The notes beneath the pieces are model-generated. The model had not been told where the DNA came from. It saw nothing but the letters and a program-made list of their open reading frames with translations, and ran no database searches. From the IMG/VR virus record IMGVR_UViG_3300024999_000034, positions 96,001 through 160,000 of that record: a DNA stretch of 64,000 nucleotides. The stretch is one strand, 5' to 3'. A program made the translations under genes and the position numbers. Source of the stretch: a virus. This document shows, piece by piece, positions 1 through 64,000 of the stretch; positions within the stretch are counted from its first letter, which is position 1; every line of letters begins with the position of its first letter.

Positions 1-827
1 AAATCGCTTAGTTTGAAGGATCGTTATTACAATCAATTAATAGCATTAGATTTTGTATTGAATGAAAATGCGTGGTTATTGGATTATAGAACGGATAGAA
101 ATTATGATGGATTTGTAGACGAGAGATTCTTTGCGAATTTAATCTAAGGAGTGATTTGTTTTTATGGTTAATGAAAAAGGTAAAATTGTTCTAAATATTG
201 AATATGGTTTAGATGAGTGTAAAATATATTTTACTGATAGTACACTATTAATAATTAAAGCTATCGGTGGTGTATTTGATGATTCTGATACAAGTCCTGA
301 ATTGGGATATGAACATATTAAAGAGGAGGAGTAAAATGATCATATGAATGTGAATGTCGTTTTGAGGGGGTATAAAAATATTAAAGGATGTGTATAAAAT
401 GAAAAGAAGTGAAATGATTAAACTTATGGACAAATATTTTGATACTCGTACAGTATCATCTATGGATGAATTATTATCTATAATGGAAAAGTTAGGAATG
501 ATGCCTCCTAGAAACCCTAATATCACTTTTACACAGCAAGCAGATCATAAAACATTGCATATTTGGGAAGATGAAAAAGAGGATCAAGTTGAAACTATAC
601 TAGGTGGGAAAGTAAAGTTTACTTTCATTAGAGAAAGACAAAAATCTTTTTATGGAGATAAGGTCTTTGATGGTACATTTGTTAGAAAAGGTAATGAATG
701 CTTTATAGAATCATTAGTTAACGCAACATATGGTGAAATTAGAGATTGTGGGTACGATTATTTTAAATTAGATGATGTAAAATTTGAAATGGTTTAAATA
801 GAGCATAAAGAAAAATATTAAATTGAT

Positions 828-863
828 ATTTATAGAGGTTAGATTATTCTAATCTCTATAAAT
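828..863. terminator. 16-bp stem hairpin (terminator and/or operator overlapping TTGATA..TATTCT)
   Basis: ATTTATAGAGGTTAGA-ttat-TCTAATCTCTATAAAT, one G-T pair. Confidence 0.55.
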
Positions 864-1592
864 TTATAAAGAAGGAGAGATTTAATTATGAAAGCAGTTG
901 TTAAAGGCAATCAAATTCAATGCCCAATTTGCCACACCAATGAATTTTATGTAAAAGAGGATGTAGAAATTAGAGCAATAGTAACAAAATATCATGAAGA
1001 TCATTTGTATGATATTTGCAAAGATGAATTGCAATGTGAGAACTGTGGATGGACTGGATATTTTGAGAATAATGTTGATTCAGAAAAGGATTATAAATCA
1101 AAGAAAATAACTTATACTTATGATGAAAATTAAAGTAACCCGCAATTGTAAATCATGTATATATCATTACTGGAAAGACCTTGAAGATGATCTATGCTAT
1201 GAAAAAGGTGGCTGTCTTCTATTCTCTCCGATTGGATTAAAGTTAGAAGATGTTGAAGTTGTGGGAGAATTAGGTAGTATTGACTATTGCAATAACTCTT
1301 GATCTGTGATATTATAAACACAGAAATAAATTTATCAGGAGGTACATAAAATGGCAACAACCGCAAGAGAAAAGCATATTGCAAGTATTAATGCACTTTT
1401 AGTAAAACATGGTGCAACGCTAGACAGATGGGGTATGTATCACATTGGAAAATATAAGTTTGATACTCGTAAAGTTAATCTAAAAATTACAGTTAACGAT
1501 TTGAAAATCTTATCAACTTCAATGAGTAAATTAACTTTAGAAGAATTTGAGAAAAGATTAAAAATTTATGTTGCAAGGGAGAGTGAATCAAA

Positions 1593-2075
1593 ATGAGCAG
1601 ATATAACAAACTTCTCCAAGAAGTAATACTAGAAGCCAAACAACTAAACATTCCAATATCTCAAAACATTGATCAAAATGTCATAATCAACACCAGAGCA
1701 AAAAGATTCGGAAGATGCTCTAGAAAGTCAGATAAATTTATTATTGAATTATCATCAATATTTGACAAAGCAGAGGATAAAATGGCGAAACAAACTCTTG
1801 CACACGAACTATGCCACACCTGTCCTGACTCTATGAATCATCAAGCATTATGGAAATCTCATGTAAGCAAAATGAATAGAGCATACGGATATAATATTGC
1901 TCGTACTAATTCCTGTGAGAACATTGGAGTAGAAAGAGAAATATCCAAGAATGCTAAATATACTATTGAGTGTCAGAAATGTCATAATAAATCTTATAAG
2001 GATCGTATATCAGGAGTAATTATAAATCCTGAACAATATCATTGTAAATGTGGTGGTAGGTTAACTGTAAACTAG
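1593..2075 (+). CDS. sprT: SprT-like zinc metalloprotease with C-terminal Zn ribbon
   Basis: FGRC, TLAHELCH (HExxH), HQALWK, CQKC..CKCGGRL. Confidence 0.88.
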   Translation: MSRYNKLLQEVILEAKQLNIPISQNIDQNVIINTRAKRFGRCSRKSDKFIIELSSIFDKAEDKMAKQTLAHELCHTCPDSMNHQALWKSHVSKMNRAYGYNIARTNSCENIGVEREISKNAKYTIECQKCHNKSYKDRISGVIINPEQYHCKCGGRLTVN

Positions 2076-3085
2076 AAAGGAGTGAAAATTAAATGGATTT
2101 ATCACAAACCCAAATTCACTGGAAATCTTCTTCTGAAGAAATTCAAGCAATGACTTATGAACAAGCGATTGAATTATTAGAGAATCAAATTAAAATGGGT
2201 AAAAGTACAAATCCTCAAGCAGCAGGGCCACGAAAACATATGGTTAAAGCTTATGAATTAGCGATTGAGGCATTGAAGAAATTTAAGGGGGGAAATTAAG
2301 ATGGGAAATTATCGTTTAGAGGATGAAGTCTGGGATGAAGCATGGGAGAATAATCCTACAGAAGAAATTACCGAAATGAGAGATAAAGACAACAAATTAT
2401 TTGTATTTGTTCATGCTAATAATCAAGAACAGCAAAAATTTCTGACAGAGGCATTGGAGAATAATTGTTTTGCTCAACCAGTAAACTTTATGGTATTACA
2501 AGCAGGAAAAGATATTTACACAAATAAGGTTTATCATCAAGATAAAGAAATCACAGAACCAGAAGAAATTAAGCGATTGTGGAATGGTACTAGACCTTAT
2601 TTTTCAATATCTAATGCTAATCCTGATCATATTGGAAACTATTGTAATTGGACATATCTTGAATCAATTATTGAAACTGGTTGGAAAAGACAATTTTCTG
2701 GTTGGTTGTAAATTAAATTAAATTTACCATTTTATGTCTATTAACTTAAAATTTAGAGGAGGAAAATATTATGGCTGATTATTCTTGTGAATGGTGTAAA
2801 CATGATGAAGATTGTAAATATGCTTGGAATTCAACAACTTGCGAACCTCAAGAAATGTTAGATTTGTACAACGCTTTACCAAAAGAAAAATATGAAGAAA
2901 TAGTGTCTCTTGTTGAATATCTTAAAACAAAAGAGGATGATAGTGATTATATCCAAACTATTGCATCTCAATTACAAAATAATATAATTTATAATTATCC
3001 TACAGAGGAAGAATTAAAGTATATTAAAGATTTGCTTTCTGATTAATATCAGATTCATTCTATAGAAAGGAGGTGATACTTATAA

Positions 3086-3307
3086 ATGAGAATGAAAGGA
3101 TTTTCACTAAATGATTTAGTTCAACTCTTACATAAATATAACTGGATAAGATTACGGCAAAAGGGTTCACACATTACATTTCAAAATACATATACTAAAA
3201 AGTCTATAACTTTAACAGACCATGGAAAATCTAAGGAAATATGTAGACCACTTGCAAAAAGGATACTGAAAGAAACTGGGTTATTGGAAATCGCATATTG
3301 TATGTAA
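3086..3307 (+). CDS. hicA: HicA-family mRNA interferase (no adjacent HicB)
   Basis: 73 aa; RQKGSHITF..TLTDHG..KEICRPLAKRILKETGL HicA signature; RBS AGGAGGTG. Confidence 0.85.
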   Translation: MRMKGFSLNDLVQLLHKYNWIRLRQKGSHITFQNTYTKKSITLTDHGKSKEICRPLAKRILKETGLLEIAYCM

Positions 3308-3441
3308 TACTGCACAATGTAAAAATAATTATCTAAGGAGTAATTTATGTGGTCATATCAATTCAACACTGTAAGTATAATTTATTGTGGTTGAGGTATC
3401 TACTGCCAATCAGGATAAATTAATAATTAGAAAGGAGCGAT

Positions 3442-3567
3442 ATGACCATGAAAAATAAAATCATAATTGCTGTTTTAATCGTTTTGAGTGTTGTTGCTTA
3501 TGTTAGTATTAGTGGAGGCAATAAAGAGGCTTACAAGTCAAATCAGAGTCTTACTGTGAAGATTTAA
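3442..3567 (+). CDS. 41-aa putative secreted/membrane peptide (missed by ORF track)
   Basis: Manual translation MTMKNKIIIAVLIVLSVVAYVSISGGNKEAYKSNQSLTVKI; RBS AAAGGAG; basic N-terminus plus hydrophobic core. Confidence 0.65.
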   Translation: MTMKNKIIIAVLIVLSVVAYVSISGGNKEAYKSNQSLTVKI

Positions 3568-3579
3568 GGAGGTATAATC

Positions 3580-4257
3580 ATGGCAAAGAAAGCAGAAATT
3601 TTTACAAAAGAATGTAAAGAGTGTGGAACTCCTGCTATCAAAAATTCTATTATTTGTACTGAATGCGGTGCAGAACTTAAATCTTCTAAGGGAATGGGAG
3701 TAGTACAGCCAATACGCGATAAGGCAAAGATTGAAGAAATGAAAGTTTACTTAAAATCTCATTCTCTTAGAGATTATACTCTTTTTATTCTAGGTATTAA
3801 TTCTGCATTAAGAATATCTGATTTGCTTAATTTGAAAGTATCTGATGTTTATGATGAAAACGGAAAAGTGCGAGAAAGGATTTTGGTTAAAGAAATCAAA
3901 ACTAGCAAGTCTAAAAATTTCCCTTTTAATAACAGTGTGAAATCTGCTTTAAATGAATATTATCATACAATAAAACCTGCTCAGACTGTTCTATTTGCTT
4001 CTCGTAAAGGCGATGAGAGTATTACTAGGCAACAGTCACATCGTATCATTAACGAGGCAGCTAAGGCATGTAATATTAAAGAACCCTGCTCAAATCATTC
4101 CCTTAGAAAAACATTTGCCACAGCTCTGTATGAAGCAGGAGTAGATTTAACACGTATTCAAGCTCTGCTCAATCATTCTTCACCAAAAGAAACCATCCGT
4201 TATATTGGCCTCAATCAATTACAGAATGATCAGATTTATTTAAATTTAAATTTATAA
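3580..4257 (+). CDS. Small tyrosine recombinase/integrase with N-terminal double Zn ribbon
   Basis: Full catalytic set: ALRISD (R), EIKTSK (K), NHSLRKT (HxxR), LNHSS (H), IRYIG (Y); CKEC..CTEC at N-terminus. Confidence 0.92.
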   Translation: MAKKAEIFTKECKECGTPAIKNSIICTECGAELKSSKGMGVVQPIRDKAKIEEMKVYLKSHSLRDYTLFILGINSALRISDLLNLKVSDVYDENGKVRERILVKEIKTSKSKNFPFNNSVKSALNEYYHTIKPAQTVLFASRKGDESITRQQSHRIINEAAKACNIKEPCSNHSLRKTFATALYEAGVDLTRIQALLNHSSPKETIRYIGLNQLQNDQIYLNLNL

Positions 4258-4281
4258 TAATAAAAATAAAGGATGGATTAA

Positions 4282-5988
4282 ATGAAAAATAAAGAATTGA
4301 AATACAATAATGTTAAAAAGCACATTGAAAGTTTGGGATATATTTTAATTAGTACAAAATATATTAATAATTCATCTAAAATAATTATCAAAGACTCAGT
4401 CGGTTATTATTATTTAACAACTTATGGCAATTTATGTAGTAATCACATTCCTTCTAAGGCTCATAAATCAAATCCATATGCTATTCAAAATATTCAACTA
4501 TGGACTGAATTAAATAAAAAACCATTTAAACCAGTAAGTGATCAACAATATATTGTGGCAAATGATAATCTCAAATGGGAATGTTTTAAATGCGGAGAAA
4601 CATTTAAAGCTACATGGGCAAATATATCCCATGTATCTAAAAATTATGGTTGTGGATTATGTAGTGGACATCAAGTTGGATTATCAAATTGTTTAGAAAC
4701 ATTAAATCCAACTCTTGCCTCAGAGTGGCATCCTACAAAAAATGGAAGTCTCACCCCTAATGATGTGACTTGTGGATCAGGAAAATTTGTTTGGTGGGAA
4801 TGTTCTAAAAATCATAAACATGAATGGGAGGCAGATATTTACAGTAGGAATGACGGTCATGGATGTCCATATTGTAGTGGACATAGACCTAGTGAAGATT
4901 ATAATTTATTAGTAACTAACCCTATTCTTTGTAAGGAATGGCATCCTACTCTAAATGATAAAAATCCGAATGAGTATTGCCCAAGTTCTCATGAATTTGT
5001 ATGGTGGAAATGCGGTCAAGGACATGAATGGTATGCTGTAATTAGTAGTAGAAGTGGTATAAATGGTAATAATTGCCCATATTGTGCAGGACAGTTACCA
5101 ACTGAGGATAATAATTTATTGGTTGATAATCCTCATCTTTGTGAAGAGTGGTATTATGAAAAGAATGATAAAAGACCAGAGGAATATTGTCCAAATTCTA
5201 ATCAAGAAGTTTGGTGGCAATGTAAAAAAGGACATGAATGGCCTGCATTAATTTCTAATAGGAACTCTAAAGAGTCGGGATGTCCATATTGTGCAGGACA
5301 ATTGCCGAGTAAGGAAAATAATTTATTTACTAGAGACCCAGTTTTAGCATCTGAATGGCACACTACAAAAAACGGAGATTTAACTCCTTACGATGTAACT
5401 GTTAGTAGTAATAAATATGCTTGGTGGAAATGTAAAGAATGCGATCACGAATGGTATACTATGATTAATTGGAGAAGTGGTGAAAATGGTTCAGGTTGCC
5501 CCGAATGTAACAAAACTAGCACAGGTGAGATATTGATTAGTAGCGTCCTAGATTCATATAGTATACCAAATACTTCTCAATTTAGAATTGAAGAATGTAG
5601 AAATAAAAACAAACTTCCTTTTGATCATGCAGTTTTTGGAGATATCGAAAAAACAGACTTAATCTTCCTCATAGAATTTGATGGATACCACCATTTTTAC
5701 CCTGTCTGTTTCGGTGGAATTTCAGAAGAAATGGCCATTAAAACAATGAAACAAACACAATTTCATGACAAAATAAAAGATAAATACTGTCTAGACAACA
5801 ATATACATCTTCTTCGTATTAATTACAAAGATTTTGATAATATCCCAACTATTATAACTACAGAATTGCAAAAATATAATTTACTACCATGTAATTTCTT
5901 AGATTATTCAGATACATATATGAATAAACTTTTACCTGAAAATATTATTGAAATACAAAATAGCGTATCTACTCCATACACAAACTAA
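4282..5988 (+). CDS. Zn-ribbon repeat (DUF4379-type) protein with C-terminal PD-(D/E)XK/Vsr-like endonuclease; probable homing endonuclease
   Basis: About four repeats of EWHPTKN..TP..V...S....WW.C..GHEW.....R....GCPYC.G; C-terminal LPFD..LIEFDGYHH..D.IKD.YC. Confidence 0.8.
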   Translation: MKNKELKYNNVKKHIESLGYILISTKYINNSSKIIIKDSVGYYYLTTYGNLCSNHIPSKAHKSNPYAIQNIQLWTELNKKPFKPVSDQQYIVANDNLKWECFKCGETFKATWANISHVSKNYGCGLCSGHQVGLSNCLETLNPTLASEWHPTKNGSLTPNDVTCGSGKFVWWECSKNHKHEWEADIYSRNDGHGCPYCSGHRPSEDYNLLVTNPILCKEWHPTLNDKNPNEYCPSSHEFVWWKCGQGHEWYAVISSRSGINGNNCPYCAGQLPTEDNNLLVDNPHLCEEWYYEKNDKRPEEYCPNSNQEVWWQCKKGHEWPALISNRNSKESGCPYCAGQLPSKENNLFTRDPVLASEWHTTKNGDLTPYDVTVSSNKYAWWKCKECDHEWYTMINWRSGENGSGCPECNKTSTGEILISSVLDSYSIPNTSQFRIEECRNKNKLPFDHAVFGDIEKTDLIFLIEFDGYHHFYPVCFGGISEEMAIKTMKQTQFHDKIKDKYCLDNNIHLLRINYKDFDNIPTIITTELQKYNLLPCNFLDYSDTYMNKLLPENIIEIQNSVSTPYTN

Positions 5989-6004
5989 TACTAATAAATA
6001 AATT

Positions 6005-6045
6005 TTATATAACTCCTTGATTTAATACCCAAGGAGTTATATAAT
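6005..6045 (+). promoter_or_regulatory. SigA-type promoter embedded in a perfect 15-bp inverted repeat
   Basis: TTGATT(6017-22)-17 bp-TATAAT(6040-45); arms TTATATAACTCCTTG / CAAGGAGTTATATAA. Confidence 0.7.
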
Positions 6046-6093
6046 AAACCTATCATCAATCCAAAAATAAACATAGAAAGGAGCAATACATAA

Positions 6094-6495
6094 ATGCCAG
6101 TTATCTCACACGTACAAAACATAATCAATTCATTTGAAACACTACGTCGCGATATGGACACGGTTTCTAATAAAATTAAAAATTGTCATTCAGAACAAGA
6201 TGATATGTTACATGAAATAGAATTAACTAAATTCAACGCTTGTGAAGGTTATAATCTATCAAAAGAATTGCAATTGATAAGACATAAACGCAGAAAATAT
6301 CTTGAACAAGAGGAACAATTGGACATCCTAAGAGGGTTCATGAATAAATATAAATGGCTTGTCAATGAGTTGAAACCTATTGTTATAGTATTGGAAAATA
6401 AAAAGGAACAGCAAACTAACAGGAAATATACGCCAAAGATTAGGACTAATTTAAAGATTGTTAGGATACAAGGAATGAAGGAAACTGCTAAGTAA
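6094..6495 (+). CDS. Conserved phage coiled-coil hypothetical protein
   Basis: RBS AAAGGAG; DDMLHEIEL..NACEG..L..IR..RR..RKYTPK pattern. Confidence 0.7.
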   Translation: MPVISHVQNIINSFETLRRDMDTVSNKIKNCHSEQDDMLHEIELTKFNACEGYNLSKELQLIRHKRRKYLEQEEQLDILRGFMNKYKWLVNELKPIVIVLENKKEQQTNRKYTPKIRTNLKIVRIQGMKETAK

Positions 6496-6519
6496 ATTAT
6501 TGAGGGAGATATATGCAAA

Positions 6520-9500
6520 ATGATAAGAACGGAGAGTCAAATGTTAATTGATATATTGATTTATTTTGTAGGTATTTCCGTGATAATAACTAGTTTTTGT
6601 ATGGGGTGGTCTGGTGAATTGAAATATATTGAATCTATTAATATTTCAATTTTAGGAATGTTGACTATAATTTATGCTCATATGAGAGGGCAGAATAATA
6701 AATAGAAAGGAGTTGACTACATAAATGTATCCGCTATACTTCATCCCAAAACGTGTAATTCAAGAATATCAAACAAAAATCCACAATGCCAAATACCTAA
6801 CCACTCCAATTATCAAGAGAAAAATCAGTGCTATGATTCATGCTACAAAATATTGTAGAATTGATTTAGGAAATGGTAAATATCAACACAGATTTGGTCA
6901 TTGCAAAATGATTGTTGAAGAGAACAATTTAACTGTATCAAAAGTTGAATATACTATTATTGGTAGCGTTCCAAAAGGTGATGGGAAGTTTTATGATAAG
7001 ATATGTAAAAAATGTTATGGTCTGAACGATAAGCATACGGAATTTGCGGAGACTTGTAGAAATAAAATTATTGAAGGAGTGTGTTAATAATGAAAAAGTT
7101 ATTAATTTTATCTTTAATTGCAATGGTTGCTTTAACTGGTTGTGGTAGACCACAAAAGGGCGAGGATCTTTTAGGTAATAAATTTACAATTAAAAGTGTA
7201 ACAATCGGCGAAGGTTTAAATTCAGATATTTATGTTTTAGTTGATAAAAAATATGGGGTTAATTATTATTATATAGTTAATGGACATGGTAGATCATTGT
7301 GTCCTATCTATGATAAAGAAGGTAAAGTTGTAATTGATAAAGTAGAATAATCCTTGGAAATGTTTAATTCCTAGTATTTATAATAAGAAGGAGAGATTTA
7401 TTATGAAGGACATTATTATTGGAGATAAAAAGAGTAGTAGTTGTTCAGCAGTAATATATTTTGAGCATCCAGAGGTTCAAAATATTATAAGTCAAAATTC
7501 CCAACTATATTGGTGCCATGAGGAATTTACTAGAACATCAATTTTTATTTTAAAAGATACAGATGAAGGTGAAGCACTAACCGCATTACTTCATTGTAAA
7601 AGTTCTTTGGAATGTGTAGAAAACTTTTTACTTAATATTGCATTGAGCAATATGGATGTTTCGGATTTTAGAATTATAATGGAAAATTGTAGCAAAAGTT
7701 CTTTTGGAGATGGCATAAAATATAATCAACAACAACTAAGAAAAGTTATGGGAATTTAACCTTCGAAACTTAGCATTTACGGGAATTAAGAAAGGATGAT
7801 CAAAAATGATTAAAATTGAAAAGATTTCTGATGACAACTTTGAGGTTCTTATTTGTGATAAGTTAAAGAGTATTCTAGATAGAGACGAGATATTAATATT
7901 ATTATGGGACTTAGCAGACAAATTGGATTATGAAGTAAGGAGCAAGTGGTAATTATGATTAAATGTGAAAGATTTGTATTCTTTAAAAATAATGTAAGAT
8001 CAATTATTGCAATACACATTAAATGTAACTTATTCACAAGAACATTTTATCTTGATAAAGAAATTGAATGGGTTGCAGGGCCAGTTTATGACAATACATT
8101 AAACAAACAAAAGATTGAGGTAAAATTAGTCAATGATGATCCTAAATATGAGTTTCTAGTTGATGCTGTGGAATGGGAAGAGCTTAAAACTTATAAGGAA
8201 CAGATTGATAAGTTTCTGAAATAGAAAGGAAGATGATATTTATCATGATAACCAAAGAAGAATTCCTAAATAATTGGGATGCTAAAATTACAGACCAAGG
8301 AATTATGCTTCCAAAAGACACTTGTTTTGTATTTCTTGCTTCAGAATATTGCAATAAACTTAAATTGAATATTGATGATAAAGATAGGGAAACGATTCAA
8401 AATTTCGGTTATTGGTTGGAAGGAATGTTCGAAGTTTGTGACGGAACAAAAGGTAGATCAAATTATAATTGTCAAGACAGAAACTTAGGGGAGGTTGGAA
8501 TAATTAAATGAAAAAATCAGAACTGAAAAATGGTATGATTGTTAAAACAAGTGGTGGTAGATATGGTGTTATATGTCTAAAAGATGCAACAAATGAAAAT
8601 TGTATTAAATTTTTATATGATCCAGATTATTTATTAGATTATGGATGTCTTTTAAATAGCGGAAGCATGTTAGAATCATTAGATAATTTGGACGACAATT
8701 TAAATTTCTACTATTATGCAACAAAAGAAGATACCTTAATGGATATAAAAATCGGAGACAAATTAATAGTTGGACAAATAATTGAAGTGTTTGCTTTAAA
8801 TCAACTATGGTTAAGAAATAATTTATATCCTACGCCTAATGGGTTATACGGTGATAGTGAATAAAACTGCGATTTTATCCTATTTATGTATTTGAAAAGT
8901 AGAGTAAATTAAAGATAATAAGAGCATAAAGGAGATATAAAAATGGCGTTATTAACTTTTGAAGAAATATTAAAAGAGATTGAAGAAGAAGGATTTTATG
9001 AACTTCCACCTAATTGTACAAGTGGAGAAGAATATGAAGAATGGTTAAGAAAAGATAAATCTGAGGAGGAATTAATTAAATGAAAATAACATCAATAATG
9101 GAAACAACCAAGCAAGAGAAAACTATCTTTTATGATGCTCTAAATGTATACATTAAATATCTTACAGAAATGCTATCAGAAAGCACAGAAGGTACTTCTA
9201 AGACGCTTATCACTACAACCCTAACAAATACCAATCGCTTATTATCAGAGATGGAATTAAGCCTGTAAAGGAGCATAAACAATGACTGAAACAGAATTAT
9301 TAATCCAAGAAACAATTATTTATTTACTTGAAATCAGAAAAGATTATTCGAGAAGTGTATCGATGGATGATGTTGGCAAAGTAAGGACTTTAACTAATGC
9401 TGTAGAATTATTACATCAGTATTTAGGATTGATGCATTAAGAAAGGGGATTGTAATATTATGAAAAACAATAAATTAGTAAAAGAAATCAAAGAATTTTT

Positions 9501-10992
9501 CTCAGAAAAAGGAATTGACAATACACAAGAAAAATTATTAGTGTGGTATGGATTTGCGGAATTACAAATTAAGGAAGATACTTATTGGAGTTCATGCGAA
9601 AACTGTGATAATCCTAGTTGTAGTATGACAGAAGATTTTCCAATATGGTTTTGTGTTGATCAGAAATAGATTTAATTTATCGTAAGGGAGATATAACTAT
9701 GAGAGATTTCACTAAAGAGGAGAAAAGAATATTAATTAAAAATATAAATACAACATTAGATAAGATTAATTATGCCCTTGATCAAAATCAAATATCAGAA
9801 GCAGTAATTGAATTGGCAGTAACAATGAGAGAAGAAGGATTTCAAAAAGCTGTAAAAGAAATGAAGAAAATCATGATTAATGCAAGACTGGTCAATTAAA
9901 ATTCTACACTTATCGAAACAAAAAAGAAAGGAAATGATTTTATGGAAGATTTAGAATCAAAAGTACAACAAAGAATTGATGATATAAATTTTGATTTATT
10001 TTGTGATGTGATTGACAAATTACAAGTTTATGGAGTTAATTTATATAATGGTGAAGGTAAATGGGACTTTAATCAGTTTAGAAATGATTGTAAAAAGACT
10101 TATAATATTTTATTTAAAAATGATAAAACACATCCAGAAACAGTTATTAAATATCAATTATGTGATTTTATGAGTGCAGTTCAAGCAATTGTAGGTATTA
10201 GGGATATTACAGAATTTATGTACAAATGAAAAATATAAGGAAGGAAGAAAATAAATGAGCATAAATTATTATTTCATCAATAAACAAATACGTGATGAAA
10301 ACAACAATAGATTAGAACAGGTAAAGTTTTTAGATCCAGAGATAATGTTAAAACAACTGGTCGATACTAACCTATTTGAAGAAGTATCAAGATTAGAATA
10401 TAAAATAAATGAGTTTATAGACGAAGTAAAACAAATGGCACAACTAGAAAATCCATATATTCATATTTGTCAAAATGCAGGAAGTTGGAATACTTTATTT
10501 GCTAAAACTGAACATTATTCTACTTATGAAGAACTATTTCTATTTTATGATTCAAACAAAAGTAATTTATTAATAGTAGATGAATATGATAGAGAACTGA
10601 CTTGGCTTGAATTTGAAAAACAGATTTCTAAAAATGAAAGAACTAGAGGTGATTATAAATGTAAAAAGAAATACGACTGGAGTTATAATGATTTTAGTTA
10701 AGTAATGTCCTTGGAAAGACATGAACTAGAAGAAAGGAGAATATGACTTATGGCAAGAGTCTATAAAACGGTAACTCATTATCTTATAACTGTAATTGAT
10801 CTTAAAAACTTTACAAAACAAATTTACTCCGATGAAGAAATTAGAAAATGGTTGATTTGTGATTCTGATATAAAAGATAATCATTTTTGGAAACTACTAA
10901 ATTGGAAATATATTATTTTTGAATGTGATGAAGATTATGAAATTTTAGGATTGCCAACTCCTGATCGTTGGGATGAGTATTATGGCCTATAG
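6520..10992 (+). other. Run of small hypothetical phage ORFs, including a lipoprotein (7090-7350, LTGC lipobox, DUF6440-like) and unannotated mini-ORFs 8943-9083 and 9282-9440
   Basis: Consecutive + strand ORFs with RBSs; mini-ORFs translated by hand. Confidence 0.7.
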
Positions 10993-11179
10993 AAATATTA
11001 GGAAGTTTTACACTTAACGGAAAGTAGAAAAGATGAAAATAAATATGAATTTAAGATAACTATACTTTAGATGAAGTTAAAATTGTGCTAGATAAAATTC
11101 TAGAATCTATTAATTATATTTTTAGCCAAAGTAACTTGCAACAAAATAAAATAATAAATAAAAGGAGGAAATTAATAAA

Positions 11180-12088
11180 TTGGGATCAGTTAAACAGTAT
11201 GAAGTTGCTGAAAGAAAAAGATTAGAGAAATTGGAAAGGGAACATAAAATAATAAATGGGGTAGATTATAAATTCTGCAATAAACATCATATTCATTTTC
11301 CAGATGAGGATATTTGGTTCCCTTCTACTACTGAATATTTTTACAAATCACACAATAAAACTGATGGGTTATATCCTTATTGCAAACGATGTGGAGTTGT
11401 AAGAGCTGAAATATGGGCAAAAGAAAATCCTGAAAGAACTGTAATACTTACAAAAAGAAAAAGGACTTCTCCACGCAAAAGAGAATATAGTAGACTCGCT
11501 CATGCAAAAGCTCGTGAAAGTGGTTACTATGCAGAATATATGAGTAAACCAGAAGTTAAGGCGAGAAAATATGGTAGTAGGCATAGAGACCATGAGATAA
11601 GTGAAAAGGAATGGATATATTGTAAAGATTACTTTAAAGATAAAGATGGCGACTGGTGTTGTGCTTATTGTGGAATAAAAATAAAAAATCATTTTATTGT
11701 AATTAAAGGAGTTATTAAAAATAGTGATCTCCATAAAGAACACAAAGATGATAAGGGAGCTAATGACATAAGAAATTGCATACCAAGTTGTAGAGACTGT
11801 AACTCAAATAAATGGGCTTTTGATTTTGAAGAATGGTATAGAAAACAAAAGTTTTTCACCGATGAAAGATATAATAAAATAATTCAATGGTGTACTGAAG
11901 ATTATAAATTATACATAGAAAACAAACCTTTGTTTAAAATATACAAAAAGAAAAATGATATTGGTAGTAAGTTTCATTATGAGATTTGGGAATTAGACGA
12001 ATTGATGAATCGAGTTGGATGTATATCTACGGCAGACAAGAAAAAAGATTTAGTGGATGAATTGGAAAAATTAATTTTAAATACATAA
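11180..12088 (+). CDS. HNH endonuclease, paralog 1 (TTG start)
   Basis: CAYCG..LHKEH..NDIRNCIPSCRDCNSNK; N-terminal Zn finger; similar to 30239 and 38656. Confidence 0.85.
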   Translation: MGSVKQYEVAERKRLEKLEREHKIINGVDYKFCNKHHIHFPDEDIWFPSTTEYFYKSHNKTDGLYPYCKRCGVVRAEIWAKENPERTVILTKRKRTSPRKREYSRLAHAKARESGYYAEYMSKPEVKARKYGSRHRDHEISEKEWIYCKDYFKDKDGDWCCAYCGIKIKNHFIVIKGVIKNSDLHKEHKDDKGANDIRNCIPSCRDCNSNKWAFDFEEWYRKQKFFTDERYNKIIQWCTEDYKLYIENKPLFKIYKKKNDIGSKFHYEIWELDELMNRVGCISTADKKKDLVDELEKLILNT

Positions 12089-12094
12089 ATAATT

Positions 12095-12120
12095 TCCTAT
12101 AAGCGACATCGTTTATGGGA
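12095..12120. repeat. 9-8-9 palindromic gene-boundary site
   Basis: TCCTATAAG-cgacatcg-TTTATGGGA just after a stop codon. Confidence 0.7.
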
Positions 12121-12151
12121 TTTTTGAAAACATTTAGAAAGAGGGTATTTT

Positions 12152-14254
12152 ATGAACAATTTAAAAATTAAAGCTTTTATTAAACCAAAATTTGATAAAC
12201 ATAATAGTTTTGATTATGGTGGATTTGATGTAGGTGAAGGTACTCCGTACAAGATTGTATCTATTAATTTTAATAGACGATCTATTACAGTTCACGAACC
12301 TAAATGGATTGATTATATGGCATTTTTAGTTGATATTGAACATGGAAGAACTACATCTGGATTTTGCGGATATACAACCAATGACTATTCATTTGATGAT
12401 ATTGAAATACAGTCCATAGATATTGATGGTAATGTATTATCTGAACGTGAAATGCAGAGTATGAGAGATATTGCAGAAAATGAACTTAGGTTAATGAATG
12501 AATATTGAGCAATTAAAACACAACTTTTAATTGAGAGTGGGTAATATGATGAAATATAAACAAGTTATTAAATATTTTACAAAAGAACTAAATAGAGAAT
12601 TAACTGAAGAAGAATGCAATATTGTTAAAATATCTTTTAGTTTGGGAGAACAAAATATGTTCGATCAAATGATAGATGAAGAATATTCAATAAATAATTA
12701 AAATTAAAAAAAGGATGATGAACACAATAATAAATAAAGAAAATAATCTATCAACCAAAATTCATAATGCCCTACTGCTTTGTCATCCAGACGATAATAT
12801 AGTAATTGAACTAGATTACTATGAACTTTCTAAAATTTACTCTACATTAAAAGCACAAGAATTATACGATGCTACTTTAGAAAAATGTTTAATGGATGGA
12901 TTTGATAAAGTTGATAATACGATTTCAATTGAAAAAGATAATGATATTAAAACCTTAAATGATAAATTCTTTAAAAGAGTTGATAAAAGCATTGAAGATA
13001 AATTAACATTAAAATATGGGGAGGTTACACAATGAGAAAAGGGCAAAGAGGTAAGTTCATAGGTCATAAAAATTATGATGGTGATTTACAAGGAGGAGAA
13101 TTTTTCACAATTACATATGTTGATGAATATTTTCCAGAAGAAAAGAAATGGTTAATTGAGGTTGAATTGGATACAGGAGAAACTACATTCTTATTAAGTG
13201 ATATGGTTGAAATGTCTACTGAAGAAAGTGATTTAATGACGTTAAAGATATTGGTTGATAAATATCCGGAGCAAGCTAAGTTTTATATAAAATTATTAGG
13301 ATAATTTAAATTCGTTCTTTGCTAGGAAAATAGAAAGGAAGTAATTTAAATGAAAGACAACAAAGAACTATTTATGAAAGAATATTTATGCAAATTGGTT
13401 GAACCATCCGAAGGATATCAAGAAGCATATAAATTATGGGTTAAATATCATTATGAATGTGAAAGATTTGACAAATTTGTTTGTACGGGAGGCACAGATG
13501 AATATGGATTTGTTAAACCAAGTGATATGCACGAAAGACTTTTAATTAATAGAAATTCTTCAAACTTAATAAATGATTTATATACAAAAATAAAAATAAT
13601 TGGAATTAGTAGTGAAGATTTAGAGAAAGCCAAAAGAGATGTAAATAGATTGACATGTAAGGGGTTAGAAGAAGAGTATAGGAGGTTATTTATATTACAG
13701 ATCAAGATAAACTAAACATTAAAGAAAAATATCAAAATTTAAAAGAATGTTATCAACACAATCCAGTAGCATTTTATGAAGATTTATGTCCAGAAATTAA
13801 GCTTCTACCATATCAAAAGACATTCTTAAATGCAATGATGTCAAAACAAAATGATTTTTATTATGTCAATCCTTATACGACACATAGAAGATGGTTATCA
13901 AATATGAGATTAGAATTAATGAAATTAATGCAAATGGATTTTACAGTATTGAGTCCTGGTAGTAGAGATGATTATGAAAAAGGTGTATTGGTTAAGACGG
14001 TAAAGAATAAGAAAGGAAGTAGTAAATAAATGAAAATGACAGATGAAATGTTCTTAGCTCTTAATTTTAAAAGAGAAAGTACCTACTGGCATTATCTAGA
14101 ATATAAAGGAACTTATCATGATATTAAAGTGAATTACAATGCTAATAAAGATATAGAACTTGAAGAAGTATTAAAAAAATTAAAAAGTGCATGGGTTAAG
14201 GAAGCTGAAGACAATCTAAGATATAGTTTTAGGAGTTTACTTGGTATAAAATAA
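12152..14254 (+). other. Run of small hypothetical phage ORFs
   Basis: 12152, 12715, 13032, 13350, 14030 and others with RBSs. Confidence 0.65.
12509..12534. repeat. 9-8-9 palindromic gene-boundary site
   Basis: GCAATTAAA-acacaact-TTTAATTGA immediately after stop at 12508. Confidence 0.65.
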
Positions 14255-14460
14255 ATTGTACTATACTAGATTAAATTCTTTATTTTATGGTAAATTGTAA
14301 GTATAGAAACGTGATTATAGCCTTGTTTTTGAATTTATATAATATTGAAAGTGGGTGAGTTTTTATGTTAAATCATAAATATTATAATCAGTGGCATTGA
14401 TTGTGAATTAATAAAGCACAAATAAAATAATAGATAAAATAAAGGAGTAGATAATATTTA

Positions 14461-15237
14461 ATGGCAAAAGTTAAGAAAGATGAAAATGGTTTAGTGGTTA
14501 CATATGAACAAAGTAGAGAGTCTATAGTAAAAGGTAATTCATGGGTTTATACTGATAGTTTAAATTTAGCTAAGACTATGATAGTAGAACACAAAGAAGC
14601 TCTAAAAAAGATAAGAAAAGTGTTGGCAGAATACAAAATATCAACGGGGGAAGATGCTCCACCCGTCACCGAAATACAAGAATACATATATAAACACACT
14701 GATTTCACATATGCAATCAATTATTATAAAGATGCTAAAGGAGAAATGAGACCATATTATAAATTATCAAAAGATTTATTAACTTTAGTAATGTTCTCAT
14801 TTCAAACAGAAAGAGCAAAAGAATTTAGATTACTTTATATAGCAAAATTCAACGCAATGGAAAAAGAACTAAATTGGTATAATGCTAGATACTTGGGCAT
14901 TGTTACAAGAAATTATATGACTGATTGTATCAGGGATTATTACGATGGAAATCAATCTAAAGAAAATCCATACGTAGTATTTACAAATTTAGTTTATTCA
15001 ACATTATATGGTTATGATGCTTATAAATTAAGAATGATACATAAATTACCCAAAGGCGAAAATATAAGACCTTGGTTATCGGACGAAGATGTTAAGATTG
15101 TTGATAAAATGGAGCAAGAAGTTGGGACTCTTATTTCTTATGGAATATCATTGAAGGAAATTAGGTCTATGATCGGTAAGAAACATGGAAGCAATGATAA
15201 GAGAGAATTAGTTTTATTGAGTGAGAAAAGAAAATAA
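14461..15237 (+). CDS. Rha-family phage regulatory protein
   Basis: DSLNLA..EHKEALKKIR..YYKDAKGEMRPYYKLSKD..YIAKFNAMEKEL Rha pattern. Confidence 0.8.
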   Translation: MAKVKKDENGLVVTYEQSRESIVKGNSWVYTDSLNLAKTMIVEHKEALKKIRKVLAEYKISTGEDAPPVTEIQEYIYKHTDFTYAINYYKDAKGEMRPYYKLSKDLLTLVMFSFQTERAKEFRLLYIAKFNAMEKELNWYNARYLGIVTRNYMTDCIRDYYDGNQSKENPYVVFTNLVYSTLYGYDAYKLRMIHKLPKGENIRPWLSDEDVKIVDKMEQEVGTLISYGISLKEIRSMIGKKHGSNDKRELVLLSEKRK

Positions 15238-15251
15238 TAAATAAAATAGGA

Positions 15252-15953
15252 GTGATCAATATACAATACTTTGGAGGCAAAACACGTACAGCAAAAGATA
15301 TTGTCCAATGTTTAAATAGTTATAGAAATTCAAATCAAGACTACATAGAACCATTTGTAGGAGGAGGTATAATATTAAGCAAAATATCAGATAAAAGAAT
15401 AGCATATGATAAACATCCATATCTAATAGCAATGTATAAAGAGTTACAAAAAGGGTGGATTCCGCCAGATAGTATTACTAAAGAAGAATACTATTACATA
15501 AAAAATAATAAAGATGAAAAACCACATTTGACAGGATTTGTAGGATTCGGATGTAGTTTTGCAGGAAAATGGTTTGGTGGTTATGCCTCAAATTCAAGAG
15601 GAGATAATTATTGCTTAAATTCTAAGAATTCTATATTAAGAAAAATGAATACACTTAACGATGTTTGTTTTGAAGTAGCAGACTATAAAGATTTAATATT
15701 TAAAGATTGTTTAATTTATTGTGATCCTCCATATCAAGGAACTACACAATATGGATTAGTTGGAGAATTTGATTCAAATGAGTTTTGGGAAACTATGAGA
15801 AAATGGTCACAGGATAATACAGTAATAATTTCTGAATATAATGCTCCTGATGATTTCGAATGTATATGGGAAAGAAAAACAAAAACCGAGATTAGGAATA
15901 GCGAGAATGTAAGAGAAGATAGAGTAGAGAGATTGTATACATATATAAATTGA
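15252..15953 (+). CDS. Dam-like (D12 class) N6-adenine DNA methyltransferase
   Basis: YFGGKTR, EPFVGGG (motif I), YCDPPY (motif IV). Confidence 0.9.
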   Translation: MINIQYFGGKTRTAKDIVQCLNSYRNSNQDYIEPFVGGGIILSKISDKRIAYDKHPYLIAMYKELQKGWIPPDSITKEEYYYIKNNKDEKPHLTGFVGFGCSFAGKWFGGYASNSRGDNYCLNSKNSILRKMNTLNDVCFEVADYKDLIFKDCLIYCDPPYQGTTQYGLVGEFDSNEFWETMRKWSQDNTVIISEYNAPDDFECIWERKTKTEIRNSENVREDRVERLYTYIN

Positions 15954-16365
15954 ATAAAAGAATAAATAATATTGTTAGATTAATTGCAAAGCAATACATA
16001 TTGTGATATTATGATTATAGACAAAAACATTAGGAGGCTTTATTTATGTAAAAAGAAATCATTGCCTATATTATGGTATGGATTGAAGAGGAAGAAAAAT
16101 GGTATTATTTCATCGGAGATTTTAATAGAGGTCAATTTGTGAATGGATATAGCGATTATTTTATTGAAGTTGAGAATAATATTATAATAAATGATTCCTA
16201 TGATCATACAAATAAAGGAAATATCTTTAAAGATTGTTATGATATTAAATTATGGGGGATAGTGTAAAATTCTAAATTATAGGATTTTAAAAGTGGCTTA
16301 TATCAACGCTTTTAGAGTCATAGAACCATTTAAAATTTACATTTTATGGTATTATAATATCTCTA

Positions 16366-16470
16366 TTTACTTTTACTATAAAATAGTGTACTATTGTGAA
16401 TAGGTGGAGAAGTGTTTCATAAAGGCAACTCCTCACCGAAAGAGAGACCTTTAGAAAGTCTCTCTTTCTA
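16366..16470 (+). ncRNA. Candidate ~70-nt small RNA with own promoter and terminator
   Basis: TTTACT-17-TACTAT, then bulged stem GGTGGAG..CTCCTCACC and 11-bp hairpin GAAAGAGAGAC/GTCTCTCTTTC (16438-16468). Confidence 0.35.
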
Positions 16471-16505
16471 ATATTTAATTACCACATAAATAGTAAAATA
16501 AATGT

Positions 16506-16534
16506 TTGCATTATTAATAGTATTATGTTATAAT
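16506..16534 (+). promoter_or_regulatory. SigA-type promoter, extended -10
   Basis: TTGCAT-17 bp-TGnTATAAT. Confidence 0.7.
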
Positions 16535-17411
16535 TATTAAGGGATGATATAGAGAGGAGGCGATACATATAAAAACCAAAAGTGATATTTGCAATAGAAT
16601 AATTGAATTAGACAAAAAATTAAAAATCATCAGACAATCAATAGTTGATTCGGAAAATACTCCTTACTCATATTTAAATCAAGAAGATAAAAAGAATGCG
16701 CTACATTATTTTCAAGGTGAAGTCGCTTCATTATATTGGATGCTAAAACAAAATTAAAAATTTTAAGGAGCGATAATTGTGATTAATGTTAAAGAATTTT
16801 TGTTAAAAAATAATATGGATTTTGGAACATATGCTTTAGTAACTTACAACAATAAAACAGAGGCAACTTTGTTTTCCAAACATAATTTTAAAGGAGAGGA
16901 TTGGTTCTTAGAGTCTCCCTGTGTATTATATAAAATAATGGAAGTGATAAAACCAATTGATAAATTTGCAAGGGATTATGTAAAAGACTTATTAGAAGAA
17001 GATGCAGATATAGAGGATTATATCAATAAACACGTAAAGCCAATGATAGTAGATGATATACTATATGAAATAGAAAACTTTCAATGTTCTCCATATTTAC
17101 CTAAAGAAGTAGATGGGATTGAGTTAATAAGTGAACGAGAATGTCTAATTTATATGTTAACTCAAACAAAATAGTTTGATTATATTATAATAAAGAGGTG
17201 AATTTTATATGAAATTTTATCAATTATATCTAGCCAATAAATTAACTCTTAATGACATTGACGATTATTTTGTACAATGGCATAATAGTGACAGTGAAGA
17301 AACAATTTATGAATTCTTAGGCATGACTGAAGATGTTTATAGATTGTGGGTTGATACTTGCCAGTTACAAAGATTCACAAATATAATATTAAAGGGAGAG
17401 TGAAAAATATA

Positions 17412-17981
17412 ATGAAAACAATATGTTTTACAGGTCATAGACCAGACAAACTCAAAGGCGGTTATAATTGGGACTCATTAGATAATCAAAAACTTAGAGG
17501 AAAATTGTGGAATTTAATAGTCGATTTAATTAACACTACATCTAAAGATTTAGATGAAAAAGACTTTAAATTCATTTTTGGAGGAGCAATCGGAATTGAT
17601 CAAGTAGTGTTCTCTATTTGTGAGGAATTAAAACAAACTATTGTAAAACATGGCATTTTCACAATTAAATTAGAATTAGCTATTCCTTTTGAAAAACAAG
17701 CAAGTAAATGGTTTGAACGTGATGTGGATAGGTATGAATTACAAAAGCAACATGCAGATATAGTAACATTTGTTGATTCAATTGAAGGATATGAATTCAA
17801 AGGTGTACCTGTAGGTGAATATCATCCTGCCAAGATGCAAATTAGAAATCGTTATATGGTTAATAATTCAGATATTGTTATTGCTGTATGGAATGGTAGC
17901 AAGGGTGGTACTGCTAATTGTGTGAACTATGCCAAGAAACAAGGCAAAGAGATTATTGTTATGAATCCAGATGAGATTTAA
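17412..17981 (+). CDS. DUF1273/YspA-type SLOG-superfamily protein (start reassigned to ATG 17412)
   Basis: CFTGHRP, GGAIGIDQ, RNRYMVNNSD..VWNGSKGGT.NCV.YA. Confidence 0.85.
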   Translation: MKTICFTGHRPDKLKGGYNWDSLDNQKLRGKLWNLIVDLINTTSKDLDEKDFKFIFGGAIGIDQVVFSICEELKQTIVKHGIFTIKLELAIPFEKQASKWFERDVDRYELQKQHADIVTFVDSIEGYEFKGVPVGEYHPAKMQIRNRYMVNNSDIVIAVWNGSKGGTANCVNYAKKQGKEIIVMNPDEI

Positions 17982-18860
17982 AGAAAGGAGAGTGAAATAA
18001 TTATGTGGATTAGAAGTCAAGACAAAAACAGTTTAAGAAATTATCAAGGAATTAGTGGTGATTCTGATACAGTATGGGGTGATTCAAATAATACAAATGA
18101 TTCATATGTTTTAGGTCAATATAATACAAAAGATAGAGTAATGGCAGTGTTAGATGATATTCAATGGTGGATTGCTTATGATGAACATTATTCACGATCA
18201 GGAGAAAATAATTCTGGTTGTAAAAATAATAGGCATACAATTTATCAAATGCCAGAAAAATAAAATAGGAATAGGAAGGAGATATATATATATGCTAACA
18301 CGAAAAACAGGAAAAGAATTTAGAGATTCAGGACTTCTATGGTTTATTAATTCTACTTTACACCTATTTGGTTGGGCAATAGTATGGAATCCAGACAATG
18401 ATGAGATATATCCTGCAAGAGTAAAATTTAGAGGATTTGATGAGAAAAATGTTACTGAAGGATATATTAAAGTTTCTAATTATTTAAAAGAAAATATTGA
18501 TGAATTATTACAAGAGGCAAAAGATTAATAATAAAGGAGGAAACAATATGAAAATTGTAGCAACAAGCAATTATGCTCAAGATAATTTTAGTGAATATGT
18601 TATAGCTGAAAATCTTAATAGTTATTATGGTAAATTAATTTGTGATTTTCTACAAGATAAGGTTCAAGATGGTGATGATGTTTGGCCTACATTGGTGGAG
18701 GATGATTATGTGCCGTTTGTGTGGGAACCTTGATGTGTTTGGATTAATTTAAGGAGGTGAAGTTAATATGTATGGTGATAATTACATAGAAGATGATCGG
18801 TAATAATTAGGGAGTTTATTCTCCCTTCTTGAATTAATTAAATTATAAAATAAATATATG

Positions 18861-18890
18861 TTGACATAGTGTTAGGTTGTATGTTATAAT
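18861..18890 (+). promoter_or_regulatory. Consensus SigA promoter
   Basis: TTGACA-18 bp-TGnTATAAT. Confidence 0.8.
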
Positions 18891-19580
18891 GAAGTGTAGA
18901 AGAAATATAGGTGAGAGGAGTTGAATAAATAATGACTTGTGCAAATATAATTAATGGTTACTGCAATATTTTAGATATCGAGTGTAAACATCCAGAAGAA
19001 AACAATCCTGATAATTATAATGAGGAAACTGGATTTCCATGTATTTGTGGAATGTTCACACCAGAGGAATAAGTAAAAGGAGGTGATAATGCAATTATGT
19101 GTTTTGTAAAAGTTGATATCAATACAATTACTGAAGAAAAATGTAAAGATCCTGAATTCAAAAGAGAATATGAAAAAGTTAAAGAAAGATATAGTGGTAA
19201 AAATATTGGTAAGAAAAGATATAGAGCAATTGATAGGGTTAGAATGAGGGAGAAGTAATATAAAATAAAATACAAAAGGAGAGATTGTATATGTTATTAG
19301 TCGATTGGCCTATGCCACCTAAATGTTCTCTATGTCCTTTTTATAGTTTTATTGAAAGTGATAATTGCGGTGATTGTCTTTTACTTCATGATGATTATAG
19401 TGAAATTGACGCAGGATTTGAAGGTAAATTAGATATATGTCCTTTGATTGAAGTTGAGTAATTATTAAGATTTGTAGATTTTGAGAGGAGGTGAGAAGCA
19501 TAAGCAAGAAATATGTTGTGTATGGATTTACTTAGGTATAAATTAAATTTTAACAATTATGAAAGGATGATTAAACAATT

Positions 19581-19823
19581 ATGATTTCTAAACAAACAAA
19601 TATACAACAAACTAAAAAAGATTATTGTATAATGTCTTTACAACTAGCTCAAATATTAATGAATAAAGGTTATGAATTACATAATACAGCACCAAATAAA
19701 AAATTCCCCAATCTAAATGTTTATTATTTTTACTACAATGATTTAATTGAGCAAGAAGTAAAATTATATGAACAAAACAATAAAAGAAATAAATTTAACA
19801 AAACATTTTCTAATCGTGTTTAG
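19581..19823 (+). CDS. DUF5659-like small protein
   Basis: SLQLAQILMNKGYEL..APNKKFPNLNVYYF pattern. Confidence 0.6.
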   Translation: MISKQTNIQQTKKDYCIMSLQLAQILMNKGYELHNTAPNKKFPNLNVYYFYYNDLIEQEVKLYEQNNKRNKFNKTFSNRV

Positions 19824-19844
19824 CGAGTAGGAGAACATTATTCT

Positions 19845-19970
19845 CTCTTATTAAGAATTAGTTACTCTTATTACACCTTATTAGGCGTACTGGATTTAAC
19901 ACGGGTAAAGTTAGGGATACCTTAGATTAGGCGTACCAGATTTAGTACGGGTAAAATTTTACCTTATTTA
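19845..19970. repeat. Iteron/origin-like direct repeats
   Basis: 30-bp repeat ATTAGGCGTACnnGATTTAnnACGGGTAAA at 19880-19909 and 19926-19955 (26/30 identical), plus tandem (C/T)CTTATTA units upstream. Confidence 0.7.
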
Positions 19971-19998
19971 TGGATTAAAATTTAGCAAAGGACAGTGA

Positions 19999-21288
19999 AT
20001 TAACATTAAACAAATAAACAAAGAACAAGATAGAGAATTTTCCAAGATTCCAAATAAGCTTTTCTATACTAAAGATGAAGGAGAGAAAAGTATTTTAGAA
20101 AAATCAGACTTTAATGAAAAAGCATTATGCATTTTAGATTATCTATATATGGGAACTGATAGAAGAGGTATAATTAGATTTACAATTGAAAACATGATAA
20201 AACAATGTAGATTTAAAATAAGAACTGGAGAAAAAGAATCGGCATCTCAATTTAAAAAGATATTACATATGTTGCAAAGACAATCAATAATACAAATTCT
20301 ATCAGACAATGAAAATTTAACATATAGCCCACTGATAGAAAATTATAAACTAAAAGATTTAATTATGTGTTCTTTAATGATAGATTTGACCGAACAATTT
20401 GTTTTATTAGATGCAAAAGAGAAAGATAAAATATATGGATATGATGAAGAGAAAATAAATCATTTAAGACTTTTATTATATTATTGTTACTTGAAATGTA
20501 GAATACATAAACGTAAAAAAGGTGATGAATTAGTTAAGTCAGGAGGTAGGGCAGAAGTATCATATCCAACATTTGAAAGAATTAATAAAGATTTAGGTCT
20601 TACAGATGATACAATTGACAAATATAATAAGATTCTAGTTGCTTTAGATATGATAAGATATAAGTCAGCAGGAACTTGGTACTATAAGACAGATCCTAAT
20701 AAAATAGTAAGAGAAAGTGTTAATTTTTATGCTTTATTTACTGATGAAGAAAATACACAGCATCATTTAAAAGAAGGAATAAAATTCTTTAAGAATATGG
20801 AAAGAAATTCTGACAAAGTGTTTACAGGAAAAAAGGATTATAAAAATAATAATAAAGTGTTAAATGGTGAGCTTGGGTCTATTATTAAGAAAGAGAAGAA
20901 AGGCACTGCTACAGCAGAGGATATTATTAGAAAGAATCAGATTATATTTTCTATTACTGCCAATGAAGAGCAACATGGTATTCAAGCATTGCTAGATTCA
21001 AATCCTGATACATTACTTTCTGATATTTATAGTAGTTTTGGTAGTGAAAATAAAGCAGATAAATATTATGAATTAGAGGAGTCATTAGGATTACTTGACA
21101 CTGGTAAGGAGTTTGGTGTTGATTTTAAGTATTATAAATGGATAATGATGAATTATGATAAAGAAGAGCATGATAAATTTGTACATTGCGTTAATAATAA
21201 AAAGAAAGCTCAATTAACGAACGATGATATAATATATTTTGCCGATCTAAAACCACAAAAACATAAGGGATTTGGTCAAAAGATATAG
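19999..21288 (+). CDS. Winged-helix, replication-initiator-like protein; frame open from ATT at 19999 (ORF track starts at 20149)
   Basis: VSYPTFERINKDLGLTDDTIDKYNKIL HTH_36-like motif; AAGGA 6 nt before ATT; in-frame stop at 19996. Confidence 0.55.
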   Translation: MNIKQINKEQDREFSKIPNKLFYTKDEGEKSILEKSDFNEKALCILDYLYMGTDRRGIIRFTIENMIKQCRFKIRTGEKESASQFKKILHMLQRQSIIQILSDNENLTYSPLIENYKLKDLIMCSLMIDLTEQFVLLDAKEKDKIYGYDEEKINHLRLLLYYCYLKCRIHKRKKGDELVKSGGRAEVSYPTFERINKDLGLTDDTIDKYNKILVALDMIRYKSAGTWYYKTDPNKIVRESVNFYALFTDEENTQHHLKEGIKFFKNMERNSDKVFTGKKDYKNNNKVLNGELGSIIKKEKKGTATAEDIIRKNQIIFSITANEEQHGIQALLDSNPDTLLSDIYSSFGSENKADKYYELEESLGLLDTGKEFGVDFKYYKWIMMNYDKEEHDKFVHCVNNKKKAQLTNDDIIYFADLKPQKHKGFGQKI

Positions 21289-21488
21289 AGGAAGTAACAG
21301 AGGAAAAGCCAGAACCATTTGATGATTGGTTTGAAGATGATGATAATTATGAATACGAAATGACAGAAGATGATATTCAAGCAATGCATGAGATAGAACA
21401 ATTAAATCGTGCTCAAATTCCAGATGATGTATTAAGAGAAATAGAAAGAATGGAAAATGACAACGAAGATGATGATTTATTTAGTTAA
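21267..21488 (+). other. Start-less acidic reading frame (-1 relative to the Rep-like ORF); probable frameshifted C-terminal extension
   Basis: Frame 3 open 21267-21488: ..KDIEEVTEEKPEPFDDWFEDDD..EDDDLFS; junction GGT CAA AAG ATA TAG. Confidence 0.55.
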
Positions 21489-22278
21489 GTGATAGTCAGG
21501 GGCGGTAACTCCGTCCCAAATAATTCCCTACAATATACGTGGGAGGTGAGATTAATGAATATGGATGAAGTATATAATAAATTAGGTTATAAGAATCGTA
21601 TGGATTATATCGTTGGTATGAGTAAGATAATGAATTCTTCCTTAGAAAAAGATATTAAAAGATGTGATAATGATAAGTTTGATAAATTTATGCTTTTTCT
21701 TTCAAGTAATGAAGATTTTGAATATGTTCCATTGAGTGAAATATTAAAATAAAGGAGATAAAACAAAAATGATCACACAATTACCAAACGGAATCCGCAT
21801 AATAACTTTAGGTGAAAATAATACTCAAGTCAGTCAAGTTGTTCATAAAGATGAAACAGAATCAAAAGGAATATGTTTTTGCAATAGTTTCTTAGAAAAT
21901 GGCAAACCTTCAAATGATGGTGTAATTATTAATATTGTTAATATTGAAGGCGTAGTGAGTTATATTAAAGCATTATCAGACATGTTAGCAACATGGGAAA
22001 TTGAAGGTGCAGAGAAGGAATTAGAATTATTGAGAAAGAGTTTGGAGGAATTAAGACAATGAATAAGATTACATACAATAATAAAACAATAAATACTACT
22101 TCAAAAGGTGTATTTATAGACGATATTTTTGTTCCTTATAAGAAAGGAATGAAGGGTAATTCAACTTCAATTATCAATGGGAAATTTATGTTGATGGATA
22201 TGAGCTTAAAGCAGGAAAATGGAAGAGAACATTTATGTCATTATGGAATTTAATATTTTAAGGAGGAGACAAAAAACC

Positions 22279-22998
22279 ATGCTAAAATTCATAGGTACAG
22301 GTTCAGCATTCAATACTAAATTAGGAAATACTTCAGCATATATAAAAGAAAATAATACATTATTACTCATTGATTGCGGTGAATTAACTTTTAATAGAAT
22401 CTTAAAACTAAATCTATTATCAGATGTAAATGAAGTACATATTGCAGTAACTCATTGTCATCCAGATCATATAGGTAGTCTAGGGAGTTTCATATTTTAT
22501 TGTCATTTCATCAAGAATATTAAACCAACATTCCATGCTGCTAATTCTGATTTTATTGAATTGCTTGAGATTATGGGAGTTACAGAAGATCATTGTGAAT
22601 TTGATAATTGTGTTGTGAATCAATATGCAGAAATAAATAAATTAAATCTTCAAATGCTATTTATACCAACTAAACATGTCAAGGAAATAACTTCTTTCGG
22701 AATATTAATTCTCAATCTAAATACAAGGAAGAGTTCTTATTATAGTGGTGATAGCAATTCTATTCCTAAATCTATTTTATACGGATTGGAATGTGGCGAA
22801 CTTCATTATTTGTATCAAGATACTTGTAAAGCTGATTATGATGGAAATGTTCATTTGTCATTGAGAAAATTATGTGAACTTATTCCAATGGAATATCGAG
22901 ATAGAGTGTATATTATGCACACTGATGAAGGTTTTGATTTTGATGAAGCAGAGGGATTAGGATTTAAGGTTGCAGAGATTGAGAAGGGAAGTGATTAA
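22279..22998 (+). CDS. apyc1: MBL-fold metallo-hydrolase, Apyc1-like cyclic-nucleotide phosphodiesterase (start ATG 22279)
   Basis: MLKFIGTGSAFNT, LLIDCG, THCHPDHIGS (HxHxDH), YSGDS, YQD..VHLSL..L..VYIMHTD. Confidence 0.65.
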   Translation: MLKFIGTGSAFNTKLGNTSAYIKENNTLLLIDCGELTFNRILKLNLLSDVNEVHIAVTHCHPDHIGSLGSFIFYCHFIKNIKPTFHAANSDFIELLEIMGVTEDHCEFDNCVVNQYAEINKLNLQMLFIPTKHVKEITSFGILILNLNTRKSSYYSGDSNSIPKSILYGLECGELHYLYQDTCKADYDGNVHLSLRKLCELIPMEYRDRVYIMHTDEGFDFDEAEGLGFKVAEIEKGSD

Positions 22999-23157
22999 AC
23001 AATGAATAATTCTACATTAATCATAGATGCACTACACCAAGTTAATTTTCTATTTGATCTGGAAGATGCAACAGGAGATTTTCCAGAACCGGAATGGCTA
23101 GAGGCCAAAAGATTAGTTAAGTTGGCATTAGAAGAATTAAAGGAGATGGATAAATAA

Positions 23158-23628
23158 ATGAGCAAAAACATATCAAATTACACAAGAAAACAAAATATTA
23201 AAAATATACTCGATAAAATCATAATCAAAATATTCGATATGATTCTCTATCCACTAAGATATATCTATAAACATAAATATGATGGTTCTGAATTACAGTC
23301 CAAAAGAAAAGTCAAGAAAGCATATAAGAAGTTAAAGAATGATATTTACAAAGAATTATTATGTGAAGATCATATTTATATTACTGATTCTTTTGTAGGT
23401 TCAGACAATGATGGCTTAAATATAGTTTCAATAAGTGAGTATTATACTCTATTGCATTTTTCAAAGAAAACTTCTAAGGTTATATTTAATGAAATAGAAG
23501 AGATTTTAAGAGCAGATGAGAGTTTAGTAGTTGAGAGCGTTAAAGTTAAGGATGTGTTTAAATATGGTTGTTATAAGGAAGACAGTAGAGTTATTAAGGT
23601 TATGATTATTGATAAGGAGGAGAAATAA
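23158..23628 (+). CDS. Hypothetical protein
   Basis: 156-aa ORF with RBS. Confidence 0.65.
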   Translation: MSKNISNYTRKQNIKNILDKIIIKIFDMILYPLRYIYKHKYDGSELQSKRKVKKAYKKLKNDIYKELLCEDHIYITDSFVGSDNDGLNIVSISEYYTLLHFSKKTSKVIFNEIEEILRADESLVVESVKVKDVFKYGCYKEDSRVIKVMIIDKEEK

Positions 23629-23826
23629 ACTATGAATAATATTGCTTTTACTGAAGAACTTAAATTATTACTAAACAAATATAATGTTTCTATTGTTAAA
23701 AATGAAGATGGATGTTTTTGGTTTGATGAAAATGGTGTTCCTATTTTGTTTGCACCAATGCAATACTCATAAAAGGCATGTTCGGAAAGTAAATTATACA
23801 AAAATAAAAGAGGAGAGATAAAAATT

Positions 23827-24900
23827 ATGGCATTTTATTCATTACCACTAGAGAAAAACAATGTAAAAGTACCAGAGGAATATTGCTATTTAGTAATAGT
23901 AAAATATCAAGAGGATAATTTCAAACCGTCAAAAGGTAAAAAATTATCTGCTGAAGAATCAAAAAATAAAAAAGGAAAACTTCTCGCACAGCAAGAAACT
24001 ATTAAACAATTGGATACCGGTTACTGTAACATACATAATCGAAAAATTGAACTAAGCACAATTTTTGATTCATTCTTTGTAGGATATTTAGATAAATATG
24101 ATAACCATCTAATCTATAAAATCAAACCTCTTGCTTCTAATGAAATTTCAAAAAGTTATGATTCACAAAAAAGATTTGAAGTTTCAGAGTTTGATGTGGT
24201 CAAAAAGTTTAAAGACAAAAGTGAAATTATTCAACAAATACACAAAGATAAATTACTACCTGAGTTTTCTGCCATAATGTTTGACAAATTATCTTATACA
24301 AATGCAGAACATAGAGAAAAGTTATTTGCTTATTTTCAATATATTAATAATGTATTTAAAGATTTAGAAATATCATTGGCAGATATATTATTAAGCAATG
24401 ATTATAATATGGCATTTAGAGGTAAATTTAAGAAAAATGATACTGGTGAATCGACAAAAGAAAATATTAGATATCTACTTGACAATAAATATATTAAATA
24501 TTTTAAGGAAGGAGATTATTATCAAGTAAAATTAATAGTTGGTTTAGTAGATTGTGGATTATTTGATGTAGCTTTAGAATGTATAAAATTGTTAGACGAG
24601 CGCGATGTTGAAGAATTGAAAAAGAATAAGGATTTTGATATCGCTTTGAAAAAATGGTCTATGGATGAGGCCGTTAAGGAAATTATCAATGTTCTAGGAA
24701 TTAAATTAAGTGGCATGACTTTGACTGTAAAGGAGTATATGGATTATGGCGAAGATCGAATTATAGAAACTGAGATATTTGATAATATTGGAGATATAAA
24801 GACACATTTGATTAAGAAATATGATGTTCCATTTGAAAGAGTGATGAGTAAGGATATTGATGGGTTGGAATGGGATGGTTTTGAGTTTAGGGTAAGTTAG
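23827..24900 (+). CDS. Hypothetical protein (357 aa)
   Basis: Long ORF, RBS AGGAG; followed by hairpin 24911-24944. Confidence 0.75.
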   Translation: MAFYSLPLEKNNVKVPEEYCYLVIVKYQEDNFKPSKGKKLSAEESKNKKGKLLAQQETIKQLDTGYCNIHNRKIELSTIFDSFFVGYLDKYDNHLIYKIKPLASNEISKSYDSQKRFEVSEFDVVKKFKDKSEIIQQIHKDKLLPEFSAIMFDKLSYTNAEHREKLFAYFQYINNVFKDLEISLADILLSNDYNMAFRGKFKKNDTGESTKENIRYLLDNKYIKYFKEGDYYQVKLIVGLVDCGLFDVALECIKLLDERDVEELKKNKDFDIALKKWSMDEAVKEIINVLGIKLSGMTLTVKEYMDYGEDRIIETEIFDNIGDIKTHLIKKYDVPFERVMSKDIDGLEWDGFEFRVS

Positions 24901-24910
24901 GGTAATTTGT

Positions 24911-24944
24911 ATTGGTATTGTATAGTAATTTGTACGATACCAAT
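24911..24944 (+). terminator. Hairpin, probable terminator
   Basis: ATTGGTATTGTA / TACGATACCAAT 12-bp stem, 10-nt loop. Confidence 0.5.
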
Positions 24945-25007
24945 ATTCTATCAAATGAATGTCTGGTTTTATTTGGTATAAAATAAATAATAAGGGAGAG
25001 ATTATTA

Positions 25008-25547
25008 ATGAGAGATGTTAAATTCAGAGCATGGGCTGAACACACAATAGATAATCGATGGAATTATGCATGGAATAAATCTGAAGAAGTATTTTCAAAA
25101 ACTGAACCCTCAAAACATTCACAAGAATGGAGCGAGTGGTATGATAAAAAAGAAGATTATAGAAATGAATTGTTAATGGAATGGGATTCTCAATTTATAG
25201 TCGATAGATATGTAAAAGAAAAAGCTATGATTACAAATATTATGGTTAATGGAACAGTACAAAGGCCACATGGGTATGAGATTATCGATATTATGCAATT
25301 TTCAGGATTAAAAGATCAAAGCAATAATAAAAATGAAGTGTATGAAGGTGATATTGTTGAGGAAATTGGATGGCAAGGTGATTATTATGTAGTCGAATTT
25401 ATTGATTGTGCTTTTTATGCAATATCATTGAAGAGATACGTTCCAGCAGGAATACGTACAAGGTATGTTAAATTAGATGAATTGATGAATATTCAAGTTG
25501 TTGGAAATAAATATGAAAATATAGAATTATTGGAAGGAGATAAATAA
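25008..25547 (+). CDS. yopX: YopX-family protein
   Basis: MRDVKFRAW..MQFSGLKD..EVYEGDIV..VVGNKYEN..LLE. Confidence 0.88.
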   Translation: MRDVKFRAWAEHTIDNRWNYAWNKSEEVFSKTEPSKHSQEWSEWYDKKEDYRNELLMEWDSQFIVDRYVKEKAMITNIMVNGTVQRPHGYEIIDIMQFSGLKDQSNNKNEVYEGDIVEEIGWQGDYYVVEFIDCAFYAISLKRYVPAGIRTRYVKLDELMNIQVVGNKYENIELLEGDK

Positions 25548-26016
25548 TATGTTTATAGAAAAGGTAATCACTAAAACCATCTTTGATCCTGAAGTTTTTA
25601 AAATAGGAACAAAAATACATGCAAAATATCAATGTGCAATCAGTGACGATTATAAATATTGGGAATATGATTTTAATGGAATTGTTAAATCTTATGATGA
25701 GGACATTATATGGTTAGAAGATCCAGATGATAGAGATTACAATGTATTTTCTGATGAATCGCGTCCTAGACGATATAAAATTGAATTGCAGTTAGTTAAA
25801 ATGGGATTTTGGGTATTAGAGTTTTAACTCCTTTCAAATCCATATTTCCTCGTACTTTAAGAACCATGAAACCATTATGTAACCCAATTCTTAATTTTAG
25901 AAATTATTAAAAAGAGGTGAATGCTTATAATAAATCATAAGTATTACAATAAATGGAATCTTAATATATAAAATAGTTAAGTATCAATAAATAAAATATA
26001 GAAAGAGGTTGATTAT

Positions 26017-26747
26017 ATGGAAGAAAAAGTAATAATTTTGCCAGAGAGAGAGAGAGTCTACAACTAAATAAAACGTATAATATGGATTGCACCAAAGGAC
26101 TAGAGCAAATGTATAAAGAAGGAATTGTAGCAAATTGTATTGTAACTGATCCTCCTTATGGAATAAACTTTAGCACAAATCATAGAAAGAAAAATACGTT
26201 AACAACACAAAAAGGCATTCTTAATGATAAAGACAATAATGACTTTCTAGAAAATATAATTGATTTATCATATAAGGTATTGAAAGACAATGCACATATT
26301 TATTGGTTTACTCGTTGGGATAAAGTACCTGAGCATTTAGTGTTGTTAAGGAAATATTATAATGTTAAAAATGCTTTAATATGGGTTAAAAATAATTGGT
26401 CGATGGGTGATTTAACTGGTGCATATGCAGGGCAATATGAAGTAATTTTGTTTGGTCAAAAAGGTAGAAAAGAACTAAATGAAATTGATGGTCGAAAAAG
26501 ACATACAGATATATTGAATTATAATAGAGTATCGGGTAAGGAGCAAATACATAGTCATCAAAAACCAATAGATTTATTACAGTTTTTGATCAAGAAGTCC
26601 ACTGTTGAAGGCGAAGTAATATTAGATCCATTTGCTGGTGCGAGGTCAACAGAGATAGCTTCTAAGTGCTGTGGTAGGCAATACATAGGATTTGAATTTG
26701 ATAAAGAGATATATGATTTAAGTTTGAGTAGATTAATTAATTTGTAA
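26017..26747 (+). CDS. Beta-class N4C/N6A DNA methyltransferase; 5' end out of frame across an (AG)7 tract (currently OFF or truncated)
   Basis: VTDPPY, HQKP, ILDPFAG motifs; ATG 26017 with RBS stops at 26067; catalytic frame lacks a start upstream of 26082. Confidence 0.85.
26043..26056 (+). repeat. (AG)7 simple sequence repeat in the MTase 5' coding region
   Basis: ccAGAGAGAGAGAGAGtc. Confidence 0.95.
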
Positions 26748-26782
26748 TACATATAAACATAAAAATAATTATTATACACTAC

Positions 26783-26812
26783 TTGATATTTACCTATTGA
26801 GTGGTGTATAAT
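26783..26812 (+). promoter_or_regulatory. SigA-type promoter
   Basis: TTGATA-18 bp-TATAAT. Confidence 0.65.
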
Positions 26813-27171
26813 AGTATTAAGAAGTAAATCAAAGGAGTGAAGTAAATGAAAGTAAAAATCCTAAAAGATGGCGAAAATGACAGAATGGTTATATTAAACG
26901 TCTTAGATTGGAGTGAAGTTCAGGTTAGTGATTTGATAGGTAAAAAGATTGTTGATATAACTCTTGATAATAAATATGAGGAAACAACTTTGGAACTAGA
27001 ATAATCCCAAGAAATTATATTTTTAAAGGTAGGTGATAAATTAAATGAACGGAGATAGAGAGTGTCCTCACTGCGGAGAAATGAGTTTATTCGAACAGGG
27101 TTTAAATCAATGGTTATGTGTAATTTGTGGTAGAGAGTTTGATGATGAATGGTTAGAAGGAGAAGAATAAT

Positions 27172-29603
27172 ATGGATTTAAACAAATTTAAACTAAACGA
27201 ACTGATTGAAGAAATAGAGTATCTGAAAGAAGCAGAGGAATTATTATTGCAAATATATACAAATGTTGGCGTATATAATCTAGAAGTTTTAGATAATAAA
27301 TTAGACTACCCACGACCATTATCTACGAGAATAAGAGATCATTTTAAATTTGACGATAGTGAATAAAATGTTGCTTTTAAACTATAAAATCAATTGAAAG
27401 GAAAGTGTAAAATGAGATATTTTGAAGTAATAATGAAAAGCGGAGAAAAGAATTATCTCTCATATGACGTTGTAGAAATTCAAAGAGAAGAAATATCGGA
27501 AATTATTCAAGAAATTGATAGGAATGATTTTTTAAGAGAAAAAGAAGGAATATGTGAAGAATTACTATGTCATTCATGCGAAGAAAATAAATGCAGTGTT
27601 ATTTAATACGAAGAAATATATTTAAATAAAAGGAGTGCAAAAGTAAATGAAGAAATTATGTGTTGTATGTGGTCAAGAAATAGACACAAAGGAACAGCCA
27701 TATTTTAAATTTGGCTCTAAATATATTTGTGATGATACTGTGGATGTAGGGTGTTGCACCACATTTTTGAGTTGGCATAGAAAGAATGAAGATAAAACTG
27801 AATAAAATGGCACTTTCCAAGTATTTATAAAATGAGGTGAATGAAATGGATAAGAAATATATATAGTAAAAGTAGTAGACGATAGTGATGAAACAATTTT
27901 AACATTACTTGATTTTGGAACAGTAAATTATTCATCAAAATTAATTAATGTTTGTAGTATTATTATGGATTCAAAAAACGTTAGTAAATTAAGAAAATGC
28001 AAATGCGTTTTGTCTGTTAGAGAAAGTAGATCAGGTAAGTGGTTGGATGGAATTAAAAAAGAAAGGGATTGAATATAATATGAAAATCAGTGAGGCAGAA
28101 TTTATCAGCAAATGCATGGAATCTAATGAATGTACTCTTGAAGAATTTCATGAATATTATGAAGTCTTTCCTTGTAATTGTGAATATGAAAACTGTGAAG
28201 GATGGAGGAATGAATTAAAAGAAGATGCAGTAAGGAAATTTTATGAAAATAGTAAAAAAGATCAAATCAAATGATGTTTTTAAAGGTATGAAAGGAGAGT
28301 AAAAATGTTTAAAGTTATGGAAAAATGTTATGTAGAACATTGTGTTGATGGTTCAATGGCAAAGCTAGTATATGGAATATTAGAAGATAGCTGCTAAAAA
28401 TTATGAGTCATATGGTAATGAGTAAAGGAGAGAAAATAAATGAAATTGATTAATATGAAATGCCTTTTCCATAAAAAACTTACAATACATGTTACTCATA
28501 ATGAATGTGACGCGATGAGTTGTTATGGTTGTAAATATTTGATAGATCAATATTCAAATCATGTAGAGCAAGAAGAAGAACATGATTCTGAACCTTGGAA
28601 TCCATTTGAAGATTAATTATGCTTTAAAATCATACATTGAAAGAAGTTTTTATAAATGGAAGAACCAGAACTAACTGAAGAAGTGTTAAAACGAATCACA
28701 AATAGAATTCCTTGGTTTTTCTATATCCTAGAGGGACGTATTAACGGTTTTGATCAAGATATTGAAGAAATAAGACAATTACATGGAGAAAACAATCATT
28801 GGGAAGATTTTACTAGAGGACAACATAATGCATTTAAAGAAGCATGGAGTTTGTTGTTAGGTGATTAACAGATTATTCTTGACTATACTTTGATTTGAAT
28901 ATAAACTTAATCAAAAGACTAGGAGTAATCATGAAAAGAAGCATAGAATGGCAAAACACACGTAATGCTAATTATATCAATATTCATAAAAGAGTATCTA
29001 ATGTTTCTCCAGGAATTGTAAGTAAATTAGGATACAATGAATCAGATAGGGCAATTATAGGATTTTCAGATGATGGACAATTTCTATACATTAAAAAATC
29101 AGACAATGGTTTGAAATTGTCTATCATCAATGAAAGAAGTTTTGGAAGAACATTTGCTTCAATTGCTCTTATTAAGAATTTTGGTGATATTATTGGTACT
29201 TATGAGTATGATAGAGTTGATAATGAAGGTGTAGTGGTGTTAAGGAAATTATAAGGAGGTAATTATGAAAAATTATAAAGAAATATTACTAAATACCCTA
29301 TCAGATGATAATCTTGATCTAGAATCAGGAATCCCATCACTTAATAAACCACTTTTAGATTTTACAAAAAATTATCTAGAATTACGATTCTCAAATAATC
29401 TAAAGCAATACAATAATGATGAATCAAAAGCATATGATTTATTTTCTGCTAAGAAAGCAATGGAATATTTTAATATTTATGTTGAGGAATTATTCTTTTT
29501 AACAAGAGACAAAACTGATGGGAATTATTATGAACGAAAATTTCTCAGACAATTAATTCATTTGTTAAATTTAACGATTTTAGAGGTTGAAAATGGTGAG
29601 TAA
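27172..29603 (+). other. Run of small hypothetical phage ORFs
   Basis: Consecutive short + strand ORFs with RBSs; several boundaries carry the 9-8-9 motif. Confidence 0.6.
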
Positions 29604-29779
29604 GGTGATTATATGATTTATCATGTCAGTTGGCTAGAAAGTGCCATTGTGAAACTTAGAGAGGATAATACTAAGGTTAGTGCTGTGAATGGCAACATGA
29701 CTATTGAGGAATTTATTAGAGAGTTTTGTGGTGAAGAATTGGATAAGAGTGTTAAATGTTAGAGAGAGGGATGATTATA

Positions 29780-30214
29780 ATGAATTTAGAACAAGCAATT
29801 TCAATAGCATCATTGGCCCATGAAGGACAATTAGATAAAGGTGGAGAACCATATATTTTACATCCTTTAAGGGTTATGATGAAACTTAAAGACGAGAAGC
29901 AAAGAATTGTGGCTGTATTGCATGATGTAATAGAGGATACGGATATTACTAGTTTTTATTTATTAAAACAAGGATTTGATTATGAATTAACTAATCACAT
30001 TTTGACTTTAACTAGACGTAAAGATGAAAATTATGATGAATATATTAACCGTATAAGTAAGGATGAATTTGCTATACAAATTAAGTTAGCAGACTTAGAA
30101 GACAATATGGATATGTCTAGGATTAAGAAACCTACAGGTAAGGACCATGAGCGTGTGGAGAAGTATGGCAAAGCAAGAGAAAGATTGATGAATGCTTTAG
30201 TTTATGTTCAATAA
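29780..30214 (+). CDS. HD-domain (RelA/SpoT/Mesh1-like) small alarmone hydrolase (start ATG 29780)
   Basis: AHEGQ.DK.GEPYILHP, VLHDVIED, IKLADLEDN. Confidence 0.85.
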   Translation: MNLEQAISIASLAHEGQLDKGGEPYILHPLRVMMKLKDEKQRIVAVLHDVIEDTDITSFYLLKQGFDYELTNHILTLTRRKDENYDEYINRISKDEFAIQIKLADLEDNMDMSRIKKPTGKDHERVEKYGKARERLMNALVYVQ

Positions 30215-30238
30215 ATAAAATAGAAAGGAAGATTAAAT

Positions 30239-31135
30239 TTGACAAGAAGTGAATACCATCAATTATTATGGGAAAAATATCATAGAATAGAAAATAATAT
30301 TGTAGAAAGGAGGTGTACCTCTTGCGAAGAATGGCAACAAGAAAATGTAGAAAATTTTTATCTAAAGAATAAATCAAACCCAGAATTAGGATTTTTGCCA
30401 GAGTGCAAAGAATGTACTATAAAAAGAACCAATAAAAACAGAAGCGATAAATATGATGATTATTATAGAGATTACAACAAGCAAATTTATTTAAAAGATC
30501 CCGAAAAATTTAAAGAACGTGATAAAATTAACGTAAGTAATAAACCGGAACAATATAAAGAAAAGAAAAAGAAATGGAGACAAAACCATCCTGAAAAGTG
30601 CAGAGAATACTCTAAGTTACATAGAGTGCATGATATCACAGAAGCAGAATGGAGATCATGTTTAAGAGTGTTCGGCAATACTTGTGCTTATTGCGGATTA
30701 CCAATTGAAAAACACACATTTTACAGAAATGGCAAATACATAATTATGAACTTTCACAAAGAACATGTGGATGATGAAGGATATAATGATTTGAGAAACG
30801 CGGTTCCTGCTTGTCAACATTGTAATAGTAGTAAGCGTCAGTACTCAATTGAAGAATGGTATTTTAAACAAAAATTCTTTTCTATTGACAGATATATAAA
30901 AATACTTTGGTGGATCAACGAAGAGTATAAAGACTATATAGAGGATAAGCCGCCTTACAGAATTATTAGAAAGCAAAATGACGATAAGAAGAGTTTTCAT
31001 TGGCAATTGTGGATTGTTGATGAGTACAGAAATATGATAGAATATATACATATAGGTGACAAGAAAAAAGATATACAAAAATGGATTGAAGTTAATAAAG
31101 CAGAATTAGAAGAGGAATTTGAGTGGGAATTATAG
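30239..31135 (+). CDS. HNH endonuclease, paralog 2 (TTG start)
   Basis: CAYCG..FHKEH..NDLRNAVPACQHCNSSK. Confidence 0.85.
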   Translation: MTRSEYHQLLWEKYHRIENNIVERRCTSCEEWQQENVENFYLKNKSNPELGFLPECKECTIKRTNKNRSDKYDDYYRDYNKQIYLKDPEKFKERDKINVSNKPEQYKEKKKKWRQNHPEKCREYSKLHRVHDITEAEWRSCLRVFGNTCAYCGLPIEKHTFYRNGKYIIMNFHKEHVDDEGYNDLRNAVPACQHCNSSKRQYSIEEWYFKQKFFSIDRYIKILWWINEEYKDYIEDKPPYRIIRKQNDDKKSFHWQLWIVDEYRNMIEYIHIGDKKKDIQKWIEVNKAELEEEFEWEL

Positions 31136-31185
31136 GTATGTCTTATAAATAAAGTTTCCACTTGCAATTAAAAAGGAGAGTATAT

Positions 31186-31713
31186 ATGAGTGACCATAAA
31201 AACAAAATCTTTATGATTTCAGATCCTCATTTCCATCATCAAAAAATTATTAAGTATGAGAATAGACCATTTGAAAATGCTGAACAAATGACTAAGACAA
31301 TTATTAAAAACTGGAGTAAAGTTGTTAAGAGAGATGACGAAGTTTTCTGTTTAGGAGATGTATGTTTTAAAAATAAAGAAGTCACAACTGAGATTGTGCA
31401 ACAATTAAATGGAATTAAAACTTTAATCTTAGGAAATCATGATAGATCAAAGTCAGTAACTTGGTGGAAGGGATGCGGATTTCAAGAAGTAAGTAAATAT
31501 CCTATCATTGTTGGTGAGTTTTATATTCTATCACATGAGCCTATTTATTTAACTGAAGCAATGCCTTACGCAAATATACATGGACATATTCATCATTTAA
31601 AATATGAGAGTAAGCAATATTTTAATGTTAGCGTTGAATGTATTGATTATACTCCTATGGATTTTGAAGATATTAAGAAGGAAATATTGATTAGGAATAT
31701 GGAGGATAAGTAA
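31186..31713 (+). CDS. Calcineurin-like metallophosphoesterase
   Basis: SDPHFHH, LGDV, LGNHD, SHEP, HGHIH. Confidence 0.88.
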   Translation: MSDHKNKIFMISDPHFHHQKIIKYENRPFENAEQMTKTIIKNWSKVVKRDDEVFCLGDVCFKNKEVTTEIVQQLNGIKTLILGNHDRSKSVTWWKGCGFQEVSKYPIIVGEFYILSHEPIYLTEAMPYANIHGHIHHLKYESKQYFNVSVECIDYTPMDFEDIKKEILIRNMEDK

Positions 31714-31845
31714 ATGGCATTATTAAATCTTGAAGAATTATTAAAAGAGGTAGAAGAAACAGATTGTAAACTCCCTCCTCATTTTATTGACGGTGAGGAA
31801 TACGAGGAGTGGCTTAGAAAAGAATTAATCAAAGATAATAAGTAG
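31714..31845 (+). CDS. 43-aa mini-protein, paralog of 8943-9083
   Basis: MALLNLEELLKEVEE..LPP....GEEYEEWLRK vs MALLTFEEILKEIEE..LPP....GEEYEEWLRK. Confidence 0.7.
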   Translation: MALLNLEELLKEVEETDCKLPPHFIDGEEYEEWLRKELIKDNK

Positions 31846-31931
31846 CCCCAGAAAAAACGCATTTTATCTTTATTTAAGATTGGGAAAGTGGAGCATATAT
31901 GAGTATATAGTAGCATGAAGGAGATTGACAA

Positions 31932-32108
31932 ATGAAAGAAAACGAATTATCAATTCAAGGAACTATTAACAGTTTAATTAAACTGAGAAAAGATTATATG
32001 GGTGCAGGAGGATGTTCAATGACCCATATGGACATTAACCAAGAAAAATTAAAGGTACTAAGGAACGCTATTGAATTGTTGAATAAATTATTAGTTTTGC
32101 AGAAATAA
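31932..32108 (+). CDS. 58-aa mini-protein, paralog of 9282-9440
   Basis: ENELSIQGTI..L..LRKDY..L.NAIELL vs ETELLIQETI..L..IRKDY..LTNAVELL. Confidence 0.65.
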   Translation: MKENELSIQGTINSLIKLRKDYMGAGGCSMTHMDINQEKLKVLRNAIELLNKLLVLQK

Positions 32109-33116
32109 ATCGGTGAATTCATAAGAGGAGGAATTTATAATGGCAGGGTGTGGAATTAGACGAAATTGTGAGAATTGCAATAATCAAGTAGAGGTTAAAC
32201 AATATATTTATTATTGCAAATTTGGAGAAAAGGCTTTTCAGGAATGTCAGATAGAATATCCTAAAGATTTAAAAGCAGGGAAACTTTATGACCAAACACA
32301 GAAAGATTTTATTTTAGAAAAAGATCGTTTTGTGTTATTAGAGGGTTATTAATATCCTATATAAATAAATTATAATATAATTAGAAAGGATTTGTATGAT
32401 GATTATGAAATTATTAATGTATAAAAATTGTGGAGATGTTTTTAACCTTGACTATGAAGAAAAATATTGTAAATGTAAAGGAGTTGTAGGCAAATATTTA
32501 GACAATCTAAATGCCGAATATCATGGAGACGATGCTATCCCATTAGGTTTTGCAAACAATAGTATATCTGTAGCTATTAAAAGCCAACCACTAAATGGAA
32601 TGGGATATAATTTTAATGCTTTTGTTATTCCTAAAGAATGTGATACTTTTGTTAGAAAATAAATCAATAAGTCAACAAGTTCGTTGTGTCATAGTACTAG
32701 AAAATTATTCCACATTAAAGTATAATAAGTTATGGGGTGAAAATAATGCAAGTAGAAATTATTTATACAAATGAAACGGGAAAATGGTTGTGGGCAATTC
32801 AAATGTATGATACAGATGTTTGGATTGATGCTTTTGATATAAGAGATGATGCAATTGAGCATTGTAGAAAATATGGTCATAAAATTATTAGAATTATTGG
32901 GGAAGGAGAATGAGTAATTGAAAACAGATATTAAAAAAGTAGGTTTCTGGTGGAAATGGAATGAGTATTGTAATAATTGTGGTAGAAAGATTAGAGATTA
33001 TGATGAATCCTCTTCAAGTGCTGAACCGGATGTAAATAAGGAAGATTATTGTTTAGAGTGCATGAGAAAGAAATTAGATGGCGGTATTAAATTGTAAAAT
33101 AAATATTTATAAACTA

Positions 33117-33146
33117 TTGACGTAATAGTTGGGTATATGGTATGAT
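33117..33146 (+). promoter_or_regulatory. SigA-type promoter
   Basis: TTGACG-18 bp-TGnTATGAT. Confidence 0.7.
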
Positions 33147-33440
33147 ATGGGTAAGAAGAAATTTGAGGAGGATATTAGATTATGGAGTTAAACACAATCA
33201 AAAATCTAACAGACGACGAATTAAAAATTTGTTTTGATGAAATAGCTGATTATAGGCAAAAGGGAATTATGTCAATAGATACTTTAACAAGAAAAGTCAG
33301 AAGTGATATTGCAAAAGAGATTGGCGTAATTTCTTGGGACTTAGGATGTGATTCTACTAGCAATTACATTATGTTTGAGATTGCTAAAAGGCATTATGGA
33401 GTATCTTGAATTAAATACTCCTCCCTTAAAATATTGAGAG

Positions 33441-33650
33441 GTGGAATTAATTATGTCAGAGAATCTTAAACCTGAATGTAAATTAGCTGGTATAAATGGT
33501 AATGTATTTAACATAATTGGAACTGTATCCAAAACATTAAGAAATGCAGGATTAAGAGATAAAGCAGTTGAGTTTTCGGATAGAGCAGTACAGCAGGAAA
33601 GTTATGATGCTGTTTTAAGATTGTGTTTTGAATATGTTGATGTTTGTTAG
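33441..33650 (+). CDS. Conserved small phage protein
   Basis: KPECKL.G.NGNVFNIIG.V...L..AG..SYDAVL pattern. Confidence 0.65.
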   Translation: MELIMSENLKPECKLAGINGNVFNIIGTVSKTLRNAGLRDKAVEFSDRAVQQESYDAVLRLCFEYVDVC

Positions 33651-33670
33651 ATTATTTATCTAACTTTAAT

Positions 33671-33827
33671 TTGCCCAAATCACCTGTGCTGAGATGCGAA
33701 AGGTGAGCTAATCTTGTGCCTAGTCAACACAAGACAGTTGAAGTGTTATGGCAAACATCCAATTGTGCAATCAGGATTGGATGAAGACGCTCCTTCCCCA
33801 AGGAAATGAACTTAGGGGAATTATTTT
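33671..33827 (+). ncRNA. Candidate structured RNA/leader (multi-hairpin, ends in terminator-like stem)
   Basis: Pairings TTGCC/GGCAA, TCACCT/AGGTGA, TCTTGTG/CACAAGA, CATCCAAT/ATTGGATG, TTCCCCAAG/CTTAGGGGAA+TTATTTT; GC-richer than flanks. Confidence 0.55.
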
Positions 33828-34746
33828 AAAATTGAGAGGTGGGACACATATGGAAAAGAGACACCAATTAGTAGGATATAGTAAAATTGAAGACAGAGAA
33901 CATTCATTAATGAAATTCAATAGCTATGCAGACTTCAAGGAAAATCTTATTGATCGGGAAGATTTAGAAGGATATACTGATTATATAGTCATTTAATATT
34001 GTAAATAAACTTAAAAAGATGGTTAGTGGATATTTTGCTTATGACAGGACACGTTAAATGACGTATTTTAAGTTAAGTTAAGTTGAGAGAGGAGGATTCA
34101 TTTTATGGAACAAAAAGTTTATTGTACTGAGTGTGAATATTTAAAGGATGAAGATGCAGATATCTATAGTGGTAAAGATGATATCATGTATAAGAGTGGA
34201 ATAAAAGTTATTTTTACATGCTCTAAACACAATGATCGTTTACTAAATCTATATAGTAATGTTATTTGTCCGTGTAATAAATGTAATGGCAAAGACTTTG
34301 AATTTTATACTACAGGGTCTAAAAGGTTAAAACCTAATGTGTTATATTAAGTGCAAAAGGTGGTGTAATAAATGTCTAGAAATATTCCATTGGGGAACTT
34401 AAATGTATTGGCAGATATTAGTTATACTAATGTATTAGATAAATATATAATAGGACTTCATATAGGAAGTATCTATACGATCCTAAATGAGAAATTTAAT
34501 TCAGAAAAAGAGGCTATGGATTATATATTTAAGAATTTTTAAAATCCTAGCAAACGTGAACTTTAATGGAAAGAAGATGATTAAAAATGTTTGTTGTTAC
34601 AACGGATACTTATGGAGAAAGATATTATATAATGGAACAATTGCCAGTTAAATGGACTAAGGAGTTGAATAGAGCAGTCTTGTATGAATTTGTAGCAGAG
34701 ATACCACCATTGGAAAGTGATTTTGATTATATAGTTAAAGTAGAAC

Positions 34747-35397
34747 ATGATGAAAATGGTAAATTATATATATCACACGAAAATTAAGTTTAAATTGAAG
34801 GAGTTGTACATATTGTATCAATCAATGCATGAAATTTTAAAAGAAGGTAAGGTTGGTAAATTTGAATTAAAGAAGTTTACTATTGGTAATAGTGATTTAC
34901 GTGCTATGATGGATGGTATTCCAACAGGTGATTATATTAAGCTTCAGAATCCATGTGATGTTATTATGTCAAATACATCTATGGAGAAAAGAAGTAATGC
35001 TAGATTTGTTATGGACGTTCATGGAGATGTTTTTATAGCAGGATTAGGAATAGGGTTAATAGTATTGCCTATTCAAGACAAAGAAGAAGTAAAATCTATT
35101 ACTATTTTAGAAAAGTATCCTGAAGTAATTGAATTAGTTGGTAAACAATTACATTTAAATGAAAAGGTAAAGATTATTCAAGGCGATGTATTTGATTATG
35201 AATTTCCAAAAGGAACTAAATTTGATACTTTATATTTTGATATTTGGAATTATGTGAATTCAGATGTTTATGAGAAAGAAATGAAGGTATTGAAGAAAAA
35301 ATATAGGAAGTATAAAAGATCATTAAAAGATAATCCAAATGCTTTTATTAAATGTTGGGCAGAATATGAGGCCAGATATGATAAACCATTGAGATAG
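34747..35397 (+). CDS. Class I SAM-dependent methyltransferase (spermidine-synthase-like)
   Basis: VFIAGLGIG, ILEKYPEVI, IIQGDVF, FDTLYFDIW. Confidence 0.75.
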   Translation: MMKMVNYIYHTKIKFKLKELYILYQSMHEILKEGKVGKFELKKFTIGNSDLRAMMDGIPTGDYIKLQNPCDVIMSNTSMEKRSNARFVMDVHGDVFIAGLGIGLIVLPIQDKEEVKSITILEKYPEVIELVGKQLHLNEKVKIIQGDVFDYEFPKGTKFDTLYFDIWNYVNSDVYEKEMKVLKKKYRKYKRSLKDNPNAFIKCWAEYEARYDKPLR

Positions 35398-35399
35398 AT

Positions 35400-35425
35400 T
35401 CCGATAAATTTATTCTTTTCTGGGA
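35400..35425. repeat. 9-8-9 palindromic gene-boundary site
   Basis: TCCGATAAA-tttattct-TTTCTGGGA, 2 nt after stop. Confidence 0.7.
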
Positions 35426-35893
35426 TTTAGGAGAGGAAGTTAGATATGAATTGTCAATGTGATAATACTTTAGAGTTTACAGATAATAGTATTAAATCTA
35501 AAAATGGCAGACATGGAAAAGTGATTCCTATTTATTATTGTAGTTCATGTAATGTTGTTTACGATGGATACGAATTAGATTGTAATAATGAATATATCCT
35601 TGCAGAAAAGAAGTATATTAAATGGTTTAAAAAATAAATTGAAAAGAGGTTTTAGATAATGCCAATAAAAATTGAAGGATTTAATCATTGTGGATGGTCT
35701 ATAAATATATTTTACAGTGATACAAGATGTGAGCATTTAAATAAAAACAATACTCGTTGCTTAAAGTATGACAAAAAGCTAATAGAGGATGAAGGCACTG
35801 ATCCTTGGACTTGCAGGGATGGATTTTCGGTGTTAAGGTGTGACGAATGTAAATTGGAATATCCAAGAGGCGAGTAGACTTTAGTATAATGCA

Positions 35894-35941
35894 AATATAA
35901 ATATTGTAATATTCTTTCTAGTGTGTTACAATATTTATATT
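35894..35941 (+). promoter_or_regulatory. Promoter inside a perfect 16-bp inverted repeat upstream of uvsE
   Basis: AATATAAATATTGTAA-16 nt-TTACAATATTTATATT; TTGTAA(35904)-17-TGnTACAAT(35927). Confidence 0.7.
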
Positions 35942-35964
35942 AAAGGCATAGGAGGCAATACATA

Positions 35965-36846
35965 ATGATCAGACACGTAGGATTCGCTTGTATGAGTAAA
36001 AAATGCAATACAAAATATCAAACCTTCAGATTAGCTTCATTTAGCGAATACAGATTAAAACAAGCAATTACTCATAATATCAATGAAACTGAGCGTACTA
36101 TTCAACATTGTATATCTAAAGGAATTAAATTATTTAGACTAAGCTCTGATTTAGTTCCATTTGCTGCTCATAAGATTATGCAAGATATTGATTATATGAG
36201 TTGGATGCAGTCAGATTTGCAAAGGATTGGTGATATAGCAAAAAATAATAATATGCTATTATCAATGCATCCATCTCAAATGTGCTGTATAAACAGTCCA
36301 AAACAAGATGTAGTAAATAATTCTATCAAAGATTTGATGTATCATTATGACATTCTTAATGCTATGGGCCTTACTGATTTTAATATCATTATTCATGTTG
36401 GTGGAGTTTATGGGAATAAGCCGGAAGCTATGAAGAGATTTATTAATGTTTTTAATTGTTTACCTGTTGATTTAAGGAATCATATTTTGCTAGAAAATGA
36501 TGACAAAAGTTATACAATAAGTGATATAATGGAAATACACAAGGAAACTGGTGTGAGGGTTGTGTTTGATTATCACCATTATGTTTGTAATAATGATGGT
36601 ACAGAATTGGACTTAGAGGCTATATTTGCTACTTGTGGGGCTGGTAATGTACCTAAGATACATCTTAGTTCACCTAAGAGTATTAAGGAGTTCAGAAGCC
36701 ATTCTGATATGATTGATTTTGATTATTGTAAAGATTTCTTTAAGAAGTATAAGGGATTAGAATTTGATGTAATGATTGAGGCGAAGGATAAGGATTTAGC
36801 TGTAGATAAGTTTATTGAGGATTATAGAAGGGAGATAGAAAGATGA
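35965..36846 (+). CDS. uvsE: UV-damage endonuclease
   Basis: VGFAC, LFRLSSD, LSMHP, IHVGG, LEND, FDYHH, KIHLSSP, DVMIEAKDK. Confidence 0.93.
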   Translation: MIRHVGFACMSKKCNTKYQTFRLASFSEYRLKQAITHNINETERTIQHCISKGIKLFRLSSDLVPFAAHKIMQDIDYMSWMQSDLQRIGDIAKNNNMLLSMHPSQMCCINSPKQDVVNNSIKDLMYHYDILNAMGLTDFNIIIHVGGVYGNKPEAMKRFINVFNCLPVDLRNHILLENDDKSYTISDIMEIHKETGVRVVFDYHHYVCNNDGTELDLEAIFATCGAGNVPKIHLSSPKSIKEFRSHSDMIDFDYCKDFFKKYKGLEFDVMIEAKDKDLAVDKFIEDYRREIER

Positions 36847-37468
36847 AAATTATATGTAATGAGAGTGAAAAGAAGTGGTTAATAAAAGCATTAGAGAATA
36901 GTGAATATGGGTGTCCTAAAGTTCATTCATTGTCAAGATGTTTGATACAAGAAACTGATGGTTGTTTAACTTCTACTTTTGAAAATTGTATAGTTAATCA
37001 AATAGAATTTGTAGTACAATAAATGATAAGTAAGGAGATTATACAGTAGTGGATATATTTGATAGAATTCAAGAATTAAACAAAAAAGGTATAATTCTTG
37101 ATTGTATAGCTGTTAATCAAATAGATAATGGTAATGAACAAGGTGTTAAAAATGGAGCATTTCCTTTAATAACTTATACGGTAGAAGTAATGGATACTTC
37201 ATTAGGTGAAATGTTTTATACAGAATCGTGTGATTCATTTAAAGAAGCTATTTATTCAGGAGTAAAATTCGCAGAAGAAAAATAGTGTATATAGGAGGAG
37301 ATTAGAATAATGTTTCACATTTATAAAAGAGATGATAATGGAAATGAAACTAAATTAGAATTTATTAAAATAGAATCTACCAAGCAAGATGCAATTAAAA
37401 CATGTCAAGAATTAAATATTGAATATTTTGGAACTGCTTACGCTCCATATTGTTATTTTGAAAAGTAA

Positions 37469-37494
37469 TCCCATAAAGGTGTGGTTTTAATCTA
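37469..37494. repeat. 9-8-9 palindromic gene-boundary site
   Basis: TCCCATAAA-ggtgtggt-TTTAATCTA right after a stop codon. Confidence 0.6.
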
Positions 37495-38179
37495 AGTGAG
37501 AAAGTAGTGAATTTTACATGAAGAAAAAATATGAGTATGATATTGGTGATGGTTTTAAATTTGTTTTAGAAGCAAATTCTCAAGAAGAAGCTGATGAACA
37601 ATTAAAAGGTTATGATAAGTTTTTTAAAGATTTTGGTAGAGTTACAAAAGTAATTCTAAATGATATGGTAGATGAATGAGATTTAGGAGGTAAAACAAAT
37701 GGCATCAATAACTCTCAAAAACATAGCAGAGCATATTATGCTAGGTAATGCTAAAACCAGTGAAGAATTTAGTGATAAGATTAAAGGTCAATGGGAATAT
37801 AGGAGTAATAAAAGTATTTCTGATGTAAATTTGGCAGTACAGAAAGGATTAAAACTAGGTAAAGGTAAATCAGAAAGGGAAATCGAATGTGTGGCTATGT
37901 ATCTGGAAAGTGTTTTGAAGAAAGTTAAGGTTGTTAAGAAGGAGAGTGTTAAAGATGTTAAAATTTAAAATTGGAGACGAAGTGACAGTTGGTAAAATCG
38001 AATTTAAATTTGATGAATCTGAGGGCGAAGGAAGATTTATTGGTGGTGTTGGAGTAATTATTGAGGCAGTAGAAGGGATATCTCCTTATCAGATAAAGTT
38101 CTATGATAAAGGAACTCAGAAGGTTAATGAGAATATGGGAAGTAGATTATTTGAGGAATCTGAGTTATTTTTCTTGTAA

Positions 38180-38578
38180 TTGGCATCAAAAAGTAAATTA
38201 AATGGAGGAATTATTGAAACGATGGATGGAAGAAGCATTGCTATATTAAAACTATATAATCAGCGTAATTACTCATTAAGTTGCTATGATATTGGAATTA
38301 TTTTAGATGCACCTTCAATATCTATTTCAAATAATGTTGTTGAGTTACGTGAATTAGAATATATTGATGTTGATATGTTAGAAAAAGACAAACTACATGA
38401 TAATTTTATTAGTTTGGACACAAAACTTCATATAACTCAATCTGGAAGATCATATTTGTTTGATTTAAAAGAAGATAAAAAGAATTTTATCATAAAATCT
38501 ATCACAATTCCATTTATTGTTTCTATTGTAAGTTCTATAATTACAACTATAATTACTATAATGTTAAAGAAACCATAA
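38180..38578 (+). CDS. Hypothetical protein with C-terminal transmembrane helix
   Basis: wHTH-like N-terminus (HITQSGRSYL) plus hydrophobic tail IPFIVSIVSSIITTIITIML. Confidence 0.55.
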   Translation: MASKSKLNGGIIETMDGRSIAILKLYNQRNYSLSCYDIGIILDAPSISISNNVVELRELEYIDVDMLEKDKLHDNFISLDTKLHITQSGRSYLFDLKEDKKNFIIKSITIPFIVSIVSSIITTIITIMLKKP

Positions 38579-38655
38579 AATCAAACCACTTCAATATCTA
38601 GTTTCGAAGTGGTGAAAAATTAATTAATAAATTATAATAAAGGAGAAATAAAAAT

Positions 38656-39498
38656 TTGGGTAGGAATAGTAGAAATAATAAACAATATATAATGAATCAT
38701 AGAATTAATAATGGAATCATAGAAAGAAGGTGCAGTAAATGCCAAGATTGGTTAGTAGAAGATATAAATAATTATTATATGAGAAACAAGAAGAAACCAG
38801 AGTTAGGATATTCACCAGAATGTAAAAAATGTGTTATTGAAAGATCAGCCATAATACAAAATAATAATAAAGAAAGGTCAGACCAATATAAAAGAAACTG
38901 GCGTAAGAAGAATAAAGAAAAAGCAAAGAAACAAAGTGCGGATTGGCATCAAACTCATAAAGAAAGAAGACAAGAAGACCTTAGACGTTTTGTAAGATTA
39001 AATCCAGAAAAAGTGAAAGAATATGGTCAAAATCATAGAATACACGATATAACTAAAAACGAGTGGGAATGTTGCTTGATAATTTTTGATCATAGATGCG
39101 TATATTGCGGAATATCAGAAGAAGAAAGTTTAAAAATATATAAACAAGTTTTACATAAAGATCATTATGATCCAAATGGAGTTAATAATCTAAGTAATGC
39201 AGTACCAGCTTGTAAAATGTGTAATAGTTTTAAACATCAAGACGATGCAGAAATATGGTTTAGATCACAAGAATTTTTTGATGAAGATAGTTTGGAGCAT
39301 ATTAAATGGTGGATTACAGAGGGTTATAAAGAATTTATTGAAGATAAACCACCCTACAGAATAACTAAGAAACAAAATGAAGATAATAAGAAATTCCACT
39401 GGGAATTATGGACAGTGGATGAGAAAAGAAATATAGTGGAGTGTATACATAGGGTAGATAAGAAGAAGGATTTAGATTTGACATTAATACATAATTAA
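38656..39498 (+). CDS. HNH endonuclease, paralog 3 (TTG start)
   Basis: CVYCG..LHKDH..NNLSNAVPACKMCNSFK. Confidence 0.85.
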   Translation: MGRNSRNNKQYIMNHRINNGIIERRCSKCQDWLVEDINNYYMRNKKKPELGYSPECKKCVIERSAIIQNNNKERSDQYKRNWRKKNKEKAKKQSADWHQTHKERRQEDLRRFVRLNPEKVKEYGQNHRIHDITKNEWECCLIIFDHRCVYCGISEEESLKIYKQVLHKDHYDPNGVNNLSNAVPACKMCNSFKHQDDAEIWFRSQEFFDEDSLEHIKWWITEGYKEFIEDKPPYRITKKQNEDNKKFHWELWTVDEKRNIVECIHRVDKKKDLDLTLIHN

Positions 39499-40851
39499 TA
39501 TATAATTATTATGATAAGAACAAAAACTAAGATTTGAAGGTAAATAGTATTTAGGAGGTTTTTATTATGAAGTCATTCAGTGATTTTAAGAATGAATATT
39601 TTGATAATGTAAGTAATAGTCATACATTTGCGATATTTAACAAAAGCACAGATAAATTTTTACAATATTATCAAATTGTAAAAGATAATGCAAATGGCAA
39701 GTATCGTATATTTGTAATTCCCCTATCTTTTATAAGGCCAGAAGCATTTGATTCTCAAATAGAAGCCGAAGAATGGATAAAACAAAAAGATGTTATTATT
39801 TCCAAAAAAGCATTTTTATCATATAGCTTAGAAAAAATTGAAGAGTGATACTTTCAAACTTTGATATTATAGGAATTAGGAGGAAACAATCGTGAGAGTT
39901 AAATTTAATGATAAAATATATTTATGTACAAAGGTAACACATACTCCAAATAGCAAACTATTGTTATTTACTACTTCTAATGGAATATATACTACTGATA
40001 TGAAAACATTAGAAAACGCTAATACTTACTATAAAGACATACTGATTAATGGATATTTAGATGTGTCAGATTTTGAATACTGTAATTGATAAAATACTCA
40101 GTTGAAAATAGGAGGAACCAAATAAATGAAATTACTAAAATCTTCTCACTCAAAAACATTCCATTATGATAATGCAGAAGAAAGATTAAATCATATCTCA
40201 GAAATGGAATTACAAGGATGGACATGTAGCGGTCAAGTCAAGGAGTTTACTGGCAATTTGTGGTTTAAAGATGAAATAGAGGATGAAAGTAAATATTATT
40301 ATGTTGGTAGATTTTATAAAGAGGAGAGATAGGAGAATATTTTGTGAATAAATATATTTGGGAAAAGTCTAATAAAGAAATATCAGAATATAATTCATAC
40401 TATAGGTGTGACATTATTTTTACAAATGAAGTAATTTATAATGGCAAATTGTATTATTGTACACAGGATAATATTATAAATATCACTCCTTTAGATTATG
40501 ATTGATATTTAATATACTTAACTTCCTAGTCATTATTTACATTAAATTTTAATAATTACATTTAATTTAACTCTATATTATTTAAAAATAAATATTTAAA
40601 GGAGATTATAATATGTATTATGTTTACACAATTTGTATGAAAAACGGTAAAGAATATAAAACTGAAGTCAAGCAAAATCTTAATGAATTAATAAATCAAC
40701 TTATGCCAAAAGATCCTTATGAAATTAAAATATTTCATTGTAATTTATTCAATGGTGAAGGTGAGAGCGTAGCTATAATCGGGAGCGAAGTGTCAAGCAT
40801 TGAATATCTTGTTACTAAAGAATCAATTTTGGCAAGTATGTAAATAATTAT

Positions 40852-40881
40852 TTGACTTTGTTGGTTAGTATATGTTACAAT
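40852..40881 (+). promoter_or_regulatory. SigA-type promoter
   Basis: TTGACT-18 bp-TGnTACAAT. Confidence 0.7.
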
Positions 40882-41206
40882 AAATACATAAATAATTATT
40901 TAGGAGTGATACACAAATGGCATCAGGAGAGGGAATCAGAAGTTTTATACATAAGCATTCATTATCTACAAGTTATAAAATAATTCCAGAAGGAGATAGG
41001 AAAATTAATTATATTCCAAATATAAAATATGATTGTCCTGTTTGCGGTGGTCATAATATTGGTACAGTGATAGGTGGGAATAAATATTGTCAAGATTGTT
41101 GTATAGAATATGATAATATGGGTGAAATATTCTCTATTCAATGGAATGGTGAATTAGTGCCTTATTATGTAAATGAATTTATAGATTGTGAATAGGAGGA
41201 TATATA

Positions 41207-41884
41207 ATGATTTTTATTACTGGCGATACACATGGAAATGTAAAAAGGTTTAATATGGATAATTTTTCAATACAAAAAGAATTAACTAAAGAAGATTATA
41301 TGATTATTACAGGTGATTTTGGTTTAGTATGGGATAATTCAAAAGAAGAAAAATATTGGCTAGACTGGTTAAATAAGAAAAGTTATGTTACTCTTTTTGT
41401 TGATGGAAACCACTCGAATCACTCAATATTAGATTCTCTTCCAGTTTCAATATGGAATGGTGGTAAAGTACATTTTATTAATGATAGCGTTATTCATTTA
41501 ATGAGAGGTCAGGTTTTTAATATCAATGGCAAAAAGATATTTACATTTGGTGGAGCTGATTCTATTGACAAGCAACACAGAATTGAAGGTAAATCATGGT
41601 GGAAAAGAGAAATGCCATCACATGCCGAATATGAAGATGGATTAGATAATTTAGAAAAGCATGACTTTAATGTAGATTATGTTGTCTCACACGATTGTTC
41701 TACAAGTGTTTTTGAGAAATTAATGGCAGGGTTGTGGGTTAAGAATTTAACTTCAATTAACAAGTATTTTGAAGTCTTAGAAGATAAATTGAAGTATAAG
41801 CAATGGTACTTTGGGCATTATCATGAGGATCGGTGGATTGATGAGAAACATAGATTGATTTATCATGATATTGAGCTATTATAA
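41207..41884 (+). CDS. Calcineurin-like metallophosphoesterase
   Basis: TGDTHG, TGDFG, DGNH, SHDC, FGHYH. Confidence 0.88.
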   Translation: MIFITGDTHGNVKRFNMDNFSIQKELTKEDYMIITGDFGLVWDNSKEEKYWLDWLNKKSYVTLFVDGNHSNHSILDSLPVSIWNGGKVHFINDSVIHLMRGQVFNINGKKIFTFGGADSIDKQHRIEGKSWWKREMPSHAEYEDGLDNLEKHDFNVDYVVSHDCSTSVFEKLMAGLWVKNLTSINKYFEVLEDKLKYKQWYFGHYHEDRWIDEKHRLIYHDIELL

Positions 41885-42428
41885 GGGGAGTGAAAAATAT
41901 GACAGACGAAGAGAAATTAAACTTATCTACAGAAGAAAAGCTTAAATTAGTTGCAGATCACATTGAAAATATGACAGATGAAGAATTCGAAAAAGAATGT
42001 GGACATCTTTTCATAGAAAAGGGTTCAATAGAAAGTCCTTGGCATCCATCTAAACAAAATAGTTTCTATCTTTGTTGGTATTGTGGAAAAGATGGTAATG
42101 CTCATTTATGTACAGATGGAATGGGTAGAGGTTTCTGTCCTGATTGTAGAGAAAGAGCAGAGAAGGAATTCTTAGATTGGGAACATCCTAAAGAAAGGGA
42201 GAGTTGGTAAGATGAATAGAGAAAAGAGTATGGTTCAAGTATGTATATCTATATTCTTTAATTATGGTTCATTGATTATGGCATGTATTAATGAATTTTA
42301 TTATCATAAACCATTGGATGCATTAGTGTTTGTTCTTATTATTAATGCAATGTTTCTAAGGGAAATTAGTCATAAATTAAATAAGCGAACAATTATATAA
42401 TTTCTTCCCGATTAAATGAAAATAAAGC

Positions 42429-42457
42429 TTGACACAAATCGATAAATAATATATACT
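42429..42457 (+). promoter_or_regulatory. Consensus SigA promoter
   Basis: TTGACA-17 bp-TATACT. Confidence 0.8.
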
Positions 42458-42613
42458 AAACACAAGGTAAATCAAAAACATTACATAAGTTAAGAACTAA
42501 AGGATGTGAAACTGAATGTTGGTAAGTGGCCATACATAACTAAGCAAATCAAATTTATCTCAATCACGAATTACATTGAATTGTAAAATAAAATATATTG
42601 GAGGGTAAATAAA

Positions 42614-44671
42614 ATGGAATTTAAACAATTAAAAACTTTAATGCAGGGAAACTTCAAAAATATTTCTAAGGATGCTACCCATTTATTCGAGGTAGAAGTT
42701 GATGCTGAGTATATGTGGTCAAAAATTTACCTCGATAGCTTTCCCAAAGGCACAAATGAAATGTTTAGAAATAGAAGAGAGTATGATTGTAGTTGTTGTA
42801 GGAATTTTATTAAAAACATTGGAAATGCTGTTGTTATTAAAGACAATAAAATTACAACCATTTGGGATTTTGAAACAAATGATTCTACATTTCAACCAGT
42901 AATTAATGCTTTATCTAAATATATTAAATCTCAAGTTGTTTCAGATATCTATGTTACTAAATTCAAAAAGATTGGAACAGATAAAAACTTTGAAAAAGGT
43001 GTAAATGGAAACATTACTGAATGGCAACACTTTTTTCTTGATCTACCGTCAAAATTCGTAGATACAAGTGGAAAATCAGAAGGTGATATTAAGGGTGGTT
43101 ATAGGGATACACGAAACGTATTCAAGAGATCATTGGATGAAATTACAGAAGAAAGTTTGCTTACTGTATTGGAACTTATATCTCAGAACTCATTGCATAA
43201 AGGAAAAGAATGGGAATCTGCTCTTAACGAGTTTCTTAAATACAAAAAAGAATATGACAAACTTGATACATTAGCAGAAAAAGAAAACTATACTTGGGAA
43301 CAGTCAGTTAAAGTTGGAGGAGTTATCGGTAGAATTAAGAACCATTCAATTGGAACATTACTTATTAATGTAAGTGAAGGAATGGATTTAGATTTAGCGG
43401 TTAAGAAATATGAAAAGATTGTTGCTGGCGAAAACTATAAGAGACCAAAACCAATTTATACGAAAAAAATGGCAGAAGAAGCTACAAAATTTCTTGAAGA
43501 AAACGGATATACTGATTCATTAGGTAGAGAATATGCAACATTGAATCATATAACTGTAAACAATATATTATTCTTTAACAAAGATTCAGCAAAAAGAATT
43601 AATGGGAATACCGCACTGGATATTTTAAACGAAATGGCAAAAAGTGTTCCAGTTAATCCTAAAAAGTTTTCTAAAGTCGAAGAAGTTTCTATTGAAAATT
43701 TCATCAATAATATACTTCCAACTGCAAAAGAATTGGAGGTACTTTTAGAAAATAAACACTCTAGTAATATGGTATCGTTAATTGCTCCAGAAAATAAAGA
43801 TAGCAAAACAATGTTTAAATGGAGTAATAATTTTTCATGGGCTTACTCAGGAAATATGACAGACAGTTCTATGAAAGAAAATGTAAAATCTGCCGGAGGA
43901 AATGTAGAAGGTGTTTTAAGATTCTCTATTCAATGGAACGACAATGAATACGATGGGAATGATTTAGATGCTCATTGTTATGAACCTAATGGAAATTTGA
44001 TTTATTATAGTGCTAAAACCAATAGACATACTACAGGTCAATTAGATGTCGATATCATTACACCATCAATAAATAAGCCTGCTGTTGAAAATATTACATG
44101 GACTAATAAAAGTAAAATGCTTGAGGGAACTTATCAATTTTTAGTCAATAACTTTTCACATAATGGAGGAAGAGGTGGTTTTAGAGCAGAAATAGAATTC
44201 GATGGACAGATATATTCATTTGATTACAGTAAAGAATTAAGAAATAAGGAAAAAATTCAAGTCGCAGAAGTAAATTTCAGTAGAGATAAAGGATTTACTA
44301 TTAAGGAAAAATTATCATCGAATGTATCATCAAAAGAAGTGTGGGGGTTAAAAACAAATCAATTTATACCTGTATCGGTTATGTGTCTATCTCCAAATTA
44401 CTGGGACAGTCAACATAATCAAGGTCATAAACATTATATGTTCATGCTTAAAGATTGTATTAATCCAGAAAAACCAAACGGATTCTACAATGAATTTTTG
44501 AAAGAGGAATTAATGCCACAAAAAAGATTTTTTGAAGCTTTAGGAGCGAGAATGGCAGTAAAAGATTCCGTTAATCAGTTGAGTGGTCTTGGATTTAGTT
44601 CAACCAAAAGAAATGAGTTAACGGTTAAGGTTAAGGGAAATATGGAGAGAGTAATTAAAATCAAATTCTAA
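42614..44671 (+). CDS. Large conserved phage protein; C-terminal YfaP/DUF2135 (TerD-like) domain
   Basis: YDCSCCRNF near N-terminus; LRFSIQWN..DLDAHCYEP..LDVD..AVENITW. Confidence 0.6.
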   Translation: MEFKQLKTLMQGNFKNISKDATHLFEVEVDAEYMWSKIYLDSFPKGTNEMFRNRREYDCSCCRNFIKNIGNAVVIKDNKITTIWDFETNDSTFQPVINALSKYIKSQVVSDIYVTKFKKIGTDKNFEKGVNGNITEWQHFFLDLPSKFVDTSGKSEGDIKGGYRDTRNVFKRSLDEITEESLLTVLELISQNSLHKGKEWESALNEFLKYKKEYDKLDTLAEKENYTWEQSVKVGGVIGRIKNHSIGTLLINVSEGMDLDLAVKKYEKIVAGENYKRPKPIYTKKMAEEATKFLEENGYTDSLGREYATLNHITVNNILFFNKDSAKRINGNTALDILNEMAKSVPVNPKKFSKVEEVSIENFINNILPTAKELEVLLENKHSSNMVSLIAPENKDSKTMFKWSNNFSWAYSGNMTDSSMKENVKSAGGNVEGVLRFSIQWNDNEYDGNDLDAHCYEPNGNLIYYSAKTNRHTTGQLDVDIITPSINKPAVENITWTNKSKMLEGTYQFLVNNFSHNGGRGGFRAEIEFDGQIYSFDYSKELRNKEKIQVAEVNFSRDKGFTIKEKLSSNVSSKEVWGLKTNQFIPVSVMCLSPNYWDSQHNQGHKHYMFMLKDCINPEKPNGFYNEFLKEELMPQKRFFEALGARMAVKDSVNQLSGLGFSSTKRNELTVKVKGNMERVIKIKF

Positions 44672-44707
44672 AAATAAATTAAAATTAAGAAGGAGCGTGT
44701 ATTTATT

Positions 44708-45106
44708 ATGACAAATGAAAATACTGTAAACATTTTTGAGGTTGCTACTAGAAACATGTATCGCTTTCCATTCAAGGGCACGTCTAATGTTGAAGACCTT
44801 TGGCAAATTAGTGTTAAAGAATTGGATTCTGTCTTTAAGGTTCTAAATTCTGAATTAAAACAAGTAAAGGAAGAAAGCCTATTAGAAATTAAAACTCAAC
44901 AAGATCAAGAATTAGATATCAAAATTGCTATTATCAAACATATTGTAAAAGTCAAACAAGAAGAAGCAGAAAAACAATTACAAGCAAAAAGTATTAAAGA
45001 ACAAAAGCAAAAACTTATGGAAATTTACGCATCTAAAAAGGATGAAGAGACATTGAAAAAGTCACCAGAAGAAATTAAAGCAATGATTGATGCGTTGGAT
45101 ATTTAG
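44708..45106 (+). CDS. Conserved helical partner of the 685-aa protein
   Basis: IFEVATR..RFPFKG..VEDLW..L.ELD; coiled-coil C-terminus; hairpin 45131-45158 follows. Confidence 0.6.
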   Translation: MTNENTVNIFEVATRNMYRFPFKGTSNVEDLWQISVKELDSVFKVLNSELKQVKEESLLEIKTQQDQELDIKIAIIKHIVKVKQEEAEKQLQAKSIKEQKQKLMEIYASKKDEETLKKSPEEIKAMIDALDI

Positions 45107-45187
45107 GTTCTGATTAGTTGGGTTTGTTTATAGGTAGGGAGTTAATTCTTCCTGCCTATGAAATACATAAAAATAAAAGGTTGTGTA

Positions 45188-45697
45188 ATTATGATTAATG
45201 AATTTAAAGGTAATTACTATTTCTTATCTAACTTCTATACTGCTCCAGTAATGTATGAAGGACTTATGTATCAAAATAATGAAGCAGCTTTTCAGTCTGC
45301 AAAAGTTAAAGATGTTGAAAAGCGAAAACAATTCTGCAATATTGATCCTTCTACATCTAAAAGAAAAGGTAGAAATGTTACTCTAAGACATGATTGGGAG
45401 AAGATTAAGGATAAAGTTATGGAAGATTGTATTAGAGATAAATTTACAAGGAATGAGGAATTAAAACAGAGATTAATTAATACTGGCAAGAAAGAATTGG
45501 TTGAAGGAAATACGTGGAATGATATCTATTGGGGAATATGTCGTGGCAGAGGTAAGAATATGTTAGGTAAGATTCTTATGAAAGTTAGAGCAGAATTACA
45601 AGAGCAAGAAGCATCTGATTGTTATGGAACTTGGAGTAATTTATGTGACAAAGAATATTGTTCTGGATGGGATAGATGCAAAGAAATAAGCAAGTAA
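45188..45697 (+). CDS. NADAR-family ADP-ribosylhydrolase
   Basis: FLSNFY, EAAFQSAK, KRKGR..LRHDWE..KF..L..TG..LVEGNTWNDIYWG..G.N.LG.ILM.VR. Confidence 0.9.
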   Translation: MMINEFKGNYYFLSNFYTAPVMYEGLMYQNNEAAFQSAKVKDVEKRKQFCNIDPSTSKRKGRNVTLRHDWEKIKDKVMEDCIRDKFTRNEELKQRLINTGKKELVEGNTWNDIYWGICRGRGKNMLGKILMKVRAELQEQEASDCYGTWSNLCDKEYCSGWDRCKEISK

Positions 45698-45734
45698 TAT
45701 ATTATTATGAAGATTAGAGAGGAGTTAAGTAACA

Positions 45735-48106
45735 ATGGAAGTAATTAAAGAAAAACAAACTGTAGAAATTGAAAAAATTATTATGACAAGGGAAGAATAT
45801 AATAGTAAAATTAAAGAAGCAAGACTTAGAGGTAGAATTGAATTAGCCAATGAGTTAAGAAGTTTAATTGTTAACTTTGATTATGTGCTAAATATTAGTG
45901 GTATTAATATATTATTTAAGCGTTTGGCAGACAAAATTATGAGCAGTTTGTATTAAAATAAAACAAATATTTCGAACTATAAAAGGAGATAAGATTTATG
46001 AAATCGTTAGAAGAAATTCTAAATGAAACAGAGAACTTACAATCTCAAATAAATGTATTATTAAAAGAAGTAAATCAATTACAAAAAGTTACCTTAAAAA
46101 ATATTTTTTGTAATCAGGAAAAGAATATAAATAAAATATTATTCAAAGTACATGAATTACAAGGAAAAGTAGATGCATTAATGTGGGTAACGCTTTAAGT
46201 TATTAATTGAAAGGAGTAAATAAATGAAAACAATACTATTTTCTATTGGAACTTTATCATTATTTATATTTTCTTATTTAGCAGGAATGGTAATGATGGC
46301 AGATAAGAAAGTTAATCTTTCAGATTTGTCAAAAACTTATGTAGTGTTTAAAGGGAATGGTAGGTTGTTTGTAATACTTTATGGTATATCTTTGATGTCT
46401 ACTGTTTTAGTTTGTTATTCATTTATGAAACTTTAAGGAGGATAAATACAATGGAAATAAATACAAATGAGATGTCTGAAAAAGAATTTTCTAATTTAAT
46501 AAAACAATTGTTATCTAAAAGATATCCAGAAGCAAATAGAATTAATATTGATATATGGAGTTATAGTAAATCCCTTGATAGTATTAAAATTGTGCCAACG
46601 TATGAATTTAAGTAGTTCCCTTAAGTTATTGTACTTATAGGACAGAGAGAAGGAGAAAAAATAATGTTTAAGAAATTTAACTACAATCTAAATCATAGTT
46701 TAGTAGGAACAATATGGGGAATATCACTATCCATAATGTTGGCTTGTTTATTTGAGTTATCTATAAATTTAGAAAGTATTATACCTAAAAGTGAATTGGT
46801 TGTAGTTTTATTAAGTGTCGCAATAATATCTAATTTTAGCATAGCGACTTATATATTATTCAAAAGTGATATTGTACCAGTCAATGTTACTTATGTGTGC
46901 CCTACTGCTAGGAAATATTTGAGTGAGCAAGAGATAAAGGAATATGAGAAAGTGGTAGAAGATGAAATTATAAATGATATAGAATTTGGCGAAGAATTGG
47001 TAAAAGCGTATAAAGAAATTTAATACAAGAAAAGAGGTATGTAAATAATGTTTAAAATGAAATCAATTCAATATAAGTTTCAACCAAAGTTTACTCCAAC
47101 AAAGGAAATATATAATAAATGTATTATAGCAGAGCCTTTTAAGTGGGATAATGGTCATGGTATTTCATTTATTATTGAAGTTGAAATTCCATTGGAAGGA
47201 AAAGTTATTGGTTCAAGATTTAAAACAATGGAAAGATATGATTATTTTGATAGAGATGTTAGAGGCAGTAATTATGAATTATCTTTATTATTTCAACCTT
47301 TATTTAATGGTGAGATAAGAGGTAAGTATGCTGAGAATGTGGTTTGGATGATATTTGATAAATTGTGTAAGAATGAGAAGTGGTTAGAGGAACACTTTAG
47401 CGAGTATGTGGAGTTTTTAGAAGAATATGAATTATGGAAATGAAAAGGAGTTGATATAAATGCCAAGACCATATTTAGTAGGTTGGAAATATGCTTTTGA
47501 AGCTTATTTCAGGACATTTAAGAGAACAAAAGCAAGTAGAAGTATGTGGATTAAGTTAGTTAAAAAAGGTTATTATTGGTTAACTACAGAAGAAAGAGTA
47601 GAAGCGAATAAGAAATGTTTTGGAGCGATTTCTGAACTAGGTAAAAATATGTTTCCTAATGGCATATCCAAAGATGACTATCGATACTCTTATAATTGTG
47701 ATGAAGATGATAATGATATAACCGAAGAAGAAAGAGAAATATTACTTCAATATCGCAAAGATAAAAAAGAAGGTAAAGTAGAGACAGTACCATTAAGAGA
47801 TATTTAAGAAAAATATGAGAAAGGAAATAAATAATGTTCAAAAAGAAATTAAACCTTGACAAATACCTATTTCTAGTAACTATATGTATTTTAATTAATC
47901 TCTTAGAATCATGGTATTTTGGTTTGAATTGGCAAGCAGTTACAATTGCAGAGAAAATATGTGATTGGATTACAACAATTCCTTTTATAATAATTTCATT
48001 TTGGTTTTTCTTTAGTAATGATTACATAGAATTTATTAAGGGATATTTTATTGTGGTAATTATGTTGTTAGTGTATGGTTTGGCGTATGGGGTAATATTT
48101 ATGTAG
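45735..48106 (+). other. Run of small hypothetical ORFs, several membrane proteins
   Basis: 46224, 46664 and 47834 are hydrophobic; RBSs present. Confidence 0.6.
46617..46642. repeat. 9-8-9 palindromic gene-boundary site
   Basis: TCCCTTAAG-ttattgta-CTTATAGGA, 1 nt after stop. Confidence 0.7.
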
Positions 48107-48153
48107 TCCAATGAGTTGTGGGTTTTATCCTAAGTTAAAAAGGAGGAAGAAAA

Positions 48154-49479
48154 ATGTATGCATGGAATCCAGTTTATAATTTTGTCTTAGAAATTAAAAA
48201 ATTATATCAAGATAAATTTGGAGACATTGATTATAGTATTCACTCCATTAAAGACAAAAATAATATGACAAAAGAATTCACTTGTTTAGAGAAATGGGTT
48301 GGTGATTTACATGTTCAAAAGTATATAGATTTAATTGAACCACTTCAAATAAATCAATTAGGAACTATGTTACTTATTCGTTATGGTAGATATAGTGATG
48401 TATTTGGTGGAGAAAATGAAATAACTAATGATAATTTCTGGGATATTCATAATGGATTTTATAAAGAATGTCGAAGTGTAGTTATTGATGTAAAAACAGA
48501 AGAAATAGTTTTAAGTCCTTTCAAGAAATTTAGAAATTTAAATGAATGTGAAGAAAATAATATCGAAATAATCACAGAAGAGATTAAGAATGCTAAGTCA
48601 CTTGAAATAACTAATAAACTAGATGGATCAATGCAAAGTGCTAGATTTTATCATGATAATATTATTATGTCTGGAAGTCAGGCAATTGATATAAATAACT
48701 CTTGGAGACTTAGAGATGGTCAAGGAATGCTGATGTCTCAGGCAAACTATGTTAATATGCTTAAAGAGAATCAAGGTTATACGTTTATATTTGAGTATAT
48801 TACGCTAAAAGATGCACATGTAGTGAATTATAAACAAGAGGACGAGGGTTTATATTTACTTGGAATGAGAAATGTTTATACTGGCGAACAGTTATCATAT
48901 GCACAAGTAAAGACTTATGCGGATATGTACAATGTAAAGATGACACATATATTTGATAAAACATTTGATGAAGTATTGAATGATGTTGATAAGTATAAAT
49001 CTCATGAGATGGAGGGATATGTTATCAATATTGATGGTCATTTAGTGAAAATTAAATGCGATGATTATGTTCAGATCCATAAGATTTTATCTAATATTTC
49101 TTCAATTAATTTAATTATTAAGCACATTGCAGACAATACATTTGATGATTTGATTAGCAAAGTCCCTGAAAGTTATCATTGGAGAGTTATGAAAGTTGCT
49201 AATTTAGTATTTAATTATATTAAAAATGCAGAAGTCGAAGTTAATAATTGGTTTAAGATTGCTCCTAAAGAAAATAAGAAAGATTTTATGATTTATATTG
49301 AACAAAATGTTCCAAGAGAACTTCGTGGATATGTAAGATGTAAATATCTGGGTAAAGAATTTAGTTATATTAAGAATGGCAATGAGCAGAGTCCTTCTTA
49401 TAAGAAGTTGAAAGAAATGGGTATTGATGAGAATTATTCTGCTATTTTCAATAGCGAGGAGTTCGGATATGCTTCATGA
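48154..49479 (+). CDS. ATP-dependent RNA ligase (T4 Rnl1-like)
   Basis: Motif I KLDGS, III FIFEY, IV EGYVI, V VKIKCDDY. Confidence 0.85.
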   Translation: MYAWNPVYNFVLEIKKLYQDKFGDIDYSIHSIKDKNNMTKEFTCLEKWVGDLHVQKYIDLIEPLQINQLGTMLLIRYGRYSDVFGGENEITNDNFWDIHNGFYKECRSVVIDVKTEEIVLSPFKKFRNLNECEENNIEIITEEIKNAKSLEITNKLDGSMQSARFYHDNIIMSGSQAIDINNSWRLRDGQGMLMSQANYVNMLKENQGYTFIFEYITLKDAHVVNYKQEDEGLYLLGMRNVYTGEQLSYAQVKTYADMYNVKMTHIFDKTFDEVLNDVDKYKSHEMEGYVINIDGHLVKIKCDDYVQIHKILSNISSINLIIKHIADNTFDDLISKVPESYHWRVMKVANLVFNYIKNAEVEVNNWFKIAPKENKKDFMIYIEQNVPRELRGYVRCKYLGKEFSYIKNGNEQSPSYKKLKEMGIDENYSAIFNSEEFGYAS

Positions 49480-50101
49480 ACTAATTAATAATCCTGAAGT
49501 ATTAAATATCTATCAATATGGTAGTAGAGTATATGGTTGCTTTACAAATGAATCAGATTATGATTATGCAATTGTCGTTACGGACGATTATAAAGACTTT
49601 GTTGACAATATTGAGTTAGAAAATTATCATTTTAACTTCTATAAATTATCTCAATGGCAAGATATGGTTAGTAGAAACTCAATAGAGACATTAGAGTGTT
49701 TATTTGTAGATAAAAAGTTTATCATCAAAGAGTCCCTAAAATTTAATTTAACAATAAATCAAGTTGAATTACGTAAATCAATATCTAAAGTATGTTCTAA
49801 CTCCTATGATAAATGTAGAAAGAAACTAATTATTGAGAAAGATTTTGCCCCTTACGTTGCTAAGAAAAGTCTTTGGCATTGCATCAGAATTCTTTTATTT
49901 GGCATTCAATGTGCTAAGTTTGGAAAGATAACTAATTACACAGAAGCAAATAAATTCTATAAAGATATTGTATTAAATGAAAGTAATGAATGGGAATATT
50001 ATAAATTAAACTGGCATGTATTTTGTAATAGTCTTAGGACTAAGTTTAGGAAGTATTCAGAGAAAGAGTGGATTGAATGGAAGGAGAAAAAAAGTAAATG
50101 A
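49469..50101 (+). CDS. Pol-beta-superfamily nucleotidyltransferase (start ATG 49469)
   Basis: YGSRVYG....SDYDY motif; RBS GAGGAG. Confidence 0.8.
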   Translation: MLHELINNPEVLNIYQYGSRVYGCFTNESDYDYAIVVTDDYKDFVDNIELENYHFNFYKLSQWQDMVSRNSIETLECLFVDKKFIIKESLKFNLTINQVELRKSISKVCSNSYDKCRKKLIIEKDFAPYVAKKSLWHCIRILLFGIQCAKFGKITNYTEANKFYKDIVLNESNEWEYYKLNWHVFCNSLRTKFRKYSEKEWIEWKEKKSK

Positions 50102-50808
50102 TTAAGTATATTCATGGTTCAGAAGATTCTATAGATATAGATGTGTTTTATGTATTTGATGAATTGCCGGACTTTAAGTTTTGTCAAGAGTTTTGTAGTG
50201 ATAAGGAAGAAAACAGAAATATTATCACTATACAAAATGGTGTGGTAGATAAATGTTTTAAGGGAACTTCTGACGAAGTTAATAATGGCCTCTATTATAC
50301 CTATCATTTACACAAACAAGAGCATCCTTTATTGGTAGAGAGATTGTTAGAAAGAGATGTGCTACACAAAGATATAAGAGCTTTTAGAGGCATCTTCTCA
50401 TATTTATCAAGAACAAAATATAGGCAGGAAATAAAACGTGGTCTAAAGAGCGATTGGACAACAAGAATCAAAATACTTGAACAAGTTGATTGGAGTGAAG
50501 TTAAGGATTTTGGAAAAATATTCAGTAAAAAAGACATATTGAAAGTTTATGCTTTTCAATTAGGTCAATCTCTAGGTTTACATGAAGGGATTGAGTTATA
50601 TACAAAGAGTACAATATCTGAACGGTATCCAGAGTTAAGAAAATATTTATACAGAGAAGACGTAGGAATAAATGATATATTGGTTTATTTGGATAAGTTT
50701 ATAAGCAAAATAAAATCTTATAAAGTTATTGAGAATGGTATGATAGTTAATTTTTGTGATTTCGGTAAGATTGTAGATTTAAAAACTGAAAAATATTTGG
50801 AGGATTAA
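50098..50808 (+). CDS. Second, divergent nucleotidyltransferase-like protein
   Basis: HGSEDSIDIDV (GS..DxD) at N-terminus. Confidence 0.5.
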   Translation: MIKYIHGSEDSIDIDVFYVFDELPDFKFCQEFCSDKEENRNIITIQNGVVDKCFKGTSDEVNNGLYYTYHLHKQEHPLLVERLLERDVLHKDIRAFRGIFSYLSRTKYRQEIKRGLKSDWTTRIKILEQVDWSEVKDFGKIFSKKDILKVYAFQLGQSLGLHEGIELYTKSTISERYPELRKYLYREDVGINDILVYLDKFISKIKSYKVIENGMIVNFCDFGKIVDLKTEKYLED

Positions 50809-50809
50809 A

Positions 50810-51724
50810 ATGAGTAAACTAATCATGATGTGTGGCCTTGTGGCGAGTGGAAAATCTTTTGTGGCAAATCAGTTAGCATTAAAAGAAAATGCAGTGATTC
50901 ATTCCTCTGATGAATTGAGAATTGAGTTATTCGGAGATGTTAATGAAGTTGATAAAAATGGAGAGGTATTTCAAGAATTGCACAAAAGAATTAAAGATGA
51001 TTTAAAGAAAGGTAAAAATGTTATATATGATGCAACTAATTTAAATCACAAGAAGCGTAAGGGATTCTTGGAAGAGTTAAAGAAATTGGATGTACGAAAA
51101 GAATGTATCTTTGTAGCAACTCCATATGAAAAATGTCTTGAGCAAAATAGGAAAAGAGAAAGAAAAGTTCCAGAGTATGTAATAAAAAGAATGTATATGA
51201 GTGTAAATATTCCTCAGTATTATGAGGGATGGAATTCTATTGAAATTGTATATAATGTAGATGGATATGATTTTGATACTAATTTATTATTCAATGGTGA
51301 GAATGGATTGAATAAAATAGATCAACACAACCCATATCACACTTTAACCATTGGTAAACATTGTCTTAAATGTTTTCAGATATGTGAGCAATTACTAGAT
51401 GACTTTGAATTGAATATGGCTGCAATGTATCATGATATAGGTAAGAGATTCACTAAAACATTTAAGAATTCTAAGGGTGAAGATACTGAGATCGCACATT
51501 ATTATCAACATCATTTAGTTTCAGCATATGATAGTTTGTTTATTTTCAATAAGCAAGGGTTTGAACCAGAAACGATTCTAAAGACTACTAATTACATACA
51601 GTGGCACATGATGCCATTCTTTCTTGATACAGATAAGTCCAAAAATAAATTTATTAATTTAGTTGGTCAAGAATTTTATGATAAATTACTAATTTTGCAT
51701 GAAGCAGACAAATTGGCAAAATAA
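50810..51724 (+). CDS. Polynucleotide kinase (AAA_33 P-loop) fused to HD phosphohydrolase
   Basis: CGLVASGKS, SSDELR, DATN, R..RER.VPEYVI; C-terminal H..AAMYHDIGK..AHYYQH..LHEAD. Confidence 0.88.
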   Translation: MSKLIMMCGLVASGKSFVANQLALKENAVIHSSDELRIELFGDVNEVDKNGEVFQELHKRIKDDLKKGKNVIYDATNLNHKKRKGFLEELKKLDVRKECIFVATPYEKCLEQNRKRERKVPEYVIKRMYMSVNIPQYYEGWNSIEIVYNVDGYDFDTNLLFNGENGLNKIDQHNPYHTLTIGKHCLKCFQICEQLLDDFELNMAAMYHDIGKRFTKTFKNSKGEDTEIAHYYQHHLVSAYDSLFIFNKQGFEPETILKTTNYIQWHMMPFFLDTDKSKNKFINLVGQEFYDKLLILHEADKLAK

Positions 51725-51926
51725 TCCAAACTTGTAACCCTACTCCCACAACATTTTTAAAACCATAAATTCCCATAAAAATCAAATTTCATTGTATGAA
51801 GGTGAAGGTGGAAAATAAATGAATAGAATATTTGATAATTGGTTGACTTGGGCGGTAATTGGCTTTTCTATATATTGTATTCTTGAATTATTAATAGATA
51901 AAGGTGTTTTAAGATAAATATAAGAG

Positions 51927-54801
51927 GTGGTATTAATAATTATGAAAAGAGTAAATGTTACATATTTTAAACCAAGTGGGAAGTATTATACTCATGAAGA
52001 AATTGAGATTTCAAATGAACTTAGTGGTTATCATGCACTTTTTGAAGAAATACCTAAACACCATAGAATTAAAAATATGTTTATGTTGGTTCAAGATGGT
52101 GATGATAACTTAGAGCCATATATTGTTCCGCATTTATTTAGACCCTTAGAGACTTGGGAATAAAGTGTCTAATATGAAAGAGTTATTTTCTGGGAAATTA
52201 GAAAGGAGGTAAATTTAATGAAAGAATATTGGAATCGTCTTAAAATTAATGATATTAAATCTGTTTCATCAGGTGTTGGAGGTAGTTATTCATATATAGG
52301 TGGTGAAAACGAAGAGTATTTCGATGTAATAATGAAAGATGAATCTAAGCATACTTTCCATTACATAACCAAAGATAAAACAAGATATGGCAGAATAGCA
52401 AGAAAAGAATTAAAACAAATTTTAAATGAACGAGACAACGTTTCAGAAATGTATTATTTATATACTAGTGTATTTGCCAGAATTAATGGAGAGTCAATTA
52501 AAGTTGGATATGAAGTAGAAAATATCTTAGATGAATATGAAAATTTCAGCTTATTAGAAATTGATAAATTAAGAAAAGAATTTAAAATTGGTGATAAGGG
52601 TTTTAGAAGTCTAGTGTATATACATGTATTTGAAATAAAAGATAATAAAATTATGCGTCCAATTGAACAAAGATGGTTGGATCAATTAAGTAGTATGGGG
52701 TATGATATTTCAAAAATAGAATATACACTTTATGAAAAAGATATTAATTATAATTGATTTCTGGTAAAGAAAGGATAATAAATATGAAAGATAACCCTAA
52801 TTGTAAAATATGCAAATTAAAATGTTGTGGATGTCAAAGTTATGAAACTTGCTTAATGCGCAAAGGCGAAAATGGTCATAAAATAGAAGATTGTACATTC
52901 ATGGCAAGTAAATATTATTTATTTGGTGATTATTTGAGTTATGAAAAAGGTTTGAATATGAGGTTGTGTAATTACGATGAAGTGTGTAAGAGTTTGGTGG
53001 ACGCTTGGATGTAAATTAACTTATAGAAAAGGAGTAATTAAAAACATGATAAACTGTTTGTGTTTTACTTGTAAAGGATGTAATAATGAAGATTATCCTT
53101 GTGAAGATGATATAGAAGATCCATGTGGTAATTGTAGCAATGGTAGAACCATTTCATGTACTGGATATTCTGTAAAATAATAATAACTTCAAAGAACACT
53201 TCGATTGGATAAGGAGGAAATATTTAAATGAAGTATAAAGAGTGTATTCAATGCAAATGTAATACATGTGAAGATGAATATTGTAAGAATGAATCATGTA
53301 ATGAAGGTTGCAGAGATAATAAATTTAATCCAGTTTTAGGTGATTGTCATGGATATTGTACGTTAGATTCACTTATAAAGGAAGATATTCAATGAAGAAA
53401 ACATATTGTGATGCATGTGAAAAAGAAGTAAAGCATAATTATCCTTTTACTTGTTTAGTACATATCTTAGATGATGGCAAATATAGTGGTGGAGGATATG
53501 TAACCACTGATGAGGTTAATGGTAAGTGGTTGAATGTATCAGGTAGAGAAGAATCAAAGGATTTATGTTTGGAATGCTATAATAAAATTTATAGTGTTGC
53601 TTGGAAAGAGTTTTTAAATATTAAGAATCTGAATAGTAAATAAAAATGGGAGTAAAATTTAAAAGAAAAGAGGAAATAGAATGAAAAATGTTACTATTAA
53701 TAATTGTATTGATTGTTCTTCACATCAGGTATTACCAGATCCAGACCCTCATGATTGGTTTTGTGACGATGATGTTAAAGTTATATGTTCTATAGGTAAT
53801 AGAGAAATTACATGTGCGTGTAGACCATATAATATTAGAAAAGAATGTGATATTCCAAAATGGTGTTTTAAATTCAAATAATGAGGTATTTTTTGGGAAT
53901 TAGTAAAATTAAAATCGTTGCTACAGTAGGCTTTCATGGTTTGGTACTTAGTATTAAACATGTCTTTTAACGTATTTGATATTAAGGAGAGAGATAATCA
54001 TGTTAATTAGTCTAAAAGAATTACTAGACGAGATTGAAAAACAAGAAGATGATTTGTCACAAGATATAGAACTAATTAGTTTTGAAAATTATCTTCACAA
54101 ATGTTCATATTGCTATAAATGGGAGAATGGAGATTGTTTAGAGAAATCTTTGCCTAATAATTGTAGTTGGGATGGCATTATGTCCATTGCTAAAGAAGAT
54201 AAAAAGAGAGATAGAGAACAAATAATTAAATATATGGAGGAAAATAAATGAGTTGTTACGCTTTTACATGTCAATGTTTCTATTGCTCAAGAGTACAATA
54301 TGGTTGCAAAAGGGACACGCCTAATAAATGTGCTGAACATAATTGTGGCTTAGACATCATTTGCTCACAACCATTGCCAGATAATTATTATATTAATCAA
54401 TGTAAAAGATTTGGAAAAGCTGAATATGATGTAGGAGCTTGTATTGATTGTAGTGTAGAAAACAAGAATTTGTTTTATGTTTGTAGAGATATTATGAGAA
54501 ATTTGAAAGAAAAGAAAGTTAGAAAGGACAATTAATCATGAAACAAGTGTATCAATGTGATTTTTGCACAATATTACTTCCAAAAGAAGAAATGGAAATT
54601 CATGAAAAAATATGCGATTACAATGTTGTAAATAAAACTTGTTTAACTTGTAAAAATGCCAGAATGAGGGATGGAAGATTACAATATTGTAGAATTGGTG
54701 TTCAAATGAATGTTCAACATGGAGTTATCATTAGAATTTATCCTATTATTGGTTGTGATAAGTGGGAATTTGGAGAACCTAATGATATGAGGAGTGTGTG
54801 A
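51927..54801 (+). other. Run of small ORFs, many strongly Cys-rich
   Basis: 52754, 53046, 53344, 53681, 54248 and 54538 carry multiple CxxC. Confidence 0.6.
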
Positions 54802-54851
54802 TTTATCAATTATATGTTGCTGTGATGGCTTTTAAGGGTTTAGAGGAATAA

Positions 54852-54927
54852 ATGACATAATGACATAATAATGTAATATTAATGTCACAGCAATGAAATT
54901 GACTATATTAGTCGAATATTGTATCAT
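54852..54927 (+). promoter_or_regulatory. Promoter with TGACAT repeats (putative operator) upstream of mazF
   Basis: ATGACATA x2 (54852, 54860), inverted ATGTCA (54882); TTGACT(54899)-17-TATCAT(54922). Confidence 0.55.
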
Positions 54928-55062
54928 GTTAATAGAAGGAGGTTTTGAAGAGATGATTTGTAAGACAGAAATAAATTTTCTGCATGGAATGTATATGCCA
55001 AGCTTTGTTTGGATATGTTATAAAAAGAGAAATAAAATTAAGAAAAGGAAGTGCTTTAAATT

Positions 55063-55446
55063 ATGTTGCAACAACAATTTAATCGGGGAGAGATATGGTT
55101 AGTTGATCTTCCATTTACAGGTAATTCAATTCAAGGTGGAGGCATTAGGCCAGTTGTGTTGTGTAGTAATAATATGGCAAATCTACATAGTCCAATTTTA
55201 CATTATGTTCCTCTTACAACTCGTAAGAAACCATCCCTCCCTACTCACACAGAAATTGACACAGATAGCGGAATAATTAGAAAATCTACTGTACTATGTG
55301 AACAAGTTATGCCATTACCAAAAACGGCTTTCAAAGAATGTATAGGATTCTGCAATGAAAAAGTAATGGATAAGGTTGATTTTTGTCTAGCTGTGCATTT
55401 AGGTTTGGTTAAACTTGTGAATAGAAATAATGTTGCTTATGGTTAA
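55063..55446 (+). CDS. mazF: MazF/PemK endoribonuclease, no recognisable MazE
   Basis: RGEIWLVDL..QGGGIRPVV..N..VPLTT..LPTH..CEQV; catalytic Arg and Thr present. Confidence 0.9.
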   Translation: MLQQQFNRGEIWLVDLPFTGNSIQGGGIRPVVLCSNNMANLHSPILHYVPLTTRKKPSLPTHTEIDTDSGIIRKSTVLCEQVMPLPKTAFKECIGFCNEKVMDKVDFCLAVHLGLVKLVNRNNVAYG

Positions 55447-55475
55447 TAAAAATAAGAAGGAGAGATAAATAATTA

Positions 55476-57080
55476 TTGGGTAAAAATAAAACTACAGAGC
55501 AGTATAGACAAGAGTTAGAAGAATATAATTTAAAATATAATACAAAAATAAAGTTAAAGAATGGAGTTGAATATAATGGTGCTAATACTAAAATATTACA
55601 TATTTGTTCGTGTGGTAAAGAGTGGTTAGTTTCACCTTCAGGCGTTATAAATAGTAGTTCGAAAACAAGTTGTGGTTTATGTTATACGTTTGCAGAAAAA
55701 GGAATCGATAATCTAGGGTATAATTTTTTAGAAAAATATTGGGATTATAAAACAAATAACGAATTAGGAATTGATCCTTGGAAAATTAGTTGTAGTTCTG
55801 GAAAAGATGTTTATATATTTTGCCAAGAGAAAGATTATCATGGAAGTTATAAAGTACGTTGTGTTGATTTTAGTAATGGAAGTAGGTGTGGTTATTGTCA
55901 AGGATACTATTTGGTTCATCCTTTAGATAGTTACGGACAGTATTTAATTGATTCATTTGGAATAACCGCAATAGAACTGTATTGGGATTATAATATAAAC
56001 ACTGTTGATCCTTGGAAGATTACAAAACAATCAAATAAGATGGTATATATTAAATGTCAGAGGAAATATTATCATGGAAGTTATGGCATCAAGTGTAATG
56101 ATTTTGTAAGAGGTGATAGATGCGGATATTGTGGAGGTAAAAAAGTACATCCATTGGACAGTCTAGGAACACTACATCCAAAATCACTAGAATTATGGTC
56201 AAATATAAACAAAAAATCACCATATGAATATATGTCTGGAAGCGATATGGAAGTTTGGTTTAAATGTGGCAACAAGAGACATGAAGATTACCAAAAAAGA
56301 ATATATAATGCAGTAAATTGTAATTTTAGATGTCCAGTATGTTCTCAAGAGCAAAAAGAATCTGTCATGGCCTCCACACTAAAGCAGGTATTAAGATATG
56401 AATACAGTCATACAAAATGGGAATATGACGCAGGATTTAAAATAGATAATAATATTAGTAGGTATGATATTTATGTTCCAGAATTGAATAACTTATTAAT
56501 AGAATGCCAAAGTGAATATCACGATGATGAAAAACATATTATTAACGATCAACTTAAAAAACAGTTTGCTATTGATAATGGATATGAATTTATAGCAATA
56601 GATAAAAGAGATTTTACAATAATAGAAATACTGAAATTTTTTATACCACATATAGATAAAATCCCTGATTATATACAAATAAATAAAAATACAACAAGAA
56701 GCTGGGACATAGAAAACGCTCAAAAACTACTAGATACTGGTCATACATACATAGATATAGCCAATATATTAGAAACGTCAGCTACAGCAATACGTGCAAG
56801 TGTAGGCGATAATGGTTTAATTAAACCAAATAATTATATTTTCCAAGGTGCAAATATAGTTTGTTTATCTATGGATAATAATTTAATAAAAACATATAAT
56901 TCATGTACTTCTGCTGCCAAAGATTTAGGAAAAGCAAATGGAACAAGTATTAGTTCATGTTTGACTAAAAAGCCTCGTTCAGATACTGGGAAAATACGTG
57001 AAACAGCTTTTGGTTTTAAATGGATGTATCTAGTAGATTATGAGAATATGGTCAAAGATCAAAATAATAAACCTCCGTAG
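55476..57080 (+). CDS. Zn-ribbon repeat (DUF4379-like) endonuclease with C-terminal NUMOD1-like domain (TTG start)
   Basis: YWDY..N..DPW..CQ..YHGSY..RCGYC repeats; YDIYVP..IECQSEYH; KTYNS..AAKDLG..ISSCL..TAFGFKW. Confidence 0.75.
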   Translation: MGKNKTTEQYRQELEEYNLKYNTKIKLKNGVEYNGANTKILHICSCGKEWLVSPSGVINSSSKTSCGLCYTFAEKGIDNLGYNFLEKYWDYKTNNELGIDPWKISCSSGKDVYIFCQEKDYHGSYKVRCVDFSNGSRCGYCQGYYLVHPLDSYGQYLIDSFGITAIELYWDYNINTVDPWKITKQSNKMVYIKCQRKYYHGSYGIKCNDFVRGDRCGYCGGKKVHPLDSLGTLHPKSLELWSNINKKSPYEYMSGSDMEVWFKCGNKRHEDYQKRIYNAVNCNFRCPVCSQEQKESVMASTLKQVLRYEYSHTKWEYDAGFKIDNNISRYDIYVPELNNLLIECQSEYHDDEKHIINDQLKKQFAIDNGYEFIAIDKRDFTIIEILKFFIPHIDKIPDYIQINKNTTRSWDIENAQKLLDTGHTYIDIANILETSATAIRASVGDNGLIKPNNYIFQGANIVCLSMDNNLIKTYNSCTSAAKDLGKANGTSISSCLTKKPRSDTGKIRETAFGFKWMYLVDYENMVKDQNNKPP

Positions 57081-57135
57081 AATACATAAATAAATAATTA
57101 AAATTAGATATAGTAAAGGAGAGATACAAAAATAA

Positions 57136-57834
57136 ATGGATTTAATCACACTAGCAACAAAAACGACATACAAATTATTCAAAGTAGATGAAGTAATTGA
57201 CTCATTTGATCAAAAACACTTTAATATTGTTAAGATAATAGTAAAAAAATATAGGAATATGGACATTGAAGCAACAAAATCTCAAGTACAACAATTAGCC
57301 GAAAACGGAATTAGGAATTTTTGGAGTGAGTTATTTAAGTATATAATTGTATTATCAATTGCAAGTTATTTTAATATATTTACTCCAACTTTCTTTGTAA
57401 TGAATGCTTTCTCTGTCCTCAGAGCATTGGCTGGTGGCGTACATATGTCTACCATAGGAAAATGCTTTGCAATGATGGTTCTATTCTTCTTATCACTAGG
57501 ATATTTAATTAGTATATTACATATAAATACGTTAGTATTAGTCGTAGGAATATCATTGGGGTCTATATGGAGCATATACATAGCTAAAAAATATTCTCCA
57601 CAGGAAAGACCAGATAAATCAGATAAAGATTGTGATCACGGCAATATAAAAAAGTATAAGACAATAAAGTTTATTAAATTCTCGTATATAATTAGTATGA
57701 TATTAATATTGTTTACTCAAAAATACATAATTGGGATTAGTATATTTACAGGTGTTTTACTTGAGATGGTAACAATTACACCTAGAGGAACGAGATTTTT
57801 TCAATGGATAGATAGTAAGAAGGTGACACTATGA
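57136..57834 (+). CDS. agrB: AgrB-family peptide-cyclising membrane protease
   Basis: LRALAGGVHMSTIGKC (catalytic His and Cys), YSP..RP, multiple TM helices. Confidence 0.9.
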   Translation: MDLITLATKTTYKLFKVDEVIDSFDQKHFNIVKIIVKKYRNMDIEATKSQVQQLAENGIRNFWSELFKYIIVLSIASYFNIFTPTFFVMNAFSVLRALAGGVHMSTIGKCFAMMVLFFLSLGYLISILHINTLVLVVGISLGSIWSIYIAKKYSPQERPDKSDKDCDHGNIKKYKTIKFIKFSYIISMILILFTQKYIIGISIFTGVLLEMVTITPRGTRFFQWIDSKKVTL

Positions 57835-58457
57835 TCGAAGTGGTAGTGTTTACATTCGTTTTTGCATGGTTCAATGGTTATAAGTGGAAGGTATTAAATT
57901 TGTTTAAGCATTGGAGCATATACCCCATTGCACTTACTTGTGTTGCTCATATTTATATTATATATCTTATGGTTCATGGTCAATATTGGTTTATGGAATA
58001 TGCCAAATACATAAAAATTGTATCTATATTACTTTACTTAGGTTTGATTTGTAAATATAAGTTATTCGACATATCTATCTTTAAGAAAATTAATATTAAA
58101 GAGAACCCTATATTAACCCCTTTTACATCTCCTGTTTCTTTAGGTGTATTATGCATGGGTATAGGATCTGTCTTAAATATTATTGCTATGAAATTTAATG
58201 GTTCAAAAATGCCTGTTTTTGCGAGTGTAAGTTTTGGTACAGGATATTCAAAAATAGATATGTTTGATAAAATGTTACAGTATAATGACTTTCATGTATT
58301 TGGAAACAGTGCTACACATTTGATATTTTTAACCGATTTCATAGATATTTTTACATCCATTATGAGTATCGGTGATGTATTAACTAGAATATTTGTTGTT
58401 TTAGTAATATATTACTCAATAAAAGTATGTAATCATAAAGTAATAAATAATATTTAG
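57831..58457 (+). CDS. DUF5317-like multi-pass membrane protein
   Basis: G..LN..A..NG.KMPV..H......L..L.D.I..SIGD pattern; overlaps agrB stop. Confidence 0.7.
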   Translation: MIEVVVFTFVFAWFNGYKWKVLNLFKHWSIYPIALTCVAHIYIIYLMVHGQYWFMEYAKYIKIVSILLYLGLICKYKLFDISIFKKINIKENPILTPFTSPVSLGVLCMGIGSVLNIIAMKFNGSKMPVFASVSFGTGYSKIDMFDKMLQYNDFHVFGNSATHLIFLTDFIDIFTSIMSIGDVLTRIFVVLVIYYSIKVCNHKVINNI

Positions 58458-58486
58458 TTGACAAACAGTGAAGGGAGGTGTATACT
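58458..58486 (+). promoter_or_regulatory. Consensus SigA promoter for the receptor-like gene and agrD
   Basis: TTGACA-17 bp-TATACT. Confidence 0.8.
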
Positions 58487-58525
58487 TATCACATAGCAAA
58501 GAAAAGTTTAGAGGAGTAGATTATT

Positions 58526-59314
58526 ATGTTGGAAAATATCATTTATTGTGCGTTGAGTTGTATTTTTATCACGATCCCAGAAGACATTTTTCTAATAATA
58601 TTAACGCTAAGATTTATGGGAAGAAAAGAGATGTTGGATTTATACAATATTAAAGAAAATTTAATTTCGATTTTAAAAATTGTTATCCCTTCGGCATTGT
58701 CTTTAAATCTTTTAAATTTTATAATAATGACACCAACTTCAATTAACAAAATAATATCTTATACTATGTTGTATTTGTTATTGGTATACATATTAAAAAA
58801 GAAATCTTTTATTGAATATCCAAAATTATATCAAAAAGCTTTTCTATATTTTATCTTAAGTATATTAGTAATAATAGCTATTGAAATTATTACCTTGCCA
58901 ATTATATTTAAATTAGTTAATAAAACATATAAAGAAATTCAGGTAAATTATTATTTAGTCATAATATGTTCTCTGTCTTCTAGAATTATAAATCTAATAA
59001 TATTGTTCACTATTTTTATGAAGAAGAATAGTAAATTTCAAATAAGTATTGGTAATTATATATTTAATAATAAATTTTTCACAAGATTATTGATTGGTGT
59101 CACGGCAGGATTGGTTGTATCTGAGGCATACTTTGTCAAGTTAATTTTGTGGAATAACTTTTTAAATATCATTCCAACAATTTACGAACAATTGTTGTTA
59201 GTTATAAGTTTTACTTTTTTAGTACCAAGTTTGATAATTTCAATAGTTTATTCTTGTATAAATTATTGTGTTATGATTATTAATAGTGAGAAGCAGACTT
59301 TCAGAAATGACTGA
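58526..59314 (+). CDS. Multi-pass membrane protein resembling an AgrC/VirS sensor domain, without a kinase domain
   Basis: About 7 hydrophobic segments; between agrB and agrD; paralog of 60533; no H-box or HATPase motifs. Confidence 0.6.
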   Translation: MLENIIYCALSCIFITIPEDIFLIILTLRFMGRKEMLDLYNIKENLISILKIVIPSALSLNLLNFIIMTPTSINKIISYTMLYLLLVYILKKKSFIEYPKLYQKAFLYFILSILVIIAIEIITLPIIFKLVNKTYKEIQVNYYLVIICSLSSRIINLIILFTIFMKKNSKFQISIGNYIFNNKFFTRLLIGVTAGLVVSEAYFVKLILWNNFLNIIPTIYEQLLLVISFTFLVPSLIISIVYSCINYCVMIINSEKQTFRND

Positions 59315-59353
59315 TCTGATTTTTCAAATACATTATAGAAGGAGGTGAAAATA

Positions 59354-59461
59354 ATGAAAAAGAATATCGTAATTGGTTTTGTAGCAATCGCTGCTTTTGC
59401 AGCAGTAATGTCTTCAATGGTAGTTTGGCATCAATCGGAAACTCCTAGTTGTATCGCGTAG
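59354..59461 (+). CDS. agrD: AgrD-like cyclic-lactone autoinducer propeptide (missed by ORF track)
   Basis: MKKNIVIGFVAIAAFAAVMSSMVVWHQSETPSCIA; RBS AAGGAGGTG; HQ.E.P tail typical of clostridial AgrD. Confidence 0.82.
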   Translation: MKKNIVIGFVAIAAFAAVMSSMVVWHQSETPSCIA

Positions 59462-59477
59462 TACATATCCATGATCT

Positions 59478-59507
59478 AAGGAGGGAGTATTTATACTCTC
59501 TCCTTTT
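59478..59507 (+). terminator. Intrinsic terminator after agrD
   Basis: AAGGAGGGAGTAT-tt-ATACTCTCTCCTT followed by TT. Confidence 0.7.
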
Positions 59508-59535
59508 GAATTATAAAATAATTTTTATAATACTA

Positions 59536-59565
59536 TTGACATATTATCCACTGTTGTAGTATAGT
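59536..59565 (+). promoter_or_regulatory. SigA promoter for the HTH-MazF gene
   Basis: TTGACA-18 bp-TATAGT. Confidence 0.65.
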
Positions 59566-59617
59566 AATATAAAGTAAGAAATTACGAAATATTATATTTA
59601 CAAATTATGAAGGGTGG

Positions 59618-60439
59618 ATGATTAATATGTTTTTCAATACAAAAAAGAGAAATGAGACTGTTAAATCAAATGAGGCAAAGGATTTCAAGAAGCTTGCAAA
59701 CTTAGTAAAAATAGCCGTTGGAAGCAATACTATTTCAGAGTTTGCAAACAGATGTGGTATTCCAAATTCAGCTAAAAGTATTGCTATGATTACTCAAGAA
59801 AAAATAACTACATACCCAGAAGTCGGTTTGCTTAAAAAAATTGCTTTGGGTTCTGAATTTCGAGTATCTTTTAATGATTTAAGGATTGCATGTGGTTATG
59901 ATTTAAATGATACAGGGATTGATCTTAGAGGTGTAAAAGCTATGAGGGGTTGGATTGCCTTATGTAACTATGGGAACGTTTTAGACTCAGAACAATCTGG
60001 AATTAGGCCTTCCTTAATAATTTCCAATAATATTGGGAATGAGAGAGGGACTATTTTGATGGCAATTCCTTTATCTAGTAAAATAATGAAAAATACTATG
60101 CCGACCCACGTCAGAATTGGCCCCAAAGACTGCGGATTGGCACAAGAGTCAGAAATTTTAGTTGAGCAGATGCGTGTAGTATCAAAAAGTCGTTTAATGA
60201 TTGATGGGTTCATTCAACCAATTTGTGAATGTCCTGAAGACATACTCCGTAAGGTAGAAATAGCCATCATGAAGGAAACTGGTATGGTGAATACTAGAGC
60301 CAATGAATCTACAGTAGATAGATTCCTTGATAAACTTAATGAATATGTAAATAAAGCAGAAGAAAGTCGTATCAATCACATTCAAAGCAATAATCGCAAC
60401 ACAATTCCACAACAACAGAGAGTAGCATCTTTTGCATGA
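59618..60439 (+). CDS. XRE-type HTH fused to a MazF/PemK domain
   Basis: N-terminal TISEFANRCGI..YPEVGLLKKIA..LRIACGY; C-terminal RG..SEQSGIRPS..SNNIGN..AIPLSS..PTHV..L..ES.IL.EQMR. Confidence 0.85.
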   Translation: MINMFFNTKKRNETVKSNEAKDFKKLANLVKIAVGSNTISEFANRCGIPNSAKSIAMITQEKITTYPEVGLLKKIALGSEFRVSFNDLRIACGYDLNDTGIDLRGVKAMRGWIALCNYGNVLDSEQSGIRPSLIISNNIGNERGTILMAIPLSSKIMKNTMPTHVRIGPKDCGLAQESEILVEQMRVVSKSRLMIDGFIQPICECPEDILRKVEIAIMKETGMVNTRANESTVDRFLDKLNEYVNKAEESRINHIQSNNRNTIPQQQRVASFA

Positions 60440-60444
60440 ATATA

Positions 60445-60497
60445 ATATAAATGGTCATTATATGTCCTTCTTATTATAATATAATGACCATTTATAT
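60445..60497. promoter_or_regulatory. Perfect 19-bp inverted repeat containing a possible promoter (or terminator)
   Basis: ATATAAATGGTCATTATAT-15 nt-ATATAATGACCATTTATAT; TGGTCA(60452)-17-TATAAT(60475). Confidence 0.65.
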
Positions 60498-60532
60498 ATA
60501 CCAAAAATAAAAATAAAAAGGAGTACGCCTAT

Positions 60533-61333
60533 ATGCAAGCAATTACAAATGCCATCCTAAACACCATATTCGTTGGCCTCCCTGAAGAAATGTTCATTGT
60601 AATAATCACATTATCACTTCTAAAAATCAATGATCTGCTAGACATCTTAATGTGGAAACGTAGTCTAACATGGATTATGCTCACAGCATTACCCGTAGCA
60701 ATAATGGCAAATATCTTCAAATATATTATCATAGTACCAAAACAAAATTCTATATTGTCAATTATGTTATTTATGATAATTCTTATGCAATACATAGTCA
60801 TCACCAATAGTTTCAAAGTAAATTTTTCACTAATATTTAAAACAGCAATCTACACAATCGCAAGCTTTGTAATTGTAGGAATCATTGAATATGCTTACTG
60901 TCCACTTCTATTAGCATTATTAGAAAAACCATATAGTTTTTTCAATGATAATGTAATGTACAATATCCTATGGGCTATTCCAATCAAAATTCTACACTTA
61001 TGTATTGTTTCCTTAATTCTAGTGAGAAAAAATAGCAAAGTAAAAATTAATCTGTTTGACTCAATTATTAGAAATAAATTTATTGTTAGTGGTTTGTTGC
61101 TAATATTAGCAACCAGAGCATTAGTAGTTAATTATATCAATAAATTAGTGGAAAATAATAGCATCATGATTCAATTACAATTTATTGATGAATTAATTGC
61201 TATTGTTATAATCACATCAATTCCAGTAATATTTGTCACATGGTTATTAATGGTAATCAATCATTATTTATGTAAAGAGAAAATGGCTCTGTTGGTTTGT
61301 GAAGGAGTTAGTGGAAATGATGACGGTGAGTGA
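60533..61333 (+). CDS. Second AgrC-sensor-like membrane protein, kinase-less paralog of 58526
   Basis: IFVGLPEEMFIVIITL vs IFITIPEDIFLIILTL; shared K(I/F)Q/N(L/I)...I.N.F linker. Confidence 0.6.
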   Translation: MQAITNAILNTIFVGLPEEMFIVIITLSLLKINDLLDILMWKRSLTWIMLTALPVAIMANIFKYIIIVPKQNSILSIMLFMIILMQYIVITNSFKVNFSLIFKTAIYTIASFVIVGIIEYAYCPLLLALLEKPYSFFNDNVMYNILWAIPIKILHLCIVSLILVRKNSKVKINLFDSIIRNKFIVSGLLLILATRALVVNYINKLVENNSIMIQLQFIDELIAIVIITSIPVIFVTWLLMVINHYLCKEKMALLVCEGVSGNDDGE

Positions 61334-61406
61334 TAAATAAGGAGTGGAAAACGAACATTTCAGAATAATTTGTCGAACGTATGTACTATTTTTGTTATGA
61401 TAATCC

Positions 61407-61435
61407 TTGAATAGTGTTTTTATAGATGATATAAT
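61407..61435 (+). promoter_or_regulatory. SigA promoter flanked by TCCTTGA/TCAAGGA inverted repeat
   Basis: TTGAAT-17 bp-TGnTATAAT. Confidence 0.7.
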
Positions 61436-61515
61436 ATTATCAAGGAGGTATTAAAAGAATCTATAAATTATTTGTAGAAATTACCATAAATTAAAATTAA
61501 AGGAGAAGTGAGTAT

Positions 61516-61869
61516 ATGAATTTAGAAACTAACAACGAGGAATATTTATGGGTAATCAAAGATCAAGATGGTAACTTTGCTCACAGAAACAGTATTGGCA
61601 AGTCTGGTAAGAATACCTGCATATACATATCTTTTAGAACATTCTCTCCTGAGTGCAAGGGTTATATAAGTAAAGAAAGTGCTGAATTAGCCTTGCAAGA
61701 ATTAAACAGAAGAAAATCTATCATGAGATTACCAAATACATTCAATTTAGAATATAATATTTTAAGTAAGATGACTAAACTACATAGGGAATTTCAAGGA
61801 GAGAATATGGTCATATATGAAAAAACACATTCAAATATATTAAACTGTCCTGTATTAGAAGCAATCTAG
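61516..61869 (+). CDS. Hypothetical protein
   Basis: RBS AAAGGAG; own promoter and downstream hairpin. Confidence 0.65.
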   Translation: MNLETNNEEYLWVIKDQDGNFAHRNSIGKSGKNTCIYISFRTFSPECKGYISKESAELALQELNRRKSIMRLPNTFNLEYNILSKMTKLHREFQGENMVIYEKTHSNILNCPVLEAI

Positions 61870-61900
61870 ATTATTGTGTGCTTGATAGAAGAAATATAAA

Positions 61901-61933
61901 GAGCCACACTGGTCGCATCGATAAGTGTGGCTC
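61901..61933 (+). terminator. Hairpin, probable terminator
   Basis: GAGCCACACT / AGTGTGGCTC 10-bp stem. Confidence 0.6.
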
Positions 61934-61955
61934 ATATAAAAATAAGTATAATTTC

Positions 61956-61984
61956 TTGACATTAGAGTAATAATTAGATATACT
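61956..61984 (+). promoter_or_regulatory. Consensus SigA promoter for the repressor operon
   Basis: TTGACA-17 bp-TATACT. Confidence 0.8.
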
Positions 61985-62022
61985 GATATTAATATTATTT
62001 TAATGTGAAGGAGAGATATTTA

Positions 62023-63390
62023 ATGCTTAAAGAAAAATCAGTTGAGTTAATGCAAGAATTAAATCCATTGATCGTTAAATATTCTAGTAATGACAAGGTA
62101 AGAAAAATAATTTTAAATGAGTTTTCCAAAAGGAATATGAGTGGTCGGTTGGCACTATCTATTTTAAACGAGAAAAGAGTATTATCAACATTAGATATCG
62201 ATGAAGGGAAAGACTTGATATTATTATTTGTTTTTACTAGTGCAATGTACAATGCATTGACATTTAAAGAAGCAGATGATAAAGAACCTTTGGGAGAAAT
62301 AGAAGAGTCATTTAAAATAACTCTCGAAAACTATTTTACTGAAATTGAGATTGAAAGTCTATTAAACCACACATTTGAAAAAAAAGTTGATGAAAAAGAT
62401 GAGGCTATTGTTTTTCCAAAAATGAATTTGATTGCTCCTGGATTTTATTCTGGGTATATGTCTGGAAAACATTTTGCTGAATTAGATGCTGGAAATGAAT
62501 TCATCTATAATTTTAAAACCCAGCGTGATCCAATTATTAATGTATCTGGAATGAAAGAAATACATTTAAATAAGAAAAACGCAAAAGAAATTAGAGATGG
62601 TTTGCTTTCAGGCGATCAATTCCCAACTACTATAGTGGTAAATGTTCTTCGAGATGGATCAGACGAAATAATCTACAACGAAAAAAATGGAGACTTGACT
62701 ATTGTTTCAGGAACTAAAAACCTTGTTGACGGAATGCATAGAAAAGTGGGTAATAGCTTAGCCCTTGCTCTTAATCCAGATTTGCAATTTAATTGGTTGT
62801 TAGTTGTGATAAACTATAGCGAGGTTAGAGCGCAAAAATATATGGTTGAAATTAACAAGCAACAAAAAATGAAGCAGGAACATGTTGATAACATGGATAC
62901 TTCTAATCTTGGAAACATTGTTGTAGACAACATTAAAGATATTGACAACGCTGAATTCTCTGGGCATATTAAAGACAGCGATAAAGAACTAGAACATGGT
63001 GGTATGGTAAAAAAATCAACATTAGCAACTAGTATAGAAGAGTGTTACAAGGATAAACTAACTAATAAAATTGAAGCAAAAAAGATAGCAAAGCATATTG
63101 CTAATGTTGTAGATTATGTTATAGGATTACACGCAGAAGAGTTTATAGAGCATTCTGAAGCTACTAAGAAAGAAAGTTATATCAATCATAAGAATATGTT
63201 TGCAGGATATGTTGCCTTATCTGAAAGATTATATGAAGTAAAGGATTGGGAAGATTTATTAGAAGAAATTCTTAATCAAATTGATTTTAGTGTTAAAAAT
63301 TCTTTCTGGAAAGATATTGGAATATCAGATTCAGATATGAAAAAGTCTACCAGAAACAATTTATATAAATTCTTTCAGAAATTAGTTTAA
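62023..63390 (+). CDS. yopQ: SPbeta YopQ/SroE-like repressor (DndB/ParB-like DGQHR-type fold)
   Basis: NFKTQR..LVDGMHR..INKQ motifs; size about 460 aa; directly upstream of a YopR-like gene. Confidence 0.65.
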   Translation: MLKEKSVELMQELNPLIVKYSSNDKVRKIILNEFSKRNMSGRLALSILNEKRVLSTLDIDEGKDLILLFVFTSAMYNALTFKEADDKEPLGEIEESFKITLENYFTEIEIESLLNHTFEKKVDEKDEAIVFPKMNLIAPGFYSGYMSGKHFAELDAGNEFIYNFKTQRDPIINVSGMKEIHLNKKNAKEIRDGLLSGDQFPTTIVVNVLRDGSDEIIYNEKNGDLTIVSGTKNLVDGMHRKVGNSLALALNPDLQFNWLLVVINYSEVRAQKYMVEINKQQKMKQEHVDNMDTSNLGNIVVDNIKDIDNAEFSGHIKDSDKELEHGGMVKKSTLATSIEECYKDKLTNKIEAKKIAKHIANVVDYVIGLHAEEFIEHSEATKKESYINHKNMFAGYVALSERLYEVKDWEDLLEEILNQIDFSVKNSFWKDIGISDSDMKKSTRNNLYKFFQKLV

Positions 63391-63424
63391 TTTTTCTAAT
63401 ATTTATTTATAAGGGGTGTTTTAA

Positions 63425-64000
63425 TTGGTTATTAATGAAGTTAATAATGGGTTGCAAAATGAAGAGGTGGTATTTGAGGTTGATTCAGAAGTGAAAAAGG
63501 AATTTCTAGAAAAACAATTAAAGTCAACTAGAAGTTTCTACACTTATGTTCTCAAAAGAGCAGATGAATTTGAATCACAACTTGGGAAAAAGATTTACGA
63601 TTTTAATATTGAAGATCGCGATGAGATGTTGACTGTTCAGTTTAAGAATAAGAATAAATGGACGTTTCAATCTGCATTATCTCCTTTAAAAACTTATGTT
63701 GACTTCTGTATTTCTAAGAATTTAGTTAGACACAATGAAAACAGGTTTATGACTATTCTTCCGTCAGATTATGATGATTATGTTAGTGATCAAGCAAAAA
63801 ACAGTTCTTATATCCCTTTATCAGAATCCAGAGAATTTCAAAAAAGATTAGCAAATGATCAAGATAAATTAATCATTGAATTATCTAGTTTAGGGGTTAG
63901 GGGAAGAACTGAAAAAGGCAATACACTTGAAGAGTTTGTAAATCTCAAAGTAAAAGATATTAAGTGGAAAGATAAGGAATTATGGCTCACTAAAAACAAT
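63425..64000 (+). CDS. yopR: SPbeta YopR/MrpR/SroF-like integrase-fold repressor (5' part, runs off window; TTG start)
   Basis: Manual translation: KKEFLE..FESQLGKKIYDFNIE..YVDFCI..NDQDKLIIEL..GVRG..LEEFVNLKVKDI. Confidence 0.75.
   Translation, partial: MVINEVNNGLQNEEVVFEVDSEVKKEFLEKQLKSTRSFYTYVLKRADEFESQLGKKIYDFNIEDRDEMLTVQFKNKNKWTFQSALSPLKTYVDFCISKNLVRHNENRFMTILPSDYDDYVSDQAKNSSYIPLSESREFQKRLANDQDKLIIELSSLGVRGRTEKGNTLEEFVNLKVKDIKWKDKELWLTKNN

Follow-up and report, generated by a model that had tools for sequence, protein, structure and literature searches.

What is the palindrome that recurs at the gene boundaries of this virus, and what might read it? The window analyzed here is a stretch of 64,000 nucleotides (bases 96001-160000 of a 180.8-kb virus record, 28.8% GC, SPbeta-like), and the virus is a large SPbeta-like phage of Clostridia. 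An earlier note on this DNA had listed 19 copies of the 18-position consensus TCCYATAAR-N8-YTTATRGGA and read them either as operators of an MrpR/YopR-like protein or as cassette boundaries used by a tyrosine recombinase. The sequences it quoted are present where it placed them, but the list held up only in part: three copies (12095, 46617 and 35400) stand out, with 0-2 mismatches where 0.08 such sites are expected from Markov shuffles, whereas ten (2714, 7759, 8857, 12509, 13302, 14267, 27359, 31846, 48107 and 53873) have 5-7 mismatches and are no better than background. With up to 3 mismatches there were 5 sites vs 0.83 expected, with 4 mismatches 12 vs 5.3, and with 5 mismatches 28 vs 36, which is pure background. 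Four listed copies (2714, 8857, 12509 and 27359) have the AAA-N8-TTT core only, and two of them, 8857 and 27359, mark where paralogous genes (family D11) end.

What does hold is a looser 26-bp palindrome, TCCnnnRAA-N8-TTYnnnGGA, that is weak but real and intergenic only. Using this refined 12-position pattern and allowing up to 2 mismatches, we found 17 sites in the window against 10.3 +/- 3.0 expected, a count reached in 3 of 100 shuffles; 14 of the 17 fall in intergenic DNA, which makes up about 15% of the window. Ten of the 19 listed copies fit the pattern (7759, 12095, 27005, 34545, 35400, 37469, 46617, 51771, 52170 and 53873), as do two that the list had lacked (7351 and 25829). Altogether the window has about 14 copies of the palindrome and the whole genome about 30; in most of them one arm is good and the other weak, with 14 of the 26 positions free. 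The architecture described earlier (inverted 9-bp arms, an unconstrained 8-bp spacer, gene boundaries only) is correct, and the placement was confirmed as well, the palindrome occupying the short spacer from a stop codon to the following ribosome-binding site (Table 1).

Table 1. Copies of the palindrome and the two proteins proposed as its readers
Feature	Positions	Strand	Sequence or match	Remarks
Best full copy	35400..35425		TCCGATAAA-tttattct-TTTCTGGGA	0 mismatches to 12-position pattern, 2 to 18-position consensus; begins 2 nt past stop of 34747-35397; ribosome-binding site 3 nt after motif; RNA folds no more stably than shuffles (z -0.70)
Exact match to 18-position consensus	12095..12120	+		Perfect 11-pair hairpin, then TTTTT
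Full copy	46617..46642		TCCCTTAAG-ttattgta-CTTATAGGA	1 mismatch to 18-position consensus; fold z -1.34; separates 46412-46615 from 46664-47023
Left-arm copy	37469..37494		TCCCATAAA-ggtgtggt-TTTAATCTA	Starts immediately past a stop codon
Diverged paralogue of 37469 element	48107..48132		TCCAATGAG-ttgtgggt-TTTATCCTA	3 mismatches to refined pattern; precedes RNA ligase gene 48154-49479
Left-arm copy	7351..7376		TCCTTGGAA-atgtttaa-TTCCTAGTA	1 mismatch; abuts stop of 7081-7350
Right-arm copy	7759..7784		ACCTTCGAA-acttagca-TTTACGGGA	1 mismatch; overlaps stop of 7403-7759
Left-arm copy	25829..25854		TCCTTTCAA-atccatat-TTCCTCGTA	2 mismatches; follows stop of 25549-25827
Left-arm copy	27005..27030		TCCCAAGAA-attatatt-TTTAAAGGT	1 mismatch; abuts stop codon; no fold (z +1.3)
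Both outer triplets present	34545..34570		TCCTAGCAA-acgtgaac-TTTAATGGA	1 mismatch; no fold (z +0.45)
Left-arm copy	51771..51796		TCCCATAAA-aatcaaat-TTCATTGTA	1 mismatch
Right arm only	52170..52195		TTTCTGGGA	2 mismatches
Right arm only	53873..53898		TTTTTGGGA	2 mismatches; overlaps stop of 53681-53881
Tyrosine-recombinase catalytic domain	3580..4257	+	PF00589, E 2e-31	225 aa
MrpR/YopR/SroF-like integrase-fold protein, 5' part	63425..64000	+	PDB 8a0a, 8bj6	Whole protein 348 aa

The excess in the window is modest, and the pattern might have no dedicated function, being a product of AT-rich composition, A-tract/T-tract phasing, TAA stops, purine-rich ribosome-binding regions and a few true terminators. 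AAA-N6-8-TTT and TTT-N10-11-AAA are enriched in general (the former may reflect A-tract phasing), and the sole exact copy, 12095, is itself probably a terminator. We nevertheless consider this explanation unlikely. The palindrome is also found in three related phages (G001-G003; G000 denotes the present record and its coordinates), and the signal replicates in all four genomes. At the 269 intergenic RAA-N8-TTY cores of these genomes, TCC stood at the left flank 30 times against 1.7 expected (18-fold) and GGA at the right flank 23 times against 4.6, although part of the GGA excess could stem from purine-rich sequence near ribosome-binding sites; 8 cores had both, compared with 2.6 expected if the two were independent. 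Both outer triplets are the top triplets at their flanks, in keeping with the symmetry, and TCC, which accounts for 0.6% of spacer triplets, leads at one exact position in four genomes. The position of GGA is also sharp (exactly 23 in 14 of 56 TCC sites), and in all of G000-G003 the distance from TCC to TTT has its peak at 13-14. Coding DNA gave no TCC/GGA flank enrichment, and the density of sites was 0.7-1.4 per kb in intergenic vs 0.10-0.19 per kb in coding DNA (about 6- to 9-fold). Furthermore, the core outlasts the outer arms, which are specific to this lineage: the more distant relatives G004 and G005 have the core only, as TAAA-N8-TTTA or TAAA-N6-TTTA. TAAA-N8-TTTA occurs 26 times in G004 (11 of them with the stop codon within the left arm) vs 1-8 times at every other gap from N4 to N12, and G005 prefers the N6 gap. 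This comparison shows the motif to be a lineage-specific version of that core palindrome, extended outward by TCC and GGA.

A hairpin in RNA or DNA was rejected. Folding was no better than in shuffles at 12 of 14 sites (z between -1.3 and +1.3), covariation in the three variable arm positions was not significant (1.69 pairs vs 1.45 +/- 0.19), and recognition rests on the DNA sequence itself rather than on a folded structure. The hairpin at 12095 (-13.8 kcal/mol, z -6.0) was flagged as terminator-like and is likely the intrinsic terminator after the HNH gene 11180-12088; a terminator reading was rejected for all other sites. A sigma-70 promoter was rejected too, with no link between promoter-like sequence and motif spacers (23% vs 29% of spacers).

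It is also possible, though quite unlikely, that the signal acts at the RNA level, as an mRNA processing site between cistrons or a site for a translational regulator just ahead of the ribosome-binding site. Without exception, a stop codon precedes the motif and a ribosome-binding site follows it, 0-15 nt further on, and the genome encodes MazF-like RNases and has two Twister-P5 ribozymes elsewhere. However, two-fold symmetry without a stable fold would be unusual for readers of single-stranded RNA, and compact spacers alone can explain the tight position, the left arm in G004 simply absorbing the stop codon. We think it very unlikely that TCCnnnRAA and TTTA..GGA are the two boxes, at fixed spacing, of a phage-specific promoter (of a middle or late class, or for a YonO-like RNA polymerase). 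A YonO-like gene is probably present (phrog_8308), and some copies come after a hairpin element, as a promoter would, but a sigma factor or T7-type polymerase gene was looked for and not found, and the YonO of SPbeta initiates at a single position, upstream of yonK (PMC5467207). Moreover, 0-15 nt separate position 25 from the start of the ribosome-binding site, and if the right arm held a sigma-type -10 box, transcripts would therefore begin downstream of the ribosome-binding site; the symmetry of the motif would have no role.

The general view taken in the earlier note, of a protein-read DNA site at the junctions of a plastic small-gene array, fits these results, but neither of the two proteins it named seems to read the motif. 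The 3580-4257 protein carries a zinc ribbon at its N terminus and lacks a core-binding domain. It is a real Xer-like catalytic domain, alignable to XerD and to the Xer-like recombinase 4a8e, and its catalytic residues appear intact. An integron-like cassette system run by this recombinase would agree with those residues, with the 9-8-9 layout typical of a recombinase core site and with small genes that are co-directional and highly plastic. Nevertheless, G002, which is rated 100% complete and keeps the motif, has no homologue of the protein and no PF00589 match anywhere; the recombinase is disfavored for this reason, and the integron-like reading is already largely refuted. The analogy fails on structure as well, since the sites form no stable, attC-like hairpins, and an IntI-type integrase and attI/Pc arrangement were not seen (the match of 3580-4257 to IntI4 is weak, E 8e-4). 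We regard such a system as extremely improbable.

The second protein is a real MrpR/YopR homologue (PDB 8a0a, E 5.5e-6; 8bj6, E about 5e-6), encoded from 63425 onwards by a gene that continues past the window to G000 160471; identity to its homologues is 88% for G001, 71% for G003 and 27% for G002. Its presence adds to the case for the main rival explanation, an array of operators or roadblocks at which a repressor-type dimer of the phage would damp read-through at many junctions in the lysogen, much as cluster A mycobacteriophage stoperators or the SPBRE/SroF boxes of SPbeta do, conservation beside changing genes being a mere by-product of selection on the sites. Each genome has dozens of the sites, placed in short spacers that separate genes pointing the same way, operator sets typically combine a palindromic shape with graded half-sites, and genome-wide repressor sites have precedents (PMC9283540, PMC10516654). 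The MrpR-like protein is nevertheless disfavored as the reader because G002 shares the motif and single junction elements while its counterpart is only 27% identical, and because the motif is palindromic, degenerate and not linked to sigma-70-like promoters, unlike known SroF/MrpR boxes. SroF boxes are asymmetric, and a monomer reads 24 of 26 bp (bioRxiv 10.1101/2025.11.27.690993), a poor match to a motif with so many free positions. A separate 22-bp box that overlaps promoters is present in this genome and is a better candidate operator for this protein than the palindrome. An operator array is, in our estimation, possible but somewhat doubtful.

Comparison with relatives points to a further property of the sites. 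Some copies are retained although the genes on either side differ, and three junctions are common to G000 and G002 in the same order. In the best family, that of 37469, the entire stop-to-start spacer (37466-37517) is conserved, being about 90% identical in G002 and G003, and its neighbors on either side are unrelated genes in each of the three phages; the whole spacer is, by these alignments, a portable element. The 48107 copy matches the G002 version of this element with 92% identity over 25 nt, and the left arm and spacer of 51771 recur in G002 at 216243, the likeness stopping at +27. Of the seven conserved intergenic islands with the motif, five lacked a homologous flank and none had both flanks homologous, compared with 18 and 21 of 63 for islands without it (Fisher p 0.035), although the seven represent only 4 independent families, one of which (136506) is a doubtful AT-rich match. 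Likeness stops at +20 to +27, the spacer/right-arm boundary, in 5 of 9 pair alignments; the breakpoints of the best family lie at the edges of the intergenic spacer and not in the 8-bp center. Among informative spacers, homology blocks end at 4 of 4 with the motif vs 33 of 45 without; blocks end at most spacers, motif or not, and this counts against motif-specific exchange.

We tentatively favor, while giving it rather less than an even chance, the possibility that the motif is both a double-stranded DNA site for a putative symmetric protein and a portable junction for accessory-gene exchange. Against it, no reader protein was found: of the thirteen proteins that occur in G000, G002 and G003 and have no match in G004 or G005, ten were compared with Pfam, without a known DNA-binding domain in any. 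A dimeric or paired-monomer protein, of phage or host, would bind the palindrome, and the elements would act as portable junctions in exchange between co-infecting relatives, accessory genes being replaced and the junction left in place. Since a single short element is repeated between unrelated genes, exchange would tend to end in or beside it, and could be either site-specific (Xer-like) or short-homology recombination as at the promoter-early stem-loop cassettes (PeSLs) of T4-type phages.

Several known systems share features with these sites. Integron attC sites also lie just past the stop codons of promoterless, co-directional small genes, but they function in single-stranded, folded form and depend on an IntI integrase, whereas the present sites are unfolded and no IntI-type integrase was seen. 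The SPBRE/Phi3TRE boxes to which MrpR (YopR, SroF) binds are a genome-wide repeat of about 26 bp in the same phage family, and an MrpR homologue is encoded here. Those boxes, however, are asymmetric, monomer-read at 24 of 26 bp, about ten in number and located at early promoters (PMC10516654; bioRxiv 10.1101/2025.11.27.690993); the present motif has two-fold symmetry, leaves 14 positions free, numbers about 30 copies, shows no link to promoters, and occurs also in G002, where the MrpR homologue has only 27% identity. In cluster A mycobacteriophages such as L5 and TipsytheTRex, stoperators are repressor sites, two to three dozen in short spacers genome-wide, that act as a roadblock to elongation (PMC9283540), and the motif could function similarly; they are 13-bp asymmetric sites read by a two-domain monomer (PMC9283540), in contrast to a palindrome for which no such repressor was found here. 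Inverted arms around a short central region are shared with dif (XerC/XerD), difSL (XerS), loxP and pdif-type modules, as is the pairing of a strong with a weak arm, described for XerS on difSL (PMC3025954, PMC2965235). The left arm TCCYAKAA resembles TTCCTAGAA in B. subtilis dif, ACTTCCTAGAATATATATTATGTAAACT (PMC3025954); a host dif site was sought for comparison and not found. Unlike dif, of which there is one, the sites number in the tens per genome, 10 bp and not 6 separate the inner ATAA...TTAT blocks, and no recombinase is common to the motif-bearing phages. The PeSLs consist of a sigma-70 early promoter and a terminator stem-loop and act through homologous recombination (PMC2839356, PMC4122927), whereas our motif was found without promoter or stable stem-loop, its conserved part being a degenerate palindrome with a free 8-bp center. 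Like the motif, PeSLs are short conserved intergenic sequences between small, variable, co-directional genes in hyperplastic regions, and they stay put while the neighboring genes swap (PMC2839356, PMC4122927).

The intergenic DNA of this phage carries a genuine degenerate palindrome. The earlier note had given it as 19 copies of TCCYATAAR-N8-YTTATRGGA; the sequences it listed stand at the coordinates given, and its consensus is a fair idealisation of the palindrome, to which only about half of the 19 copies belong, so the observation is confirmed in part. Measured by that consensus, the bulk of the list is noise: over the 18 scored positions, three sites (12095, 46617 and 35400, named by their start in the window) have no more than two mismatches, against 0.08 expected, ten of the 19 copies have five to seven, and sites with five mismatches number 28 in the window, against 36 expected. 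The refined motif, TCCnnnRAA-N8-TTYnnnGGA, is 26 bp long with 12 constrained positions and has a left (TCC) and a right (GGA) arm. Four results bear on it: (i) in intergenic DNA of our phage (G000), a gap of 13-14 between TCC and TTT(A/C) is favoured (19 sites, with about 2 at any other gap), and this peak recurs independently in its three nearer relatives, G001, G002 and G003; (ii) intergenic DNA of these four genomes contains 269 palindromic cores RAA-N8-TTY, beside which TCC leads the left-flank triplets (30 against 1.7 expected) and GGA the right-flank ones (23 against 4.6), with both on the same core in 8 cases against 2.6 expected under independence, and coding DNA shows no TCC/GGA enrichment beside the core; (iii) of 56 TCC sites, 14 have GGA precisely at position 23, and GGA is hardly ever shifted by 1-6 bases; and (iv) sites with two or fewer mismatches to the refined motif are denser in intergenic than in coding DNA in every case (per kb, 1.22 and 0.135 in G000, 1.37 and 0.187 in G001, 0.70 and 0.105 in G002, 1.02 and 0.117 in G003). 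The window has 17 such sites against 10.3 expected, 14 of them intergenic, and two copies (7351 and 25829) were absent from the earlier list. Most copies have one good arm, and single half-sites show no enrichment across bases 46001-180838 of G000, where the genes lie on the plus strand.

Two more distant relatives, G004 and G005, lack the TCC/GGA arms and retain the core. In G004, TAAA-N8-TTTA has 26 occurrences, where any other gap between N4 and N12 has 1-8, and in 11 of these 26 junction sites the left arm opens with the TAA of the stop codon; G005 favours a gap of N6. This confirms that the core persists across the family and that its spacing and outer arms are lineage-specific. Enrichment of k-mers and dyads returned mainly ribosome-binding sites and sigma-70 boxes, the sole other top dyad being TCCC-N12-TTTC, and no relevant long exact repeats were found. 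In the intergenic DNA of G000-G003, AAA-N6-8-TTT and TTT-N10-11-AAA each occur about 1.5 to 2 times as often as other spacings, which suggests that A and T tracts in the spacers are phased (bent DNA). Three pairs of small-gene ends or starts are paralogous, at 71-83% identity, and it is because of such gene ends that the earlier note's copies at 8857 and 27359 resemble one another.

An RNA or single-strand hairpin is out as a general explanation: 12 of 14 folded sites have z between -1.3 and +1.3, no better than shuffles, and covariation at the three variable positions per arm is not significant (1.69 pairs against 1.45 +/- 0.19 in shuffled partners). On structure, the analogy to integron cassette boundaries drawn in the earlier note also fails or at least lacks support. 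The two stable folds are that of 12095 (-13.8 kcal/mol, z -6.0) and an unrelated hairpin (z -4.1). Site 12095, the only exact copy of the earlier consensus, lies directly downstream of an HNH endonuclease gene and forms a strong terminator-like hairpin with a T run; it alone qualifies as an intrinsic terminator, 12 sites lack a fold, and termination was rejected as the general role. A sigma-70 or alternative-sigma promoter was also rejected. The motif boxes are unlike known hexamers, and with the ribosome-binding site starting only 0-15 nt further on, transcripts driven by a -10 box in the right arm would begin beyond most ribosome-binding sites. Promoter scans gave no significant excess over shuffles, and neither a sigma-factor (Sigma70_r2) nor a T7-type polymerase match was found in the genome. 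A YonO-like polymerase is probably encoded (phrog_8308); YonO in SPbeta initiates at a single site (PMC5467207). We dropped a strand-specific two-box signal after the flank test, where TCC and GGA are enriched near-equally; the antisense background is swamped by complements of ribosome-binding sites. Spacers are about 45-60 nt long and are filled by the 26-bp site and the ribosome-binding site, so the closeness of the motif to stop codons calls for no special mechanism. Several junction palindromes have, 12-15 nt upstream, a conserved hairpin element that moves with them between genomes.

By its proteins, the phage belongs among the SPbeta-like phages of Clostridia. Its single record (180,838 bp, 28.8% G+C), of which the window is bases 96001-160000, switches gene strand from minus to plus at about 46 kb, and the window, about 85% coding, holds some 140 mostly small plus-strand genes. 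Our comparison took five IMG/VR relatives whole (G001, 76.9 kb; G002, 230 kb; G003, 150 kb; G004, 154 kb; G005, 166 kb), the last two having few genes in common with G000. Related prophages were found in Lachnospiraceae and Acutalibacteraceae genomes; a search of isolated phages found no close relative. The small-gene region is strongly mosaic, most small genes at 30-56 kb having no counterpart in the matching loci of relatives. Within the array are four likely free-standing genes of homing-endonuclease type (with HNH, DUF4379 treble-clef repeats and NUMOD1 domains), which could drive local gene conversion. Elsewhere in the genome are two Twister-P5 ribozymes with scores above the Rfam gathering threshold; the window contains no known RNA family.

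The behaviour of the motif at junctions is best seen in the 37469 element, whose entire spacer is about 90% identical in G002 and G003 with unrelated flanking genes on both sides in all three phages; an IMG/VR search for further relatives of it returned G002 and G003 only. Further elements are shared pairwise (for example 51771 with G002, as well as sites beyond the window), and G000 and G002 agree in the order of three shared junctions. Spacers conserved in any pair of G000-G003 had no homologous flank in 5 of 7 cases and two in none when they carried the motif, compared with 18 and 21 of 63 when they did not (p 0.035); the seven are small in number, come from four families and are not independent. 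In five of nine pair alignments (again small numbers) the likeness spans the left arm and centre and breaks off between +20 and +27; for the best family, that of 37469, the entire spacer is conserved. A breakpoint enrichment test has no power, as almost all informative spacers, motif-bearing or motif-free, are block ends. The pattern of shared spacers fits exchange in or beside the element, on thin evidence. We tentatively favor the possibility that the palindrome is a double-stranded DNA site for a putative symmetric binder and serves as a portable junction in gene exchange, a mechanism to which we give the best, if modest, chance.

As for what might read such a site, the earlier description of recombinase-like sites at gene boundaries holds for shape and place, and the two proteins it named are wrong or unsupported. 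The tyrosine recombinase it proposed as the enzyme is absent from G002 (completeness rating 100%), which retains the motif and has no match to PF00589 (Phage_integrase). This 225-aa protein has a genuine Xer-like catalytic domain in which R, K, HxxR, H and Y can all be aligned and the catalytic residues seem to be intact; an N-terminal zinc ribbon replaces the core-binding domain, and the G003 orthologue is 65% identical, matching from residue 39 on. It is the only strong PF00589 protein, and the IntI4 match is weak (E 8e-4). A presence/absence screen of six genomes gave 13 lineage-specific proteins, of which the ten scanned against Pfam have no recognisable DNA-binding domain. The reader may be a host protein.

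The main rival, which we consider rather unlikely, is that the palindromes form a repressor or roadblock array. The phage does encode a homologue of the MrpR/SroF repressors (348 aa; PDB 8a0a and 8bj6, E about 5e-6, 5.5e-6 for 8a0a), which the earlier note had offered as one of two alternatives for the protein acting at the sites. Its identity to relatives is 88% in G001, 71% in G003 and only 27% in G002, although the motif and single elements are shared with G002; motif specificity thus does not follow the repressor. SroF/MrpR proteins are monomers on long asymmetric boxes (26 bp in Phi3T, 24 bp read) that vary between phages, with about ten at early promoters (bioRxiv 10.1101/2025.11.27.690993; PMC10516654). 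Unlike these strongly conserved 24-26 bp operators (SPBRE), our motif is two-fold symmetric, is constrained at 12 of 26 positions and is not tied to promoters: sigma-70-like promoters occur in 23% of motif spacers and 29% of other spacers. As an operator for the MrpR-like repressor, the palindromes are a poorer candidate than an asymmetric 22-bp box found at three strong sigma-70 promoters, where it overlaps the -10 region. The MrpR-like protein has a neighbour of 266 aa, without a family match, whose identity in G002 is 89% against 27% for the MrpR-like protein itself; this contrast marks a sharp mosaic boundary within the lysogeny module.

Coordinates of features in the full record (G000 unless another genome is named) and in the window
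Feature	Full record	Window	Strand	Remark
Tyrosine recombinase		3580-4257
MrpR/YopR/SroF-like protein	159425-160471	start 63425
266-aa protein		60533-61333
Box TATWATAWTTAGTAATTACATA	52357-52378			outside window
Box TATWATAWTTAGTAATTACATA	53409-53430			outside window
Box TATWATAWTTAGTAATTACATA	54096-54117			outside window
Box TATWATAWTTAGTAATTACATA, weak copy		59575-59596	(-)	adjoins lysogeny module
Hairpin element AAACCCTGAAA...AAGGGTTT	~174365-174395	~78365-78395		outside window
Hairpin element AAACCCTGAAA...AAGGGTTT	G002 ~168200
Hairpin element AAACCCTGAAA...AAGGGTTT	G002 ~216260
Spacer of 37469 element		37466-37517
Terminator-like hairpin at 12095		12095-12120
Unrelated stable hairpin		38584-38619
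Homing-endonuclease-type gene		4282-5988
Homing-endonuclease-type gene		11180-12088
Homing-endonuclease-type gene		30239-31135
Homing-endonuclease-type gene		55476-57080
Paralogous gene ends/starts		8853-8897 and 27355-27399
Paralogous gene ends/starts		8934-8987 and 31705-31758
Paralogous gene ends/starts		9268-9347 and 31918-31997
Twister-P5 ribozyme	66322-66387			outside window
Twister-P5 ribozyme	66887-66958			outside window

A broader proposal, which we regard as improbable, is that such palindromes are addressed crossover joints throughout the SPbeta-like phages of Firmicutes, TCC/GGA being longer arms evolved in the Clostridia lineage. Each palindrome would then have a 6-8 bp centre of its own that relatives retain, and with it a host Xer-type or phage enzyme would exchange accessory genes solely where positions match.

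In the large temperate phages of gut and rumen Clostridia, small genes that change fast form long arrays, and many of these genes probably serve defence or counter-defence. If the favored reading of a protein-read, portable junction is true, a conserved element of this kind helps explain how the arrays stay ordered despite turnover of content, and the 26-bp probe is a handle for finding the protein that organises them. If the palindromes are instead a new operator set, which is the more ordinary reading, they define a regulon in a phage group without experimental data. The findings also correct two tempting assignments, to the phage's own small recombinase and to the MrpR-like repressor.

Among known systems, an integron has an IntI-type integrase, next to which stand attI and the Pc promoter; these are not found here. 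The stoperators of cluster A mycobacteriophages are asymmetric, 13 bp long and oriented with transcription, whereas our motif is palindromic and keeps its arms about equally (30 against 23). The 9-8-9 layout of two inverted arms in a dif- or lox-type core site holds for the motif consensus; of the 269 intergenic cores, 30 have TCC, 23 have GGA and only 8 have both, and the inner ATAA/TTAT blocks are 10 bp apart. No phage recombinase co-occurs with the motif, the 225-aa enzyme being missing from a motif-bearing relative. A pattern search for the host dif site in genomes with related prophages did no better than its control, and the Xer/dif likeness, drawn solely from the B. subtilis dif sequence, may serve as a lead. 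Unlike T4-type PeSLs, the motif sites, 12095 excepted, have neither an early sigma-70 promoter nor a terminator stem-loop; like them, the motif is retained while the flanking genes of relatives differ, as in the 37469 element and in five of seven islands (few and non-independent). The nearest described things are T4 PeSLs by behaviour and Xer/lox core sites by shape, and the element is a member of neither.

Follow-up and report, generated by a model that had tools for sequence, protein, structure and literature searches.

Genes and features of the locus

The window analysed here is the whole stretch of 64,000 nt that covers positions 96,001-160,000 of the IMG/VR record IMGVR_UViG_3300024999_000034, a linear metagenomic contig that is 85% complete. 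The locus under study lies at 55063-64000 of this window, on the + strand. Every gene named there by the initial annotation is a real open reading frame on the + strand at the position reported, with families assigned by Pfam, PHROG or NCBIfam, and HMM searches matched AgrB, AgrD (TIGR04223), PemK, MrpR_N_CB and DndB. The features are, in order:

55063-55446, + strand: MazF1, stand-alone PemK/MazF-type endoribonuclease of 127 aa (Pfam PemK_toxin 4e-18, phrog_1936 2e-23)
55476-57080, + strand: HNH homing endonuclease of 534 aa (DUF4379 1.4e-15, NUMOD1 4e-5, phrog_559 3e-28)
57136-57834, + strand: agrB, membrane cysteine peptidase/cyclase of 232 aa for AgrD processing (Pfam AgrB 2.8e-24)
57831-58457, + strand: DUF5317 membrane protein of 208 aa (Pfam DUF5317 9e-16)
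58458-58486, + strand: promoter-like site before mem1-agrD, in the gap between DUF5317 and mem1, TTGACA-17-TATACT (11/12; consensus match only)
58526-59314, + strand: mem1, seven-helix membrane protein of 262 aa from a new family, proposed peptide receptor
59354-59461, + strand: agrD, 35 aa from the ATG or 38 aa from a GTG at 59345
59478-59505, + strand: terminator-like hairpin after agrD, 12-bp stem followed by UUUUGAAUU
59536-59565, + strand: promoter-like site before the HTH-MazF gene, TTGACA-18-TATAGT (11/12; consensus match only)
59618-60439, + strand: HTH-MazF, 273 aa, with an N-domain, a MazF domain, a long C-terminal helix and a conserved tail
60445-60497, no strand: perfect inverted repeat with 19-bp arms and a 15-nt spacer, between the HTH-MazF gene and mem2
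60533-61333, + strand: mem2, 266-aa paralogue of mem1 in the same membrane family, with no agrD after it
61516-61869, + strand: orf117, small conserved protein of the repressor module
61956-61984, + strand: promoter-like site before yopQ-yopR, TTGACA-17-TATACT (11/12; consensus match only)
62005-63390, + strand: YopQ (SroE)-like protein of the DndB family, 461 aa (DndB 2.7e-10, phrog_5732 2e-59)
63425-64000, + strand: YopR (MrpR/SroF)-like integrase-fold repressor (MrpR_N_CB 6e-14, phrog_5830 3e-29)

The last two genes place the phage. In tblastn searches the YopQ-like protein matched yopQ of SPBc2 (6e-16) and also 24 Bacillus SPbeta-group records. The first 192 of the 348 aa of the YopR-like protein are inside the window; the gene extends 471 bases past the window end and was read at full length in L002 (8426-9472). 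Its match to Phage_integrase is weak and below cut-off. YopQ, YopR and a YonO-type RNA polymerase are SPbeta-like traits, as is the strand layout, with early genes on the + and late genes on the - strand. The record derives from a large SPbeta-like phage of anaerobic Clostridia, for which the YopR-like gene and one tyrosine recombinase suggest a temperate lifestyle. Homologues of orf117, which has no Pfam or PHROG match, were found in 14 of 15 non-duplicate yopQ-yopR loci, preceding yopQ with one repressor type and following yopR with the other.

The view that each block carries its own strong promoter was partly borne out. The three best sigma-70-like sites are those in the gaps before mem1, the HTH-MazF gene and yopQ, but promoter-like sites as a whole are no more numerous than in shuffled sequence (72 versus 68.9 +/- 9). 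The hairpin after agrD has a predicted RNA folding energy of -18.1 kcal/mol (z -4.25), equalled by none of 200 shuffles. The inverted repeat before mem2 is 100% complementary, folds at -21.7 kcal/mol (z -6.3) and overlaps a promoter-like site with 10/12 matches; it is a candidate operator or RNA hairpin.

Cassette proteins and the predicted peptide

Relatives were reached via AgrB or the membrane family, and 16 non-duplicate cassettes were compared. The GG-x-H-x6-C motif of AgrB, with the catalytic His and Cys, is retained in all 16 orthologues. The start of the DUF5317 gene overlaps the agrB stop, and DUF5317 stands immediately 5' of mem1 in 13 of the 16 cassettes. A profile of 13 DUF5317 orthologues matched no solved structure and no mention of the family was found in the literature search; the protein is a candidate maturation or export factor. 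AgrD scores 19.1 bits against TIGR04223 (cut-off 19), and AGGAGG is located 6 nt 5' of its ATG at 59354. The predicted ring is Ser-Met-Val-Val-Trp, followed by a tail that begins with HQSETP, and since Ser occupies the ring position a lactone pentapeptide ring is predicted. The layout Ser-x4-[HYNS]Q[PS]xx[PL] is present directly after every phage mem1. The Ser-x4 ring is distinct in each of the 16 cassettes and the adjoining tail is conserved, a diversity of the pherotype kind. Production of a secreted cyclic peptide is considered very probable.

The two membrane genes had been described as AgrC-like and kinase-less. Profile comparison gave no detectable homology of the family to AgrC sensors, nor was other receptor-like homology detected, so the first term has to be dropped; the second is correct, as the family has no kinase-fused member and all 135 representatives are at most 326 aa long. 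A conserved set of catalytic His, Ser or Cys residues was not found in the family either, and only a Pro-Glu pair in helix 1 is nearly invariant. Mem1 gave no Pfam, PDB or fold match. Its AlphaFold2 model, with seven long helices, a pLDDT of 95.3 and a pTM of 0.90, confidently predicts a seven-helix membrane protein, and the K/R distribution in the sequence suggests an N-out/C-in topology. Mem2, which has no family match in Pfam, PHROG or NCBIfam and occurs in 5 of the 16 cassettes, is a paralogue of mem1 (32% identity, E 1e-19).

Among 16 non-duplicate loci, 11 have MazF1 at the head of the module. Its xRP motif and [ST][ST] site, which read GIRP and PLTT in the window copy, are retained in 10 pattern-matched relatives. 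It is an orphan: there is no conserved antitoxin ORF upstream, and most relatives have no ORF of at least 30 aa directly upstream. The HNH endonuclease between MazF1 and the cassette is a selfish insert, missing at the same spot in L016, L019, L020 and L027. Several paralogues of this endonuclease are found elsewhere in the phage genome.

HTH-MazF is the proposed output protein of the module. It matches Pfam PemK_toxin at 5e-21, a profile of 16 orthologues matches MazF structures from Bacillus and Staphylococcus at 3e-35, and Foldseek aligns it with B. subtilis YdcE/MazF (TM 0.90). The catalytic Arg is invariant and the Thr site reads [ST][ST][KR]; these similarities assign the MazF domain to the Bacillus/Staphylococcus MazF lineage. 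In the AlphaFold2 model the N-domain is a five-helix, Cro/C1-like fold, and it resembles HTH_3/HTH_26 solely by language-model features (0.84-0.87). Complex prediction for mem1 with HTH-MazF gave an ipSAE of 0.38 versus 0.00 for the best control, a value to be read against a calibration in which 58 of 80 solved complexes, but also 2 of 110 mismatched pairs, attained that mark; the range of 0.60 or under held only 7 of the 80 solved complexes plus both passing mismatches. At least 89% of the contacts agreed between runs and the partner pLDDT was at least 72. The models lend weak support to binding of HTH-MazF by mem1.

Linkage and co-variation among related phages

The set mem1-agrD-HTH-MazF-agrB, usually with DUF5317 ahead, occurs in 17 further phage contigs, and in 16 of these (14 distinct versions) it is directly upstream of yopQ-yopR. 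The proposal had been staked on such linkage, which is conserved here across two very divergent types of the yopQ-yopR pair. These types assort independently of the cassette: cassettes that are 80-90% identical stand beside yopQ/yopR genes of only 24-29% identity (window and L004, L016 and L018), and the converse is also seen. The adjacency of cassette and repressor genes survives recombination. Because the cassette recombines freely against repressor type, no specific protein-protein match with YopQ or YopR is indicated, and some of the conserved adjacency is inherited synteny, since the phages all come from a single broad lineage. In one set of short contigs the neighbours of the cassette are a SpoIIID-like gene and an MCM-type ATPase. 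The HTH-MazF gene follows agrD in 16 of 16 cassettes, in some of them with agrB on its other side, including this set without yopQ/yopR behind.

When close relatives are compared, the cassette protein that has diverged most is usually mem1. Between the window and L004, identities are 90% for AgrB, 87% for DUF5317 and 83% for HTH-MazF, against 62% for mem1 and 53% for mem2. The two AgrD peptides share an identical leader from the ATG at 59354 and a near-identical tail; they differ at three positions in the ring, two in the tail and two ahead of that ATG. L019 and L027 have yopQ 97%, yopR 95% and HTH-MazF 92% identical, but mem1 only 67%, with one ring change. Conversely, mem1 is 91% identical and the rings are near-identical in L022 and L027, whereas AgrB is 69% identical. 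The pair L013 and L016 departs from this pattern, with near-identical rings yet mem1 just 44% identical. In a partial Mantel test, ring and mem1 were correlated with a rho of 0.21 (permutation p ~0.02). The co-variation of ring and mem1 is modest, and mem1 divergence is not enriched on the predicted outer half. Mem2 does not track the phage's own peptide, because mem2 of the window and L013 are 89% identical while their mem1 proteins share only 27% and their rings differ.

Possible function and comparison with known systems

No AimR, kinase or LytTR was found in the genome record, which is 85% complete; the sensing role therefore has no other obvious filler. We suggest, with a probability of about 0.5, that the locus encodes a kinase-less Agr-type peptide communication module that feeds the adjoining SPbeta-type lysogeny switch. 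AgrB would cut the conserved AgrD tail and cyclise the peptide, and a further peptidase, for which DUF5317 is a candidate, would trim the leader. The peptide would build up outside the cells as infected or lysogenic cells rise in number. Mem1, with its N-terminus outside and C-terminus inside, would bind the cognate ring, which could alter its grip on HTH-MazF or the activity of HTH-MazF. The latter could then shift expression of the yopQ-yopR operon or of lytic transcripts, whether it binds DNA, cleaves RNA or does both, such that high peptide levels favour lysogeny, as MazF activity does in phi3T. Mem2 might act as an additional receptor that reads a foreign peptide. We infer peptide sensing, MazF effectors and lysis-lysogeny control from gene order and co-variation. 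The steps differ in strength: a receptor role of mem1 is slightly favoured at best, passage of the signal through HTH-MazF is a tentative assignment, and for an effect on the choice between lysis and lysogeny the odds are about even.

The cassette could instead serve solely to make the peptide, with mem1, perhaps together with DUF5317, as a maturation or export factor like MroQ of S. aureus; a host AgrC-type kinase or other receptor would then read the signal, and the phage would manipulate or join host quorum sensing. The bacterial relatives bear on this. The phage cassette derives from a bacterial agrB/mem-agrD locus that is present in about 2% of sampled Clostridia, uncultured as well as cultured, in which the same membrane family precedes AgrD and AgrB is often adjacent. 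The bacterial membrane proteins, at about 270-343 aa, are longer than those of the phages and have an additional helical tail at the C-terminus, the bacterial rings begin with Cys or Ser whereas the phage rings begin with Ser, and HTH-MazF, DUF5317 and repressor genes are absent from the bacterial loci. Annotated flanks of 6-8 kb contain no kinase, LytTR regulator or MazF, so that these compact loci resemble a biosynthetic operon; their layout fits a biosynthetic trio and a receptor equally. The mem gene is translationally close to agrD at all loci, which together with the missing receptor-like homology of mem1 would suit a maturation factor, and according to a preprint (bioRxiv 10.1101/516906) S. 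aureus AIP maturation requires a second membrane peptidase. However, little would drive a leader peptidase to diverge to 62% identity between the window and L004, where the leader is the same and AgrB is 90% identical. The lack of a conserved catalytic set also argues against a peptidase, and mem2, without an agrD of its own, suits an extra receptor better. A purely biosynthetic role is considered unlikely.

A further reading accepts the peptide signalling and places its output elsewhere, in sporulation or metabolism of the host, superinfection exclusion or kin recognition of lysogens; the yopQ-yopR adjacency would be inherited synteny and the two MazF genes independent toxin or anti-defence genes. 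The single lineage of the phages, the independent assortment of cassette and repressor types and the contig set with other neighbours are all compatible with this, as is MazF1, which has the character of a typical orphan toxin and could act in defence or counter-defence. The agr genes of phage phiCDHM1 adjoin lysis genes and not a repressor. Yet the constant place of HTH-MazF inside the cassette would be puzzling for an unrelated gene, the adjacency to yopQ-yopR persists despite repeated module exchange, and an unrelated agr cassette is also found in the lysogeny module of Brevibacillus phages. We regard these other outputs as improbable.

That the AgrD-like peptide is an antimicrobial deployed by lysogens against non-lysogens, with the membrane proteins conferring immunity and mem2 an orphan immunity gene, is very unlikely: bacteriocin-immunity loci typically show tight pairing of a peptide with a membrane protein, hypervariability of both and unpaired membrane copies, as here, but the peptide fits the AgrD family model with its conserved tail, AgrB is present, a ring of five residues would make a very small bacteriocin, and the cassette has no export ABC transporter. 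To our knowledge, the known AgrB/AgrD products are signals, not toxins.

The gene content, SPbeta character, position and linkage on which the initial annotation relied are supported, though not its AgrC homology for the membrane proteins. Its premises from the literature proved sound: AimX and YosL inhibit host MazF, whose activity promotes lysogeny in phi3T (PMC10769878), MrpR acts as the master repressor (PMC10516654), and a complete AgrC is found in phiCDHM1 (PMC3901668). The comparison of slots also holds, as aimR-aimP are four genes upstream of yopQ-yopR in SPBc2 and the agr cassette is directly upstream here. Our literature search found no published description of the cassette or of its bacterial agrB/mem-agrD source locus.

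Canonical agr systems (agrBDCA of S. aureus and clostridial loci) share with the cassette the AgrB His/Cys pair, an AgrD with leader, five-residue ring and conserved tail, and, in their specificity groups, a hypervariable peptide with an adjacent membrane protein. They differ in having the AgrC histidine kinase and AgrA/LytTR, both missing from the phage genome record, and a ring that starts with Cys instead of the Ser of all phage copies; the phage membrane partner has no detectable homology to the AgrC sensor. The agr3 locus of the C. difficile phage phiCDHM1 (PMC3901668) likewise brings agrB and agrD to a temperate phage of a clostridial host, but there a full 453-aa AgrC kinase with HATPase_c_5 is present and the locus borders the endolysin gene; tblastn does not detect its AgrB, which has diverged too far.

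A precedent that the initial annotation passed over comes from Brevibacillus phages, in which a 2014 study (PMC3901668) pointed out agr cassettes that lack a kinase and have one or two membrane proteins. Davies, Emery and Abouo have AgrB, a small AgrD-like ORF and two paralogous kinase-less membrane proteins, as found here. Davies is a small 46-kb myovirus without MazF or YopQ/YopR, and its gp44 and gp45 do not match the profile of the mem family. Its cassette is located in the lysogeny region, between integrase and cI/cro, and is an independent case of agr genes in a lysogeny module.

With arbitrium of the SPbeta/phi3T-group Bacillus phages, whose genes precede the yopM-R (sro) repressor operon, the cassette shares a variable small phage-encoded peptide just upstream of YopQ/YopR-type genes and a connection to MazF (PMC10769878). 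There MazF is encoded by the host, whereas here the phage encodes it as a fusion to a DNA-binding-like domain. The arbitrium peptide is a linear hexapeptide taken up via Opp and sensed by AimR, a cytoplasmic TPR receptor; the peptide described here is predicted to be cyclic and processed by AgrB, and in place of an AimR homologue the candidate sensor is a membrane protein. Judged by its genes and their order, the cassette is a strong candidate for a second type of virus-to-virus communication besides arbitrium.

Gene order up to the repressor pair

The IMG/VR record is linear, 180,838 bp long and an estimated 85% complete, and the window (bases 96001–160000, G+C about 28%) has its late genes on the minus strand as far as about 44 kb, after which come early genes on the plus strand. 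Among its products are a portal protein, several HNH homing endonucleases and a YonO-type RNA polymerase of 941 aa with matches in SPbeta-group and clostridial phages, which makes the virus a large phage within the broad SPbeta-like group. The sole clear recombinase found in the record is a short tyrosine recombinase of 225 aa (window 3580–4257, Phage_integrase 1.3e-32), and no serine recombinase was found there. Paralogous HNH/NUMOD homing endonuclease genes are scattered over the phage (window 55476–57080; genome 13848–15218, 37516–38910 and 62434–63882), and the copy between MazF1 and agrB is missing from that spot in some relatives. In a 304-aa protein at window 50810–51724, an AAA_33/Zeta-toxin-like kinase domain is joined to an HD phosphohydrolase domain; the protein is possibly an RNA repair enzyme of the polynucleotide kinase/phosphatase type, which, if so, would be of note in a phage with two MazF RNases.

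The genes that the initial annotation had listed from position 55063 to the window end were confirmed as a set, all of them on the + strand.

Genes from window position 55063 onward, in order, with the family matches obtained
55063–55446, + strand: MazF1, a stand-alone MazF (PemK 4e-18)
55476–57080, + strand: HNH/NUMOD1 homing endonuclease
next, + strand: AgrB (Pfam AgrB 2.8e-24)
next, + strand: DUF5317 protein (9e-16)
58526–59314, + strand: mem1, a 262-aa membrane protein
59354–59461, + strand: AgrD, 35–38 aa (TIGR04223, 19.1 bits at a cut-off of 19; AGGAGG 6 nt before the ATG at 59354)
59618–60439, + strand: HTH-MazF, 273 aa (PemK/MazF domain 5e-21 behind an N-terminal helical domain)
60533–61333, + strand: mem2, 266 aa, a paralogue of mem1 (32% identity, E 1e-19)
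61516–61869, + strand: orf117, a 117-aa ORF
next, + strand: YopQ homologue, DndB family (DndB 2.7e-10; tblastn to SPBc2 yopQ 6e-16)
next, + strand: YopR/MrpR homologue, 348 codons, running past the window end (MrpR_N_CB 6e-14; phrog_5830 3e-29)

Beyond yopR follow ORFs of 134 and 138 aa and then a gene for an HNH-repeat protein; no family was matched by the 138-aa ORF itself, and its orthologue on the related contig L009 has a faint match to HTH_26. A DndB-like YopQ (SroE) followed by YopR (MrpR/SroF) constitutes a repressor module of the SPbeta type, in the order found in SPBc2. The YopR-like protein also gave a weak, below-cut-off match to Phage_integrase and may be regarded as a putative integrase-fold repressor. 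In SPBc2 the arbitrium genes yopK/yopL lie four genes upstream of yopQ-yopR, and the proposal that the agr genes occupy the slot of arbitrium thus describes a real positional analogy. Among small peptide genes this slot has just the one of AgrD type, next to AgrB, and no linear AimP-type peptide gene was seen; a search of the record with SPBc2 AimR, run without a positive-control genome, matched nothing.

Of the sigma-70-like sites, the three best (11 of 12 matches) precede mem1, the HTH-MazF gene and yopQ in the intergenic gaps; the total number of such sites is not above chance. A hairpin with a 12-bp stem and a U-run stands 3′ of agrD. Downstream of the HTH-MazF gene and ahead of mem2 lies a perfect 19-bp inverted repeat (60445–60497, 15-nt spacer, fold z −6.3), which overlaps a promoter-like site and could be an operator or an RNA structure. 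Apart from this palindrome, a search for direct and inverted repeats shared among the three promoters returned only AT-rich matches at chance level.

Linkage of the cassette to yopQ-yopR in related phages

An AgrB search led to L004, a single close contig of viral origin. With mem1 and mem2 as queries, exhaustive HMMER searching yielded 135 cluster representatives, a profile of the phage-type members added 16 more IMG/VR contigs, and look-ups by identity added L009 and L005–L008; the module genes were then located on all phage loci by iterated profile searches. The core mem1-agrD-HTH-MazF-agrB is present in 16 of 16 non-duplicate cassettes. Around it, DUF5317 lies directly upstream of mem1 in 13 of the 16, MazF1 stands at the head of the module in 11 and a second mem gene follows agrB in 5. 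The usual position of agrB is after HTH-MazF; in the window and L004 it is shifted to the front of DUF5317.

The yopQ-yopR pair comes directly after the cassette in 16 of 17 other phage contigs (14 distinct versions), so that the absence of conserved linkage, which the initial annotation had named as a refutation, was not observed. The sole exception is a group of short contigs (L005–L008, Logan). On these contigs the core is succeeded by a 112-aa ORF, a SpoIIID-like HTH protein and an MCM-type (MCM/AAA) ATPase; ahead of the core stand a peptide deformylase and an ORF with weak likeness to CI repressors.

The repressor pair occurs in two types that are 24–29% identical to each other (window 62005–64000, L004 and L013–L027). 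One type has orf117 in front and the genes for orf134, the 138-aa ORF and the HNH-repeat protein behind; in the other, an orf117-like gene comes after the pair. Repressor type and cassette assort independently of each other, and the types are swapped between otherwise near-identical cassettes. Between the window and L004, AgrB, DUF5317 and HTH-MazF are 83–90% identical against 24–29% for yopQ/yopR; between L016 and L018, DUF5317, HTH-MazF and mem2 are 82–84% identical against 26–29%. Similar cassettes thus stand beside divergent repressor genes, so the adjacency has come through repeated exchange of modules. It goes beyond simple inherited synteny, though all these phages belong to one broad lineage.

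Peptide, membrane proteins and MazF fusion

The GG-x-H-x6-C motif of AgrB, with the catalytic His and Cys expected of this peptidase in Agr systems, is kept in 16 of 16 orthologues. An AgrD-like ORF begins within about 60 bases after every phage mem1, and in every phage AgrD a Ser stands five residues ahead of a [HYNS]Q[PS]xx[PL] tail that is conserved. The precursor matches AgrD of Agr systems, in which an amphipathic leader and a ring with Cys or Ser five residues before the cleavage site come ahead of a conserved charged/Pro tail. Hydrophobic or aromatic residues fill the four positions that follow the Ser, and no two of the 16 non-duplicate cassettes have the same four (for example SMVVW in the window, SAIIW in L004, and SWLFS, SMFFS and SAMWT elsewhere). 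Counted from the ATG at 59354, AgrD of the window and of L004 differ in three ring and two tail residues, with two further differences upstream of that ATG. Ser-linked autoinducing peptides are made by some staphylococci, and enterococcal GBAP is another. By analogy, the AgrD product should be a lactone pentapeptide ring, and it is very likely that the cassette makes a cyclic peptide. The profile of the accompanying DUF5317 protein matched no solved structure.

For mem1 a model of seven long helices was obtained with very high confidence (pLDDT 95.3, pTM 0.90), and the distribution of loop Lys/Arg (13 vs 2, read from the sequence) points to an external N-terminus and an internal C-terminus. 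Across the whole family the only nearly invariant feature is Pro-Glu in helix 1; the charged intramembrane residues E120 and R153 are invariant or nearly so among the phage orthologues. Family and fold searches related it to no known protein. Pfam searches with 82 members gave nothing meaningful, and a sequence profile run against the PDB gave only a weak and probably compositional match to the riboflavin transporter RibU (E 0.008). Foldseek of mem1 against the PDB gave a best E of 0.6, a wide VIA-align search returned helical bundles with a best Z of 8.6, which is within noise for helical models, and searches of the ESM Atlas by fold and by features recovered only its own, mostly viral and unnamed cluster. 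A CPBP/Rce1-type protease, suggested by one family member (Pfam 0.036), was rejected because the family has no conserved His.

The initial annotation had called the membrane proteins kinase-less and AgrC-like, and the two adjectives fared differently. Kinase-less is right. All 135 family representatives are at most 326 aa long and none is fused to a kinase, as the sensor of AgrC is to an HPK10 histidine kinase; in the 180-kb record, searches for histidine kinase domains (HATPase_c_5, HATPase_c; PF14501, PF02518) found no match while the controls matched, and the AgrA-type LytTR domain (PF04397) gave none in this 85% complete record either. Likeness to AgrC found no support: an hhalign comparison of the 82-sequence family with a shallow alignment of C. 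difficile and phiCDHM1 AgrC gave a probability of 0.5% (E 0.11), and no solved AgrC sensor was among the matches in fold searches with mem1.

A receptor role for mem1 is suggested by its pairing with the peptide and by its divergence. When close cassettes have different rings, the protein that differs most is usually mem1: 62% identical against 83–90% for AgrB, DUF5317 and HTH-MazF in the window and L004, 42% against 82–84% in L016 and L018, and 67% against 92–97% in L019 and L027. The only near-identical mem1 pair (L022 and L027, 91%) has rings that differ by one conservative change, with AgrB at 69%. The association of ring and mem1 is modest (partial Mantel rho 0.21, p about 0.02), and the pair L013 and L016 runs against the trend. 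The divergence showed no enrichment in the predicted extracellular half in 5 of 6 pairs. mem2 does not track the ring of its own phage: in the window and L013 it is 89% identical, with mem1 at 27% and rings that differ, which would fit a second sensor for a foreign peptide.

The main alternative is that mem proteins are maturation or export factors rather than receptors, and it is favoured by the layout of related bacterial loci. Clostridia have members too, in MAGs of Eubacteriales, Acetivibrionales and Clostridiaceae and in 8 of the 399 genomes sampled from the class (about 2%); these are proteins of 270–343 aa with an extra C-terminal helical tail. Downstream of the bacterial gene there is almost always an AgrD, its ring of the Cys or Ser type, and AgrB is adjacent in about half of the loci; L038–L051 and L054–L065 are loci of this agrB/seven-helix mem/agrD type, some genomes having two copies. 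No kinase, LytTR or MazF was found in the annotated flanks of the bacterial loci. The phage cassette thus derives from a bacterial agrB/mem-agrD locus, of a type not described in the papers searched, that gained an HTH-MazF gene.

Both MazF proteins show the MazF fold with the catalytic Arg and Thr/Ser (PemK_toxin 4e-18 for MazF1 and 5e-21 for HTH-MazF). In HTH-MazF the domain belongs to the Bacillus/Staphylococcus lineage (PDB profile 3e-35; Foldseek TM 0.90 to B. subtilis YdcE), the Arg is kept in 16 of 16 orthologues and the Thr site reads [ST][ST][KR]. In the model an N-domain of five helices precedes the MazF barrel, which is followed by a long helix and a conserved tail at the C-terminus. 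Likeness of the N-domain to HTH proteins of the Cro/C1 type comes from language-model features only (0.84–0.87) and is treated as a lead. The aligned proteins end, after a disordered stretch, in a short tail with the consensus Q-Q-V-A-Y/F-A, which could be a degron or docking motif. No conserved ORF that might encode a MazE/PemI partner lies upstream of MazF1 among relatives, and MazF1 is an orphan; a 69-aa ORF overlapping it in the window belongs to no family. HTH-MazF likewise has no separate partner gene or adjacent cognate antitoxin in the mapped loci.

Complex prediction for mem1 with HTH-MazF gave weak support, an ipSAE of 0.38 against 0.00 for the best control, with runs agreeing in at least 89% of contacts and partner pLDDT of at least 72. 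Of 80 solved complexes, 58 reached the mark applied, as did 2 of 110 mismatched pairs; only 7 of the 80, together with both of these mismatches, did so at an ipSAE of 0.60 or under. The predicted contact nudges the odds of a direct receptor–effector interaction without establishing it.

Proposed signalling and comparison with known systems

In view of the above, the locus is a real and conserved Agr-type cassette, phage-borne and kinase-less, whose diversity is pherotype-like and whose place is the lysogeny control point of a family of large clostridial phages. That mem1 senses the peptide and that HTH-MazF is the output controlling the decision between lysis and lysogeny is reasoned from sequence; we give this chain, from peptide through mem1 and HTH-MazF to lysis or lysogeny, a probability of about one half. 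In a more detailed and distinctly more doubtful version, a secreted Ser-lactone pentapeptide would be sensed by the stand-alone seven-helix membrane receptor, from a family new to the literature, which would hold or release the DNA-binding/MazF fusion directly rather than phosphorylate a regulator, thereby setting the lysis–lysogeny switch, and the second receptor copy would eavesdrop on peptides of competing phages.

To our knowledge, no phage-encoded peptide system other than arbitrium has yet been shown to set lysis against lysogeny. Arbitrium is confined to phages of the Bacillus group and uses RRNPP-type receptors. If the more detailed version is correct, the cassette would represent a second known family of phage–phage communication systems, the first built on a cyclic peptide and an RNase. 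A second system with a different mechanism, in clostridial SPbeta-like phages, would mean that virus-to-virus communication arose repeatedly at one and the same point of genomic control. Such a system would also provide a large natural set of peptide/partner variants for studies of specificity and cross-talk, and a function for a widespread orphan membrane family and for the kinase-less agr loci of Clostridia. A phage-borne MazF RNase would be tied directly to a quorum signal, echoing the MazF link of phi3T.

The literature premises of the initial annotation hold. In phi3T, AimX and YosL inactivate MazF, and MazF activity returns the phage to lysogeny (PMC10769878); MrpR/YopR is the SPbeta master repressor (PMC10516654); and phiCDHM1 carries agrB, agrD and a full AgrC (PMC3901668). 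Tblastn of mem1 and AgrB against GenBank phages and megablast of the 9-kb region gave no match, and the cassette appears to be carried by no named phage among those searched. Full-text searches turned up no account of the mem family, of DUF5317 or of an agr-type cassette in SPbeta-like clostridial phages. The 2014 paper also reports Brevibacillus phages with agr cassettes and one or two membrane proteins without a kinase domain (PMC3901668). In one of these phages, Davies, a kinase-less cassette lies between the integrase and the cI/cro genes (26243–28283) and comprises two paralogous 220-aa membrane proteins, AgrB and a 39-aa ORF; its membrane proteins do not match the mem profile and it is unrelated to the cassette described here. 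Agr signalling and peptide communication between phages are known; what is new is the membrane family and the proposed wiring.

Follow-up and report, generated by a model that had tools for sequence, protein, structure and literature searches.

Introduction

The agr sensor kinases of Staphylococcus aureus and the Clostridia, AgrC proteins of the HPK10 class, combine a polytopic N-terminal domain of about 200-250 aa with a DHp (SPOB_a) His helix and an HATPase_c_5 domain, and have AgrA as their partner. The agrC gene adjoins agrB and agrD, in the order agrB-agrD-agrC or agrD-agrC-agrB, and AgrC is hypervariable together with AgrD, as in the agr specificity groups. S. aureus AgrC acts as a dimer. 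Removal of the AgrD leader in S. aureus requires MroQ, a polytopic membrane protease of the CPBP/Abi type.

Many Clostridia have agrB and agrD without a linked AgrC/AgrA pair, and what senses the peptide in these bacteria is a long-standing question. Described loci include the incomplete agr systems agrD1C1B1, with a spo0E-like gene, and agrD2C2 of C. autoethanogenum (PMC8748961), agrB1D1 of C. difficile (PMC8534292, PMC10602386) and the agrBD loci of R. cellulolyticum (PMC8251862). Phages carry peptide-signalling genes as well. The 54-kb myovirus phiCDHM1 (HG531805; PMC3901668) has agrB, agrD and a full 453-aa AgrC kinase, and no agrA. SPbeta-family phages have the arbitrium system (AimR-AimP-AimX), in which the peptide is linear, is imported and is bound by a cytoplasmic TPR receptor, and in which the gene for the peptide signal immediately precedes an MrpR-type repressor module. 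A MazF RNase takes part in the published arbitrium pathway.

Here we describe a cyclic-peptide (agr) signalling cassette of a large Clostridia-type phage, of at least 180 kb, that encodes two polytopic membrane proteins, TM1 and TM2. Like AgrC, they have a domain that is detectably homologous to the AgrC N-terminal domain, they belong to loci with agrB and agrD, they are predicted to end inside the cell, and TM1 is hypervariable together with AgrD. Unlike AgrC, they have no DHp (SPOB_a) His helix, no HATPase_c_5 domain and no AgrA partner; the loci of their family have the order agrB-TM-agrD, and the family has a signature that AgrC does not share, (I/L)-P-E in helix 1 together with a pair of conserved prolines. 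The cassette resembles that of phiCDHM1 in joining agrB, agrD and a sensor without agrA, but differs from it in its duplicated kinase-less sensor, its MazF fusion and its DUF5317 protein, and tblastn detects no sequence similarity between the two. The TM loci share with the incomplete clostridial systems the missing agrA, the Spo0E-like gene alongside, and receptor-peptide pairs that use one agrB in trans. The papers on those systems, however, report real AgrC kinases in some cases and no receptor in the others, and the incomplete-agr literature that we searched does not describe an AgrC-like protein without a kinase that lies between agrB and agrD. As in arbitrium, an MrpR-type repressor module lies directly downstream of the peptide-signal cassette; the signal here, in contrast, is a cyclic, AgrB-made peptide that is presumably sensed at the membrane. 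We give an even chance to the reading that TM1 and TM2 are peptide receptors, stand-alone and kinase-less homologues of the AgrC sensor, whose output would bypass the phosphorelay.

Organization of the phage cassette

The window, by which we mean the whole 64,000-nt stretch of the phage record that was analysed, holds the cassette in the order agrB-DUF5317-TM1-agrD-(N-domain+MazF)-TM2 (Table 1). The two plus-strand open reading frames called in the original prediction are both present. They had been said to flank agrD: this holds for TM1, whose stop is 40 nt upstream of agrD, and fails for TM2, which lies beyond the MazF-fusion gene and is not adjacent to agrD.

Table 1. Features of the cassette, in window coordinates
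Feature	Coordinates	Strand	Evidence
AgrB, membrane cysteine peptidase/cyclase processing AgrD	57136..57834	+	Pfam PF04647, E 2.8e-24
DUF5317 membrane protein	57831..58457	+	Pfam PF17248, E 8.9e-16
Promoter-like TTGACA-17-TATACT ahead of TM1	58458..58486	+	11/12 consensus matches; consensus match only
TM1, 262 aa, seven-helix, kinase-less; homologue of the AgrC sensor domain	58526..59314	+	
agrD, 35-aa precursor	59354..59461	+	TIGR04223, 19.1 bits (cut-off 19)
Terminator-like hairpin after agrD	59480..59507	+	stem of 8 bp, one of them G-T, followed by TTTT
Promoter-like TTGACA-18-TATAGT ahead of MazF fusion	59536..59565	+	11/12, intergenic; consensus match only
MazF fusion, 273 aa	59618..60439	+	PF02452, E 5e-21; phrog_1936
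TM2, 266 aa, TM1 paralog	60533..61333	+	

The agrD gene is read from an ATG that is preceded by a GGAGG ribosome-binding site, and the predicted ring of the peptide comprises the five residues S-M-V-V-W, followed by HQSETP. The start of the DUF5317 gene overlaps the agrB stop, and the first promoter-like site falls within the gap between DUF5317 and TM1; across the region as a whole such sites are not enriched. The hairpin after agrD was identified by eye, and a simple scanner gave no call. TM2 and the MazF fusion apparently share a transcript.

More than 20 related phage contigs retain the cassette, with the position of AgrB kept, and every complete cassette among them has an agrD of the pattern [S/C]xxx[W/F](H/N/Y)Q(S/P)xTP. 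Megablast with the cassette gave no match, and neither did tblastn with TM1 and AgrB against 50,697 GenBank phages. DUF5317 is confined to the cassette as it occurs in phages: phmmer did not find it in the 18 bacterial agrB-TM-agrD loci searched.

TM1, TM2 and the AgrC sensor domain

The proposed paralogy of the two proteins, with shared N-terminal motifs, is borne out by BLASTP (32% identity over 202 aa, E 1e-19) and by an I/L-P-E motif near both N-termini. They had also been described as almost entirely transmembrane, and the AF2 model of TM1 (pLDDT 75.9) agrees, with seven long helices and almost nothing else; a predicted N-out/C-in topology would fit the K/R counts of its loops. The near-invariant residues of the family are P17, E18, P150 and P231, a Glu in helix 1 is common to the family and the AgrC sensors, and no His or Cys is conserved. 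TM1 and TM2 had no match in Pfam, NCBIfam or PHROGs; Pfam searches with 77 family members returned scattered single noise matches only, a sequence-profile search of the PDB returned GPCR noise only, and a structure look-up in the ESM Atlas returned unnamed clusters only, at TM-scores below 0.5. The PDB has no AgrC-type membrane domain to serve as a fold reference. To judge from these searches, the TM proteins form an undescribed family, one that has no Pfam, NCBIfam or PHROG model.

Comparison of profiles indicates that TM1 and TM2 are homologous to AgrC sensor domains. The AgrC-sensor profile was made from 32 AgrC sensor domains, most of them from checked agrB/agrD operons; members of the set have SPOB_a and HATPase_c_5 and lie in agrB-agrD-agrC operons, with agrB within 1.5 kb in 16 of the 22 loci. 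With hhalign, the family profile headed by TM2 (A2) matched it at 94.7% (E 5.9e-8) in an alignment of 153 columns that is collinear from the N-terminus and has specific motifs in common. The reversed profile gave 0.4%, AgrB 0.1%, and two other groups of kinase membrane domains 0.1% and 11.9%. The TM1-clade profile reached 86.8% (E 4e-6), and a bacterial-only profile (A3) just 26%. A group of recognised AgrC proteins that includes phiCDHM1 AgrC scored 96% against the same profile, so that subfamilies of AgrC sensors are no more alike among themselves than the TM family is to them. The relationship is remote, at about 14% identity, and confident only over helices 1-5 (hhalign).

Tests with HMMs point the same way. 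The A2 HMM finds an SPOB_a+HATPase_c_5 kinase of 453 aa (genome-wide E 2.5e-4), aligning with its residues 10-242. The kinase gene adjoins a Response_reg+LytTR gene, and the SPOB_a/DHp of this AgrC-type kinase begins at residue 255, in keeping with the earlier statement that the phage proteins end where a kinase domain would start. Among the 350 sequences of a mixed set, 22 family members come ahead of every decoy with the AgrC-sensor HMM; TM2 is that HMM's only match among 420 phage ORFs. The description of the proteins as AgrC-like has thus held up, through the hhalign result with its clean controls, the kinase match and the HMM ranking.

The likeness to AgrC emerged only when real AgrC profiles were used; phiCDHM1 AgrC, compared with the family as a single sequence, stays below 1% (hhalign).

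Might TM1 and TM2 instead be unrelated polytopic proteins, serving superinfection exclusion or immunity for example, with an AgrC likeness that is compositional and a linkage to agrD that reflects protection from the peptide? Gene pairs of a peptide and a membrane protein do typify bacteriocin immunity, and a family without a Pfam, NCBIfam, PHROG or PDB match, with so low a single-sequence score against phiCDHM1 AgrC, would be in line with such an origin. The reversed, permuted and other-membrane-family controls, however, fall far below the AgrC match, that match runs collinearly from the N-terminus through specific motifs, and the reciprocal HMM tests are specific. AgrD-type peptides, moreover, are signals, and we know of none that is a toxin. 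We consider an unrelated origin very improbable.

Absence of a kinase and of AgrA

A kinase or AgrA-type gene is absent from the phage record and from the TM-agrD loci. TM1 and TM2 stop short of a DHp/SPOB_a helix with its phospho-accepting His, and all of the approximately 150 family members found are kinase-free proteins of 250-350 aa. The whole 180,838-bp record (85% complete by CheckV) has no match to LytTR, HATPase_c_5, HATPase_c or Response_reg, the AgrA-type combination of receiver and LytTR (PF00072, PF04397) included, and a DHp+CA AgrC HMM, home-made for this analysis, found its positive control and nothing in the phage record or the TM loci. The original prediction that the window holds no response regulator can accordingly be extended to the record, where the search that it proposed for a stand-alone kinase or LytTR gene also found none.

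Bacterial genomes with the TM family have 9-23 matches to AgrC-type (HATPase_c_5) kinases elsewhere, unlinked to the TM genes, so that reception or relay by a kinase in trans is possible. TM proteins might then modulate the agr system of the host, as heterodimers with host AgrC that are dominant-negative or change its specificity, or as a sink for host or phage peptide, the relay itself being the host's AgrC-AgrA. The dimeric action of AgrC, the many HATPase_c_5 kinases just mentioned, and the absence of co-variation between TM2 and the AgrD of its phage would all suit such a role. A precedent is phiCDHM1, which has agrB, agrD and agrC without agrA and must use host parts (PMC3901668). The bacterial members of the family, however, have their own agrD and their own XRE neighbour, independent of nearby kinases, and between the family sensor and the AgrC kinases that share its genomes the similarity is only remote, which argues against heterodimerisation. 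One would think modulation of host agr quite unlikely, and we return to TM1 and TM2 as receptors in their own right.

The TM family in the Clostridia

The family is not peculiar to phages. Its stand-alone proteins are widespread in Clostridia, where they stand in for AgrC beside agrB and agrD, and a group of large SPbeta-like clostridial phages has them too. The gene order in Ruminiclostridium and other Clostridia is agrB-TM-agrD, never with a kinase, and a divergent XRE regulator, which is a conserved neighbour of the family in bacteria, usually accompanies the locus together with a Spo0E-like gene. TM2 is closer than TM1 to the bacterial members, which have about 60 C-terminal residues more than the phage proteins.

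The adjacency of TM and agrD is strict: the two are paired in all 18 bacterial loci and in every complete phage cassette, and a survey of the genus Ruminiclostridium found the pairing in 25 of 29 loci, from 23 of the 38 genomes. Some pairs are in tandem, and one bacterial genome that was searched has two TM-agrD-XRE loci. Other pairs have no agrB. A counterpart is agrC2-agrD2 in C. autoethanogenum, likewise a receptor gene paired with that of its ligand (PMC8748961). One locus (L065) has duplicate TM-agrD pairs whose leaders are nearly the same and whose rings differ. A conserved kinase-less relative of AgrC that is tied to agrD offers a concrete candidate for the receptor, or else for the missing maturation factor, and the candidate can be tested directly in a genetically tractable Ruminiclostridium.

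A protease of the CPBP/Abi type was also considered. MroQ is likewise a polytopic, agr-linked membrane protein, and a protein of its kind would fill the maturation step, but the TM family resembles AgrC instead. The 77 members searched have no PF02517/CPBP match and none of the conserved His motifs (EExxxR, FxxxH and HxxxN were the test motifs), and the candidate was rejected.

Co-variation of TM1 with AgrD

Relative to one related cassette (L109), the window has 97% identity in the MazF fusion, 85% in AgrB, 65% in TM1 and 52% in TM2. Among the related cassettes the ring residues of AgrD vary and the flanks are constant. The identity of TM1 drops as differences in the AgrD ring rise (rho -0.55, 8 non-independent loci); that of DUF5317, which is hypervariable too, does the same (rho -0.53, 8 loci). 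TM2 does not co-vary with the phage AgrD ring, and tracks the MazF fusion. These comparisons mark TM1-agrD as what appears to be a hypervariable, co-varying unit; the phage AgrD probably has TM1 as its cognate partner, and diversification of pherotypes is visible across the related phages.

Is TM1 needed to sense the signal, or to make it? An AgrC-derived peptide-binding domain could serve as an accessory of biosynthesis or export, one that hands over, exports or N-terminally trims the AgrB product, in a role like that of MroQ or SpsB in staphylococci. The TM gene does have agrB on one side and agrD on the other, and probably shares a transcript with agrD, and co-variation with ring residues is also expected of a substrate-specific enzyme. 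The step of leader removal and export of clostridial AgrD has no assigned enzyme, and a paper that discusses leader removal names none (PMC8251862). The canonical agrD-agrC-agrB loci of Clostridia with a real kinase, however, have no such extra protein; with kinase loci that lack TM and TM loci that lack a kinase, TM and AgrC seem to replace, and not to supplement, one another. Duplicated TM-agrD pairs with near-identical leaders and different rings would be unneeded by a leader peptidase. The lack of a conserved His or Cys, or of a match to CPBP or any other peptidase family, also speaks against an enzyme, as does the helix-1 Glu, which is as in AgrC sensors. A role in maturation therefore seems to us unlikely, and we favour reception.

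A possible output and the MazF fusion

How might a receptor of this kind pass on its signal? AgrB, perhaps with DUF5317, would make AgrD into a five-residue (thio)lactone peptide that TM1 would bind outside the cell. Since there is no kinase to activate, we propose that contact between proteins carries the signal, probably from TM1 to TM2, possibly as a TM1/TM2 heterodimer, and on to the MazF-fusion protein that is encoded with TM2. Through its RNase or nucleic-acid-binding activity the fusion might then tilt the DndB-like/MrpR-like lysogeny module next to the cassette. For the bacterial loci, we would expect the conserved, divergent XRE regulator to fill that output role. Almost no cytoplasmic mass is available in the phage TM proteins to contact a partner, and the conservation of TM1 does not differ between its inner and outer sides; with cytoplasmic conservation not higher, no conserved cytoplasmic docking surface can be seen outside loop 1 and the C-terminal tail.

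The original interpretation, of kinase-less sensors that signal by a non-phosphorelay route or act as decoys, is partly supported by this analysis: the paralogy, the missing kinase and the kinship with AgrC sensors hold, and the routes that it offered (direct control of the MazF fusion or of DUF5317, heterodimers with host AgrC, decoy receptors) are conjectural. New beyond it are the stand-alone bacterial family, its XRE neighbour, the co-variation with AgrD of TM1 and not TM2, and the unlinked AgrC-type kinases. A broader scenario, which we put forward as tentative and somewhat doubtful, is that the TM family represents a phosphorylation-independent branch of agr, in which a cyclic peptide is read at the membrane and its signal handed on through direct contact between proteins. 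In Clostridia the signal would reach the XRE regulator and possibly sporulation (through the linked Spo0E-like gene); in the SPbeta-like clostridial phages it would act through the MazF fusion on the choice between lysis and lysogeny, with swappable TM1-agrD pherotypes. If so, the phages would have a second and chemically different form of peptide communication at the genomic position where SPbeta phages have arbitrium.

The MazF fusion has an unassigned N-terminal domain (residues ~1-105), a PemK/MazF RNase domain at 110-218, and a conserved C-terminal helix. The N-domain, which had been called an HTH, has no match to a Pfam HTH family, and it shows no similarity to the bacterial XRE neighbours (0.6-3% by hhalign); the phage ORFs include no XRE protein of that bacterial-neighbour subfamily. 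The AF2 model of the fusion is poor, with a pLDDT of 48 overall and below 50 in residues 1-108, where five helices are predicted. At a further locus (L119) a TM2-like gene and a MazF-fusion-like gene have been duplicated together, as a pair.

The phage agr cassette

The window covers bases 96,001-160,000 of an IMG/VR virus record that is linear, 180,838 bp long and 85% complete by CheckV, with a GC content of about 28%. Two membrane proteins of its agr cassette (see table), TM1 and TM2, had been likened in the original prediction to AgrC sensor domains. That they are paralogues is borne out by 32% identity over 202 residues (E 1e-19). That neither a histidine kinase nor a response regulator accompanies them holds for the window and also for the entire record, where the suggested search for a kinase or LytTR gene outside the window yielded none: LytTR, HATPase_c_5, HATPase_c and Response_reg had no match in searches that were positive in control genomes, and our own DHp+CA HMM, built from about 40 AgrC-type kinases, recovered its positive control and matched none of the 420 phage ORFs.

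Genes of the agr cassette and its surroundings (window positions unless stated otherwise)
Feature	Position	Strand	Remarks
Orphan PemK/MazF	55063-55446	+	127 aa; without recognisable antitoxin; upstream of cassette
DUF4379/NUMOD1 endonuclease-like gene	between orphan PemK/MazF and agrB	+	
AgrB	57136-57834	+	PF04647 E 2.8e-24
DUF5317 membrane protein	57831-58457	+	start overlaps agrB stop
TM1	58526-59314	+	262 aa
AgrD	59354-59461	+	35-38 aa; TIGR04223 19.1 bits, cut-off 19
MazF fusion	59618-60439	+	273 aa; PemK/MazF domain behind unassigned N-terminal domain
TM2	60533-61333	+	266 aa
117-aa ORF	between TM2 and DndB-like gene	+	
DndB-like gene, then MrpR-like recombinase-type repressor	62005-64000	+	continues past window
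MrpR-like repressor	virus record (G000:C1) 159425-160471 = L130:26-1072		PF22822 E 3.6e-13

Of the promoter-like sites in this region, the three best lie directly 5' of TM1, the MazF fusion and the DndB-like gene, and a hairpin with a T-run lies 3' of agrD; these features, which are consensus matches only, suggest that TM1-agrD and MazF fusion-TM2 are separate transcription units. Directly downstream of the cassette, the DndB-like and MrpR-like pair is an SPbeta-type lysogeny module. The N-terminal domain of the MazF fusion has five predicted helices and can be assigned neither a family nor a confident fold, so that its HTH label is putative, and a C-terminal helix at about residues 226-254 is mostly invariant among 12 sequences. 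The orphan PemK/MazF gene has the same position in related phages, adjoining agrB in some contigs and separated from it by the endonuclease-like gene in others.

Relation to the AgrC sensor domain

Are TM1 and TM2 related to AgrC? The AF2 model of TM1 (pLDDT 75.9) has seven long helices; read against this model, the positions of Lys and Arg in the loops are consistent with an N-terminus outside the cell and a C-terminus inside. Curated libraries and fold searches with TM1, TM2 and their family matched nothing; no AgrC membrane domain is in the PDB. The AgrC of Clostridium phage phiCDHM1, as a single sequence, had no similarity to the family. Among HATPase_c_5 kinases collected from family-carrying genomes, one subgroup gave a weak signal; this subgroup is genuine AgrC, its members being SPOB_a+HATPase_c_5 proteins located in agrB-agrD-agrC operons.

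Enlarging this subgroup to 32 sensor domains, with 22 genomes of the class as the source and agrB within 1.5 kb in 16 of 22 loci, gave an AgrC-sensor profile with a stronger signal. Compared with it by hhalign, the family matches at 94.7% probability (E 5.9e-8, 153 columns), in an alignment that begins at both N-termini and spans helices 1-5; the TM1 clade alone reaches 86.8%, and a bacterial-only alignment just 26%. Controls gave 0.4% (reversed profile), 0.1% (AgrB), and 0.1% and 11.9% (two unrelated kinase membrane-domain groups), and in an earlier version of the comparison column permutations reached at most 13.5 against a score of 37.9. With this profile, a recognised AgrC group to which phiCDHM1 AgrC belongs reaches 96%, so that AgrC sensor subfamilies are no more alike than the family is to them. 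Common to the family and AgrC are a helix-1 Glu, (N/G)-R-K-(E/D)-(F/M)-L in the first cytoplasmic loop, I-I-E in helix 4 and S-(I/L)-x-x-(K/R)-x-x-E in helix 5.

As an independent line, the family HMM, run over whole genomes, matched residues 10-242 of a 453-aa SPOB_a+HATPase_c_5 kinase (E 2.5e-4) that adjoins a Response_reg+LytTR gene; the kinase portion of this protein starts at residue 255, coinciding with the end point of TM1 and TM2, much as had been predicted. Conversely, the AgrC-sensor HMM found TM2 as its sole match among the phage ORFs (E 0.013), and in a 350-sequence mix the highest decoy ranked below 22 family members. Given the controlled profile match and the HMM matches in both directions, the family is very probably homologous to the AgrC sensor domain, a remote relationship that is well supported.

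The family in bacteria

About 150 relatives were gathered by word-indexed and profile searches and by exhaustive phmmer against 1.84 billion representatives; all are of 250-350 aa, fragments apart, and none has a Pfam domain or kinase fusion. A helix-1 Pro-Glu pair and two prolines are nearly invariant. Bacterial members have about 60 additional C-terminal helical residues, probably cytoplasmic, that are absent from the phage proteins.

In all 18 bacterial loci, from Ruminiclostridium hungatei and Bacillota/Clostridia MAGs, an AgrD of 38-44 aa with the pattern ...K-P-A-[C/S]-x4-[H/Y]-Q-P-[R/K]-x-P lies within about 40 nt 3' of the family gene, and agrB precedes or accompanies that gene in 12. 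In a genus-level sample the family occurs in 23 of 38 genomes, and AgrD in 25 of 29 loci. The commonest order is agrB-TM-agrD followed by a divergent XRE (HTH_3) gene of 110-138 aa, whose product has Y-(L/I)-E-L-A conserved at its C-terminus, and then by a Spo0E-like gene. A more divergent subfamily, present in a 4,068,724-bp genome, retains the TM-agrD-XRE triad. That genome (G007:C1) holds two divergent members (L132 and L133, at about 3.35 and 1.14 Mb), each with a 136-aa XRE gene beside it and, downstream, a 48-aa AgrD whose core is rich in Cys.

Stand-alone TM-agrD pairs exist, some near BREX-like genes, and in tandem pairs the ring (the cyclised AgrD residues) differs and the leaders are almost identical. 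Such duplicated units resemble the published receptor-ligand pair agrC2-agrD2 (PMC8748961). Several Bacillota MAGs (L011, L013, L014, L018) have a second TM-agrD pair without agrB or XRE, as well as a complete agrB-TM-agrD-XRE locus elsewhere. The L011 pair adjoins BrxC/D ATPase and DEAD-box helicase genes, a BREX-like defence neighbourhood, and the neighbours of the L013 and L018 pairs are similar in size to those of L011.

Variation among related phages

More than 20 metagenomic contigs retain the agrB-DUF5317-TM1-agrD-MazF fusion-TM2 cassette, with the DndB-like and MrpR-like genes downstream wherever the contig extends far enough. In the phage AgrD, conserved flanks enclose a hypervariable ring, of which at least 13 [S/C]xxx[W/F] versions occur (window and phage loci L109-L129, L003, L026, L027); this looks like pherotype diversification. 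Most versions have Ser at the cyclising position and some have Cys, and the AgrDs linked to bacterial family members have either.

Between the window and L109, identity is 97% for the MazF fusion, 85% for AgrB, 70% for DUF5317, 65% for TM1 and 52% for TM2. In a small sample of eight distinct cassettes, whose pairs are non-independent, identity of TM1 and DUF5317 drops with more ring differences (Spearman -0.55 and -0.53), and that of TM2, AgrB and the MazF fusion shows no fall. In L110 the fusion shares 93% identity with that of the window, yet the ring is of the Cys type and TM1 is different, which fits an exchange of TM1-agrD units. At L119:5923-7614 a further TM2-like gene (277 aa, 43% identity with L119 TM2) adjoins a further N-domain+MazF fusion (258 aa, 42% identity); the two kinds of gene appear to duplicate as a pair, tying the TM2 type to the MazF fusion.

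DUF5317, whose translation is coupled to that of agrB, equals TM1 in hypervariability and co-varies with the AgrD ring. No DUF5317 turned up in the bacterial agrB-TM-agrD loci searched; the protein may serve peptide maturation, export or sensing in the phages specifically.

A proposed receptor without a kinase

The phage system shows AgrC-sensor homology, lacks a kinase, is closely paired with agrD and has a TM1-agrD unit that is hypervariable; it would be a form of agr signalling with an AgrC-derived sensor that lost, or never had, its kinase. A TM role in peptide maturation or export is possible; a receptor role is favoured, because an agr locus appears to hold either a family gene or an AgrC kinase but not both, because TM-agrD units duplicate with leaders unchanged and rings changed, and because the conserved helix-1 Glu is common to AgrC and does not mark a new catalytic centre. 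The bacterial TM loci contain no AgrC-type kinase, and genomes carrying the family have 9-23 AgrC-type kinase matches outside them; it is possible that TM modulates a host AgrC, or that a kinase is supplied in trans. We infer an output without phage-encoded phosphotransfer: TM1 would be the cognate peptide-binding partner of the phage AgrD, TM2 would connect to the MazF fusion, and the module would feed the adjoining MrpR-type lysogeny switch.

Phage phiCDHM1 encodes agrB, agrD and agrC (PMC3901668), incomplete clostridial agr systems have been described (PMC8748961, PMC8534292, PMC10602386), and R. cellulolyticum has four agrBD loci (PMC8251862). A literature search of incomplete coverage turned up no account of an AgrC-like protein that lacks a kinase and lies between agrB and agrD, so an earlier description is conceivable.

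Members of a small bacterial subclade (L067-L070, about 320 aa) are without an AgrD-like ORF downstream and may be orphan sensors. One Eubacterium sp. MAG has the family gene broken into two frames of 70 and 205 aa (L024:6001-6869, also L071), possibly a pseudogene, possibly an error of assembly; this MAG also has an intact agrB-agrD-agrC operon (L048).

Follow-up and report, generated by a model that had tools for sequence, protein, structure and literature searches.

A phage-encoded HTH-MazF fusion as a possible cytoplasmic output of a kinase-less Agr-type module upstream of SPbeta-type repressor genes

A MazF toxin ordinarily has a labile MazE antitoxin as its partner and no DNA-binding domain of its own. 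In other toxin families, toxin and antitoxin can be fused in a single chain, as in CapRel(SJ46) and EzeT. In a comparative survey of type II systems, the partners of MazF were found to belong to the AbrB, RHH and other families, and no fusion of MazF to a helix-turn-helix (HTH) domain was included (PMC2701414). In the arbitrium phage phi3T, the RNase activity of host MazF promotes lysogeny, and the phage proteins AimX and YosL block MazF under arbitrium control (PMC10769878). Peptide-signaling genes of the agr type are carried by the Clostridium difficile phage phiCDHM1 (PMC3901668), and MrpR has been described as the master repressor of SPbeta (PMC10516654). Full-text literature searches turned up neither a description of an HTH-MazF fusion nor one of a MazF within a phage agr locus.

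The window considered here, i.e., the whole 64,000-nucleotide stretch of DNA that was analyzed, comprises bases 96001-160000 of the 180,838-bp IMG/VR record IMGVR_UViG_3300024999_000034, which has a GC content of 29% and is estimated to be 85% complete. Genes between 1 and 46 kb form a minus-strand block, and nearly all of the remainder, including the cassette genes listed next, are encoded on the plus strand. At the head of the cassette is a short MazF paralogue (127 aa; 55063-55446) that has no antitoxin gene. The AgrB peptidase gene (57136-57834; PF04647, E 2.8e-24) is followed by a gene for a DUF5317 membrane protein (57831-58457), which overlaps the agrB stop codon, by the gene for a 262-aa seven-helix membrane protein, here termed A (58526-59314), and by an agrD-like gene encoding a 35-aa peptide (59354-59461). 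Directly downstream of agrD lies the gene of interest, whose three-part product consists of an N-terminal HTH domain, a MazF domain and a C-terminal extension. It is succeeded by the gene for a 266-aa paralogue of membrane protein A (membrane protein B; 60533-61333), a DndB-like gene of the YopQ/SroE type (62005-63390) with its own strong promoter (61956-61984), and a repressor gene resembling mrpR (YopR/SroF) that begins at 63425 and continues beyond the window end (64000) to 64471. Judged from gene order, the HTH-MazF protein is the likeliest cytoplasmic output of this module, because the record contains neither an AgrC kinase nor AgrA and the order of membrane protein, AgrD and HTH-MazF genes is kept among relatives. 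That it actually serves as the output of a kinase-less Agr-type module, upstream of SPbeta-type repressor genes, is the reading favored here, albeit tentatively.

The main argument for assigning the gene to a signaling module is that this triad survives both rearrangement and divergence to approximately 25% identity. Full-length relatives of the HTH-MazF protein form 37 clusters at 55-100% identity, all of metagenomic origin and several on contigs of 150-175 kb, and an exhaustive HMMER search added more distant proteins (193-304 aa; 24-41% identity) that possess the N-terminal domain, the MazF domain and, usually, a longer C-terminus. Twenty-two of these distant proteins, all with the HTH-MazF architecture, were used for an alignment of the wide family. 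No host or prophage copy was found in GTDB species representatives. Cassette order is identical in all nine close loci, namely short MazF, an optional insert resembling a homing endonuclease, AgrB, DUF5317, membrane protein A, AgrD and HTH-MazF, followed by membrane protein B and a 117-aa ORF (both variable), the DndB-like gene and the MrpR-like gene. In five distant loci (L011, L013, L014, L015, and L016), a gene for an AgrD-like peptide is situated immediately 5' of the HTH-MazF homologue and is preceded, wherever the DNA extends far enough, by a gene for a membrane-protein homologue of 250-279 aa. The distant peptides share a Cys or Ser plus four residues followed by (H/N/Y)-Q-P-(K/E)-x-P; that of L014, encoded by an uncalled 38-aa gene (5960-6249; ring SFLYF, then YQPKTP) between the membrane-protein gene and the HTH-MazF homologue, was found by translation. 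AgrB follows HTH-MazF in L011, L014 and L015, and DndB and MrpR do so in L014. The triad is therefore kept despite rearrangement in relatives down to ~25-44% identity, and across the nine close and five distant loci AgrB is encoded nearby, usually together with SPbeta-type repressor genes (DndB/YopQ-like and MrpR/YopR-like).

Of the parts of an agr system, both an AgrB peptidase and an AgrD propeptide are encoded in the window. The AgrD assignment lies close to the threshold of its model (TIGR04223, 19.1 bits against a cut-off of 19), and 14 loci share the pattern of ring and tail; in the window copy a Ser-lactone ring, SMVVW, followed by HQSETP, is predicted. Searches of the record for the AgrC and AgrA domains HATPase_c, HATPase_c_5 and LytTR gave no match, to be read with its estimated completeness of 85%. 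Membrane protein A, modeled by AF2 with a pLDDT of 83 as seven long helices, belongs to a phage-only family whose members are all ~260 aa and come from one phage group. None of the solved structures stands out as a relative (best Foldseek E 2.4; VIA Z <8), and its Atlas matches are limited to unnamed clusters, so that it may be called AgrC-like only by analogy. The protein varies with peptide type. The ring residue of AgrD is Ser in six of the close loci and Cys in three (L007, L009, and L010), and it is in exactly these three that the identity of membrane protein A to the window copy falls to 36%, against 53-61% elsewhere; HTH-MazF itself remains 63-67% identical there. Such co-variation fits a receptor-ligand pair, as it would shared ancestry. 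The hypervariability of peptide and membrane protein resembles that of agr specificity groups.

The HTH-MazF gene was listed as an ORF of 273 aa (59618-60439). The likely start is, however, the second ATG at 59627, giving a product of 270 aa, because the ATG at 59618 lies too near the ribosome binding site, whereas AAGGGTGGA and a further 9 nt precede the second. The RBS is placed 9 nt 5' of this ATG in AAGGGTGGATGATTAATATG, and both RBS and spacing are kept in relatives. Upstream, the membrane-protein/agrD transcription unit ends in an intrinsic terminator (59478-59510; hairpin of -17.4 kcal/mol, z -4.2, then UUUUG), which is followed by a sigma-A-type promoter, TTGACA-18-TATAGT (59536-59565), matching 11 of the 12 consensus positions. 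Two further 11/12 matches in 10 kb are located directly 5' of membrane protein A and of the DndB-like gene. The case for a promoter of its own rests on conservation, because the consensus scan overall was no richer than shuffled sequence (75 sites vs. 72): all nine related loci retain the terminator, the promoter and the leader, and the -35 region, CTATTGACATATTA, ranks among the most conserved intergenic words. RNAalifold detected no conserved RNA structure in the 5' leader, and a 12-bp inverted repeat found there is perfect in L006 only. Neither the 165-nt gap upstream nor the 93-nt gap downstream contains an ORF, and no match to the RHH_1 or AbrB/MazE-type (MazE_antitoxin) families was found anywhere in the 180-kb record. 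The adjacent, co-transcribed MazE/PemI partner of AbrB or RHH type that defines a type II MazEF system was accordingly not found, and a terminator and separate promoter lie 5' of the gene. The initial annotation, which had described an HTH-MazF gene directly downstream of agrD with its own promoter and no antitoxin, thus holds on all these points, the order being the same in the window and in relatives.

These features are also what would be expected of a self-contained toxin, either lacking an antitoxin or neutralized in cis, with the HTH domain or the C-terminal extension serving as a fused antitoxin-like part. Such a toxin might act in addiction to a prophage or plasmid, in superinfection exclusion or in early host shut-off, and its linkage to agr would be positional rather than functional. 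MazF-like proteins are frequent in phages, where they count as host-takeover morons (phrog_1936; 55 phage records), PemK-like proteins of greater length (206-266 aa) are present in other phages, and the cassette contains a second solitary MazF; HTH-MazF, moreover, has a strong promoter of its own and is separated from agrD by a terminator, and no antitoxin gene accompanies it. Against this, the peptide and membrane-protein genes stay immediately 5' of HTH-MazF throughout the divergence described above, even where AgrB has moved downstream. There was likewise no match to any PADLOC defense family, and no stand-alone homologue of the N-terminal domain hints at a split toxin-antitoxin ancestor, none having been found among shorter proteins or in GenBank phages in either stand-alone or split form. 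A toxin of this kind is considered unlikely.

The N-terminal domain (residues 16-93, of which 18-93 correspond to 59678-59905) had been described as XRE-like, an assignment borne out by structure only. No HTH family (HTH_3 and related) was matched in Pfam or NCBIfam at E-values up to 0.1 by the window protein or 22 distant relatives, and an Atlas feature score of 0.87 for HTH_3 provides only a weak lead. The AF2 model contains five helices here, within residues 20-89, at a pLDDT of ~80-90. In an exhaustive structural comparison its best matches were the Rhodococcus XRE regulator 2ofy (Z 8.9, 73 residues aligned), C.AhdI (1y7y; Z 8.9, rmsd 2.1, 64 aligned), and SinR (1b0n; Z 8.6, rmsd 1.7, 61 aligned), with ImmR, the 434 and P22 repressors, ComR and HipB also in the Z 7-8.9 range and CapH and HigA among the further matches. 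A single Z of ~8 is not decisive for a small helical domain, but the consistency of the list is, ranks 12-50 of the top 50, below the MazF/CcdB entries, being almost all XRE-type HTH domains. On the strength of the model, the domain is of the XRE/Cro type, a five-helix, lambda-repressor-like fold. Its basic character (pI 9.3) points to putative DNA binding. It is the most conserved domain in the close family, with a mean pairwise identity of 68% compared with 62% for MazF, and it occurs in no deposited phage. In BFVD, viral models match the MazF domain alone (query TM <=0.42), and none was found that has both domains over the full length.

The PemK/MazF domain reported initially is identified with confidence by Pfam PemK_toxin (PF02452; E 5e-21, 75.4 bits against a cut-off of 23.1, residues 107-215), and a Firmicute-type MazF/EndoA domain spans residues 104-220, of which 106-220 correspond to 59942-60286. 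Comparison of the family profile with the PDB retrieved Bacillus anthracis MoxT, B. subtilis EndoA and Staphylococcus aureus MazF, all at ~1e-23, and the model reproduces the SH3-like barrel of the solved toxins (Foldseek target TM 0.92, rmsd 1.7 Å for 4hke/4mdx; VIA Z 16.0-16.2 over 113-115 residues). The short MazF is a paralogue with 33% identity. In the HMM alignment to MoxT and EndoA, the Arg of the GIRP motif (Arg127; codon 60005-60007), proposed earlier to be catalytic, corresponds to Arg25 in B. subtilis numbering, and the first Ser of PLSS (Ser150; codon 60074-60076), as likewise proposed, to Thr48. Equivalents of Glu20, Pro26, Asn36, Glu78-Gln79 and Lys85 are also retained, and Gly18 of UACAU-type MazFs is replaced by Asp. 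Mutagenesis and the structure of EndoA bound to RNA have shown several of the retained positions to be important (PMC8634880), and the active site of the window copy appears, from its sequence, to be competent.

The same cannot be assumed for every relative. Within the close family there are three active-site classes, RGW..DSEQxGxRP (the window copy), WGG..DSIQGGIRP and WGG..DSVTGGxHP; two close subclades have thus replaced Glu20 with Ile or Val, and in one of them Gln21 and Arg25 have also become Thr and His, respectively. In L009 and L010 the RNA-binding/catalytic motif is altered (fusion residues ~107-130), the protein being otherwise kept, HTH included. The classes do not follow peptide type, and C-terminal tails look to have been swapped between them. 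At the level of the wide family, every one of 23 relatives (24-41% identity) has Arg at the position of Arg127. Because Glu20 is gone from two subclades, and Arg25 as well from one of these, some members of the family may lack RNase activity, and there may be a conserved function that does not need catalysis. The ancestral protein may have been an active RNase whose catalysis was relaxed or retuned in some lineages, with the HTH and scaffold still under constraint.

These replacements bear on the proposal that the protein is primarily a transcription factor, its MazF domain forming a non-catalytic scaffold for dimerization or partner binding with vestigial RNase chemistry, for example as a decoy that titrates host MazE or by binding a small phage protein. 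Greater conservation of the HTH, the two subclades in which Glu20 and in one case Gln21 and Arg25 are replaced and the rest kept, and the Asp at the Gly18 position would all suit such a protein, yet the window copy retains the equivalents listed above, the Arg is invariant in the wide family, and His is itself still capable of acid-base catalysis, so that the subclades need not be inactive; this explanation is considered unlikely. A MazE-titrating pseudo-toxin, one of two roles suggested by the initial annotation, accordingly fits the window copy less well, all key residues being kept there, and is open for the subclades in which Glu20 and Arg25 have been replaced.

Beyond the MazF fold, the AF2 model of the fusion (mean pLDDT 75.5) contains a 32-residue helix (residues 227-258) and then a disordered tail, which together make up the C-terminal extension (60287-60436). 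With regard to a fused single-chain toxin-antitoxin, the pTM of the model, 0.52, leaves the arrangement of the domains uncertain. A MazE-like identity of the C-terminal helix was considered and rejected, no PDB sequence match to MazE being obtained. The tail is hydrophobic and conserved as Q-R-(V/E)-A-(S/V)-(F/L)-A, and reads QRVASFA in the window (60416-60436). Among relatives of the fusion, a terminal [YFLC]-A, extended by no more than one residue, is found in 20 of the 37 close and 8 of the 22 distant proteins; among other MazF representatives the count is 6 of 127. In eight loci, the short MazF paralogue terminates in N-N-(V/I/M)-A-Y-A(-N), whereas the window copy ends in NNVAYG (55426-55443). 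Such ends resemble the last residues of the B. subtilis SsrA tag (..NVALAA), and the tails of both paralogues could be degradation tags of the SsrA kind or motifs for docking, which is offered as a lead only. tRNA and tmRNA genes, sought in the whole record for comparison with the HTH-MazF tails, were not found.

Approximately 3 kb 3' of HTH-MazF, the product of 63425-64471 matches the N-terminal domain of MrpR (MrpR_N_CB, E 3.6e-13). MrpR-like proteins are known in large Firmicute phages, including Geobacillus phage E3, the Tsamsa group and a C. botulinum type C phage. The record has a single clear Phage_integrase match, a genuine but small (225 aa) tyrosine recombinase with an N-terminal zinc ribbon (3580-4257), and no match to a large serine recombinase domain. 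The MrpR and DndB homologues and this recombinase are the grounds on which we infer that the phage is temperate.

Other genes in and around the cassette vary. The 117-aa ORF (61516-61869), located 3' of the membrane protein B gene and 5' of the DndB-like gene, belongs to no recognized family and is conserved at 39-50% in L003, L005, L008 and L010; the remaining four close loci lack it. Treble-clef zinc fingers (DUF4379) and NUMOD1 are present in a protein of 534 aa, resembling a homing endonuclease, that is encoded at 55476-57080. The gene is inserted between the short MazF gene and agrB in the window and in L006, is represented by two ORFs in L005, and is absent from L003, L004, L009 and L010. 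Just 5' of the cassette there is a series of small, very Cys-rich ORFs with many CxxC pairs (52754-54801), one of which (54538-54801) is conserved at 79-83% in L005 and L009.

Two repeats, at 54852-54887 and 60445-60497, had been put forward as candidate operators for the HTH domain, and only the second is a real feature. This repeat, 3' of the HTH-MazF gene and assigned to neither strand, has perfect arms of 19 bp (-21.7 kcal/mol, z -6.8) and no U-run. Of the nine close loci, the five with a membrane protein B gene are the only ones in which the arms are kept, and the loop between the arms varies from ~15 to 45 nt among loci. Because arm spacing is variable, the repeat would be better explained as a hairpin, or as an element moving together with the gene for membrane protein B, than as an operator for a dimeric HTH protein, which would have fixed spacing. 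At 54852-54887 there is a short direct repeat whose inverted ends measure 6 bp; it is at chance level (z -1.5; 19 of 200 shuffles fold as well) and is not conserved. No word or palindrome recurs among the cassette promoters as a shared operator would, the conserved intergenic words corresponding to ribosome binding sites, the terminator after agrD, the promoter of HTH-MazF and the repeat downstream of it. Cleavage sites were equally uninformative: UACAU, which is the B. subtilis/S. aureus MazF site and may not be the specificity of HTH-MazF, is neither depleted nor enriched in the repressor genes or on sense strands genome-wide (263 observed against 242 expected from synonymous-codon shuffles), and no depletion was evident at the level of single genes (0 observed and 0.55 expected in the MrpR-like gene).

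The scheme favored here is one in which AgrB, AgrD, the phage-specific seven-helix membrane protein and HTH-MazF would constitute a single module. The MazF domain would dimerize, as all MazFs do, and in so doing present two HTH domains to DNA, the targets being its own promoter and/or the repressor operon, while also cleaving RNA at UAC-type sites. By this activity the phage-borne MazF would take the role that host MazF plays in phi3T and tilt infection towards lysogeny; the statement in the initial annotation that MazF steers lysogeny in arbitrium phages is indeed found in the literature for phi3T (PMC10769878). Activity would be gated by the peptide-sensing membrane protein rather than by a MazE partner, and/or be limited in cis by the C-terminal extension, with the tail acting as a degradation tag. 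The coupling of peptide sensing to the repressors that had been suggested initially is strongly supported as guilt by association, namely by a triad kept beside DndB/MrpR-type genes and accompanied by no kinase, and is to that extent sustained. The further step, a second phage communication system distinct from arbitrium, in which a cyclic AgrD-type peptide acts via a kinase-less seven-helix membrane protein on a phage-encoded, DNA-tethered MazF RNase to set the choice between lysis and lysogeny at an SPbeta-type repressor locus and a C-terminal degradation tag replaces the antitoxin, is regarded as somewhat doubtful.

The locus merits attention for the combination that it presents, a partner-less phage MazF fused to an HTH domain, which gene order ties to a peptide-signal gene and a candidate receptor beside SPbeta-type master-repressor genes. 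Should HTH-MazF prove to be the output of an Agr-like module, it would represent a second and mechanistically different phage communication system, a kinase-free transduction of an Agr peptide signal, and an example of toxin domestication without an antitoxin.

Of the described proteins, the closest to the MazF domain are B. subtilis EndoA (NdoA, YdcE), B. anthracis MoxT and S. aureus MazF (4MDX, 1NE8, 4HKE, and 4MZM), with which it has a common fold and ~30-33% domain identity, as well as the SEQxGxRP, NxxGN, PTH and EQxRxxxKxRL motifs, Arg25 and a hydroxyl at the Thr48 position. Unlike these toxins, the fusion has an additional ~100 aa of XRE fold at the N-terminus and ~50 aa at the C-terminus, has Asp in place of Gly18, is not accompanied by a MazE gene, and is phage-borne within an agr-type cassette. 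With CapRel(SJ46) and EzeT it has in common a toxin domain without a separate antitoxin gene, and extra domains that possibly neutralize in cis; those systems belong to other toxin families, however, and the extra domain of the window protein is a DNA-binding fold for which cis-neutralization is only possible. The arbitrium-MazF circuit of phi3T likewise brings together a peptide signal, a MazF RNase and relatives of SPbeta-type YopQ/YopR in a lysis-lysogeny locus (PMC10769878). In phi3T, AimR-AimP and AimX/YosL act on host MazEF, whereas the MazF of the window is phage-encoded and fused to an HTH, the comparison drawing here on genes alone; no MazE-like AimX or YosL was detected in the record. 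The peptide, too, is different, being predicted to be an AgrD-type cyclic (thio)lactone processed by AgrB and not a linear AimP. The AgrB-AgrD-AgrC-AgrA systems of staphylococci and clostridia share with the locus AgrB (PF04647), an AgrD-like propeptide, a five-residue ring and a QP.xP tail, but where they employ a histidine kinase and a LytTR regulator, the window instead encodes a kinase-less seven-helix protein and HTH-MazF.
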